In this document: one piece after another, positions 1-64,000 of the stretch
Position numbering within the stretch: position 1 is the stretch's first letter
Layout: every line of letters begins with the position of its first letter
DNA from: Balanoglossus misakiensis
Lineage: Eukaryota; Animalia; Hemichordata
Assembly: GCA_040954595.2 (NCBI GenBank)
Contig: CM082590.2
Coordinates: 10,938,088 to 11,002,087 of the forward strand
DNA: 64,000 nt
Reading direction: 5' to 3'
Translations under genes and position numbers: made by a program
The notes under the pieces: generated by a model
Databases searched by the model: none
What the model saw: only the letters and a program-made list of their open reading frames with translations
Told to the model about the DNA's origin: nothing

Positions 1-3000
1 ACGACCTGCCCAGAATTGTCCGTGAAAAGTCCTTCAAATACGACAAAGGCAGTTGTATTGCCATCATCGATTTCAACAACTAGATTGGAGGGACAAGTGG
101 CAACTGGACGGGTTGTATCTGAGAAGAGAAAAGAAAAGGAAACACACTGAGATTTTCAGGCCTAAACAACCATTAGGTACAACAACAAATGTTTACAGGA
201 ATCCTATGTCACCATCAGATCAACTGTTTGATTGACTGTTTGATTGATTGATTGATTAAAAGACTCTCTAAAAGTCGTACCTTGTACAGTGACACTGAAA
301 GTGCAATTTGCACCATTTCCCGATGCATCTGTTGCAGAACATGTGACATCTGTATTGCCACTACTGAAAGTTGAACCAGAAGCTGGATCACATGTGACTG
401 CAAGACTGGCCCCTGAATTGTCACTTGCTGATCCACTGAATGTTACCACAGCAGTTGGACCTCCATTGTATTCAGCTGTCTGATCAGCTGGGCAAGTGAT
501 GACTGGTCTGATGGAATCTGAAAATGAGCAAGGGTGTTACATTCATTTCAAACTTGTACATATCCTGCTTTCACTGCTTGTATAACATCATCCATCCAAC
601 TCTTTCTAATTGAAAGCACCTCCAGAGATCTTTGTAAGACTTAAACTTACCTCCAACAGTCACAGTAAATGTGCATGTTCCCACATTTCCATCCAGATCG
701 ATGGCTGAGCATGTCACTATCGTGTCTCCACTGATGAAAGTAGAATTTGATGGCGGGTCGCACATCACTGCCAGTTGCTGTCCTGAATTGTCTATGGCTG
801 ATTCACCATCAAACACAACAACAGCAGTCGTGTTTCCAAAATCATATTCCATGGTAATATTTGAAGGACATGTCAATGTTGGCCTCGTAAGATCTAAAAA
901 AAGTATACATGTATATAATATAGAAGAGCATCGTCTAAAACAGCATGTCAGTTTGCTACGAGTTCATTTTGTACTACCAATTAAAAAAGCTGTTATATTG
1001 TGTTCAGATGTGACCAAGAATATTCTACCGCATCACAAGTACACTTAAATTAGTAAAATTGGCAACAAAGAAGAATAGATACACATACCTTGCACGGTAA
1101 TTGTAAAGTTACAAGTCCCAATATTGCCAGTTGCATCAATAGAAGAACACGTCACAACTGTATCTCCACTCTCAAATGTGGAATTAGAAGGCGGATCACA
1201 GGTCACTGCGAGCAGATGTCCGGAATTGTCAGTGGCTGACTCTCCATCAAAGAATACAACAGCAGTTGTGTTGCCGTAATCATTCTCGCTAGTAATGTTG
1301 GCAGGGCATGTCACAATGGGCATGGTGGTATCTGCAAAAAACAATTATCATCAGCAATGAAGGCAGGTTGTTCTTAGAAACTTTTGGATGGTCTTTAGTG
1401 TAGTGCAAGAAGAGATATTTGAAATAGGAGTGGAGAAGCTTCAGAAAAGAATTTCACAAACCACCAGTAGAAAACTTCTTCAACATATCTGGCAAACAGG
1501 GCTTTTTCCAGTTGATTGCTAGACTGCTGACGGTCTGTGACAAAAGACTAAATACATCAATTGAATTAGGATTCAAAGTTATTACCTTCAACAGTTACTA
1601 TGAAAGCACAAGTTCCCACATTTCCAGCCACATCAGTAGCAGAGCATGTCACTATTGTGTCTCCGCTAACAAACGAAGAATTCGATGGCGGGTCGCACGT
1701 CACTGCCAGTTGGTGTCCAGCATTGTCAATAGCCGACTCTCCACTAAACACAACAACTGCAGTTGTATTGCCGTAGTCGTATTCAACTGTAACATTTGAT
1801 GGGCAGGATACAACAGGGCTTATGGTGTCTGAAAAATAAACATATACAATGCAGTTATTGACATCATTTCCATGACATAAATCTTGACATCCACTTCCAA
1901 AATGTCAAAACGCTCATATCAGCTGCTCTTAGATTGGACACAAAAGATACAATCACATACCTTGGACAGTTACTATGAAACGACATGTTCCTACATTTCC
2001 AGCCATATCTGTGGCATTACAAGTCACAATTGTGTTTCCGTTGGTGAATGTAGAGTTCGATGGTGGATTACACATCACTTCTGGTTGATATCCAGAATTG
2101 TCTACAGCCGACTCGCCATCAAAAAGCACAACTGCAGTTGTATTGCCGTAGTCGTATTCAACAGTTACATTTGTGGGACAAGTCAAGACGGGATTGGTGG
2201 TATCTGAAATATTACATTGATTTTGTAAATAGCCACATCAAGTATTGGACAGTCTAACAAAATGTGGAGAAAATACACAATGCAAATGGTCATTTGTGAG
2301 TAGCAAATGGTGAAATGTGACACTTGCAAGTGGTGACAAGTATCATTCTAATGACCCCAGTTAGGACTAATTCCTACAGTTTTTCAACATGCACAGAAAC
2401 AAATCAAGGGTACATACCTTGTACAGTAATGGTGAAGCTACAATTTCCAGTGTTGCCAGCCCCATCCATAGCAGAACATGTCACTACATTGTCTCCATTC
2501 ACAAAGGTAGAATTAGATGGTGGATCACAGGTTACTGCAAGGATGTGTCCAGAATTGTCCAGAGCTGATTCTCCGCTAAATTCCACAACTGCTGTGGTAT
2601 TTCCATAATCATTCTCAACTGTCATATCAGCTGGACATGTTACTACTGGATTGGTTTCGTCTGAAACGGATAAAGTTAAAACTTTGAGCTGATCAACCAA
2701 TAACAGGTGTTACTATCCAGGAAGAAACAATTACAAAAAGTAATATTCACAGTCACAAAATACGAACCTTGTACAGTAATGGTGAAGCTACAGTTTCCAG
2801 TGTTTCCAGCCACATCAGTAGCAGAACAAGTCACAACATTCTCTCCACTGAAGAAAACAGAATTGGAGGGCGGATCACAGGTTACAGCGAGTATTGCTCC
2901 AGAATTATCCATTGCTGATTCTCCACTGAACTGAACGACAGCTGATGTGTTTCCATATTCATTCTCCACCACGATATCACCAGCTCCATTAAATTCTACC

Positions 3001-6000
3001 ACTGACGTTGTATTTCCGTTCTCATATTCAACCGTCAAATTATTCGGACATGACAATACTGGCGCTGTTGTGTCTGTGGAATGAAAGTTATTTTAAAGAT
3101 TATTCTACAATAGTGTCTGTTTTCATGGAAGATCACAGAACTTAACAGAGGAGATTGGAAGTGTCCAAATGAAATGCATACAAGGTCTGGAAAATGTGGT
3201 TTGATGAAATCATTCTTCGTTTGAACAACTCTGAGAGTACAAACCTTGAACAATCACAAAAAAGGTACACGCTCCAACATTTCCAGCCACATCCGTAGCA
3301 GAACACGTCACAACTGTATCTCCACTCTCAAATGTGGAATTAGAAGGCGGATCACAGGTCACTGCGAGCAGATGTCCGGAATTGTCAGTGGCTGACTCTC
3401 CATCAAAGAATACAACAGCAGTTGTGTTGCCGTAATCATTCTCGCTAGTAATGTTGGCAGGGCATGTCACAATGGGCATGGTGGTATCTGCAAAAAACAA
3501 TTATCATCAGCAATGAAGGCAGGTTGTTCTTAGAAGCTTTTGGATGGTCTTTAGTGTAGTGCAGGTGAGATACTTGAAATAGGAGAGGAGAAGCTTCAGA
3601 AAAGAAATTCACAAACCACCAGTAGAAAACTTCTTCAACATATCTGGCAAACAGGGCTTTTTTCCCTTTGATTGCAAGACTGTTGACGGTCTGTGACAAA
3701 AGACTAAATACATCAATTGAATTAGGATTAAAAGTTATTACCTTCAACAGTTACTATGAAAGCACAAGTTCCCACATTTCCAGCCACATCAGTAGCAGAG
3801 CATGTCACTATTGTGTCTCCGCTAACAAACGAAGAATTTGATGGCGGGTCGCACGTCACTGCCAGTTGGTGTCCAGCATTGTCAATGGCTGACTCTTCAC
3901 TAAATACAACAACTGCAGTTGTATTGCCGTAGTCGTATTCAACTGTAACATTTGATGGGCAGGATACAACAGGGCTTATGGTGTCTGAAAAATAAACATA
4001 TACAATGCAATTTTTGACATCATTTTATGTCCATGACGTAAATGTTGGCATCCAGTTCCAAAATGTCAAAACGCTCATATCAGCTGCTCTTAGATTGGAC
4101 ACAAAAGATACAATCACGTACCTTGGACAGTTACTATGAAACGACATGTTCCTACATTTCCAGCCATATCTGTGGCATTACAAGTCACAATTGTGTTTCC
4201 GTTGGTGAATGTAGAGTTTGATGGTGGATTACACATCACTTCCGGTTGATATCCAGAATTGTCTACAGCCGACTCGCCATCAAAAAGCACAACTGCAGTT
4301 GTATTGCCGTAGTCGTATTCAACAGTTACATTTGTTGGACAAGTCAAGACAGGGTTGGTGGTATCTGAAATATTACATTTGTAAATAGCCACATCAAGTA
4401 TTGGACAGTCTTACAAAATGTAGAGAAAATACACAATAAAAAATGGTCATTTGCGAGTAGCAAATGGTGAAATGTGACACTTGCAAGTGGTGACAAGTAT
4501 CATTCTAAAGTCATCACTCGCAAAAGATACATTTGACCACAGTTGGCACATGTCACAAAAAGTATACATACCTTGCACAGTGATTGTAAAATTGCAGCTT
4601 CCAATGTTACCACTCTCATCAGTAGAACTACAAGTAACTGCATTGTCTCCACTCACAAATGTAGAATTTGATGGTGGATTACAAGTAACTAGAACACTCT
4701 TTCCAGAATTATCTGTTGCCGACTCTCCACTGAATTCAACCACTGCTGTTGTATTGCCGTAGTCGTATTCAACAGTTACATTTGTGGGACAAGTCAAGAC
4801 GGGGTTGGTGGTATCTGAAATATTACATTTGTAAATAGCCACATCAAGAATTGGACAGTCTAACAAAATGTGGAGAAAATACACAATGCAAATGATCATT
4901 TGCGAGTAGCAAATGGTGAAATGTGACACTTGCAAGTGGTGACAAGTATCATTCTAAAGTCATCACTCGCAAAAGATACATTTGACCACAGTTGGCACAT
5001 GTCACAAAAAGAATACATACCTTGCACAGTGATTGTAAAATTGCAGCTTCCAATGTTACCACTCTCATCAGTAGAACTACAAGTAACTGCATTGTCTCCA
5101 CTCACAAATGTAGAATTTGATGGTGGATTACAAGTAACTAATACACTCTTTCCAGAATTATCTGTTGCCGACTCTCCACTGAATTCAACCACTGCTGTTG
5201 TATTGCCATAGTCATACTCCACTGTCAAACCAGCAGGACAGGTTACCATGGGATTTGTTGTGTCTGGAAATAATAATGTGATCAGACAGTTGAAATGTAG
5301 GCATTCAATGTGTAAATGTGAAATTGAACAATGTCCATAAGGTAAACAAGGGACTTGATTCAAGTTACATGAATGACCCCAGTTAGGACTAATTCCTACA
5401 GTTTTACAACATGCACAGAAACAAATCAAGGGTACATACCTTGGACAGTAATGGTGAAGCTACAATTTCCAGTGTTGCCAGCCCCATCCATAGCAGAACA
5501 TGTCACTACATTGTCTCCATTCACAAAGGTAGAATTAGATGGTGGATCACAGGTTACTGCAAGGATGTGTCCAGAATTGTCCAGAGCTGATTCTCCGCTA
5601 AATTCCACAACTGCTGTGGTATTTCCATAATCATACTCTGCTGTCAAATCCGCTGGACATGTTACAAGTGGATGAACAGAATCTGGAATAGATTTGAAAT
5701 AATATCCATATTTATCTTTACACATAGAGACAAACAATGGCCGAGTACAACAGGACAATCTTATGTTTAATCTATTATATTACATACCTTGGACAATAAT
5801 TGTAAAGTTACAAGTCCCAATATTGCCAGCTGCATCAATAGAAGAACATGTCACTACATTGTCTCCACTCATGAATGTAGAATTAGATGGTGGATCACAT
5901 GTTACTGACAGAATTGCTCCAGAATTGTCTGTAACTGATTCTCCGCTAAATTCCACAACTGCTGTGGTATTTCCATAGTCATACTCAACCATCGAATCAG

Positions 6001-9000
6001 CAGGGCAGATTACAACCGGATCAGATGTGTCTGTAAAAGACATGAACAGATAATTTCAAGTTAATAATAATAATAATAATATTTATTCCAGACTTTTAAA
6101 GAATAAAAGTCTATATACTCAAAATACTAAGTTAAGTCTATCATTGCCAAGTTTTCTTCCAAAACAGGCCATCATAACTTGTTTTGAGTCTTCCTGCAAT
6201 ACGTGCAGTAGAACAATTGAAAATAACTACACATTAATATGGTGGATTGATTGATTGGTTGATTCATTTATTGACTGATTGATGCTTATTATCACATATT
6301 ACCTTGCACTGTGATTGTGAAGTTGCAAAGGCCAATATTCCCTGATGAATCAGTCGCAGAACAAGTCACAACATTCTCTCCGCTCATGAAGGTTGAATTC
6401 GATGGTGGATCACAGGTTACAGGCAGTATTGCTCCAGAATTATCCATTGCTGATTCTCCACTGAATTCCACAACTGATGTGGTATTTCCATAGTCATACT
6501 CAGCCATCAAATTTGTTGGACATGTTAGTACTGGTTTAGTTGTGTCTGTACAATGAGTAAATAGGATATAAATTCCATAATAATGAGATCAGAAGATTTT
6601 CTTTTCAGGTTTTTGGGGGGGATAAAAAAATTAACATTTTCAATGACACAATAGATGTATACATACACACATTACACATATTTATATCCAGTACATGCAT
6701 CCACAATGCAAGATGCACAAAGACAGACACAGTCAGACAGATTGACAGACAGATAGACAGACGGACAGACAGACAGACAACAGGTCATAGCTCAAGATGT
6801 ACTATGTTCAATCCTACCTTGTACAGTTACCAAGAAACCACAAATTCCAACATTTCCAGCCATATCCGTTGCAGAACAAGTCACAACTGTATCACCACTG
6901 ACAAATGTAGAATTTGATGGTGGATTACAAGTGACAACCAGTTGATGTCCAGCATTGTCAGTGGCAGACTCTCCATCAAAGAAAACAACAGCAGTTGAAT
7001 TTCCATAATCATACTCCAAAGTCACATTTGATGGGCAATTAACAACTGGGCTTGTTGTGTCTGTAAAAAATAGAGATAAATGATATAAATAGACAAATCT
7101 GTTCATAAAACGTGGTTCTGATATGGTAGCTAGGGTTATGTTGTCATTGTGATAAAGTGTTGCCCAAAATACACATCATAATTCTCCGAAAGGCCTTTAA
7201 CATTTAACACAAACAGTATCTTATATAAAAATCATTTTTTACATCACAAATAATAGATAAGGCAATGGAAGTGAGTGAGGATGAGAAAATGTTAGTTTAC
7301 CTTGCACTGTAACAATAAATGTACATGTTCCAACATTTCCAGATGCATCACTTGCCGAACATGTAACAACAGTGTTGCCACTTTCAAAAGTAGAATTCGA
7401 AGGCGGATCACAGGTGACTGCAATGTCCTGTCCAGAATTATCCATGGCTGATTCACCATCAAATAAAACAACGGCAGTCGTATTTCCAAAGTCGTACTCG
7501 ACGGTGATATTTGTTGGACACATCACCACAGGGTTGCTTGTGTCTGGAAAATAAAATTTCATAAAATACAAGATAGTAAATCAAAACGTAAGGAACCCTA
7601 TTTTTCCTTTTTTGTCTGTGTTTAAAGTGCCCTTGAGCAAAACCATACTACATATTTATAAATAAAAATGTCTTCCACTGTACAACCTTGGTCCGGAAAT
7701 CCTGTATCAGGCAGTGTCGCAATCTTAAAATCACATTGCTCAAAAACTTTCATTTTACAAATGTTCCTTTACCTTGCACTGTCACTGTGAAACTGCATGT
7801 ACCCACATTTCCAGCCATATCTGTAGCTGAACAAGTCACAGTTGTATCTCCAGTGAAAAACGAAGAATTCGATGGCGGGTCGCACGTCACTGCCAGTTGG
7901 TGTCCAGCATTGTCAATGGCTGACTCTCCACTAAACACAACAACCGCGGTTGTATTTCCATAATCATACTCAACAGTGATATTTGAGGGGCATGTTACAT
8001 CTGGCGGTGTTGTATCTGGAAAATGCACAGCAGGCAGGATAAAACAGACAGCCTACAATGTGAAGTAATTTTCCAAACTACGCATGAATATATAAGCCAA
8101 CTATTTTTGACCAACAGTGAATCATATATTGTCCGTCTGGACATATTGAGTTACATAGCTTCACTTTTCTCTGATTCTCTTTCTCTGTGCTGGAAAAGCT
8201 AATATGTCACTTACCTAATACTGTCACAAAGAAACTACAGGTTCCTACATTTCCAGAATTGTCAGTAGCAGAGCAAGTCACAACACTATTTCCACTCATA
8301 AATGTAGAATTTGACGGTGGGTCACAAGTCACAGCCAGAAGATGTCCAGAATTATCCACAGCCGACTCGCCATCGAAGAAGACAACAGCAGTTGTATTTC
8401 CATAATCGTATTCTATCGTTATGTTGGATGGACATGTAACAACTGGATGGGTTGTATCTGCAAGAGAAATATATTTCCACAGGTTAAAGGGACAAAGTCT
8501 TTCTCTCGCTACGCTTTTCCATAATTTATGTTTGACACGAGACACTGTTTCTGTTATTCTACATGTGGATAAATAGTGAATCAACGTTCAACCACACACA
8601 ACTTCCATTCCGTTTGTAGGATATGATTATAAATATACAGTTGGACTGAGCATGATATGATGTGAAATAACAAATACATAATGCGTTTTGAACATTCAAT
8701 AAACCTACCTTGCACAGTAACTATGAACTGGCAAGTTCCCACATTACCGTCGAAATCAGAAGCTGAACAGATGACAATATTTATTCCGCTAGGAAATGTA
8801 GAATTTGATGGTGGGTCACATGTCACATTGACTTCATGGCCAGAGTTGTCTGTAGCTGACTCGCCACTAAACACAACAACAGCACTTGTATTTCCGTAGT
8901 CATATTCAATGCTGACATTTGATGGGCAGACAACAACTGGATTTGTGGTGTCTGGAAAAAAAGATTGGCAATGACATTTTGAAGAAAGATAAAGGATTCT

Positions 9001-9403
9001 TTAAAAAACTGTTGCCTGACCAGGCAATAGTTTGAAAACTGTTGATACTTAGCTTTTCTTTGTTTGCAATAATGCCCAAAGTCTTTGGAACTTTTGCCTG
9101 GCTATGTTGGAAAGTACCATGTAGACAAGCTTGATGACAGCAGAAAACAGTGCATTATCTTACCTTGTACAGAAACAGAGAACGAGCAACTGCCTGCATT
9201 TGAGGATGCATCAGTCGCACTGCAGGTGATGTCAGTAACGCCGCTTGCAAAAGTTGATCCGGATGCTGTATCACAAATCACTGCAGGTGTTGTTCCTGAA
9301 TTATCCGTTGCAGATGAACTGAATGTTACCACAGCTGTTGTGTTACCATAGTCATACTCAACTGTCAGATTAGCCGGACATGCAAGGATAGGACTGGTTG
9401 TAT
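1..9403 (-). CDS. HYR exon block, distal part (22 exons)
   Basis: Exons: <1-118, 281-517, 651-893, 1089-1331, 1586-1828, 1961-2203, 2418-2660, 2768-3073, 3245-3487, 3742-3984, 4122-4364, 4572-4814, 5021-5263, 5440-5682, 5788-6030, 6303-6545, 6818-7060, 7301-7543, 7773-8015, 8215-8457, 8709-8951, 9164-9403. Most are 243 nt (81 aa) and encode one 4-Cys HYR domain. Confidence 0.92.
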
Positions 9404-12400
9404 CTGAAGAATCAACAGCAAGATTGGTGGTCAATTATGATTATGGGTATCTGTAAAACTGGTTATTTTGAGTCTTGCGTGTTTCGCATTAATTTATTGT
9501 TCGCGGAAATAGCCCGTTTTACAGTATGTACATTCACCCTTACTTGACCTTAACCATACATGGTTTGTCTAGGTCTGTGAATGACTGTTTGGCATTTTGT
9601 GGCACATGTGTGTGTATGTGGCCACCACACATAAACATCTAAACTTCACAAGGTGACCATGCACCTTTAACCCCTGTATGGATAAAGAGGTCCATCTTTA
9701 CCACTGAAATCATATGATTTATACCAAACTAATGTAACAAGGTGGACCCTTGGACAAGAGCCCCCAGCATGTTCATGGGCCCTGGGCTCTTACTGAGAGA
9801 AATACGGTATATACATACCTTGAACAGTCACTTGGAAACCACACGTTGCAATATTTCCAGCCGCATCCTGAGCGAAGCAAGACACAATTGTGTTCCCCAT
9901 CGGAAATGTTGAGTTGGTGGGTGGGGTACAAGATGTGGAAACGACCTGCCCAGAATTGTCCGTGAAAAGTCCTTCAAATACGACAAAGGCAGTTGTATTG
10001 CCATCATCAATTTCAACAACTAGATTGGAGGGACAAGTGGCAACTGGACGGGTTGTATCTGAGAAGAGAAAAGAAAAGGAAACACACTGAGAATTTCAGG
10101 CCTAAACAACAATTAGATACAACAACAAATGATTACAGGAATCGTATGGAACCATCAGATCAACTGTTTGATTGACTGATTGATTAACTGATTGATTGAT
10201 TAAAAGACTCTCTAAAAGTCGTACCTTGTACAGTGACACTGAAAGTGCAATTTGCACCATTTCCCGATGCATCTGTTGCAGAACATGTGACATCTGTATT
10301 GCCACTACTGAAAGTTGAACCAGAAGCTGGATCACATGTGACTGCAAGACTGGCCCCTGAATTGTCACTTGCTGATCCACTGAATGTTACCACAGCAGTT
10401 GGACCTCCATTGTATTCAGCTGTCTGATCAGCTGGGCAAGTGATGACTGGTCTGATGGAATCTGAAAATGAGCAAGGGTGTTACATTCATTTCAAACTTG
10501 TACATATCCTGCTTTCACTGCTTGTATAACATCATCCATCCAACTCTTTCTAATTGAAAGCATCACCAGAGATCTTTGTAAGATTTAAACTTACCTCCAA
10601 CAGTCACAGTAAATGTGCATGTTCCCACATTTCCATCCAGATCGATGGCTGAGCATGTCACTATCGTGTCTCCACTGATGAAAGTAGAATTTGATGGCGG
10701 GTCGCACATCACTGCCAGTTGCTGTCCTGAATTGTCTATGGCTGATTCACCATCAAACACAACAACAGCAGTCGTGTTTCCGAAATCATATTCCATGGTA
10801 ATATTTGAAGGACATGTCAATGTTGGCCTCGTAAGATCTAAAAAAAGTATACATGTATATAATATAGAAGAGCATCGTCTAAAACAGCATGTCAGTTTGC
10901 TACGAGTTCATTTTGTACTACCAATTAAAAAAGCTGTTATATTGTGTTCAGATGTGACCAAGAATATTCTACCGCATCACAAGTACACTTAAATTAGTAA
11001 AATTGGCAACAAAGAAGAATAGATACACATACCTTGCACGGTAATTGTAAAGTAACAAGTCCCAATATTGCCAGTTGCATCAATAGAAGAACACGTCACA
11101 ACTGTATCTCCACTCTCAAATGTGGAATTTGAAGGCGGATCACAGGCCACTGCGAGCAGATGTCCGGAATTGTCAGTGGCTGACTCTCCATCAAAGAATA
11201 CAACAGCAGTTGTGTTGCCGTAATCATTCTCGCTAGTAATGTTGGCAGGGCATGTCACAATGGGCATGGTGGTATCTGCAAAAAACAATTATCATCAGCA
11301 ATGAAGGCAGGTTGTTCTTAGAAGCTTTTGGATGGCCTTTAGTGTAGTGCAAGAAGAGATATTTGAAATAGGAGTGGAGAAGCTTCAGAAAAGAAATTCA
11401 CAAACCACCAGTAAAAAACTTCTTCAACATATCTGGAAAACGGAGCTTTTTCCAGTTGATTGCAAGACTGTTGACGGTCTGTAACAAAAGACTAAATACA
11501 TCAATTGAATTAGGATTCAAAGTTATTACCTTCAACAGTTACTATGAAAGCACAAGTTCCCACATTTCCAGCCACATCAGTAGCAGAGCATGTCACTATT
11601 GTGTCTCCGCTAACAAACGAAGAATTCGATGGCGGGTCGCACGTCACTGCCAGTTGGTGTCCAGCATTGTCAATGGCTGACTCTCCACTAAACACAACAA
11701 CTGCAGTTGTATTGCCGTAGTCGTATTCAACTGTAACATTTGATGGGCAGGATACAACAGGGCTTATGGTGTCTGAAAAATAAACATATACAATGCAATT
11801 ATTGACATCATTTCTTATACAATGTCCATGACATAAATGTTGGCATCCAGTTCCAAAATGTCAAAACGCTCATATCAGCTGCTCTTAGATTGGACACAAA
11901 AGATACAATCACGTACCTTGGACAGTTACTATGAAACGACATGTTCCTACATTTCCAGCCATATCTGTGGCATTACAAGTCACAATTGTGTTTCCGTTGG
12001 TGAATGTAGAGTTCGATGGTGGATTACACATCACTTCTGGTTGATATCCAGAATTGTCTACAGCCGACTCGCCATCAAAAAGCACAACTGCAGTTGTATT
12101 GCCGTAGTCGTATTCAACAGTTACATTTGTGGGACAAGTCAAGACGGGGTTGGTGGTATCTGAAATATTACATTTGTAAGTAGCCACATCAAGTATTGGA
12201 CAGTCTAACAAAATGTAGAGAAAATACACAATGCAAATGATCATTTGCGAGTAGCAAATGGTGAAATGTGACACTTGCAAGTGGTGACAAGTATCGTTCT
12301 AATGACCCAAGTTAGGACTAATTCCTACAGTTTAACAGCATGCACAGAAACAAATCAAGGGTACATACCTTGTACAGTAATGGTGAAGCTACAATTTCCA

Positions 12401-15400
12401 GTGTTGCCAGCCCCATCCGTAGCAGAACATGTCACTACATTGTCTCCATTCACAAAGGTAGAATTAGATGGTGGATCACAGGTTACTTCAAGGATGTGTC
12501 CAGAATTGTCCAGAGCTGATTCTCCGCTAAATTCCACAACTGCTGTGGTATTTCCATAATCATTCTCAACTGTCATATCAGCTGGACATGTTACTACCGG
12601 ATTGGTTTCGTCTGAAACGGATAAAGTTAAAACTTTGAGCTGATCAACCAATAACAGGTGTTACTATCCAGGAAGAAACAATTACAAAAAGTAATATTGA
12701 CAGTCACAAAATACGAACCTTGTACAGTAATGGTGAAGCTACAGTTTCCAGTGTTTCCAGCCATATCAGTAGCAGAACAAGTCACAACATTCTCTCCACT
12801 GAAGAAAACAGAATTGGAGGGCGGATCACAGGTTACAGCGAGTATTGCTCCAGAATTATCCATTGCTGATTCTCCACTGAACTGAACGACAGCTGATGTG
12901 TTTCCATATTCATTCTCCACCACGATATCACCAGCTCCATTAAATTCTACCACTGATGTTGTATTTCCGTTCTCATACTCGACCGTCAAATTATTTGGAC
13001 ATGACAATACTGGCGCTGTTGTGTCTGTGGAATGAAAGTTATTTCAAAGATTATTCTACAATAGTGTCTGTTTTCATGGAAGATCACAGAACTTAACAGA
13101 GGAGATTGGAAGTGTCCAAATGAAATGCATACAAGGCCTGGAAAATGTGCTTTGATGAAATCATTCATCGTTTGAACAGCTCTGAGAGTACAAACCTTGA
13201 ACAATCACAAAAAAGGTACACGCTCCAACATTTCCAGCCACATCCGTAGCAGAACACGTCACAACTGTATCTCCACTCTCAAATGTGGAATCTGAAGGCG
13301 GATCACAGGTCACTGCGAGCAGATGTCCGGAATTGTCAGTGGCTGACTCTCCATCAAAGAATACAAAAGCAGTTGTGTTGCCGTAATCATTCTCGCTAGT
13401 AATGTTGGCAGGGCATGTCACAATGGGCATGGTGGTATCTGCAAAAAACAATTATCATCAGCAATGAAGGCAGGTTGTTCTTAGAAGCTTTTGGATGGTC
13501 TTTAGTGTAGTGCAAGAAGAGATATTGAAATAGGAGTGGAGAAGCTTCAGAAAAGAAATTCACAAACCACCAGTAGAAAACTTCTTCAACATATCTGGCA
13601 AACAGGTCTTTTTCCAGTTGATTGCAAGACAGTTGACAGTCTGTGACAAAAGAATAGATCGCTGCTAAATACATCAATTGAATTAGGATTAAAAGTTATT
13701 ACCTTCAACAGTTACTATAAAAGCACAAGTTCCCACATTTCCAGCCACATCAGTAGCAGAGCATGTCACTATTGTGTCTCCGCTAACAAACGAAGAATTC
13801 GATGGCGGGTCGCACGTCACTGCCAGTTGGTGTCCAGCATTGTCAATGGCTGACTCTCCACTAAACACAACAACTGCAGTTGTATTGCCATAGTCGTATT
13901 CAACTGTAACATTTGATGGGCAGGATACAACAGGGCTTATGGTGTCTGAAAAATAAACATATACAATGCAATTATTGACATCATTTCCATGACATAAATG
14001 TTTACATCCAGCTCCAAAATGTCAAAACGCTCATATCAGCTGCTCTTAGATTGGACACAAAAGATACAATCACATACCTTGGACAGTTACTATGAAACGA
14101 CATGTTCCTACATTTCCAGCCATATCTGTGGCATTACAAGTCACAATTGTGTTTCCGTTGGTGAATGTAGAGTTCGATGGTGGATTACACATCACTTCTG
14201 GTTGATATCCAGAATTGTCTACAGCCGACTCGCCATCAAAAAGCACAACTGCAGTTGTATTGCCGTAGTCGTATTCAACAGTTACATTTGTGGGACAAGT
14301 CAAGACGGGATTGGTGGTATCTGAAATATTACATTTGTAAATAGCCACCTCAAGTATTGGACAGTCTAACAAAATGTGGAGAAAATACACAATGCAAATG
14401 GTCATTTGCGAGTAGCAAATGGTGAAATTTGACACTTGCAAGTGGTGACAAGTATCATTCTAAAGTCATCACTCGCAAAAGATACATTTGACCACAGTTG
14501 GCACATGTCACAAAAAGTATACATACCTTGCACAGTGATTGTAAAATTGCAGCTTCCAATGTTACCACTCTCATCAGTAGAACTACAAGTAACTGCATTG
14601 TCTCCACTCACAAATGTAGAATTTGATGGTGGATTACAAGTAACTAGAACACTCTTTCCAGAATTATCTGTTGCCGACTCTCCACTGAATTCAACCACTG
14701 CTGTTGTATTGCCATAGTCATACTCCACTGTCAAACCAGCAGGACAGGTTACCATGGGATTTGTTGTGTCTGGAAATAATAATGTGATCAGACAGTTGAA
14801 ATGTAGGCATTCACTGTGTAAATGTGAAATTGAACAATGTCCATAAGGTAAACAAGGGACTTGATTCAAGTTACATGAATGACCCCAGTTAGGACTAATT
14901 CCTACAGTTTTACACAGCATGCACAGAAACAAATCAAGGGTACATACCTTGGACAGTAATGGTGAAGCTACAATTTCCAGTGTTGCCAGCTACATCCATA
15001 GCAGAACACGTCACAACTGTATCTCCACTCTCAAATGTGGAATCTGAAGGCGGATCACAGGTCACTGCGAGCAGATGTCCGGAATTGTCAGTGGCTGACT
15101 CTCCATCAAAGAATACAAAAGCAGTTGTGTTGCCGTAATCATTCTCGCTAGTAATGTTGGCAGGGCATGTCACAATGGGCATGGTGGTATCTGCAAAAAA
15201 CAATTATCATCAGCAATGAAGGCAGGTTGTTCTTAGAAGCTTTTGGATGGTCTTTAGTGTAGTGCAAGAAGAGATATTGAAATAGGAGTGGAGAAGCTTC
15301 AGAAAAGAAATTCACAAACCACCAGTAGAAAACTTCTTCAACATATCTGGCAAACAGGTCTTTTTCCAGTTGATTGCAAGACAGTTGACAGTCTGTGACA

Positions 15401-18400
15401 AAAGAATAGATCGCTGCTAAATACATCAATTGAATTAGGATTAAAAGTTATTACCTTCAACAGTTACTATGAAAGCACAAGTTCCCACATTTCCAGCCAC
15501 ATCAGTAGCAGAGCATGTCACTATTGTGTCTCCGCTAACAAACGAAGAATTCGATGGCGGGTCGCACGTCACTGCCAGTTGGTGTCCAGCATTGTCAATA
15601 GCCGACTCTCCACTAAACACAACAACTGCAGTTGTATTGCCATAGTCGTATTCAACTGTAACATTTGATGGGCAGGATACAACAGGGCTTATGGTGTCTG
15701 AAAAATAAACATATACAATGCAATTATTGACATCATTTCCATGACATAAATCTTGACATCCACTTCCAAAATGTCAAAACGCTCATATCAGCTGCTCTTA
15801 GATTGGACACAAAAGATACAATCACGTACCTTGGACAGTTACTATGAAACGACATGTTCCTACATTTCCAGCTATATCTGTGGCATTACAAGTCACAATT
15901 GTGTTTCCGTTGGTGAATGTAGAGTTCGATGGTGGATTACACATCACTTCTGGTTGATATCCAGAATTGTCTACAGCCGACTCGCCATCAAAAAGCACAA
16001 CTGCAGTTGTATTGCCGTAGTCGTATTCAACAGTTACATTTGTGGGACAAGTCAAGACGGGGTTGGTGGTATCTGAAATAGTACATTTGTAAATAGCCAC
16101 ATCAAGTATTTGACAGTCTAACAAAATGTGGAGAAAATACACAATGCAAATGGTCATTTGCGAGTAGCAAATGGTGAAATGTGACACTTGCAAGTGGTGA
16201 CAAGTATCATGCTAAAGTCATCACTCGCAAAAGATACATTTGACCACAGTTGGCACATGTCACAAAAAGTATACATACCTTGCACAGTGATTGTAAAATT
16301 GCAGCTTCCAATGTTACCACTCTCATCAGTAGAACTACAAGTAACTGCATTGACTCCACTCACAAATGTAGAATTTGATGGTGGATTACAAGTAACCAAT
16401 ACACTCTTTCCAGAATTATCTGTTGCTGACTCTCCACTGAATTCAACCACTGCTGTTGTATTGCCATAGTCATACTCCACTGTCAAACCAGCAGGACAGG
16501 TTACCATTGGATTTGTTGTGTCTGGAAACAATAATGTGATCAGACAGTTGAAATGTAGGAATTCAATGCGTAAATGTGAAATTGAACAATGTCCATAAGG
16601 TAAACAAGGGACTTGATTCAAGTTACATGAATGACCCCAGTTAGGACTAATTCCTACAGTTTAACAACATGCCCAAAAACAAATCAAGGTTACATACCTT
16701 GTACAGTAATGGTGAAGCTACAATTTCCTGTGTTGCCAGCCCCATCCATAGCAGAACATGTCACTACATTGTCTCCATTCATAAAGGTAGAATTAGATGG
16801 TGGATCACAGGTTACTGCAAGGATGTGTCCAGAATTGTCGAGAGCTGATTCTCCGCTAAATTCCACAACTGCTGTGGTATTTCCATAATCATTCTCAACT
16901 GTCATATCAGCTGGACATGTTACTACTGGATTGGTTTCGTCTGAAACGGATAAAGTTAAAACTTTGAGCTGATCAACCAATAACAAGTGTTACTATCCAT
17001 GAAGAAACAATTACAAAAAGTAATATTGACAGTCACAAAATACGAACCTTGTACAGTAATGGTGAAGCTACAGTTTCCAGTGTTTCCAGCGACATCAGTA
17101 GCAGAACAAGTCACAACATTCTCTCCACTGAAGAAAACAGAATTGGAGGGCGGATCACAGGTTACAGCGAGTATTGCTCCAGAATTATCCATTGCTGATT
17201 CTCCACTGAACTGAACGACAGCTGATGTGTTTCCATATTCATTCTCAACCACGATATCACCAGGTCCATTAAATTCTACCACTGATGTTGTATTTCCATT
17301 CTCATACTCGACCGTCAAATTATTCGGACATGACAATACTGGTGCTGTTGTGTCTGTGGAATGAAAGTTATTTTGAAGATTATTCTACAATAATGTCTGT
17401 TTTCATGGAAGATCACAGAACTTAACAGAGGAGATTGGAAGTGTCCAAATGAAATGCATACAAGGCCTGGAAAATGTGGTTTGATGAAATCATTCATCGT
17501 TTGAACAGCTCTGAGAGTACAAACCTTGAACAATCACAAAAAAGGTACACGCTCCAACATTTCCAGCCACATCAGTAGCAGAACACGTCACAACTGTATC
17601 TCCACTCTCAAATGTGGAATCTGAAGGCGGATCACAGGTCACTGCGAGCAGATGTCCGGAATTGTCAGTGGCTGACTCTCCATCAAAGAATACAAAAGCA
17701 GTTGTGTTGCCGTAATCATTCTCGCTAGTAATGTTGGCAGGGCATGTCACAATGGGCATGGTGGTATCTGCAAAAAACAATTATCATCAGCAATGAAGGC
17801 AGGTTGTTCTTAGAAGCTTTTGGAAGGTCTTTAGTGTAGTGCAAGAAGAGATATTTGAAATAGGAGTGGAGAAGCTTCAGAAAAGAAATTAACAAACCAC
17901 CAGTAGAAAACTTCTTCAACATATCTGGCAAACAGGGCTTTTTCCAGTTGATTGCAAGACTGTTGACAGTCTGTGACAAAAGAATAGATCGCTGCTAAAT
18001 ACATCAATTGAATTAGGATTAAAAGTTATTACCTTCAACAGTTACTATAAAAGCACAAGTTCCCACATTTCCAGCCACATCAGTAGCAGAGCATGTCACT
18101 ATTGTGTCTCCGCTAACAAACGAAGAATTCGATGGCGGGTCGCACGTCACTGCCAGTTGGTGTCCAGCATTGTCAATAGCCGACTCTCCACTAAACACAA
18201 CAACTGCAGTTGTATTGCCGTAGTCGTATTCAACTGTAACATTTGATGGGCAGGATATAACAGGGCTTATGGTGTCTGAAAAATAAACATATACAATGCA
18301 ATTATTGACATCATTTCCATGACATAAATCTTGACATCCACTTCCAAAATGTCAAAACGCTCATATCAGCTGCTCTTAGATTGGACACAAAAGATACAAT

Positions 18401-21400
18401 CACGTACCTTGGACAGTTACTATGAAATGACATGTTCCTACATTTCCAGCCATATCTGTGGCATTACAAGTCACAATTGTGTTTCCGTTGGTGAATGTAG
18501 AGTTCGATGGTGGATTACACATCACTTCTGGTTGATATCCAGAATTGTCTACAGCCGACTCGCCATCAAAAAGCACAACTGCAGTTGTATTGCCGTAGTC
18601 GTATTCAACAGTTACATTTGTGGGACAAGTCAAGACGGGGTTGGTGGTATCTGAAATATTACATTTGTAAATAGCCACATCAAGTATTGGACAGTCTAAC
18701 AAAATGTAGAGAAAATACACAATGCAAATGATCATTTGCGAGTAGCAAATGGTGAAATGTGACACTTGCAAGTGGTGACAAGTATCATTCTAAAGTCATC
18801 ACTCGCAAAAGATACATTTGACCACAGTTGGCACATGTCACAAAAAGAATACATACCTTGCACAGTGATTGTAAAATTGCAGCTTCCAATGTTACCACTC
18901 TCATCAGTAGAACTACAAGTAACTGCATTGTCTCCACTCACAAACGTAGAATTTGATGGTGGATTACAAGTAACTAGAACACTCTTTCCAGAATTATCTG
19001 TTGCCGACTCTCCACTGAATTCAACCACTGCTGTTGTATTGCCGTAGTCGTATTCAACAGTTACATTTGTGGGACAAGTCAAGACGGGGTTGGTGATATC
19101 TGAAATATTACATTTGTAAATAGCCACATTAAGTATTGGACAGTCTAACAAAATGTGGAGAAAATACACAATGCAAATGATCATTTGCGAGTAGCAAATG
19201 GTGAAATGTGACACTTGCAAGTGGTGACAAGTTTTTGTTGCCTACCTTGTACAGTCAGAGTGAAATTACAGGAACCTGTGTTATTTGCTGCATCAGTTGC
19301 AGAACAGGTGACAATGTTATCTCCTAAGGCAAAGGCAGAGTTCGATGGGGGATCGCAGGTAATTGTGAGCGTTTCCCCAGAGTTGTCACTTGCTGATTCT
19401 CCACTGTAAGCAATTATAGCCGTGCTGTTTCCCATGTCATTCTCGACTGTTGTGTCGTTTGGACAAGTTACCACAGGAACAGCATCATCTGAAGATAATT
19501 TAAAGTGAAATTTAGTTACGGAAATTGGATCGTACTTTCCTTGCTGAACTGTGTTTGATTCCAGTGGTACATATTAAAGACATACAATTCTTTCTATATA
19601 CAGTTAAAAAAGCAAGTCTGGGCGTTCGCAAGAATATATAATATTATGGTCGTTTTTGCTTGGCCATCCACTGAAAATTTGTGATTGGCTCGATCTCCGT
19701 TTACCATGGTAACAGTGACTAAAGTTGCGTATGTGATATGATGTGTACTAGTGTCTTAGTAACGGCTCAAGATAGATGGACAGACAGAGGGCAATCTATT
19801 AGTCTAATAAAAATATAAAATACATCCTTTTTATATGTCAAGAAGCATGATACAGCTATAGACAATTTCACAGATAGGGTATCTGCAATGCATAATGGTA
19901 CAATTTGCGTTCAACATAGTGTCTAGTATATGGCTAATGCACGCACTCAGAACACAAACTGCCCCACAACTCCTTGTGTTATTCTATCCGCGAAGTGGTC
20001 TATGGGGAGCTAGACTTCTGAAAAGGTTGCATGTTACCTTTGAGACAGGTTGGAACAGGATCACTCCAGACGCCGTCGTAACACGATGAAGTACTTTCGC
20101 CTTGTAAGAGATAACCTGTGTCACAGGAGAAAGAGACTGTAGATCCATGGGTATAACTGGTAGCGTCTTGTTGTCCATTGGTTGGTGTCCCGGGATCAGT
20201 GCAGTCCGCTGAAGAACAATGATATTCACATTAATCGAGAGGCTCCCTTACATGTAATCAAGTGATGTCAGGAAGTGGCGTACACATATGCAGAGTGACG
20301 CATGAATTTTTTAATATCAACAGAGGCAACTATTTCACAATGATTAAAGGGACAAAGTCTTTCTCTCGCTGCCCTTTTTCCATTAATTATGTTTGATACA
20401 AGACACTTTTTATGTTAATGTACATTTGGATACATAGTGAATCAACGTTCAACCACACACAACTTCTCTTCTTTCACTAACTGTATCCTTGCACTTGAAA
20501 AATTTTGTGACTATTTATTTTCACGTTTTTCTGGCTCTCGCAAATTTATCGTTCGAGACATACATACCCAAGCAAGCGGGAAACACATCACTCCATCCAC
20601 CAGAAGTGCATGTAATGACACTTTGGCCAACCAAAGTGTAATTGGCATCACAGGCAAAGGTGACGGCCGTACCGTGTGTATAATCGGGAGTGCCAACCTG
20701 GTAACCATTTTGTGGACTGCCAGGGTCTGTGCAGTCCTCATCGCCTGAATGATAAAAAAAAATAGACACATGCATTTTAACCCTTTCATCCCCAGTTCCA
20801 TCTAAAGAGGTCCAGTTTTACCATGGAAAACAATGGTTTGGGGCCAAACCATTGTGGTGAAAGGGTTAATGAGCGTGTTGAAAGCATAAAAGAGGAACCT
20901 CATACTTAAACATTGAGGAATGGGGTCACTCCATGTTCCTTCATCGCACACAATGCTGCTCTCGCCAACTAAACTGTAACCTGGACTACATGAAAACGTC
21001 AGCGTGGAACCATGTGAGTAGTCTGGTGTTCCATCCTGTTGGCCATCTGTGGGTGTGCCTGGATCTGTGCAACTTTCTGTGCAAATAAAAACAATTGTGG
21101 CAATATTTAATAGGCTATTTAGTGTGAGTTCTTATATTGTGCAAAGTGATATCCACAATTGAATACACCCTTTTCATTAGTCGAGTTCCCTCATCATGAA
21201 TTTGAACTCAATGCGAGGCCAATGGGGAAAGTTGACCAATCACATCAAGGGGATTTCCCAATTGGCCTCGCTTTGAGTTCAAATTCATGATGTCTGCATG
21301 AGGGAACTAGACTTATGAAAAGGATGTTTAGTTGCAGAGTTAAAAAAATTATAAGTTCTGCGTTGTTTAAAAGCACGATAAGTCAGATATTGTTTGTCCT

Positions 21401-24400
21401 GTGTCACATGTGAATCTCCTCCCAAATAGTAATCTGCATAGCCACGCGAGATACTGGAGAGTCTCATAGAGTTCAGAAAATGGTCTACTGAAATTGAAAA
21501 CTGATTTTTGAACTCACCTATGCAAGTTGGAACAGCGTTACTCCACACACCACCCTCGCAAGTTATTGTAGTGGAACCTGACATTGTATATCCAGACGCA
21601 CACTGAAAAGTCACAGTTGATCCGTGAGTGTAGTCCGGATTTCCCACTTGGCTCCCATTAATCGGAGTTCCAGGATCTGAGCAATCCACTGGAGAAATGA
21701 CAGAAAAGATATTATTTAATATAATACATTTTAAATACAAAAATAGAGAGAAAACAGTATGTTCCCATTCAAAACCTTTCTGTCATCGATTCACCCTATG
21801 CATTCTGTAGTGGAACAATCATAATTTTACAGAGGGAATAAGTTTGAATCCCTCAAATCTGATGTCATTATATGTAACATTTCTCTAATAAACATACGTT
21901 CACATGTTGGTATGTCGTCGCTCCAAGATCCACCGTTACACGTGAGACTGGCTGTGCCCACAAGTGTATAATTGGTGAAACAGGAAAAAGCCACACTTGA
22001 TCCGTGGGAATAATCTGGGCTTCCGTCTTGTTTTCCGTTGGTAGGTGTGCCTGGGTCTGAGCAGCCAACTGGGAGGAAATGGAGTAGAATGTTAAAGGCC
22101 CATGAACTGCAACTTTTGCATTTTGTAAATTGTATCATATATATGCAACAAACCAGACAAGCTCAAGCAGTACACTGTGGCCTATACTGTCCTTGTTTCT
22201 GCGTTGCCTGCTTGGAGATGATGCATTGTTTGGGAAGGGTGCCCTCTTTATGAAAAAATGTGTATTGAAGAAATCCAATCTGATAAAATATGCTTACCTT
22301 CACACGTGGGCACTGGAGCACTGTAAGTTCCATTAAAGCAAGTGATACTGCCAGCGCCATCCAGTGAATGTCCAGCTGAACACTGGAAGCTCACGGTTGA
22401 TCCGTGAGTGTAGTCAGGATTTCCGACTTGAGACCCGTTGTTCGGTGTGCCTGGATCTTCACAGTCACCTGCATTCAAGAAACAACAGACATATTTCCAA
22501 TCCATCATTTAGTTTAAAGGGCATGTGCCAAACCGGAGACTCTGGTTACAAAAATTGTATACAGTCTATGCCATAAGCTATAAGGCAGTGTGCTGTCCTA
22601 ACAACTGACAAGATGGTGGCGACCATAGTCTGTGTCGGAGATCAGGAAAAGATATCAAATTGGGTGAAAAGAAGGGAAAAAACTAAAGTATATAAGATGC
22701 GCATGAAATTTGGAAGGCAGCGAAGGCAGTTAGATGATGGATAACAATAAAATAAAATCTCGTCAAAACTTACCATAACATATGGGTATGGAGTCACTCC
22801 ATGAGCCACCTGTACATGTGATTAAACTGTCGCCAACCAATGAGAAACCAGCGTCACACGAAAAAGAAACCGTTGAGCCGTGAGAATAGTCAGGACTTCC
22901 ATCTTGTTGACCATCTTCAGGGGTTCCAGGATAACTACAGTCACCTAATAAAGAAAAAGCACTTTTTGAAAAATGTTCTGGGGATTTCAATAAGATTTTA
23001 AAGATTTTGATATACCACAGATTTTAATATAAAAAGGGGTTTTAGGGTCAATACAGTCAGCTAATAAAGACTAACTTGATAAAAATGTTCCAGAGAATTC
23101 AATAAGATTCTATAGATTTTGACATGCCATAAAATTCAATAGAAAATGAGTAATAGAAATCTCCAGTTGTCCATAGAAATTCTATAAACTTATATAGAAT
23201 TCAAAAGGCTAAACAATTCTATAGATATGTATAGAATATCTTTATAATGGTTGTATTGTGTTGTGAGAACAAGAAAGAGCTCACCTACTCAGACACTTGG
23301 AAAGTAAAACATTCTATAAACTTCTATAGAAATTCAAAAGGCTAAACAATTCTATAGATGTCTATAGAATATCTTTGTAATGGTTGCATTATACAAATGA
23401 AAAAAAAGCTCACTTACTCAGACACTGGGGGATAGGATCACTCCAGTTGCCTGTCTCACAGCTTATACTACTGGAACCGATAAGACTGTAGCCAGATATG
23501 CAGGTAAAAGTAACAGTTGATCCATGAGAGTAATCAGGGCTTCCCTCTTGTGCTCCATTGGCCGGTGTGCCCGGGTCACCACAGCTGGCTGCAACAGACA
23601 TTTATTCCCTGTGAGTTCTGTGAAAAAGACAAGCAAAAAGGCAACAAAATGAAAGAGTGTCTCTTACCTATGCATGTGGGAACAGATCCACTCCATTGAC
23701 CATCGCCATCACAGGATATAACGCTTCTACCAAGTAATATATATCCTCCATTGCAAGCAAACTGGACAGTTGATCCAAAAGAGTAGTCAGGACTGCCTAC
23801 TTGGTATCCATCTGTTGGTGTTCCCGGATCGGTGCAATCCTCTGCAAAAAATGGTATAATACAGTCAAACCTGTGTTAGTGGCCACCTCTATATAGTGGC
23901 CACATTGTTACAACTTCCAAATACAATTTACTTGTGCATTAACTAACCTGTCTATAAATCCAGTTTAGGAAAAGTCCCTTGATTGGCCACTAAAGACAGG
24001 TTTGACTGTACAACTTTATCTCTCTTTCGTGGCCACCTCTAGTGGCCACATTGTTACATTCGACATCAAATAAATCTGAATGTTCCTATTGTCATGCAAA
24101 TACAGATATCGATAAACATGCTGCACTTTACTGTACAATGGCCAGGAATTTTGAAATTAAAAATGCTTGCACTCACTTGAATTCAATTCTTCACATTTTT
24201 ACATTACAAGAGGATGATTATCTTTCAAAACTTGAATGTCATAAAAAATGGAAGCCTGTGAGATTAGCGTCACTTTCGCAGGATGTTCTGTACGTAACAC
24301 GGACATTCATTTCCGTATCGCAGAGTCTTGTAGTATTGAAATGGGTGCCAGAACACTTACCATAACAGAGAGGCACAGACCCACTCCATGTTCCACTGCT

Positions 24401-27395
24401 ACAAAATATGAATCTGGCTCCAATTCGGGTAAATCCAGCATCGCAAGAAAACTCCACCGTTGATCCATCAGTATAGGACCCTGTCTGTGTGCCATTCACA
24501 GGAGTTCCCGGATCAGTACAGGCTGCAAGGAACAAAAAAGAGTAAAACTATCGAATGTGAACAAAGACAGTTTACTGACAATACAATTATAAAACATGAC
24601 CTGTCAACACTCTCCTTATCCTCAGCTAACAGACAATACCAATTTTAATATGTGAAGATTCTAATATATGCATGTCATGTTGGCTAATTTGCATAACAGT
24701 AGTGGTCATTGTTATGTTAATGAGTTTCGATTGTTATCTAAAAATTAAAGGATAGAGGCCCTTCTCTATAACTGAGCATACCACAATAGTTGTACACTTT
24801 TGCAACAGGAGGGTGTGGTACCATTTATTACTTAACTTATTATAAAAACAGTCACAATCAAAGTTGATAATAAATAAGCTTATTCATCAGTAAGCTTATC
24901 AAAGTGTAACATCATGAAAATAATGCAAAAAAGTGCACTTTTGACTTGATTTCCAGATGTTATGCCCACATACAAGGTGTGATTTGAACTGTCATACCCA
25001 GTGACCGAAAATATTTCTCAGAACAGAACGTAAAAAAACGAAAGTACCGACGGTAATGCCAAAAGTGTCCTTTAATGATGGTGTCCAATTTTGCTACTTG
25101 TATTGTATGTCGTTCTCAAGCAAGCCAAATAATCAGAGAGCGCCTCAACAAATAGCAAATAAGACGATTTAAAACGATTAGTGACATCTTTGCCCACACG
25201 CACCAAGCCTCATCACTTTGAATCCATGGCAACATCTCTGTTATTTAAATGAGCATTAAGTTTCTTCCTGGTATGGTTGGAATTTACCGTCCAAGCTCAA
25301 TAACAGACAAAACCTCGAGCTAGTACAGACAGAACTGTAGGCAGACAGAGTGCTTAAGCTTGAAAGAAAAATTGGAAAGTGATGATGAAGGCGTTCAAAC
25401 TCTAGACCAATACGAGAGTATCTTTGAAAACTGTCCAATCTACCTCTCTATGTCTCTCGAACTTGCTACCGTTTTCGCAAACAGATCACTTCCGGTTGTA
25501 CAAGATGAAATCAACAACACTTCACTATGTATCAACTTCCTCGCTTGTTCTTATAATAGATAAGAAACGGAAATATCCGAATGAGGTGCTCGGAACTCTT
25601 CGGAAAGTGGAGTCTTGTGTTACGTACGACTCCAAGCGAGTTACATGTACGATCCTCTCAAGATGAGGTGACTTTGAGGGTGTTTTTTTCTGGATTAACT
25701 AGCATTGTATGAGGTTTGCGCGAGAATTTAGTTAAATTTCACACTTTTCATGGTCTTTAGCAGTGACAACTCGTCAAAAATAAGATGCTGAAGAACTTCA
25801 TGTTGAGTGGCCAAAAAAGAACGATATATCGAGAGAAAAGAAACGTTTTAAAATATATAGAGATAAAAAAGATTAGCAAAAACAGCAAAGACACATTGCC
25901 ATTTGTAGAGAAATACTAGGTCATAGACCTTTCAATTGTAGGATCACGCTACAAGCTTAATACATACTGTATTGTAATTTGTTGGGTTTTAATGATGGAA
26001 TTCAATGGGTCGACAATTACCCTATTGTTCTGCTAGCAAAGCCTTTCGTTGTCAAATACTCCAAGATAGCCAAACTCGCCAGACTTGGAAATACCAGAGA
26101 CTGTTTACCGATAGGATTTGGTGGTTTAAGGGGTAAATAGTGTCAGTTACATCTATGATTGAATCACGAAAGTCTCTGCAATATACTTGTTTAGATATTA
26201 GACGCAGTGTCCATTTCTGTAAACACAGACGGGTGGAATTTTAAGGCGTTGCCTGAAAGTTACGTGGAAGTAATTGTTTTTTTCTCTCTCTCACGAAATG
26301 AACAACTTCGATTCTCAGTAATTTTCATCAACTGTCTGTTTGGAGCCTACATATCTCATCTTCTTTCCTTATTGTGTAAATAATTCCGAAATAAAGGGTC
26401 TCTCTCTCACAGGTGACCCGCATCTCAGGGTATAATTACCATCGCATTTAATTAATTAATCATAAACTGTTATGGTTCATGGTTATTGCTTTTCATGCTT
26501 CGTTTATCGGGTGATTTCAGTGATCTGTTCGCTTACTGAGTTATCGAGCAAAACGTAAAGAAATTTAAGTTTTAAATTTTCCTTTCGGCTAAACATGGTA
26601 ATGAACCATTTGGTGACGTGTATTGTGTTTTGACTTTACGTCGGAGAGGAGTTTAGTGTACACCAAATGGGAAGTAAAAGATCCTGCGAAATTATGGGAA
26701 ATTGACTACAAATATTTTAGGGTATCTCTATGTTCAGTTACCCGCATTTTCTGAGTGACGCGTATATTTGGTGACTCTAGTGCCAAATCAGGTTGAGTAG
26801 CTAAAGGCGTAGCATTTATTTTGCCAGTGAAATTGCTATGTGACGGCTATAGATGTTCACTGAAGCATAACGCGTTGAAAGGCGTTCGGCATTCCCCAGG
26901 CAATCAATCAATCTTACCGCTTCCCATATTACACAAAATCGTAGCCCGGAATTTTTTTATGCGCGTGTACGTACGCCAAGTATTCTTAACTGAAGTGTCC
27001 AGTTTCTAAGTTTACTGAAGAGAACGTTTTTTTTCAGGATTTTGTTTGTGGAGAATTGTAACTTAATGACATGCTGCATAGATCCCACGATCAGAACAAA
27101 TCCAGTGATCACATGACTTCACGACTTCATAATGGTCTTAGCCACTTAACAAAAAATATACTTCCAAGTGAAGATGACATTTTGACAACTGTAAATAGAA
27201 TGAGATCAGATCTCATAATTCAGATTGTAAGGGATGTAACAATCATTGATCTCAATGTTTTAACGAATGATTTTTTTACAACTTAGGCGTGGCTGAATAA
27301 CAGCGAACTATCTTACCTGTAGCTGAAGCAAAGGGCAGAGTTACCAGAATTCCACAAGCGCATAGCGCTGCTAGAATCACTTTTCCAGTTTTCAT
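1..27395 (-). CDS. Giant secreted sushi/CCP + HYR (hyalin-like) repeat protein; multi-exon, 3' end outside the window
   Basis: ATG at 27395, signal-peptide exon, 10 CCP exons, then 44 complete and 1 partial HYR exons. Each complete exon is bounded by AG/GT on the minus strand, has a length that is a multiple of 3, and sits between phase-1 introns. About 4,250 aa are encoded in the window. HYR and CCP were recognised by motif (DTTxPxxTCP...DNSG...TCxATDxxGNxGxCxFxVTV; C-x-D-P-G-T-P...F-x-C...C...W-S...P-x-C). Confidence 0.93.
8484..8621 (+). mobile_element. Dispersed repeat end beginning TTAA-AGGGACAAAGTC (Kolobok-like non-autonomous DNA transposon fragment)
   Basis: About 130 bp shared with 20344-20470 and 46448-46592, plus an inverted fragment ending at 37702. 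TTAA followed by AGG fits Kolobok-type termini; the family assignment is inference. Confidence 0.6.
9819..19488 (-). CDS. HYR exon block, proximal part (23 exons)
   Basis: Exons: 9819-10058, 10225-10461, 10595-10837, 11033-11275, 11530-11772, 11917-12159, 12369-12611, 12719-13024, 13196-13438, 13703-13945, 14078-14320, 14527-14769, 14948-15190, 15455-15697, 15830-16072, 16279-16521, 16698-16940, 17048-17353, 17525-17767, 18033-18275, 18408-18650, 18857-19099, 19246-19488. Confidence 0.92.
12300..19231. repeat. Nested tandem duplications of multi-exon units (periods about 1.75 kb and 4.33 kb)
   Basis: ~13250-14990 recurs at ~15000-16740 (exons 13703/15455, 14078/15830 and 14527/16279 are offset by 1752). 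~12300-14700 recurs at ~16630-19030 (12369/16698, 12719/17048 and 13196/17525 are offset by 4329). Confidence 0.93.
20038..24522 (-). CDS. Ten sushi/CCP domain exons of the same gene
   Basis: Exons in transcript order: 24361-24522, 23668-23841, 23418-23588, 22774-22944, 22298-22468, 21898-22068, 21518-21688, 20906-21076, 20568-20744, 20038-20208. Lengths are 162-177 nt, phase 1-1, each with 4 Cys and the conserved Trp (e.g. DCTDPGTPTDGYQVGSPDYSFGSTVQFACNGGYILLGRSVISCDGDGQWSGSVPTC). Confidence 0.93.
20344..20470 (+). mobile_element. Second copy of the TTAA-AGGGACAAAGTC repeat
   Basis: Aligns by eye with 8484-8621 and 46448-46592. Confidence 0.6.
20777..20869. mobile_element. piggyBac-like MITE (93 bp including TTAA flanks)
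   Basis: TTAA-CCCTTTCA...TGAAAGGG-TTAA terminal inverted repeats. A near-identical copy of the same length lies at 41711-41803. Confidence 0.8.
21169..21323. mobile_element. Long inverted-repeat (hairpin) element, probable MITE
   Basis: 21169-21230 (ccttttcattagtcgagttccctcat...gaggccaatggggaaa) is the near reverse complement of 21254-21323 apart from one indel; the loop is about 23 nt. Confidence 0.75.
23179..23426. repeat. Degenerate ~130-bp tandem duplication that includes a copy of a sushi-exon splice donor
   Basis: attctataaact...ggctaaacaattctatagat...gctcac(c/t)tactcagacact occurs twice (23179-23298 and 23311-23426). Confidence 0.75.
23862..24008. mobile_element. Tc1/mariner-pogo-type MITE
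   Basis: TA|CAGTCAAACCTGT ... ACAGGTTTGACTG|TA: perfect 13-bp terminal inverted repeats with a TA target duplication; 147 bp. Confidence 0.85.
27317..27395 (-). CDS. First coding exon (signal peptide) of the sushi-HYR gene
   Basis: MKTGKVILAALCACGILVTLPFASAT has a basic N-region, hydrophobic core and A-S-A cleavage motif. It ends at a G|GTAAGA phase-1 donor compatible with the first CCP exon. Confidence 0.85.
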
Positions 27396-27494
27396 ACTAC
27401 CAAGACATGTCTCGCTATAATCCCACAATGTTTGCCAAAAGCACACACATACACGGGACGGACGGTGACCACTTAAACTCTTTCCCACTTGGTG

Positions 27495-27501
27495 TTTTAT
27501 A
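27495..27501 (-). promoter_or_regulatory. TATA box of the sushi-HYR gene
   Basis: TATAAAA on the minus strand, 100 nt upstream of the ATG. Confidence 0.6.
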
Positions 27502-30374
27502 GACCAGTACAGTGACCTGGGACACACCCTAGCGTTACGTAACCCAGTTCGATGGAGGGTTTTCAACATATTGTTTCTTTACACAAAGACAGAATCAAGT
27601 CTTATACAAGAGCTTGAATATTTACAACTGAATGAGTTGCGAAACGCAAAGAATGGCCGTGTTTCGACACTCTAACATGTCACAAAACATTGAAACCTAC
27701 ATAACCCCACATTTTAAGAAGGGCGTGTTCTCGTGACTAAAAGATGTTTACTGAAAAGTAAATGTCAAGAACTACTTTGGGGAGTTTGTCAAAGTTTCGG
27801 TGAAGAAGATTGAATGCAATCATGTTCTGGTGCAAAGTTTCGTTCTGTACCAGAAGTATTCTGGCAAAGGGGGGCATATCCTTCCTGATAATGCCATCCT
27901 GGATGGAAAACTATCTACTGTTTTGTCACGTTGGAATCCAAAGTCACTCTTGTGTGCACGATGCAAAACACATCCATGCAATACTGCATCCAACAGATGC
28001 ATGCCATCGGGCAACTTTTCATTGTTACGTACAAAGGTCCCACCCAGACAGTCTAAAGAGCTATACGGGATCAATCACGTCTTTTTGTTTCTGCATAGCT
28101 CACTGGGCGGCGCTCTTAGTTGACACGCGCGTGTAACATTTCCAGAAATATACCAGTACTAGGAAGGCACAAGAATCCATGACAACTGTATAAACTCATA
28201 CGATACAACAGATACAAATAAACTTCGCCGTGCACATTCGAAGGATAAAATGGTTACATCAATTGGAATAGAGTTTGTTTTGACAGTCTACCCGCATTGT
28301 CCACGAAGTGTGAATCACCGATTTAAAGTTTGTGTGGGAGTGCTTCTAAGGGGATGGGCCAGGCAAACAGTATACGGAACTTCAGGAGGTCTTTCTCGTG
28401 GTTTCGCAAGCTGACACACTTTGTAACGTGGACAAAACAAAAGATTGCACTCCAGGGATTTTTATTACATGGAGGCCACAAGTTCACAACGTGTGAATCT
28501 GTGCGTCCGTCGATTTCATTGTGATATAGCACGCGCACGCGACCTTCCCTCACCTAACAATAATGATAACAATGTCAGAGGAAACTGACGACAGTATATT
28601 CTATATATAGACCTATTGTTTCGTGTCTTCTGGACGGCGTGTATGTTTCCTCGCCTCGTCGATGTCGTCAATTTCAGAAATGTGTACCCTTCGTTTTTAT
28701 CATACACGTTGGTCGCTTGGTGCAGCAAAATGACAGAAACAACAAAACACATTTATGGGGTCTGAAACTAACCTCAAACCTGTCCAATTTGAAGTACTTG
28801 TACCAGTTCCAGGCGTCGCTAACAAGAGGAAAATATGCAAAAATCTTCAGGATAAACAGGTGCCTCAGTTCATTGACCAGAACAGTCAGATCTTTGCAGA
28901 CGACACTCGGGGGCTACCTCCTATGTTGTATCATCCCGTCCTTTCGATGTAATTTTCAGCAATATTGTCTAAAATGGAGAAGATAGAAATCATTGGATCA
29001 AGGTCTTAAATGAGTGTCACTTTTTCGTTGGTTTAATAATTCAAACAACGGAATTCTCGATTTCGATTTTGATAAAATATGCACGAATCCGTTGGTGTAA
29101 ACTAAGAAACTGCATCAGTCCTAAGTTCTAAACGGTGTAGTTACATTCTTAGTGATTGGTGAATCTTTCTGATTACCTGGAATTGGACCAATTACAAAGT
29201 GTTTCTTACCAAGCTTTGTTTACTCAAAGTGCGTTTGGTTGATACCATGTTGACTTGAGGGGTGGGTCGAGTTACTTCGGTAAACGTTCGGAAATTGCTT
29301 GATGCAGCTGCAGGGAGATCCTGTCAAGATCTGGAACTGGACGAGAAGAAAGTGGCAGCAGAAACAAGCAGCAAAAATTAAGCTGTTAAGGGAAATTATG
29401 GTTTCACTGTAATCGTTTATTTTTAGAAAGTTTTCTCTCTTATCAAAATAGCTATTGCCATGAGTATGGATATGTCAAAAATTCATCTCATAGTAAGTGC
29501 GCACCTCGATCGCCATCATCAATGACACCACCATGTTGTTGAAACAAGGTTTCTTTCGTTTGCTCGAACGTAGATTCGTGGGGGGGGGGGGTGACTATGA
29601 CGACGATCGTGCCCTTGTCCAAGTTTAGGCTTTCTTGACAAAATAAGGCTCTGTTATTGATACAACTACGTGTAAATAATGTCATTTCCTCCAACATTTC
29701 CATGATCATCAAGCAAACAGGAAATTTAACAACGTAACCAAGTGCTGACTTTCACATATCTCTCTGTACATCTCAATACATGTTGTATACATGCACTAAG
29801 TTAATCGATCAATGTATGTTTCACCTCATTATATCGATAGGCGGGGTTTTAAAAGTTGCCACCCCAACTCCAAATATGGCAAGTAAACTGGGCTCTTCCT
29901 ACAATTGTTCACACCCCCTGTACAAGCCCCGGTGATGGGTTCACAGATGTACAGCAGATATGTGTGGTTCTCTCACGAGAGATTTCATATCCGATAATGC
30001 AAACATACAGACAATGAATGGTAGATCCTGATTTAAAATACTTAAAATTTTAGAGTTGATCGGCCTCGCATTTGAACACTTCAAACCATTCACGTTTTCA
30101 TATCTACCACGGGACACACACGATCATTTTGAATGTTGACATTTCAGTTGCGATAGCTTCATGGTTTTTTGAAGGCAGGCCAATAGTGGTGGTATTCATT
30201 TTCCCGAAAGCCCGCATTAGCGTAATCTGATATACACGTGTTATATCGCGCACACGCGCGCGTCTCTGGGCCATCCATAGTAACAGTCAACCACTGCCCT
30301 ATTTTAAAAAGTGACCTTCACCTTTTAATTTCGCATACAGGCTCAAAAGGTGAAGGTCAGTCTGTCTGTCGCCA

Positions 30375-30440
30375 TCTCTCTATGTTTCTCTCTATGTCTT
30401 TCTCTCTCTCCTATTCCCCCCCTCTCTCTCTCTCTCTCTC
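30375..30440. repeat. (CT)n-rich microsatellite
   Basis: Imperfect CT runs. Confidence 0.8.
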
Positions 30441-32220
30441 CCTGATTTGCAGAATCTGGAAACAAGGCTATATTCTAGATCACGAAATGGACATTTATGA
30501 AAGAAACAAGGTTGAAATAAGCAATTGAAAGTCGAAGCATTCACACGTTGTAATCAATTTCTTAATATTCATTATATTGGACAGTTTTGGGATAGATGAC
30601 GTCATCGCTTACACATCCCAAAAGAAACTATAAAATGGCGTCATTTCGAACCAGACAAAGCCAACACCTAGAGAATAAAATGATTCCAATAGCAACATGC
30701 CCAGACATTACCAAATCTACTTAATGTCGCGGATTGTTAAATTTTACGAGAAAGGTCGCATTGCACAATGTACTGGTCCAATAGGCCGTAAAATAGTATC
30801 CCTGGTCTAACAACCAGCTTTTCAACGTGGACTAGTGACTATATCTGCAGCAGCTGTATCAACTGTCCCTCTTCAATTCAACTTTGCTCCCTGAGCTAAA
30901 TAGAAGCTTTTCATTTGGTATGACCTCACAATATGCATGATTCAATGAGTCTTTTTATGATATCATACATCATGTTTCATAAGTCTTTTCCGCGTGACAG
31001 GTGTGTTGGGATTAATACGTCATAATTAACTCGGAATTTGTCTTCAGTTATATGAACGTCACGTTGTAATGCCCCACGTGTAACTCTTGAAAATGGTTTG
31101 TCTACAAAAAATACCTGTGTTGCCAAGTTGAGTGTAGATGACCCGAAGCAAGTGACCTTCAGACGACCTTGAACGGTTCAATGTTATTGACAGTGTTTGT
31201 TTGTGAAGTTCCTTTGGACTTTAAACTTTATAGTGAAAACGATATGCGCTGAGGTGTGGGGTATTTTTAGCACACAGTATAGGGGAGGTTTGCATGTACT
31301 GAATATATATGGCTGTGTGTGTACGTGTATGTGTGTGGGTGTGTATGTGGGGAAGGGGGTGCATTGCATTGGGCCCCAGGGAGCTAGCTAGTTATAGCAA
31401 AGGCCAGCCTATACTTGGCCTTAGATCCCGTTGTTGCTGCGTTCTAGAACCACAGAAAGTAGACGGACGCCCTTTTCTGGTCTCGGGTTCTATACGCCTT
31501 CTGTTGATTCACAAATTAATCCTCAAAACTCAAACTTTTGACCGAAAACGTGATTTTTTCTAATCACGTTCCAGCCTCGTGTGTGTAGAAAAATGCCTTT
31601 GTCGCGTTGATATATGCGACCTACTTTTAAGGTAGCATAGGTAACACACATTTCAGCGTGGCAACAAACAAAAATGGACATTTTTTACTTTTACTTTCGA
31701 TGTGTGGAATGCCGTAAGTCTGGAGGACATCCCGTTTGAGGAAAGACCTGAGTTTTCGTTTTAAATGGGAGAATTTCTTCAGACAAGCTGTGTCATTTAT
31801 GTCTACGTGCACAACGTGCGAACGTTGAACTCCTATGAACCATGGTACCAAGTCAGTCGACTCGGTAAAACCACGTGGACATTTCCATGTCTCAATTCGC
31901 CGGTTTCAATGTACAATGAACACTTTTCAGGATTTTTACCGTGGAAAATTTTCTTCTATATTTGCAAGAAAATAAAGTTGACCAAAGTTAGGTTTTGAGT
32001 TATGTTCTTTTCGTCAAATCTCTCATAAAATACGCTCTCGCTGTTTAATCCGCAGGACGGGGTAATTATAATTTTATCTTTGGCACAAGACATCATATGT
32101 TTGAACTAGTGTATAATTTTGATTTTCTTTTGTTTCATTTTGATGAAAACCGCCGACAAATTTCTCTTTCCATGTGCTTGATAAAGCTTTTACACTAATA
32201 GCACGAGGGATTATCTCTCG

Positions 32221-32309
32221 CCAATCGATAAATGGAACAGCCCAACTCCGATTGGATTTGGTGTACTGATTCACCAATGGCAATAGCGCTACGGAGATGT
32301 CTAGCCAAT
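32221..32309. promoter_or_regulatory. CCAAT-box cluster upstream of GATM
   Basis: CCAAT/ATTGG at 32221, 32251, 32274 and 32305, 150-235 nt upstream of the GATM ATG in a CpG-containing region. Confidence 0.55.
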
Positions 32310-32455
32310 TAGAGGCTTTGTAACATCACTCGACCCCTCGTCGATTTCTAGAGGGGTGTCGATTTCCTCAAACAGCAACCAAATCTTCTGTGTATTTCAT
32401 ACCGTACGCAACGTATCGCGTCTTCTCTCACAATTCCTCGTGAAATTTCTCGATA

Positions 32456-35166
32456 ATGTTGCACATCCGAGCCTTCCGCGGTGGTTGCAGAGGAAGAGAA
32501 GCGGCACATCTTTTGGGCAATGTGAGTTTTTCTGTGGAATTTTGTCATCAAATCACATTTTTGGAGCTGTTTTAAGTGTGAAGGATTTACCTCATCAGCG
32601 CGATAGTGCGTGCGTGCGTGACCTTATGCGGACGCGGTGATGTCGCTTGCTGAATATATTTCATGTATATCATGTATATTGCAAGGTCCAGACAGAACCG
32701 CTATATGACAGAGAACAAGCAAATATTTTCCAGCTACAAACCGAATATTCAGTTCCTCAAAACCGACAGTTTAAATATCGACTTGTCTTTAACAAGTGTA
32801 CGATCGATTTTTAAAGTCACTCCATCCAGCGATTTTTTTCGGCAAGGGCACATGGGTTAGTATCAAATTTTGTTTTAAAAATGCAAATTAGGTGTCTGAC
32901 TAACCGCTAGATGCAAATATAAGAAAGTACTGCTTCCCTATATCAGTGTGTTATTATTCCGGGGAAGTGAAATTTTAAAGCGTTCTCCAGTTCCCTAAGC
33001 GGATTTTTTTTTCGCGTCTTGAACCCGGCATTATATAACAACTACACTTGAGTTTGAGAGTAATTTCAGGTGATCGATTTCGCAAGGGACAGTTTATACG
33101 ATGGGATTTCATCGGTCGATATTTACTGCCAACGCGAGTTTATGTCATCGTTTTGTTTTGTTTTCTGCCGACGAGAGCTAATATTTGATGTGCTACTAAA
33201 GGATCATTAGTTGCGACGTGTACAGACAGTTGGAGTTCCAAAGAATTTAAGTTACGTTTCAGCGATTTTTATGGTGAAATTGTAGCAAAAGTTGAGAGTT
33301 TTCAATGGCGGGAATAGAAAAACGTGTCTTCACACAATTCGCACGCAAAACAAAGGGCGTATTTAAAGTTTAATCAACTTCGTCTTTGGCTTAAACGAAA
33401 TTACGTGGTCATCTTGTTTAAATATTGGGTTTTAAAGTCAGTCTGGCAATCGATCGATACTGACAATACACGCATCCAGTGATGGTGTGATCGCGGGTTT
33501 CAAAGATCATAGTAAAATGCTAAACTTCATTGTTACAATGAAAAGAGAGTCCAGCTTTTGAGTGTTTCGCGTTTAATTTTAAAAGATCGTGAAAAGCGAA
33601 AGCGCTTGCTCTTAACATGTTTGTTATTGATATTGTGTTTCCCGAGATCCGTGAAGTTGGAAGACATGGAATTAAAAAAACTCTTTAACTCCCTTGGCCC
33701 CAAAGGCATAATTGAGAATGAAGATGACTTAGAAAACACTAAAAAGTAAAATATTTCCGTGAAGTTTAAAGTGTTTTCCATGTCAGGGAATGTTTATGGC
33801 CAAGCCTGGCAGTGACCATGTCTAAAATGTTCTGCGGGAGTTGGATGCTTTTTTGACCTTCAAACCGTTGACCAAATTTGAGTAGGTCACTCAGTACAGA
33901 CCTCCACTATCACAAGGTGACGTCATCGGAGGCCACTGCCTCATTTGCATATGAAAGCTTATGAGGTCAGGTCATTGGCAGACGTGAATGTAATACAGCC
34001 CTGTTAAAAGGATTCTTTTAAAAAAATCTGGTTGTGGAGGCTCATGTTTTGACTTGCTGGTTGTCATTTTTGCTTGTGATTTTTTTCTTTTTGCCCACCA
34101 GAGTACATAAAATTCATATATACTTGTGTTCATTACTAAGTGATTATCTGATCAAATACTTGGTGATCATTAAACAAGAAAATGCTTAATTGTAGTGTGG
34201 AAGTAATTCCTATCTGGTTTTTGCAGCTGGCAAAAGTTATTTTTAACTCTTGATTTCATATATAGTACTGAAATGATGACATGACTTCCGTGAAACAAAC
34301 ATAATTCTCCGAAACAAACATACTTTGGAGCTAATTATAATTTCAGTGGATCTATAGTATAAATGAGTCACACACTCAGTGCAGCCGTGCTAATTCTTAC
34401 ACATACAGAAATCTTGGTGTCGATATTACATGTAATATGTAATCGACATCGTTTGTTTGAGGCCACAAGAAGTGCTTTTTCTATTTGTCCAGTAACTGGC
34501 AGTTGGCCAAAGAAAACTCAGTAACATGGGGTGAAAAATTAGACGACTGTTGTACCGTAACTTAGGATTGTTTGCTCGTAAGGAGGGGCGTGATATTTAA
34601 ATGAAGTTACGAGTCGACTAACAAAAATGGCGGTATGTAGACATATCGTACAGCAGAGTGAAAAACTGTACTGAATTGTTCTCACATGATTTGTTGACGT
34701 ATCGAGAAATGGCAACTCTTTGAGGAGTACTTTAGTTCCGAGACTGAGCAAACACTTTACAGAACCACCCCTCCTGTGTGGTCAATTTTTCAAACGTGTA
34801 AAACCGTGACTTTTTTGCTTGTTGGACAATTTCCTGGGCTACTTAATTTCTCTAACAGCTGTGTCCTTATTCATGTGAAAAATTAAACAAAAAGAGTAAT
34901 TGGTCTTGGTGATGTTATGTCTATACCCATGATTAATTGTTAGGTATTTTGCTATAAGGTGACACATTTTTAGACAAGTTTAAAAGTGGTTACACACAAT
35001 ACCATTTGATAATTGACGGAATTCTAGAGTTTCTAGTTTGCGTTATCAAGAGTGCTACGCTACGGATTAATTAAAACAAATTAAAGGATTGTATGTAATA
35101 GGAAAAGGGTAAAGTCCCAAGGTAGGCATTGTAAGAGAATACTGATGATGATGATGGTGGTGGTGG

Positions 35167-35197
<31 letters not shown>

Positions 35198-38100
35198 GGT
35201 GGTGATGATGATGATGGTGGTGGTGATGATGATGATGGTGGTGGTGGTGGTGGTGATGATAATGATGATGGTGGTGATGATTATGATGATGATGACGTCG
35301 TCATCATCCTTAAAAATGCAAACACCTAGTTATTCTTGCCCCTACGCTGAAAAGTGGATAATGTCCTTGACGCAATTACTGTTTAATTGGTTCCGGGAAA
35401 TGGCATCTTCCTGGAAATTAAGACCTGGAATTTTTCGTAGCATTGATTGAATCCCAGCATAGTGGTAATCGCTGTTTAGAAATGTTCAAACTTGTAAAGG
35501 GAAATAGTGACTGGCCACTTGAAAATATATGGATAGTAATTCATCTCTCAAGCCTTGCCGTGCTGGTAAATGAACAAGTTTTTGCACTCAAAGATGCTCA
35601 ATCTGACCTCTGTAAGTCTCATGTCAGATGATATATTGTTGTGAAGCCATTCCTTAGCGAATCCTTCACGTGGTTATATCTCCATGGCAACGAATCCATG
35701 TCTGACTAAGACACTGTTCACTCTCAGTATAAATTTCTCAAATTTATGAGCGTACCTGTTCAATTACAGTAACTTGAATCTGTTTCTTTTAGTAATACCT
35801 GGCAATTTTATTGGCCTGGTTATAAATTATTTAAAAATATGGCTATTTATGTTACAAGGCTCGGCGCACTGTGTCGTTGGAGGAGCCATGTTTAACCTTT
35901 TCAACGACAGTTTGTGAAAAAAGGGCAACAAGCTTGACTACCTCGCACATTGAGCCACAGTACATTTTTTACACCTTCCATATTGAGGAGCAAAGAGCTG
36001 CCCGCCATGAAATACAAGCAGACAAGATCTGAATAAAATTGTTCCAACATTGCACAAATGAATTGGCATGCAGCCAAGTATTCAATCCATACTCAGTCAC
36101 ATGATCGCGAGCACGTCGTCGTTCTGGAACTCTATGCTATACAAATATAAGAAACGTATTGTACGAGAAAATGTCAGGGGTCACGGCAGAAAAGTGCGTT
36201 GGCCGGAGGAGAGTTAATGGGTTTTTCTTTCCATTATGATGAACAATCTGTCATTCTCTTTTTCATCATTCATATCAATATTGAAATAACACGTTTTATT
36301 TTGGCCTATCTCTTTTCAGTTCCTGCGTCCACTGAGAAACCGTCTTGCGTGTGTTAGTACTACTAAGAGTAGCCGTGGCCAAGTTGCTCCTCAAGACATC
36401 CAACCTGAAGAAGCCCCCAAGGAGAGTCCAGTGTGGTCTTGCAATGAATGGGATCCTCTGGAAGAAATTATTGTGGGACGAGTTGAAGGTGCCCATGTTC
36501 CGCCGTTTACGACTGAAGTCAAGGTGGGTGCATCTATGATCCCTTCAGGGTTTGTCTGTTCTGTGTTTGTTTGTGTTGTGTTGTGTATTTGTTTGTTATT
36601 GTGATGTGTTGTGTTGTGTTCTGTGAATGTGTTTGTTTGTGTTGTCTATTTGTGTTGCGAGTTGTTTGTGATGTGGTGTGTAGTTTTTGTTTGTTTGTTT
36701 GTTCGTTGTGTTGTGAGTGTGTGTTTGGTTGAGTGGGATTGTGTGTGTGTATTGGGTGTTGTTTGTGTTTTGTTGTGTTGTGTGATTGTGTGTGGTGTGT
36801 TCTGTTAATTGTGTTGTGAGTGTGTGCATGATGTGACCTGCACTAAATAAAGTGACAGTGAAGTCAAGGCTGCAAAAACGGGCCAATGTACTGTTGAATT
36901 GTTTGTCCCGCTTGGGTGAAAAGATGGACAAAAGAAAAAAGGGCAGATTCCGGTAGTAATACCGACAAGTTATAGTTTGACGTGATGGCGTTGACGACGA
37001 CGTCCTTGGTGATAATGTCAGACATTCTAGGTCATTCTGATTGACCTGCGTGTCATTTCTGTTTGACAGTGATGTCATCTGTGTTATTGTTTTCGCTGTT
37101 TTGACTGCGTATGTGTTTGGTTTAAGGGATGGGAATGATATCATATTCCGGGATTGTTTTCCTGAATTCTCCCAGTCATTGATTAAGGCTTCACCAGTCC
37201 TATAAACCCGGCATATCCGAGTTTCCATGGGTAAAAATAGAACCCACAGCGGCGCTACACAGTTTAATTTATTGATTATTTGCCAAAACCTGGAAAAAAT
37301 CAATATACTTTTGTTACGTAGTAAACAATGAACCATTATTTGCCTTACTTCGAGAGGTCTTGTCTTAATCTTGTCGCTATTATTTCATCAGTATTTGAAT
37401 ATGGAAGCCTTAAATGGACATGGGGGATTCAAAGTAGATAAATTCCCTTACTTGAGCCCCTAGTCGCTTCAGCGAACATTTGCAATCATAAACGTCCTTG
37501 TTGAAAGTAAATATCTACAATAGATAACTAGGTCTGTGGACGTCTATAGTATTGTAGACTGTCCGTAGATCTACATCAGCATACAGATGAACTACATTTA
37601 TGTTTTATATTATGTTTTGCATATAAATAATTAGTTGAAATGAACAATGAAGTTATCAGTTATCAGGAAAAGGGCAGCGATAGAGAGACTTTGTCCCTTT
37701 AAAATTTGCACTGATTGTATTTTCCGCAGCTGTTCCGTTATTTAAACCCATAGCCCTGGCTTTCTGGAGTCTACGGGGGTTACATTACATTCAAGACATT
37801 TGATTTATGGGGTATATAGATTTGCGTCCGGCAACCCCACGCGACCTCGCTTGGTAAACAACCTTGGATATCAAAAGGACAGTAACCTCAGTGCCCTCTC
37901 TCTTTGCTCTGTTTGCATATTTCAAAAACAAAGATCTTCCGATGTAATTTGAGAGTGTGGGGTCAGACCTACTGAGTTTCTAGTGTGTCGTACATTCAGG
38001 AAGATGATTGTGGAAAATGTTTCTCAAATGCTAGCTTTACGGCTGAAAAATACTGAAAATATGTACATTTGATTGAGCCTTGAGAATAATCTCTGTTTTC

Positions 38101-41100
38101 ATGAAATATTGTGGAGACCACAATTTGACTTGTAAAACTAAAAGTAGGAAATTTATGCCAAATATGTGCTCTATTAAGAGCGAGTCCTAAATTTAAAACG
38201 GCTTAGAATCACGCATTCACATTTGGCTGTTTTGTTGTTGGATTAACTGCTAGTAATCCTTTCTCCTTGAACTGAGGGACTATCATTATACGTATTCATT
38301 CAGTATTTTAATCAGATTCTGATCCAGTCTAACTTAGTCCCTGAGTTCTTGTTAAACATAGCATGTCCACTTTGGTTTCTGATATGAAACCGCTAGTATT
38401 GCAGAATCAATTGTTTGTATTTATTTATTTGTTTGTTTGTTTACACTGTTTACTCTATCCCCTAAATCTCTTCCCACACTCACAGCTTTTCTAGTTTATG
38501 AACTGCGTTCAGTTTGACTGATCTGAAATTTTCCGGACGATATTCACATCACGTACGATTTCAAACAAACAAACAAAACATGCAAAACGGAACATGAGGT
38601 GAAAGCATGATCGTTGCGTCAAACCAAATTAATTTAAATAGGTCAATATAGAGTTACCCAGAAGAGCCACCTTGAATATCAATGTGATTTACGAGACATG
38701 TGTCCTTAGAGATGACCTTAAATTAGGTGTGAAAAAAAAAACTGCCTTATTGCAAGGATTTCCTGAGAAGAGAAAAGTTTTCCAACTTGGATAGGTTTTG
38801 CCGTCAATGGCTGGCCACCAAAAGTCAGCCTTGGGACGGTGCAGGGCCGTTCAAAGTACAAATTTCTATCGTATCAATAAATGATTAATGTAGGGACCTT
38901 GAACAAATAAATAATTAGTTTTCTAACATGCTGTATACCACAGATGTACGTTGCCATGGTTTTGCGTTAGCCACTACAGTACGAAAAAGCTGTATTTGTT
39001 TGCATTACTAAGTATTTCATGGTTTTACTTTCAAACATAGATGGGTCCATTTAAATTAGTAGCAGCAATTTGAGCTTTGTACTTATCTGACTTGTTTATG
39101 TAAAATCAATGGGGGAGATTCTTATGAAGTTGTTTTTTTTCTGTTGGATTTGCAGGCCAATACATATGAGAAACATTGGGATTTCTACATGAAGCATGGA
39201 GGTAGACCCTTCCCTGTTGAACATATGAAGAGAGCAGTGGCTGAGATCGAGGAATTCTGCAGAGTTTTGGAACATGAAGGAGTGACCGTTCGTCGTCCGG
39301 AAATACTGGACCATGCCCAGGAATACACAACTCCGGATTTTTCTTCCACAGGTAGGAATCCGGATCTCTCCCATCATCCTTCAGCCTAGTCCGGAATATA
39401 TGGAAGAACTTGTCTAAACTGAACACCAAAAACTGAATAAATTGTACAGTTTGCATAAGTGTCTAGTTTATAGAGGTTACTTCAAGATATGCTTATATGT
39501 CAAAGGGACAGGAAAAGGTGTTCGGTATAGACAGGTTTCTATATTAGACAGAATTGTGAATGCCAACGGAACTGCGTCTGTCATTTGATATCGATTTGAT
39601 ACCAGTCTAGACTCTTTTAAGGGGAAACTGAAGACTCACTTGTTTAAAAAAAGCCTACAGTGTGTGAACAACCATCGGGCGCCACTGAACAGTTCTCTGG
39701 ATATTGGCACCATAGAAATGTTTTTGATTGATTGATTGATTGATCGATATTTGTTTATTTGTGTAGGTATGTATGCTGCTATGCCTCGGGATTTCTTGAT
39801 GGTCATTGGGGATGAGATCATCGAAGCTCCCATGGCTTGGCGAGCACGGTTTTTCGAGTACCGTGCTTACAGACCCATCATCAAAGACTACTTCAGGCGT
39901 GGAGCTAAATGGACCACTGCTCCTAAACCACAGATGTCTGATGAACTTTACGATCATGTAAGTCTTTGCTGTGGATGTTCACAGCTAGTCTAGCCTCTAC
40001 GAAAAAATTAGAGCTATACAGTGGAACCTAGTGTGCCCTGTAAGCCTATATGACGCGACACTGACTCCACAAACTCACTGGTGACTCTAGAAAATTATCC
40101 ATACTACATGCAAATGTATAAGGCTGACTCGGAGACATTTTTAGAAATCCTCATTTGACTCCAAACCTACAAAAATTACATTTTTAGAGTGCACACTGTA
40201 TAGAATTCTTTAGAACACTTTTGGTAAGGGTGGTACATGTTTGATTTTTAATTCTGTTTGTGTTTTTTGTTGTTGCTCACATAGAACTATCCCATTGAGA
40301 ATGTACAAGATCGTCATAAGCTTGCCGCACAGGGCAAGTTTGTGACCACAGAATTTGAGCCTTGCTTTGATGCCGCTGACTTTATCCGTGCTGGTCGAGA
40401 TATCTTTGTACAGAGAAGTCAGGTACGTTATTAAAATGCTGGTAAAATATAACACTTGTCAGTTTAAAGTCAACAATCGGAGAAAGGTGTTGACTCGGTC
40501 TAATGGGAAGTTTATGTCGCTGTTTGATCAAGTACAAAAGGTGAACGAATAAACATTGTTGACTAAGAATAGACAAACAACTCGTACATAATTCACTTTG
40601 ACTCTTCAAATTTAGATTGTGGCTTCGGCTATACTGAGGCCCGTTGGCAGTTTCTATGTCTGTGTGAATTAAAAAAATTCTGCAGGCCTTATTTTCATAA
40701 TGTTTACTTTAAAGTGACTTCATTCTCTCCTGCAGGTGACCAACTACATGGGCATCGAATGGATGCGTCGTCACCTTGGCGACCAGTACAATATTCACGT
40801 AATTTCATTTAAGGATCCTAACCCAATGCACATTGACGCAACCTTCAACGTAATCGGACCTGGGCTGGTGTTGTCCAACCCGGACCGACCTTGTCACCAA
40901 ATTGAAATGTTCAAGAGGGCTGGCTGGACTGTAGTCAAACCACCAATTCCCGATATTCCGGACAGTGAGTGCAAATAGATAATTTTCTTTTCATTTCGAG
41001 TCTTGGTTAGTTACTATAGCAGTGGGTTGCTAGCCAAGTTGAGCTTTGTATGAAACTAGAATTGGCGCAGAGTTTGACAACACCCTAACTTTTCCTGTTA

Positions 41101-41517
41101 AAATATCGGTGCAAAATTTGTTATTTTTGCTCATTTTTCTCCAATTTGTTGCTTAATTTTGAACCCAGTGGCCACAATTCTCCATTGGCTACATGCTGGA
41201 TTGTTTTCTAAATCTTTATATGTCATTATGACAAATTTATGCATGTTTTTAACTTTTCAAAATTTTTTTCCTGCCTAATTTTTCCTGCAGGTCATCCGTT
41301 ATGGATGTCATCCAAGTGGTTGTCTATGAACGTACTGATGTTGGACGAGAAACGCGTCATCTGTGACGCCAACGAAATCCCAACTCAGAAGATGTTCGAG
41401 CGTTTGGGAATCAAGCCCATACCAATCTCCATCCGACATGCAAACTCACTCGGAGGAGGATTCCATTGCTGGACCTCCGATATCCGACGCCGAGGCAAAC
41501 TAGACAGCTACTTCTAA
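32456..41517 (+). CDS. GATM: Glycine amidinotransferase (L-arginine:glycine amidinotransferase, AGAT), mitochondrial; 7 coding exons, 416 aa
   Basis: Exons 32456-32521, 36320-36523, 39156-39351, 39767-39957, 40285-40422, 40736-40964 and 41291-41517 sum to 1251 nt (416 aa + TAA), with GT-AG introns and consistent phases. Motifs [38 protein letters not shown] and GGGFHCWT include the catalytic Asp/His/Cys. Confidence 0.97.
35143..35295. repeat. Compound (GAT)n/(GGT)n trinucleotide microsatellite in GATM intron 1
   Basis: Alternating GAT and GGT runs. Confidence 0.95.
36548..36830. repeat. TG-rich low-complexity tract in GATM intron 2
   Basis: Degenerate (TTGTG)/(TTTG)/(TG) repeats directly after the exon 2 donor. 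Confidence 0.9.
39560..39745 (+). mobile_element. 3' end fragment of an L2/CR1-group LINE
   Basis: 39601 onward reads [17 protein letters not shown], the typical ORF2 C-terminal 'FK..LKT.LF' motif, followed by a short 3' UTR and an (ATTG)n tail. Confidence 0.7.
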
Positions 41518-41710
41518 ACAACAGAAGTTGTCGGAATCGCACTGGAAGAGTTGAATATTCTGGAGAAATCAAGTTAACCTAGTAAATAAGATTTCATCGT
41601 TCCATTGTATTGTGTTTTCAAGCTTACTCTCTTCCAGTAAGGTTTGGGAGTTTGACGATATTAACAGCCACATTTATTCTGTAACATTTAGAGAGAGAGA
41701 GATGTTTTCT

Positions 41711-41803
41711 TTAACCCTTTCACCCCCGGTTCCTTCTCTAGAGGTCCAGCTTTACCATAGAAAACAATGGATTCAGACCAAACCATTGTGGTGAAAGGGT
41801 TAA
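41711..41803. mobile_element. piggyBac-like MITE copy downstream of the GATM stop codon
   Basis: TTAA-CCCTTTCA...TGAAAGGG-TTAA; same element as 20777-20869. Confidence 0.8.
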
Positions 41804-44800
41804 AATGTACTCACAAATGTTTGTGGAGGGGAAAGAATATACCAAGTCGCAAAACTTTTTCTGTCAAGCATTGAAAAGTTCCACTCATCCATTTCTAAAA
41901 ATTCCCGATTCTCTGGACCATTTTCCGGCTTCTGTCAAATAGGATGAAAGAATTTACAAGGTGACAATTCTTTGGAAAACAATTCTGTTTAAGATCCACC
42001 CAAGATTAGACACCTGAGACATACTAGGGTTCAAAAATTTCATGATTGGCAAAGACTGGAAAATCTCTCTCTCTATATCGTTACAGTTTTGTTCAATCGA
42101 GTTTGTGTTGATTATAATATTCCAGCCTTCTTGAATATTTAAATGTGTGGTGTGTACTGTTTATTCAAAACAAACAGGGAGATGAAGTACTACTTGTTTT
42201 ACTCCCAAACAAATCACCAGTTTTTGAGACACACATAAACTTTCTTCAAAATGTTTCCATCATGCAAATAGTTTGATGCAAAGTGTAGGGTCATACATGC
42301 TTTCCTGAAAGGTCGAATTTTTCAACAATCCGGAACATTGCTGTGCAGTTTGAGAATTTATTTGACAACAGCTAATTATGTGAAAATTACTAAATGATTG
42401 CCAAGGTAAAAAATGTCAAATATTAGAAATTTTCTAATAATTCATGTTTCAAAATTGGTGCTAATTCTGTTTTCAAATATTTACTGCAAAATCACTTCAT
42501 GATGGCAGCATTTTTTCTATGAAAAGTTGATGAAAAATTCTGAAAGACCTTAATTTAGAGTATCTCTAAAGTATGAACCTAGGGTTTTGTTGATCCTTTG
42601 CAGAATTTGTACAGTGGGTCTTCCCAGTCAGAAAGTTTAAATGGATGTCCAACATTATCTGTTGTTATAGGCATTTCTAAGTTGACTTGTAGGCCGTGCT
42701 AAGCACTCGCACACAAGAGACAAAGCATGAAGTACACAATCTTGAGATAAAGATTGAAATCACCAAGTTTGGAAATTACACTACAGTCCGAAAGAATGTT
42801 TATTTATTTGTAGCACTTGGGGAAAACAAAACGCGATCAAATCGTTGAATACTGGGAGTAAAACAAGTGTATATTATGTATCTCTTCCAAGTTTAGACAA
42901 GTTTGACTTATTAATTTGTTCAACTTTAAAAAGCTTTGTGTATTTACTATTACTATGCGTCAGTGTGCATGGATCCCGAAAATGACAATTTCTGTTGAGA
43001 TGTTGAAAAGTGTCTTGTGGCGTTTTTACTTCGAGAATTTTAAACCTAAGAGGAATTGGCCACATTTGTGACCCCTTCGTGACCTTTACATCCTGGCACT
43101 TTGTTGGTATGGGTTACCATTTTGAGTTTGAAGCCTGGAACACACCATGCTGTTGAACTTTGAGCTTGAACTCATCCCAGAACAAAAATTTGAATTTGTT
43201 AGCAAAAGGATGAAAAGTTGAATGATACCATACCGACAAAACCTCCCATGTCACTTAGGAGTCGTTAATGTGGCCTCGCGGTAAAAATGAAACCAGCGGC
43301 ACAATGAAGAAAACTTTTATCTTTAAGGAAGCAAGGCTCAAGTTGTTGACATGGAATAATGCTGCACTGAGTACAACGTGCCAGTGAAAAGATTCAATGG
43401 GATATTTCAAGTTCTCGTAAAACATCATTCACATACAGTTACTTTTGCCTGTACTTTTGAGGCGCTGACTGTCAGTCGGTTTGTCCCGTCAGTTGTGTAG
43501 TAGACATGAAAAGTTGGATCAGAGGGTTGTAGTTTGAAGGTAGTGTACACCTCGGAACCATTTACTCGTGTTTTGATCAAGGCACGACCATTCTGTTTGA
43601 ATTGATAATGAAAATTTCTGTCACCATGCAAAGTTTTGAGAAAACCAAGTTGTCTCAAATTCAAAATGGCCGCCAATCTTGAAGAAAAATTTAAGTATTG
43701 ATTTTTATGAAGACAAGATAAAAATCCTATTTTCTCATCTTCAAAAAGACTTGTGCACTTCAAAAGAGCAAAGGTCTGAAACAATTCTGAAAATTTGTCC
43801 ACGATGTGTCTACTTAATGTAAAGTAAAGCAGGATGGATCAAATGTGTCTAGTTGAAGTTGTATATGTTAATAGCAGCTGATTTAGGGAACTTAATGGTG
43901 CATACTACCTTTTAAACACACTTCTGATTGGCTGATAAGTCAGCAAATATTGGGTGATCCCATCTGACAAGCCAATCATAATTTCTGTCTTTTTCATGGT
44001 GACGTTACAAACCGATGATGGACACACTCCAGTAAGTTTGACAGGTGAAACTGTTATCGGTCACGGCACTCTTGTGTGAATTTTTAAAACCCAGATCAAT
44101 GCATTATTTGGTATGTTTTATAGATATTTTAATTTAATTTAAGACATTTATGTAAAAAAAAATAAACTTTCATTCGTCAGGTCAAACATATGAAATGTAT
44201 TTAACATTTTGTAACGATTTTTCTTGAAAAAAAAAAATTAGAAAACTGAATGCTGCATTAATATGTATGTATACAGCAATTTTCCAGGCTTTTTCTCACT
44301 CTGAAGTACTCAGAAAGATTTGTAAAACTTTACACACAGAGGTATATACATTAAAAACTGGAGCCAGAAATCTGTATCCGCATGTTTATAGAAAAATAAA
44401 CAAGAGACACTGGATAACCACTTTTGTCCGGCAAACAGACTCTTAAATTTTTTTCACCATTGTAGAGAACCCCTTGTTGCCCTGGTCTGATCTGGAAAAC
44501 TGGAATATGTGAAAAAATTGTTACAATTCATGTATGTGTCCACTTTGCATTTATGCAAGTCTATTTATAAAAAAGCATCACATGATTTTGACTACACACT
44601 GAATTCATTTTCGGGTATTGCCACTTTTCCAGATTACACCTTGTGCTTCAATTTCTGTAATTGTCTTTTGTGCATACTTTGTTTGCTCTGTGTGTATATT
44701 TGGTGTTCTTGCGTCAGGCGGTCAAAAAGTCTGGAAAATTACCGGTACTTGCTTATTACCATTGCTTACTGGTACGAAATACACAGAAGAAAAATGAATT

Positions 44801-46447
44801 TGGCCAAGTTTTAATTCCCACTACCTTTAATAGGTGTTTTGCTGCCTAGGTGAGTGATAAAATCTCGTGCTGTCAACAATACCAAGATGACAGATTTCTG
44901 TTTAATAAATGGGGGAGTTAAGAAGCTGATGTGGTGTGAAAAAAGTTGACTAAGTTGTGTATGTTAACTACAATGAACTTTTCAACAAAGTCATGAAATG
45001 CAGGGAACATCTCTTCAAACTAATGCAGTGAGTTGTCAACTTTTTACCCACAATGCACTTGATTTGACCCCCTAGCATGAAGTGAAAAGCTATTCAAGGT
45101 ACAACTAAGAATTGATTCGGAAATTTCAGCTATTTGATCTTGAAATTGGAACAGTACTATAAAGAAATTGCCTGACTTCTTGGCAAAGTACACATTGAAA
45201 ATGTCAAAGCTTCTTTGCCCCTTTCAACCAACAAAGACCAAAGATTTGGAATCTTATTTTTGAAATTAAGAGAAATTTGGTAATGTGCCAAAATAATACG
45301 AATTAATGGGTGTCATATTTTGAAAATATTAGTTATTACGGGAGGCTTATGTATCGCACAAGAAATTGCATATTTTGCATTGCAGTTATGCATTTATTTA
45401 CATATTAATGAGATATGCGTGTATTTGCATAATCGCATGGCAACGCACAAAACGTTTCGGCACCGAGATTCGATTCTTTTGATAAGAAGTCTTTCAAAAG
45501 TAACGGTCAAGAGAACAACTTTCGAACTATAATAAGATTATGGCTGGCATTAATTATTATTCCAGAGAGCAACTTGACAAGAGTTTTTTGTTTTAGTTCT
45601 GTCATCAAGGGCTTCCACTCATCTGAGATATGTATATCTTGGTTTGTTCTTTTTTCTAATCTTTTTCCTGCATAATGCCTTCGAGAATTTTAATACTTAT
45701 GACCTTCTTAGAAAAAGGGACAAGAACTAGCAACTTGTAATGGCAAAAGATACTTTTGTAGTGTGGAGTTTGTTTGTACTGAAACATTCTCCAGCTAGAT
45801 GAAATAATATTTTCGTAGTTTTCCTGTTTGTGACTTCTGTTATTTGAATGATTTCTGATTTGAGATACTTTGGATCAAAAATCGTTGCCTGTCCGATTTG
45901 CTTATGAGCCATGTTAAGCTCTGCCCCACCCTCTTTGCATAGAATCAAAGAAAAAACAGTCAACAGAGAATGCGTCGCTCAAAAATTGGTGTCTTTGCGA
46001 AGGGTATATGGGATTTGTTCTCTATGAGAAATACCGGAGCTATATTAGCAACTGGCAAAGTCAGATCTGTCTTGCAACGATTTGTACAAGTCACTATATT
46101 ATCAAGTTGTTTTTATTTCAAATTGTATTTATCCGGCTTGTAGGGATTTGAAAGATGGGCGGTTTTTGATGCATTTACTGCTTTTGAATTTCTTTTGAAA
46201 AAAAGTCATTTTATCTTTAATATCAGAGTATCGGTACTCTACTGACATGTCATGTGGTTCTGTGTTTATAGACTAGTTTTGCCTTTAAAAGGTCCTATTA
46301 TTGAACTGTATAAAGTTGCATGGTTCAATAAAAACATAGAAAGTATATTCCTGGTGTCAGAATTTTGTGTTTCGGGACGTCGTGTGTATGGGAGGAATTT
46401 GTCGTGTAACACTACTGACTGGAAGCTGTTCTGCTTACAGTGTGAAT

Positions 46448-46592
46448 TTAAAGGGACAAAGTCTCTCTCTCTTTGCCTTTTTCTCATTAATTACATGTAT
46501 GTTTGATACAAGACACTGTTTGTGTTATTCTACATGTGGATATAAAGTGAATCAACGTTCGACCACACATAAATTCCACCCCATCTGTAGGA
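46448..46592 (+). mobile_element. Third copy of the TTAA-AGGGACAAAGTC repeat
   Basis: Aligns by eye with 8484-8621. Confidence 0.6.
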
Positions 46593-47404
46593 TTTGAGAG
46601 TAAAAATCTCGCCAAAATGATATGCCTAAAATCACAAAGTTCCTACACCTTTTGACTTAAAATTGTTCAACATAAAAAGGCTACTGTTTAAAAGCTTCTC
46701 GATGACGTAAAACAAACGCCTACTATTATAGAGTTATTGTTTCAGGCTTTGTCTCTTTATGGGTGAGATATAATTCTTTTTGGTCGTTTGTTGCCATTAC
46801 GACAGGTCACCCTGATTGAATACAAATTGTGAGAGCATTTTACTTCTAGCAGATTGTTCTTCATGAAGTATCCACATGTTTATTGATTAAATCTGTCTGT
46901 TGATCATGAAATTAAGAGTTTACCCATTGAGTGTACTCAAGAAGATAGTGATTAAAAATCAATAACTGCAAAGCCCAGTTAAGTCACGCACCCTTGTGCT
47001 GTCTGGTGATTGGGGGATAGATGTGCTAGGACTTACTCGTTATTTAATATAATAGAATCCCATTTGCCCACATGCCACTACCACATTTCGTGCAACTGCC
47101 GTGCTTCTTAGTGATTAACCAATGTCAGTGGACAGGCCTATATGAACTTTGACCTATAGTGTGATGAGCCTGAGCGTTACCATGGAAATGTCATGATCTG
47201 TTGAAAAGCGCTGTCTGGGTATTTGAACTTTGACCTGCTGAGTTTGCTCAGCTGCTGTGCGTAACGTTAGTTTTCAGTTGAAATTCCAACGCACAGATGA
47301 ATGTAATAACAGTGGACAGAGCTCACATACAGTGACGGTCTGTCTATATATGCATAATTACATAATTTATGTTTTTACATCAAGGATTGCACAGACCTAA
47401 TAGA

Positions 47405-50400
47405 AAGAGAGGGGAGGGGGAGAGAGATAGAGGGGGGGGGTGTTCACAAAAGGCATAATTGTCTGTATGACATTTGTGAAGGAGGGAGGAAGAGAGGGGG
47501 TCTTCACAAAAAGCATAAGTGTCTGTATGACATTTGTGAAGGAGGGAGGAAGAGAGGGGGTCTTCACAAAAAGCATAAGTGTCTGTATGACATTTGTGTA
47601 GGAGGGAGGAAGAGAGGGGGTCTTCACAAAAAGCATAAGTGTCTGTATGACATTTGTGTAGGAGGGAGGAAGAGAGGGGGTCTTCACAAAAAGCATAAGT
47701 GTCTGTATGACATCTGTGAAGGAGGGAGGAAGAGAGGGGGTCTTCACAAAAAGCATAAGTGTCTGTATGACATTTGTGAAGGAGGGAGGAAGAGAGGGGG
47801 TCTTCACAAAAAGCATAAGTGTCTGTATGACATTTGTGTAGGAGGGAGGAAGAGAGGGGGTCTTCACAAAAAGCATAAGTGTCTGTATGACATTTGTGTA
47901 GGAGGGAGGAAGAGAGGGGGTCTTCACAAAAAGCATAAGTGTCTGTATGACATCTGTGAAGGAGGGAGGAAGAGAGGGGGTCTTCACAAAAAGCATAAGT
48001 GTCTGTATGACATTTGTGAAGGAGGGAGGAAGAGAGGGGGTCTTCACAAAAAGCATAAGTGTCTGTATGACATCTGTGTAGGAGGGAGGAAGAGAGGGGG
48101 TCTTCACAAAAAGCATAAGTGTCTGTATGACATCTGTGAAGGAGGGAGGAAGAGAGGGGGTCTTCACAAAAAGCATAAGTGTCTGTATGACATCTGTGAA
48201 GGAGGGAGGAAGAGAGGGGGTCTTCACAAAAAGCATAAGTGTCTGTATGACATTTGTGAAGGAGGGAGGAAGAGAGGGGGTCTTCACAAAAAGCATAAGT
48301 GTCTGTATGACATTTGTGAAGGAGGGAGGAAGAGAGGGGGTCTTCACAAAAAGCATAAGTGTCTGTATGACATTTGTGAAGGAGGGAGGAAGAGAGGGGG
48401 TCTTCACAAAAAGCATAAGTGTCTGTATGACATTTGTGCAGGAGGGAGGAAGAGAGGGGGTCTTCACAAAAAGCATAAGTGTCTGTATGACATCTGTGAA
48501 GGAGGGAGGAAGAGAGGGGGTCTTCACAAAAAGCATAAGTGTCTGTATGACATTTGTGCAGGAGGGAGGAAGAGAGGGGGTCTTCACAAAAAGCATAAGT
48601 GTCTGTATGACATTTGTGAAGGAGGGAGGAAGAGAGGGGGTCTTCACAAAAAGCATAAGTGTCTGTATGACATTTGTGCAGGAGGGAGGAAGAGAGGGGG
48701 TCTTCACAAAAAGCATAAGTGTCTGTATGACATTTGTGAAGGAGGGAGGAAGAGAGGGGGTCTTCACAAAAAGCATAAGTGTCTGTATGACATTTGTGAA
48801 GGAGGGAGGAAGAGAGGGGGTCTTCACAAAAAGCATAAGTGTCTGTATGACATTTGTGTAGGAGGGAGGAAGAGAGGGGGTCTTCACAAAAAGCATAAGT
48901 GTCTGTATGACATTTGTGAAGGAGGGAGGAAGAGAGGGGGTCTTCACAAAAAGCATAAGTGTCTGTATGACATTTGTGAAGGAGGGAGGAAGAGAGGGGG
49001 TCTTCACAAAAAGCATAAGTGTCTGTATGACATTTGTGTAGGAGGGAGGAAGAGAGGGGGTCTTCACAAAAAGCATAAGTGTCTGTATGACATCTGTGAA
49101 GGAGGGAGGAAGAGAGGGGGTCTTCACAAAAAGCATAAGTGTCTGTATGACATTTGTGAAGGAGGGAGGAAGAGAGGGGGTCTTCACAAAAAGCATAAGT
49201 GTCTGTATGACATTTGTGAAGGAGGGAGGAAGAGAGGGGGTCTTCACAAAAAGCATAAGTGTCTGTATGACATTTGTGAAGGAGGGAGGAAGAGAGGGGG
49301 TCTTCACAAAAAGCATAAGTGTCTGTATGACATCTGTGAAGGAGGGAGGAAGAGAGGGGGTCTTCACAAAAAGCATAAGTGTCTGTATGACATCTGTGAA
49401 GGAGGGAGGAAGAGAGGGGGTCTTCACAAAAAGCATAAGTGTCTGTATGACATCTGTGAAGGAGGGAGGAAGAGAGGGGGTCTTCACAAAAAGCATAAGT
49501 GTCTGTATGACATTTGTGAAGGAGGGAGGAAGAGAGGGGGTCTTCACAAAAAGCATAAGTGTCTGTATGACATTTGTGCAGGAGGGAGGAAGAGAGGGGG
49601 TCTTCACAAAAAGCATAAGTGTCTGTATGACATTTGTGCAGGAGGGAGGAAGAGAGGGGGTCTTCACAAAAAGCATAAGTGTCTGTATGACATTTGTGTA
49701 GGAGGGAGGAAGAGAGGGGGTCTTCACAAAAAGCATAAGTGTCTGTATGACATTTGTGAAGGAGGGAGGAAGAGAGGGGGTCTTCACAAAAAGCATAAGT
49801 GTCTGTATGACATTTGTGAAGGAGGGAGGAAGAGAGGGGGTCTTCACAAAAAGCATAAGTGTCTGTATGACATTTGTGAAGGAGGGAGGAAGAGAGGGGG
49901 TCTTCACAAAAAGCATAAGTGTCTGTATGACATTTGTGAAGGAGGGAGGAAGAGAGGGGGTCTTCACAAAAAGCATAAGTGTCTGTATGACATTTGTGAA
50001 GGAGGGAGGAAGAGAGGGGGTCTTCACAAAAAGCATAAGTGTCTGTATGACATTTGTGAAGGAGGGAGGAAGAGAGGGGGTCTTCACAAAAAGCATAAGT
50101 GTCTGTATGACATTTGTGAAGGAGGGAGGAAGAGAGGGGGTCTTCACAAAAAGCATAAGTGTCTGTATGACATTTGTGAAGGAGGGAGGAAGAGAGGGGG
50201 TCTTCACAAAAAGCATAAGTGTCTGTATGACATTTGTGAAGGAGGGAGGAAGAGAGGGGGTCTTCACAAAAAGCATAAGTGTCTGTATGACATTTGTGAA
50301 GGAGGGAGGAAGAGAGGGGGTCTTCACAAAAAGCATAAGTGTCTGTATGACATCTGTGAAGGAGGGAGGAAGAGAGGGGGTCTTCACAAAAAGCATAAGT

Positions 50401-52765
50401 GTCTGTATGACATCTGTGTAGGAGGGAGGAAGAGAGGGGGTCTTCACAAAAAGCATAAGTGTCTGTATGACATTTGTGAAGGAGGGAGGAAGAGAGGGGG
50501 TCTTCACAAAAAGCATAAGTGTCTGTATGACATTTGTGAAGGAGGGAGGAAGAGAGGGGGTCTTCACAAAAAGCATAAGTGTCTGTATGACATTTGTGTA
50601 GGAGGGAGGAAGAGAGGGGGTCTTCACAAAAAGCATAAGTGTCTGTATGACATTTGTGAAGGAGGGAGGAAGAGAGGGGGTCTTCACAAAAAGCATAAGT
50701 GTCTGTATGACATTTGTGAAGGAGGGAGGAAGAGAGGGGGTCTTCACAAAAAGCATAAGTGTCTGTATGACATTTGTGTAGGAGGGAGGAAGAGAGGGGG
50801 TCTTCACAAAAAGCATAAGTGTCTGTATGACATTTGTGTAGGAGGGAGGAAGAGAGGGGGTCTTCACAAAAAGCATAAGTGTCTGTATGACATTTGTGTA
50901 GGAGGGAGGAAGAGAGGGGGTCTTCACAAAAAGCATAAGTGTCTGTATGACATTTGTGAAGGAGGGAGGAAGAGAGGGGGTCTTCACAAAAAGCATAAGT
51001 GTCTGTATGACATCTGTGAAGGAGGGAGGAAGAGAGGGGGTCTTCACAAAAAGCATAAGTGTCTGTATGACATCTGTGAAGGAGGGAGGAAGAGAGGGGG
51101 TCTTCACAAAAAGCATAAGTGTCTGTATGACATCTGTGAAGGAGGGAGGAAGAGAGGGGGTCTTCACAAAAAGCATAAGTGTCTGTATGACATCTGTGAA
51201 GGAGGGAGGAAGAGAGGGGGTCTTCACAAAAAGCATAAGTGTCTGTATGACATCTGTGAAGGAGGGAGGAAGAGAGGGGGTCTTCACAAAAAGCATAAGT
51301 GTCTGTATGACATCTGTGAAGGAGGGAGGAAGAGAGGGGGTCTTCACAAAAAGCATAAGTGTCTGTATGACATTTGTGTAGGAGGGAGGAAGAGAGGGGG
51401 TCTTCACAAAAAGCATAAGTGTCTGTATGACATTTGTGAAGGAGGGAGGAAGAGAGGGGGTCTTCACAAAAAGCATAAGTGTCTGTATGACATCTGTGAA
51501 GGAGGGAGGAAGAGAGGGGGTCTTCACAAAAAGCATAAGTGTCTGTATGACATCTGTGAAGGAGGGAGGAAGAGAGGGGGTCTTCACAAAAAGCATAAGT
51601 GTCTGTATGACATTTGTGTAGGAGGGAGGAAGAGAGGGGGTCTTCACAAAAAGCATAAGTGTCTGTATGACATTTGTGAAGGAGGGAGGAAGAGAGGGGG
51701 TCTTCACAAAAAGCATAAGTGTCTGTATGACATCTGTGAAGGAGGGAGGAAGAGAGGGGGTCTTCACAAAAAGCATAAGTGTCTGTATGACATCTGTGAA
51801 GGAGGGAGGAAGAGAGGGGGTCTTCACAAAAAGCATAAGTGTCTGTATGACATTTGTGAAGGAGGGAGGAAGAGAGGGGGTCTTCACAAAAAGCATAAGT
51901 GTCTGTATGACATCTGTGAAGGAGGGAGGAAGAGAGGGGGTCTTCACAAAAAGCATAAGTGTCTGTATGACATCTGTGAAGGAGGGAGGAAGAGAGGGGG
52001 TCTTCACAAAAAGCATAAGTGTCTGTATGACATCTGTGAAGGAGGGAGGAAGAGAGGGGGTCTTCACAAAAAGCATAAGTGTCTGTATGACATCTGTGAA
52101 GGAGGGAGGAAGAGAGGGGGTCTTCACAAAAAGCATAAGTGTCTGTATGACATCTGTGAAGGAGGGAGGAAGAGAGGGGGTCTTCACAAAAAGCATAAGT
52201 GTCTGTATGACATCTGTGAAGGAGGGAGGAAGAGAGGGGGTCTTCACAAAAAGCATAAGTGTCTGTATGACATCTGTGAAGGAGGGAGGAAGAGAGGGGG
52301 TCTTCACAAAAAGCATAAGTGTCTGTATGACATCTGTGAAGGAGGGAGGAAGAGAGGGGGTCTTCACAAAAAGCATAAGTGTCTGTATGACATTTGTGAA
52401 GGAGGGAGGAAGAGAGGGGGTCTTCACAAAAAGCATAAGTGTCTGTATGACATTTGTGGAGGAGGGAGGAAGAGAGGGGGTCTTCACAAAAAGCATAAGT
52501 GTCTGTATGACATTTGTGGAGGAGGGAGGAAGAGAGGGGGTCTTCACAAAAAGCACAAGTGTCTGTATGACATTTGTGGAGGAGGGAGGAAGAGAGGGGG
52601 TCTTCTCAAAAAGCATAAGTGTCTGTATGACATTTGTGAAGGAGGGAGGAAGAGAGGGGGTCTTCTCAAAAAGCATAAGTGTCTGTATGACATTTGTGAA
52701 GGAGGGAGGAAGAGAGGGGGTCTTCACAAAAGGCATATGTCTGTATGACATTTGTGAAGGAGGGA
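47405..52765. repeat. 60-bp minisatellite: 88 full units plus degenerate edge units
   Basis: Unit GTCTGTATGACAT(T/C)TGTG(A/T/C/G)AGGAGGGAGGAAGAGAGGGGGTCTTCACAAAAAGCATAAGT. It keeps exact 60-nt register from 47461 to the last full unit at 52681. Confidence 0.99.
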
Positions 52766-52838
52766 CAGACCTAATATTCGGCTTTGTCCTTTTTTTAACT
52801 GTAGTTACACTCAAGGAATACGACAAATAGATTTTATG

Positions 52839-52925
52839 TGGATGGATGGATGGATGGATGGATGGATGGATGGATGGTTGGTTGGATGGATGGATGGATG
52901 GATGGATGAATGGATGGACGGATGG
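52839..52925. repeat. (GGAT)n tetranucleotide microsatellite
   Basis: Direct reading, with a few GGTT/GAAT interruptions. Confidence 0.95.
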
Positions 52926-55900
52926 CTAAACAATAAGTAAAATATATCGCACAATTTAACATGCAGATATAAAAGCTTACGGAATTGGTACTTGCTAAAA
53001 TCAGCACATGATGCAGGTCCTTGTGGCTGCATGCAGTTTTACTTGTTGATAAGCAGTAGCTTGGCTGTATAAGCATGGTGTTTGCCAACGTTTTAGTAAT
53101 ATTGTCAAAACAGCCTAGTGATATTGTTGAGATTAAAACCTGACAGGCATACACTCTAACTATTTCAATCAACTTTAACAGTCAACATATTCTAAAGATT
53201 ACTTCTTTTCGTTAAATTCGCACTGTCAAGTAACAGATAAGAAAAATTGGCAAAGGAATGAAGTGTATTCACTAATTTGGTCCAATCAGCGAGTGGCAAA
53301 TGATCGATGTACTTGCGTCACGAAACGCAATTTCTGACAAAAGGCCAAGATCTATCAGTTTATCCGCAAAACCTTCATCGTTATCTTGACAGAAATTGGC
53401 CTATTTTGCGAGTTTTGATCACACAAATTGGCAATTTCCCCACGTAAACTGTGTCTTCCTTCTAATAATTTGTAAGATATTAAATATTTATTTTTGTAGA
53501 AAAGTGACGTTGTGCACAGTCCTAATGTTCAAACTGTTCACACTATTTGTTCACTCAAAACATTGCTCTTGCAATATCGCTGTGTGGCATAATCTATATC
53601 TGTGTTAGGATTTCTGTACAGACCGTCACGTACGACAAATCTATCCTCAAGGATTTCTGCAGAAGTGTGGACATACTGATAGCACAATTGCAACGATTCA
53701 ATCGCTGATTTTATCGTTGAAAGGAATTTATCCCTCACAAATCCTATTCATGTCGTTTGCATTTGTAACGTAGATACATGTATTTTGTTATCAAAGATTG
53801 TTTTCTTATCATGGTATGTTTAATTTGAAGAATTCTCATTGTGTTTCTATCCCTCCAATTCTGTAAATGAAGACTTTTGTGTCAACTCAACATCAAGGCT
53901 GTTTAAAATGATGTGTTGATGTGATCTTTCAAGGTCTGTCTGTAAATTTGTCTGTCTACATCTCTATCTCTCTCAATGCCATGACGTCAAATTACCCGAG
54001 ACTCGGAGTCCACTACTGGTATGTGACTAAACATATCCATTTTCATCAAAGCGTATCCTACCCTCCCTGAGTTAGTGAAAATATACTGCATTTACGTGAT
54101 GAATGTCCAGAAAAAATAATCTCACTTCGTATTAAAAGCCTGAGTTTAATTTCCTGGGCTTAGTTTGAGAAATCCTCAAAGGCTAACTGGAAAATATGAG
54201 TTATAACATAGAGAAACGAAGGCTTGAGAGAGTTTTGCCAAAACATCCAAATTTTAACTTGAGCTTGTGACACAATAATTCCAACTGTCCCTTAGAAGAC
54301 ATGAGAGATAAAACGGCCTGACTAAAGTTAATAAAAATCTGAAACGACTGGTCTTAAAATATATAACTTCATGATAAATTTAATGGTGGATTTAATGAGA
54401 CATTGTACCAACCCCTACCAGACAAATCCTCACACAGTTTCCTTTTAAATTGATGACATATTTGCAGAAATCTCTCCAAGCAGCTTCTACAAAATTACGG
54501 GTCTACCAAACCACTTACAATTACTGAATGAACAGATTAAATTCAACGCCTGGGGCGATTATCTGACATTAATAAGAACTGCCTCGTGTTTATTTTTCAC
54601 GTTAATAATATCAAGATGTTAGAAAATTGATTAGTTCTCTCCAGGTCTGTGCAGAATTAATGGATATAAATATTTGAATTTCTTTAACGAATTTAGAGTT
54701 GAGTTGTGTCTTTGTCATAGTGTGTGTATAATCGAATAGTACCACGTAGGAAAAAAAGAAGTGAATTGATTCAATCTGATTGGTTGATTAGTGACGTCAC
54801 AAACTTTGGCATTAGTAAGTACACAGATTTGTCTTTATTGTGCACGAGAATTGCTGATGTCATAGGTCATGAGCATTTCACAATTCCCAATTGGAAGTTT
54901 GTATTGCTGAACAAATAAATCTTTCTCTACAAGAATAAACTTGCCAGATCAATTTGAAAAGCAATCGTTGGCACCGACAATTTGTGTCTTAAATTGTGCT
55001 GCAAATCGACTAATGGAGCTTGTCGCTAAGAAAAGAATCTTGATCTGTCGTACTAACTGCACCATTGACAGAGTAAAATCTCTGGATATTAAACTAGGAC
55101 ATATATATAGGCCTGGGACTGTTTTCCGAAGTAAGTTGGGCCAGTCTGAAAGAATTACATTGTTGTGTCTCACCAAACAAACACTCTCCAATTACCATAT
55201 TAAATTGGTTCCATCTGTCATGACAAAATGTGAATATTTTTCAAGTGGACATTCTGTCGACATGTTAACGCATTCAGCAGGGTCATGTACTCCATATTTG
55301 GCAATGTTATCAAATTTCAAATCAGATCAGTAATTTTGAGTTGAAAAGAATTAATTACTCACTTAATCAATCAATCAATCAATCAATTAATTAATTAATG
55401 AACAGTTTATGACTAAAAAGGGTATAATTATATTTAACAATGACACTCAATGTGAAGAGATCTTATGACATATGGATAGTGTAAGTATTTACACGATAAA
55501 ACGTTTTAAAGAATAATGATAAAATATCCCTCCAAATAAACTAGGCTTGAGTTTTATTTCATGTCGATTATAATATTCTTTTGTTTGATTTTCACTGCAT
55601 CTATTTCTCACGTGGGGATTATCAAAATGCTTGGAAAACGTGATGAACTGACAAACACCCTGGATACACAAAAGTGAAAATCCTTGACATGAATGGCAGT
55701 TATTTTGTTGCCATCGGCGATCACAACACGTAGCTGCATAAAATTTGCCAATCGAGAGATTATCAAAGATTCATAACACGTAGCCTGGCCTGATATATCT
55801 GGAGTAGGCTTTTAAAATTTAATTATAGCTATACAATAGTTGATATTAATAATAAATAGTAGGCTGAAAATATACGCAAATAGAGTCAAATTCTGCGGAG

Positions 55901-57745
55901 AAGATAAACAATTTTTGCTTTAGGTTTATCAGCTGTAACTTTTTGTTATATAATTCTCGTTCTACTCCTCGAATGCTAAGCTTGTCAACATTGCCCAAGG
56001 ATGTATATTTGACTACTATTGTTCCCTTTGACAAATGCGTTAAAGTTTGGATATAAACAAGAAAATAACAATGTTGACTGTATATACACGCCATTTTCAT
56101 ATTGGCTGTGTTAATAACCTAATACTGCTTGACGTTTTTTGTGCTTGACTTCAAATTCTTTCACTAGTTGTCTGCACTCTGGAAAGATGTCAGTAGGATG
56201 TCAACAAGCAATAATCTCAAAAGCAAGGTGCTAAGCACAATATTTTGCTCATTAATTATTGAAAAATACTGATATCCGCGCACTAAATAGGTAGGGTGTC
56301 TGACGTATTAGCAGTTTCAAAACAGCTCTCAGCTGTGAGGCTGTGACTGACTGAGAACAGAAATAATAAATTGCACCCTGTTTAGCTAGTCATTGGCGGA
56401 CATTGTAGAATTCTCCTCCTGCGTCATCTCTCACTCAGGGCTCGAGGATGTCGTTAATTTACCTCCGGTGTTTTCATTATCATCGTCTCATCTCCGCGTA
56501 AATTGGAGTGGGTGGCTTGTACAAAAGGCATTTGATATTGTGTGGGGAGGAAAACAGGATTGCCTGCAGCTCGGGTTACTGATGGGATATAGGGAACTGT
56601 CAAATGGCATTTCGTTACTACACGACAAAGCACATTGCGCATCACTTAGGTCACGACACTGCATTGGAGTTTAACAAAGAAATATAAGCTTATAGATCGA
56701 GGACTCCTACAGTGTTTTTAACTTCACCTTGCCAATCTGGTTTTAACAATAATCATATTTATGAATGGAACACATGATGTTGTCAAAAAACCCAACATGA
56801 TTGTGTTACATGCCTTCAGAAATCGGCTTGGTAATTATGACGTTTCACTTTTTAATTTGTTTTACCAAGTACTGTAATGATATTAGAGTTTAGTCCACTA
56901 CCTTAAGGTATACAGTATACTTTTCTGGTTTTTTTTCTTCGTGGAATTGAAGTTTTGTTTGGATGAATGAGCCATGTGTTTGATGCAGATGTGTTTGCTA
57001 AACCTAACTTTTCTGTAAAAACATCAGCTTGGAGATGAACATCAGTAATCCAAACATGAGACAGAGACGGAAATTAATTTCGTTTTAGAAAAAAAGGATA
57101 TGTACTCCCTGCAATGGCGGTGTCCTTTTCTGACTTGAATATGACATCGAAAAGAAGACTTTTTATTAAAACTGAACACCGACTATTCCAGCAGCTCTGG
57201 CCTCCTGTTCAGTTTCTTGAGCATTCCTCTGAGGGTTGTTCTTTAATTAGTTAGTTCTGTCAGCGCTGTGAGATCGTGGGTGGGCAACCAGCAGAGACGG
57301 GTAGACAACCAGCTGTTTAAAAAAAGTCTTCCTGACGTAGATCTGGAAACGAAAGTGTTGATTAAATACCAGGCAGTGTGCCCTCTAACAAACTTAATTT
57401 TTAAAAGCTTTGAGTCAATTTAGAAATTTCAGTCCAACACCTTTGCATGTAGTGAGGATAATTTTCTTGAGTCACCAGTGAGTTTGTTGAGTCATCATAA
57501 TTAGGCTTAGAGGGTACACTGGTGTGTGACTCAATCTCATTGCAAAGACATTGAATATAGTAAACAAGTGGAAATGATACGTCTATAAAATAAAATCCAT
57601 AGAATGTTACTTTATCTTAGATGTTTTATTTTCTACTGATTCTATTGAACCGCTAAGTGTTTTGCCATTTAAATGTGTTTTATAAAGTAGAACAAAATAG
57701 CTTATTATAAATTAACATAATATATAAAGTACGTAGAACCAAAAA

Positions 57746-57890
57746 AACTATAGATAAAAAATAAAAATTCTACAAACTATAGATAAAAAATAAAAATTCT
57801 ACAAACTATAGATAAAAAATAAAAATTCTACAAACTATAGATAAAAAATAAAAATTCTACAAACTATAGATAAAAAATAAAAATTCTACA
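57746..57890. repeat. 29-bp AT-rich tandem repeat, 5 copies
   Basis: AACTATAGATAAAAAATAAAAATTCTACA x5, perfect. Confidence 0.95.
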
Positions 57891-60800
57891 AAATCATTGA
57901 TAACCAGTGGTCATCTGGAGATGACCATTGACAGAGCTATTTTATGCATTCATAAACTACTGCTTGAGGTCATGATCTTAGACTAATTCTAATCGATATG
58001 CGAGATATCAGATAAAGAAATGACTTAATCCTCTCGTCAGACATGAATACAATTTTATCTCTGTCGCTGTACTTTAAACTTTTCGCGAAATGTGTTGACA
58101 GCTGATAATATATTGTGGCAAACAAGTGTCTTTTGTGTTTGATTTGCATTGAAGAGAAACAAGACAAATTTATGAGCAGGCTTGCCGTAGAATGACAGGT
58201 TTTGCTATATATCATGTATAAAAACAAGGCGCTGCTATAAATTTTATTAAATTTTGGATATTCTTGGTCATCTTCATGTATTCAAGCATTGTCGTAAACC
58301 ATGAGCCCTTTTTGGCAACTGCGTCTTGTGTACCAAAAAAGGCCATGGTGGACAAGCCATTCAGGAAGGACATCTCATGGTGACAATAACTTACCCTTCA
58401 CTGTATTAAAGATACTTTGTAAAATGATCAGTGATTGGCTAATTCCGTCGTAAATTTCTAAGTGTCCAATAAGTCATGATTTCGCAGTGCAATATCTTCC
58501 CAAATCCATTTTTGCACAGTGGACATATAGTAAAGCTGTCGCTCATAAGTAAAACCTGCACTCACAAATAATCTAGTGGTCCTAGTCTAGTGGTCCTGCC
58601 TGCACTACTGGTCCTTATAGCTAACCTGCAATAAATTCATAATTACACAGCAAGTTGTTCAAGTAATTCCTCAAATGGAAATGCTGGATCTGCTCATTCA
58701 TAAAAACATTCAAATATCTACAGATATTAAAGATGTTTTTTCAATGGAAGTCACTATAGCTTGAATTGAAAATACACTTCGGACAATTAACATTCCCTGG
58801 CTGTTGAATTCGTTGATGCACCAATGAATTCAGGTTGCCCACCGACTCAGTTACAATGTAACAATTTTGTACAATTTTGATCCAATCACTGCATCAGTAA
58901 TCATTATCAACATATACATATCATTTGTATCTTTATATACAATGAAATTTCAAAGAGCAACAAATTAAAGCTATAATCTGCAGGCCATCCGGCCATCTTC
59001 CAAAAAGTTTTTCTGGTGATTTCTCAACAGTTTATGAGGTTGAAAATGTCTTTTGTCAGGACTGAAATGTGCAGCACTTTATACAATGAACCAATTCTCT
59101 CCAGGATATTCCTTGACTTTCCCAGGAGTGGTTTCCATTTCCAGATTTTTCCGGGAATGATATGCCAAGCCTGATAGCATTTATGTAAATGTTAAATGTT
59201 CTCATTTGCTTGTTGACTTCAAAATCTCTCACAGTGTCCGAATTCCTCCCATCCCTCCGTCCGTTCGCGACTTGATTACCAAATACGAATGACGCCCACG
59301 TCTTTGTTATTAAATTATCCCGTTTGGTTGAACTTGAAGACTGAAACTCGACAGTCTCCATTTCATCTACGACTTACATTATCTCGAGACCGCCTGAGTC
59401 AGCTGTACCTCAATTTTCCAAACCATTCTTGGATCCTGTGAAAGAAACAATATAAGAAATACTCATAAAAGATTGTACTGTGTGTGTTTCTTTATACACA
59501 ATGCTTTTTTGTGAAAAAAGGACTTATGAACAAAAATGCAACACAATCAATCAAATTTACAACTGACTATTCTTTTTTTAAACGTCATGATAACAGACCT
59601 CTGCACGGTCACTTTAAACAGTGATAATTTACAGCTATCAAATTGGCCAACTCATACTTCCTCTTTGACTGTTTTCACTACATGGCAAATAACAAGAGTA
59701 TTTGCATGTTTAGTGACCTCTCATATATTTGCACCTGTCTCTACAGATGTCAGATAATTGGATATATCCCGTGGTGATAAAATTGCGTGTTATGAAAGGC
59801 TGTCACTGGATGTGACACGATTGAGGCATATTTGGGATGAAGGATCTAAATACAGACATCTTTGCTCGCAAATGTCTGGGACAATGTGGTCGAGCCGACG
59901 ATCGCAACCCATGCGAGCTAACGATGAAATGCCAGACAATTACATACCACAAATGAAATTAACATAGCAGCTATATATCAAAATCCTGCCAAGTGATAGC
60001 TTTCCTGTGGTGACTCAGTACTTATATCACTGTTACACCAGATATCAAGCAAAGCAAAGGAAACGATTTCATAGTCTAGAATCTGTGTTGATTGAACGTT
60101 CAGAATTAACTGTTTCATGTTGTGTGTGATAATTGCCTGAGTATTGGCTAACTGAGCCAAATCACACTTGAAACAATCCAGCCAAGCATGAAGCCATTAT
60201 TCCAATTTGACACGATCACTAATACTTCACACAGGGTTTAACTATTTTCACGTACACTGTACAGACACTTTGACATTTCAATGGCCTTTGCATACCGACA
60301 GGAAGAGAATATTGGAACACAGATTTATGTGACGTACATGCCAAAGAAAATCAATACTCAAATAATTAAGAATAACTCTCCTTGCCAAAGTGTATTTATG
60401 ATATTAATAATGAAAATTGTATGTTAATTTTACTTTGCATGAAACATTAGGTAAGAATTTGGTTCTACAGATGTTTAAGATTTCTTTTATCCTTAAACAG
60501 AACACAGCGGGTTTCTGATTCAAAGATCAATTTGGCATTATGACTACTGCGTGAAACATAAACTGCTTCGAAATCAGACCAAGTCATTCCTATCTATGTA
60601 TAAAAGCAGTTCGCTGATTGGCTACGATTTCTACTGTGGTCATTCAAAGCCAATCAGATCCATGTTTATAAATATAAAATAGGTTAGGCTGACCCTCATG
60701 TCTGAAGTATTTCGAACAGCTATCAAACAGACTGGAGATTATTTAAATAATTCATGCTAAGGGGTCAAATCATATAATTATTGCATTGTGGGTAAGAAAG

Positions 60801-62772
60801 TCGACAACTCACTCCAGTAGGAGTTTGTAGAGATGTCATGACAAGGATCTTTGTAGTGGGAAGCTCACAGAACTCAAATTTTCAGACTTTGTTATATGAG
60901 TTGGAAAAGGCTGGAGAGAGTAAAATCAATATTGTAAAAAGCGGTTATTTTTCTCTTTCATTAGAGAACAGATGACGCAAAGATGGAGAAGAAAAAGAAA
61001 CAAACACATGCACCAGGAACAGCTGGGACCTGATTTAAATTTTAATTTAAAATTTGAAAAAAAAAAATCTACTCCATTTGTTTGTATGACATGAGGGATC
61101 AAAACTGTGAGTTTGCATTGTGAATCATACAGATGTCGAAAGGTGAATTATATAATATTGCTGAGCTCTCATTGATGCAAATATTAAAAGTCTCCATGGT
61201 GGTGAAAGGGTTAAAGGGGAAACTGTGGTTGAAAATCATTAAGAAGTTACTGTCCTTTTGACCCTAAAAGGCCAATCCCATCAATGCAACAGAGATATTT
61301 CTTTGGTTCAGGTAAAACTACTCGTGCACAGAGAATGCGATTTTAGGTATGCATGCAGTTCAGAGTTCACGGAACGCCATTTCTGAATTATCTGGGTACT
61401 CTGTTGCCATAGAAACTTGACCTGTACTTGTTTGGAAACAATCTATTGGGGATTTACAATACTCAAGAGTAATTTTAAACTAAAACACAGTGAGCTGAGG
61501 TGTTGACTATGCCCTTTTCGTGAAACGTCATTGGCCTATACAGCTGCCCTCTAGAGGTAACCTACATTGGAGCGTATAGTGGGAGTTCGCCTTGCCTTCG
61601 TCATTGGTTGCCATGGCAGTAGACTTACAGGGGGCGGACCAGTGTTTATCCTTCAGTTTTAAAACGCGTGCGAGGAATACTGATCAGAGAAGTTGTATAG
61701 GTTTACACGCCACGTAATTGTTCTCAGTCGACCAATCACGTACAGTAACGTTTTAACAATCCATGCGTATAAATATCAATGTAACATTTGCATAATGCAA
61801 ACTCTGTATCTCTGTTACCGTTCATGTAACCTGTTTTTTCTTATCTAATCAACGGTAATGAATAAGATTGTCTGAAAATTTTATCCCTGATGACAACAAA
61901 GCAAGGTTGAAACAGCTAGGACATATGAACATCACAAGCTAATATTGTTATCTTTCCAAGGCAATGTGTGTAGACTTTATCAGTTGAACAAACCAAGTAA
62001 TTTCTGATAGTGGCTGCAGTGATTTCATTTGGGGGATGGCTATTAGGAATTATCGTGATTGGCAAGTATTTTTTTGATGAAGCTCGATAGCAACATTCGT
62101 TACTAATTATCAACTTCAAGTGATAGTTTACCAACAGGAAGATCTGGAAATTCAAAGCGGCCTGTCAGACTGTAACATTCTGACACTCGACAATTAAATA
62201 ATTTGATTAAGGGAAGATTAATGGTCACAATTTAGCACAAGCTACGAATTCAGCAATTGTGTAATGACTAAAGGTGATTTCTTTGCATACACCGTTTTAA
62301 CCCTTACTGTATAGCTTCCTTCCTCCTACATATACCTTCCTGACAATTGTATCAAACATACGGCGTAAATTTCCTGGTTTTTGAGAAAAACGTACGTCAG
62401 TACCGATAATGTTTGAAAGGACGAAATTACACCCAGACATCTTTCTCCTTGATAAAGTCGTTGAAATGAATGCCTTAATTATCTCATTGATGATCAAGTG
62501 CCCAAGGGAAAAACAGTTTGTATCGTGCAATTTCTAAAGTCAAGAAACTATCGTAGAGAGGATGAAATTTTGCCCCGAGACAAGTTGTCCAAATGAAAAC
62601 ATCTTAATTATCTGTGATGACCAGGTGCGTCAAGGTAAAACAGCTCGATATAATTAACTTTGATTAATTACTGAAGGTCAAGTTTGAATACAGATCATTA
62701 ATTGAGACTTAATGATGATACCACATGCTACATTGTCATGGAAATGATAACATCCTCCTACTCACTTTGTTG

Positions 62773-62904
62773 TCATGACGACACTATCTTCCACTGCATA
62801 ATACAAGTGTCTTTGCCGCTTATTGTTATCAGATAACTGTTGTCGTAGACAAAACTGATGCCGATGGTGTCGACGCGGTTAGCTTCGTACTTCCGACTTT
62901 GAGC
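62773..62904 (-). CDS. Terminal coding exon of an EMAP/EML-family (echinoderm microtubule-associated protein-like) WD40 gene; the rest of the gene lies to the right
   Basis: Acceptor tttttcAG, then AQSRKYEANRVDTIGISFVYDNSYLITISGKDTCIMQWKIVSS*. This resembles the EML last blade as I recall it (APSHxYxxHSSHVTNVxF..DSHLISTGGKDxSIxQW). It is not in the ORF track because it is only 43 aa. Confidence 0.75.
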   Translation of the reverse strand, partial: AQSRKYEANRVDTIGISFVYDNSYLITISGKDTCIMQWKIVSS

Positions 62905-64000
62905 CTGAAAAATGACAGATGACAGAAATATTGATAATTTTTCTCAAAATGATGAGTTGGGAATTGTTCAGAGAAGATTGTTAGACTGATTCAGAAACTG
63001 CTTTACAAGGACACTGACATGTTTGAATATATGAGTGACATTTTTTTTCCAATTACTGATGATGGATCGCTCATTCTGAATACCAACTGATTGGCAGTAT
63101 AGTGAAGCCTTAAAAGATCTTTTGAATAAATTCATCAATACACCGTCGTCATCACATGTATGGAGAGACAGATTTTTAAATGAAAGCACTTTGTTGTCGT
63201 ATACACATCAGATGCCACAGCTAAGCTCAGTCTCAATAAGGAAAAATCTTAATAACAGGATATTAAAGATGGAAACTCCTGCCATCATTTTGGAGTATAT
63301 TGTTCGATTTCTCACGCGACAAGAACCTTTTTCTTAAGAGATACCCAGAAGCCATTTATAAGATGATCAACGTCTTAAATTCTAAACCACACAGAGGCAT
63401 GAATGCTTCTTTGTTGCTTAGTAACAGCAATGTCAAATCATAACAGCCAACCTTCGGCCTGTTGTCAGCAGACTGAAACTCAGAGCTGCATCTTTGTAAA
63501 CATTGTGAAGATTCAAAGACCAGATTTCAGAGATTTCTACATTTCTTTTCATTAAGATGCTGAGCGTCATGTCACCATTCTGACAAATAACAAGCTTCTT
63601 TGAGACTTTAACAGCCAGCGTTATTAGAATGGAGACCATAATTGTAACATTTTTAAACCTCTTAAGTTGCCTATACCTTTGCCAAAGAGAAATCTCTATA
63701 CAGTGGAGGAAGATCAACTTTTCACACAGCTACAGAATTGGTGAATTTGACTTCTAATCTTTAATTACCGGTACATCACAACTTGAAGAATAAAAATTGT
63801 ACTAAATTCTCTATTACGAAAAGACAATTGTCATCCAGACATCCTGGCAAAGAGAAACAAAAGCCTGACATAAAAAAATACTTTACATACTATTAAGGCA
63901 CTCTAAGTGGAAAAAGCTGGATTTTATCGGCCTCTTATCATCATTCCGTGAAATTGAGCAGAAAACAATTTCCAAGAACACATCATGCATGACATTGGGT

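Follow-up and report, generated by a model that had tools for sequence, protein, structure and literature searches.

A giant acorn-worm gene with a CCP head and a long HYR array, probably encoding a MUC4-like surface glycoprotein

The window (the whole 64,000-nucleotide stretch of Balanoglossus misakiensis DNA that was analyzed) carries on its minus strand what the evidence supports as the intact 5' part of one gene, encoding a head of CCP domains on a very long stalk of HYR domains. We consider it probable that this acorn-worm-like gene continues into an EGF-NIDO-AMOP-vWD-C8-EGF module with a predicted membrane anchor, the C-terminus being deduced from another species. Its product would then be a MUC4-like surface glycoprotein in which a folded, likely N-glycosylated HYR rod replaces the Pro/Thr/Ser-rich (PTS) repeat.

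Gene structure and domain content

Within the window, the gene occupies positions 1-27395 and comprises a signal-peptide exon, 10 CCP exons, and 44 whole and one cut HYR exon. All 55 introns are of the GT-AG type (55/55), every exon junction is in phase 1, and the joined reading frame covers 4256 codons with 0 stops. These observations bear out the sequence-only reading, which had described a signal peptide, 10 CCP domains and at least 45 HYR domains on symmetric phase-1 exons. The CCP exons (162-177 nt) are spread over 24522-20038, and the 44 complete HYR exons lie within 19488-281.

27317..27395, minus strand: exon 1, ATG and predicted signal peptide, 26 codons + 1 base; phase-1 donor GTAAGA; same leader joined to CCP1 in Ptychodera flava model P0203
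24361..24522, minus strand: CCP1 exon, 162 nt; 42/54 residues identical to P0203 CCP1
23668..23841, minus strand: CCP2 exon, 174 nt; best match of P0203 CCP2
23418..23588, minus strand: CCP3 exon, 171 nt; best match of P0203 CCP3
22774..22944, minus strand: CCP4 exon, 171 nt; best match of P0203 CCP4 (partial there)
22298..22468, minus strand: CCP5 exon, 171 nt; Tyr replaces the usual Trp
21898..22068, minus strand: CCP6 exon, 171 nt; Pfam Sushi
21518..21688, minus strand: CCP7 exon, 171 nt; Pfam Sushi
20906..21076, minus strand: CCP8 exon, 171 nt; Pfam Sushi
20568..20744, minus strand: CCP9 exon, 177 nt; Pfam Sushi
20038..20208, minus strand: CCP10 exon, 171 nt; Pfam Sushi; followed by a 549-bp intron, then HYR1
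19246..19488, minus strand: HYR1 exon, 243 nt; single-copy, no other HYR exon being more than 67% identical
14948..19099, minus strand: HYR2-HYR11 (H2-H11), young partial copies of the repeat unit; H2 and H11 two-parent chimeras; H6 306 nt; exon starts 19099, 18650, 18275, 17767, 17353, 16940, 16521, 16072, 15697, 15190
9819..14769, minus strand: HYR12-HYR23, first copy of a 9.94-kb duplicated block; H16 306 nt; H20 chimeric; exon starts 14769, 14320, 13945, 13438, 13024, 12611, 12159, 11772, 11275, 10837, 10461, 10058
5021..9403, minus strand: HYR24-HYR33, older block; H24-H31 single-copy within the window; exon starts 9403, 8951, 8457, 8015, 7543, 7060, 6545, 6030, 5682, 5263
1..4814, minus strand: HYR34-HYR45, second block copy, 97% identical to 9941-14719; H38 306 nt; H34 and H42 chimeric; exon starts 4814, 4364, 3984, 3487, 3073, 2660, 2203, 1828, 1331, 893, 517, 118
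118-1, minus strand: HYR45, cut by the window edge

The exon 1 leader is hydrophobic and conserved in P0203, a predicted signal peptide such as MUC4-like proteins have. The domain assignments made from the sequence hold in Pfam, which detects Sushi in 10/10 CCP exons and HYR in 18/18 exons scanned (of 45). Four Cys residues are kept in all 44 whole HYR domains and all 10 CCP domains. Local profiles match CCP and HYR domains only on the minus strand inside 1-27400, and each match falls on a modelled exon, so that these profiles reveal no broken CCP or HYR remnants between exons in the window. The proposal that a single gene joins the two blocks also holds up, as neither a signal-peptide-like exon nor a poly(A) signal was found in the 549-bp CCP10-HYR1 intron, and in P0203 the signal peptide and CCP1 belong to one model. 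Leader, CCP and HYR account for all 4256 residues seen; no PTS tract occurs among them or in P. flava model P0004, although one could lie beyond the window edge. A NIDO domain is likewise absent from the window, where the gene is cut. The upstream neighbor in the window is an amidinotransferase gene, named by a PDB search of one exon; five of its exons, searched singly, had no Pfam match.

The HYR domains hold 139 sequons in 3660 residues in the window and are strongly acidic (D+E 419 versus K+R 17), with acidic motifs of the DN[SA]G and DxxGN-like types kept in 44/44 domains. Echinoderm HYR giants of 4100-5400 residues have 5-30 sequons each. The predicted HYR fold (pLDDT 89) best matches PKD and bacterial-Ig-like domains with middling Z scores of 8.3 and 8.2, which do not indicate function. 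The HYR profile had no sequence match among solved structures (best E 0.08), Foldseek with one HYR domain gave no match at E 0.001, and a model of eight P. flava domains (pTM 0.33) retrieved generic multi-Ig chains only. Neither an inter-domain geometry nor a calcium site emerged from these comparisons, and a suspected likeness to the calcium site of SiiE found no confirmation.

Growth of the HYR array and selection on its exons

The 45 HYR exons represent only 22 sequence types, two of which occur six times each. Three exons of 306 nt (17353-17048, 13024-12719 and 3073-2768) each contain a 21-residue internal duplication, and several others are recombinants of two exons. As these chimeras show, unequal crossing-over, in part with breakpoints within exons, enlarged the array. 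Nested duplications are also present, and the repeat make-up differs in P. flava; thus, the idea that the protein can change length at the DNA level without loss of frame is upheld.

Between the copies of the 9.94-kb duplicate, 10 exon pairs differ by 28 mismatches and 0 gaps in 2487 sites, whereas 11 intron pairs differ by 61 mismatches and 9 gaps in 1953 sites, in agreement with the earlier remark that exons are intact while duplicated introns have gathered indels. Ten families of young exon copies contain 15 non-synonymous and 32 synonymous variants (pN/pS 0.15, p 3e-10), and older paralogues have pN 0.20 versus pS 0.68. The low pN/pS of the young copies, together with gapless exons beside gapped introns, means that exon copies are kept intact by purifying selection and not by chance. 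Positive (diversifying) selection on the young copies is rejected by the same ratio, and no finding favors a diversifying recognition role.

DNA contigs from run X1 have a depth of 71-76 over the single-copy exons H24-H31, 231 over H23, and 287-487 over repeated types, and in one contig a different intron lies between H23 and an adjoining H24-like exon. These data, from one sample and with depths that give no copy number, hint at more HYR copies beyond the window edge. Run X2 was excluded from this comparison because of GATC-type loose ends and uneven depth. Most contig joints involve intronic repeats, and no clean whole-exon deletion was seen among the joints listed (15 of 37 in one listing). 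Allelic divergence in the CCP region reaches 11 differences in about 600 bases.

The Ptychodera flava counterpart

Fragmented RefSeq models from a single P. flava scaffold of 1,404,621 bp, in assembly GCA_041260155.1, come closest to the window gene, as follows.

XP_070549888: 'C4b-binding protein-like'
XP_070549855/856/857/860/899/873: 'hyalin-like'
Downstream: a model with C8-3_MUC4

The leader and CCP1-4 of P0203 are collinear with the window, each domain best matching its window counterpart at about 70-80% identity. Six HYR models on the scaffold contain 79 HYR domains with a mean best identity of 69-74% to window domains, and their sequon density equals that of the window. The giant HYR proteins of echinoderms and the remaining HYR proteins of P. 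flava reach 36-43% identity. In an HYR tree of few columns and unsettled bootstrap, the scaffold domains interleave with window domains in a 100/100 clade, and H23 groups with matching P. flava domains at 100/82. The window's sole triplet of 78-79-79 residues (H22-H24) is found again in full in P0001 and P0243 and in part in P0006 and P0008; in all four the triplet region gives the best four-domain diagonal. H22 and H23 are not the raw best matches of the corresponding P. flava domains, the one with 78 residues and the first with 79. From these sequence comparisons, the locus is likely orthologous to the window gene. The two differ in their recent duplications, and the upstream neighbor of P0203 is histone H2A, versus the amidinotransferase gene in the window. 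No genes are called within 10 kb downstream of P0203, and the CCP and HYR domains stay in separate P. flava models. As to the remark that no named protein has this order and scale, P. flava has an orthologous locus that is annotated although unnamed; the annotation is automatic and fragmented, and the gene is not characterized.

The P. flava array leads into a MUC4-type module. P0008 lies less than 7 kb upstream of P0004 on the same strand, and P0004 consists of 13 HYR domains, EGF and NIDO, ending at the start of AMOP. A 1364-residue model with C8-3_MUC4 and EGF_CA follows 104 bp past P0004. The best 120 of 130 matches of the P0004 NIDO region are mucin-4 or mucin-like/uncharacterized deuterostome proteins, and the names nidogen, tectorin, SNED1 and SUSD2 do not occur among them. 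An array that runs into EGF, NIDO, the AMOP start and C8-3_MUC4, with a mucin-4-like NIDO, makes the window gene likely MUC4-like. Because the orthologous array runs into this module, which ends in a transmembrane segment in full-length relatives, the former description of the protein as secreted is probably wrong.

The AMOP body, vWD, GDPH and transmembrane segment are seen in paralogues only and not among the orthologous models. The HYR-EGF-NIDO-AMOP-vWD arrangement with GDPH also occurs in P. flava P0244 and Saccoglossus P0486. In a NIDO tree without a non-MUC4 outgroup, P0004, P0244 and P0486 form a 97/99 clade, which is sister to hemichordate relatives with a transmembrane segment. Hydrophobic segments lie near the C-termini of P0487, P0246 and P0248 of this sister clade, and P0487 has a PTS-rich N-terminus. 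A likely paralogue on the same P. flava scaffold instead multiplies a CCP, with near-identical copies numbering 63 plus 10. CCPs can thus serve as stalk too, and the recognition head suggested from the sequence is a putative role.

Among 488 proteins, five have HYR or CCP together with CCP, NIDO, AMOP or vWD, and no single model combines a long head of CCP domains with a long HYR array behind it (local profiles; homologue searches limited to 2000 residues). The local HYR profile is not exhaustive, having missed the Pfam HYR of P0249 and P0182.

Alternative explanations

With another C-terminus, the product could be a hyalin-type matrix or membrane protein of the embryonic or epidermal extracellular matrix, ending either in the short EGF/SEA/transmembrane tail known from echinoderm 'hyalin' and 'mucin-3A-like' models or in domains of the pentraxin and lectin types. 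The C-terminus of the window gene lies beyond the edge, and echinoderm models with 45-54 HYR domains mostly have a C-terminal hydrophobic segment. Moreover, Glandiceps P0003 places HYR domains of the same clade (66% identity) between pentraxin domains and also has C-type lectin domains, so HYR kinship alone does not fix the C-terminus. We nevertheless regard this alternative as unlikely, for identity to the echinoderm giants is 36-42% per domain, and they have neither a CCP head nor a comparable density of sequons. The closest models (69-74%), by contrast, agree with the window gene in N-terminus and length triplet and are physically linked to EGF-NIDO-AMOP-C8-3.

A diversified immune-recognition molecule, modeled on Dscam and Sp185/333, would gain binding variants by exon skipping and copy-number change, with the CCP head as a complement-like sensor. 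All exons are phase 1-1 and could be skipped in frame, chimeric exons make new domains, six exons have the weaker donors GTTTGT/GTTCGT, and echinoderm RefSeq HYR giants with isoform numbers up to X45 suggest cassette splicing in analogous genes. However, both young copies and older paralogues bear the low pN relative to pS given above, the 45 exons offer 22 types only, the variable part is the stalk while CCP1-4 are conserved one-to-one with P. flava, and the likely paralogue with more than 70 near-identical CCPs fits a spacer role; we judge such a function improbable. It is very improbable that the size is inflated by two haplotypes assembled in tandem or that the CCP and HYR blocks are separate genes. 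The largest duplicate, at 97% identity, is near the allelic divergence of the CCP region, but two exon types occurring six times each exceed what two haplotypes give, and the run X1 depth and the H23 to H24-like join hint, in one sample, at extra copies beyond the edge. Similarly, the separate CCP and HYR models in the P. flava annotation are countered by the phase-1 acceptor of HYR1 and the absence of a leader exon or poly(A) signal from the CCP10-HYR1 interval. Both versions are largely rejected on these grounds.

Proposed function and significance

If the gene encodes a MUC4-like surface glycoprotein, the signal peptide, with its predicted cleavage, would direct it into the secretory pathway. 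Each HYR domain is modeled as a two-disulfide Ig/PKD-like sandwich and carries strong negative charge and about three N-glycan sites, which may be occupied. If each domain spans approximately 4 nm, domains set end to end would form a hydrated spacer of approximately 0.2 micrometre for 45 domains, or 0.3-0.4 for 80-100, perhaps lifting the CCP cap above the epithelium within a glycocalyx or mucus barrier. The C-terminal module would anchor the protein and, judging from paralogues, is probably self-cleaved at GDPH as in MUC4, so that the large subunit is shed. Stalk length changes when misaligned exon-intron units cross over unequally, including within exons, as the chimeric exons show; symmetric phase-1 exons leave all products in frame, and purifying selection keeps the domains foldable. 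With no PTS repeat in the residues seen, the protein is not classed as a true mucin, but it likely works like one.

We tentatively suggest, as a possibility somewhat short of even, an undescribed acorn-worm MUC4-like subfamily that predates the Ptychodera-Saccoglossus split and swapped the mucin thread for exchangeable folded-domain rods. Here the rod would consist of about 80-100 HYR domains, N-glycosylated and arranged in a titin-like higher-order repeat; in the neighboring paralogue it would consist of more than 70 CCPs, with PTS in the sister clade. A single chain might have about 9000 residues or more, its height tuned by unequal crossing-over and in-frame exon skipping. Hemichordate epithelia are described as having abundant mucin secretion and expanded clusters of vWD glycoproteins (PMC4729200, PMC13554239). 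No paper on a hemichordate CCP-HYR or HYR-MUC4 protein was found in full-text searches of the openly accessible literature; supplement Note 10 of PMC4729200, with vWD gene IDs, may include the family.

Symmetric exons, unequal crossing-over and long HYR arrays are each already known. If our reading is correct, hyalin-repeat proteins and MUC4-type membrane mucins, which are treated apart, become tied, and a membrane-mucin spacer can be built of folded N-glycosylated domains as well as PTS repeats. Three stalk types (HYR, CCP and PTS) would then share one conserved anchor in one animal group, which bears on the evolution of the deuterostome glycocalyx and mucociliary feeding surface. For a locus broken up in RefSeq into about ten misnamed fragments, the window also supplies a gene model that is clean and intact.

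Comparison with known proteins

Hyalin is a component of the embryonic hyaline layer with calcium-dependent assembly. The window gene shares its long tandem HYR array, as do echinoderm hyalin and hyalin-like giants (Lytechinus XP_041472953 and XP_041454283, Asterias XP_033626662, Acanthaster XP_022111822, and crinoid and sea-cucumber models). In these giants, a chain of 4100-5400 residues holds 45-54 HYR domains in tandem and often has a hydrophobic segment at its C-terminal end, so the scale that had seemed unmatched is not. Unlike the window gene, they have no CCP head or NIDO by local profiles, and identity is 36-41% per domain. Orthology to hyalin is not indicated, as the best matches among hyalin(-like) domains of Lytechinus and Strongylocentrotus average 39-42% identity, versus about 70% for the P. 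flava models, and no CCP head was found there.

Vertebrate MUC4 consists of a signal peptide, a PTS tandem repeat, NIDO, AMOP, vWD with GDPH, EGF and a transmembrane segment (PMC5354666, PMC8660890), and mucin4-like proteins exist in invertebrates (PMC9080433). The likeness lies in the EGF-NIDO-AMOP start, C8-3_MUC4 and mucin-4-matching NIDO of the orthologous P. flava locus, in the vWD with GDPH of paralogues, and in a very long, repeat-built N-terminal stalk that changes length. In contrast to the O-glycosylated PTS repeat of MUC4, the stalk of the window gene is folded, disulfide-bonded and sequon-rich, with one exon per domain and a CCP cap, and hemichordate relatives have many more EGF domains as well as SEA domains. 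The Pro/Thr/Ser-rich O-glycosylated repeat that defines strict mucins does not occur in the 4256 residues seen.

SVEP1/polydom and SRPX also combine CCP and HYR in one extracellular protein. In SVEP1/polydom, N-terminal vWA and ephrin-like repeats precede the CCP/HYR units, followed by EGF, pentraxin and a CCP tail (PMC12549020). The window gene has neither vWA nor ephrin-like repeats: its 10 CCP domains start right after the leader, and at least 45 HYR domains come next, compared with one or two in SVEP1/polydom and SRPX. Its relatives end in NIDO-AMOP-vWD, not in pentraxin and a CCP tail. The SRPX/SRPX2 proteins are small, with three CCP domains, one HYR domain and a C-terminal peroxiredoxin-like domain, a layout far from the 10 CCP and at least 45 HYR domains found here.

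Structure and coding integrity of the CCP-HYR gene

The CCP-HYR gene is real and is encoded by the minus strand. It was modelled by a scan for open frames bounded by AG and GT, with inspection of odd cases. The model has a leader exon at 27395-27317, 10 exons for CCP and 45 for HYR domains, and the final one (HYR45) is truncated by the window edge. All 55 introns are GT-AG and in phase 1, and the joined reading frame runs for 4256 codons without a stop, which bears out the sequence-only reading of a single gene-like run of a leader, 10 CCP and at least 45 HYR phase-1 exons. Its domain assignments also hold in Pfam, where Sushi is matched in 10/10 CCP exons and HYR in all 18 HYR exons scanned, of 45 in the array. 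CCP and HYR matches to local profiles in the whole window all fall on modelled exons. The 3660 HYR residues contain 139 sequons and 419 acidic against 17 basic residues.

An upstream ATG on the minus strand (27408-27397) opens a three-codon frame whose stop lies one base before the CCP-HYR start codon, and could damp translation. Adjacent exon pairs of sequence types e and f have weaker donors, which makes them candidates for skipping.

Weaker splice donors in the HYR array
17525, 17048, 13196, 12719, 3245, 2768 (-), GTTTGT/GTTCGT, exon types e and f

Growth and maintenance of the HYR array

The 45 HYR exons are of 22 sequence types, which run along the array as a b c d e f g h c d i h c d e f g c d j k l m n o p q r s t u v h b c d e f g c d j k l m. 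Blocks of exons and introns are duplicated at 90-98% identity, with a largest duplicate offset of 9940 bp. The tandem array was enlarged by unequal crossing-over, and the symmetric exon phase leaves every crossover product in frame. Some crossovers occurred inside exons. H34 is H18-type and then H12-type with 0 mismatches, where these parents differ at 85/243 bases, and the switch lies within the bases coding the conserved G-N-T-T motif. H2, H11, H20 and H42 are likewise mosaics of two parents, and the 306-nt HYR exons contain a 21-residue internal duplication.

The exons are kept intact by purifying selection and not by youth alone, because ten families of young copies hold 15 non-synonymous and 32 synonymous variants (pN/pS 0.15), and because the largest duplicate has 0 gaps in 2487 exon sites versus 9 in 1953 intron sites (p about 6e-4, hand binomial). 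The contrast previously noticed between intact frames and indels in duplicated introns is thereby quantified.

DNA contigs from one sample cover the CCP-HYR region. In sequencing run X1, contig depth is 71-76 across H24-H31, with no differences, 231 on H23 and 287-487 on repeated exon types, versus 34-66 in the CCP region. One contig links H23 to an H24-like exon through a different intron. Contig depth gives no copy number, and this single sample is possibly the source, so these data only hint that the HYR copies are real and that further copies lie past the window edge.

The orthologous locus in Ptychodera flava

The closest HYR and CCP relatives are RefSeq models of the acorn worm P. flava, all on one 1,404,621-bp scaffold, and this kinship makes an enteropneust the most likely source of the window. 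XP_070549888 (P0203, "C4b-binding protein-like") starts with the same leader and continues with CCP1-4; each of these CCPs matches its window counterpart best (identities 42/54, 40/56, 45/56 and 27/38). This one-to-one conservation fits a fixed partner better than variable recognition. Counting against the MUC4-like reading given below, the upstream neighbour of P0203 is unlike that of the window gene, no called gene lies within 10 kb after P0203 on the scaffold, and the P. flava annotation does not link CCP to HYR.

Six P. flava HYR models contain 79 domains with mean best identities of 69-74% to window domains, compared with 67% for P0002 on the same scaffold, 66% for Glandiceps XP_077979658 (P0003) and 36-43% best identity for the other HYR proteins compared. 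Three models (P0008, P0243 and P0006) are mutually 92-94% identical and could be allelic instead of tandem, in which case 79 is too high a count. In an 83-domain tree, which has few columns and unsettled bootstraps, the domains of the window are intermixed with the main P. flava domains in a single 100/100 clade; P0003 falls within it, and the P0244 and P0090 domains lie apart from it. A run of short domains (78-79-79), unique in the window at H22-H24, is found again in P0001 and P0243 and partly in P0006 and P0008. In each of these four models it gives the best normalised four-domain diagonal, although at two of its three positions the raw best matches are other window exons.

P0008 is followed closely downstream by a HYR model of 205 aa and by P0004, all on one strand. 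P0004 consists of 13 HYR domains, EGFs and NIDO, ending at the first AMOP residues, and 104 bp past it is a 1364-aa model with C8-3_MUC4 and EGF_CA domains.

A MUC4-type module in relatives

Of 130 matches listed for the NIDO region of P0004, the best 120 are to mucin-4 or mucin-like proteins; two duck entries in the list bear the name collagen but have NIDO as their only domain in common. P. flava P0244 and Saccoglossus P0486 have the order HYR-EGF-NIDO-AMOP-vWD, with GDPH present, and cluster with P0004 at 97/99 in the NIDO tree. Their sister group consists of hemichordate relatives that carry a transmembrane segment as well as SEA domains; in one of them the N-terminus is 53% PTS. The vWD, GDPH and membrane segment are observed solely in paralogues, not in the orthologous models, which weakens a MUC4-like reading of the window gene.

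Two further P. flava models from the 1,404,621-bp scaffold, XP_070549841 (P0241) and XP_070549840 (P0137), carry 63 and 10 CCP domains that are near-identical. Their accessions directly precede that of P0244, and on accession order only the three are possibly one paralogue with a CCP stalk. Echinoderm P0252 and P0249 have CCP or CCP-like domains ahead of EGF-NIDO. Counting against a MUC4-like reading is the reuse of the HYR clade in Glandiceps P0003, where 16 near-identical domains are flanked by pentraxin domains and by a C-type lectin domain; this setting shows that the HYR type has moved between genes.

Known families and proposed function

The scale of the HYR array is not new. No named protein of this order and scale had been recognised earlier, but RefSeq models from sea urchins, sea stars, crinoids and a sea cucumber reach 45-54 HYR domains, and some of the echinoderm giants bear isoform numbers up to X45.

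Echinoderm RefSeq HYR proteins, apparently little described
P0365, P0370, P0373, P0378, P0383: type-I membrane, 40-54 HYR, named hyalin, mucin-3A-like or uncharacterised

The protein is not SVEP1/polydom (layout in PMC12549020) or SRPX. Nor is it a strict mucin, as the part seen has no PTS repeat. Invertebrates are already known to have mucin4-like proteins whose N-terminal domains vary (PMC9080433), and PMC4948705 mentions MUC4 only briefly. Full-text literature searches turned up no description of a protein that combines a CCP cap, a giant sequon-rich HYR rod and a MUC4 module.

The HYR domain is predicted to form a sandwich made wholly of beta strands (pLDDT 89), and its closest structural matches are PKD and bacterial Ig-like domains, with middling Z values of 8.3-7.8. 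A MUC4-type anchor (layout in PMC5354666) probably lies past the window edge. By likeness to MUC4, which self-cleaves at GDPH and is shed (PMC8660890), the protein probably does the same, and in the glycocalyx or mucus it would likely serve as a spacer that is tall, hydrated and negatively charged. Hemichordate epithelia secrete mucin abundantly (PMC4729200, PMC13554239).

Other features of the window

A glycine amidinotransferase gene lies in divergent orientation to the CCP-HYR gene; human L-arginine:glycine amidinotransferase is matched at E 8e-38 by its final coding segment (41212-41514). In the minisatellite, which is probably non-coding, each strand has frames of 1700-1800 codons free of stops. 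Of the MITE-like elements, one lies in the CCP block and one in the HYR block of the CCP-HYR gene; over 20343-20466 and 8472-8605 the contig depths add up to several hundred thousand.

Further features
36290-41517 (+), multi-exon AGAT/GATM gene
47436-52765, 60-bp minisatellite, 88.9 copies at 98%
20343-20466, 8472-8605, 46448-46576, 23860-24015, short high-copy MITE-like elements in introns
57745-57892, perfect 29-bp tandem repeat, 5.1 copies
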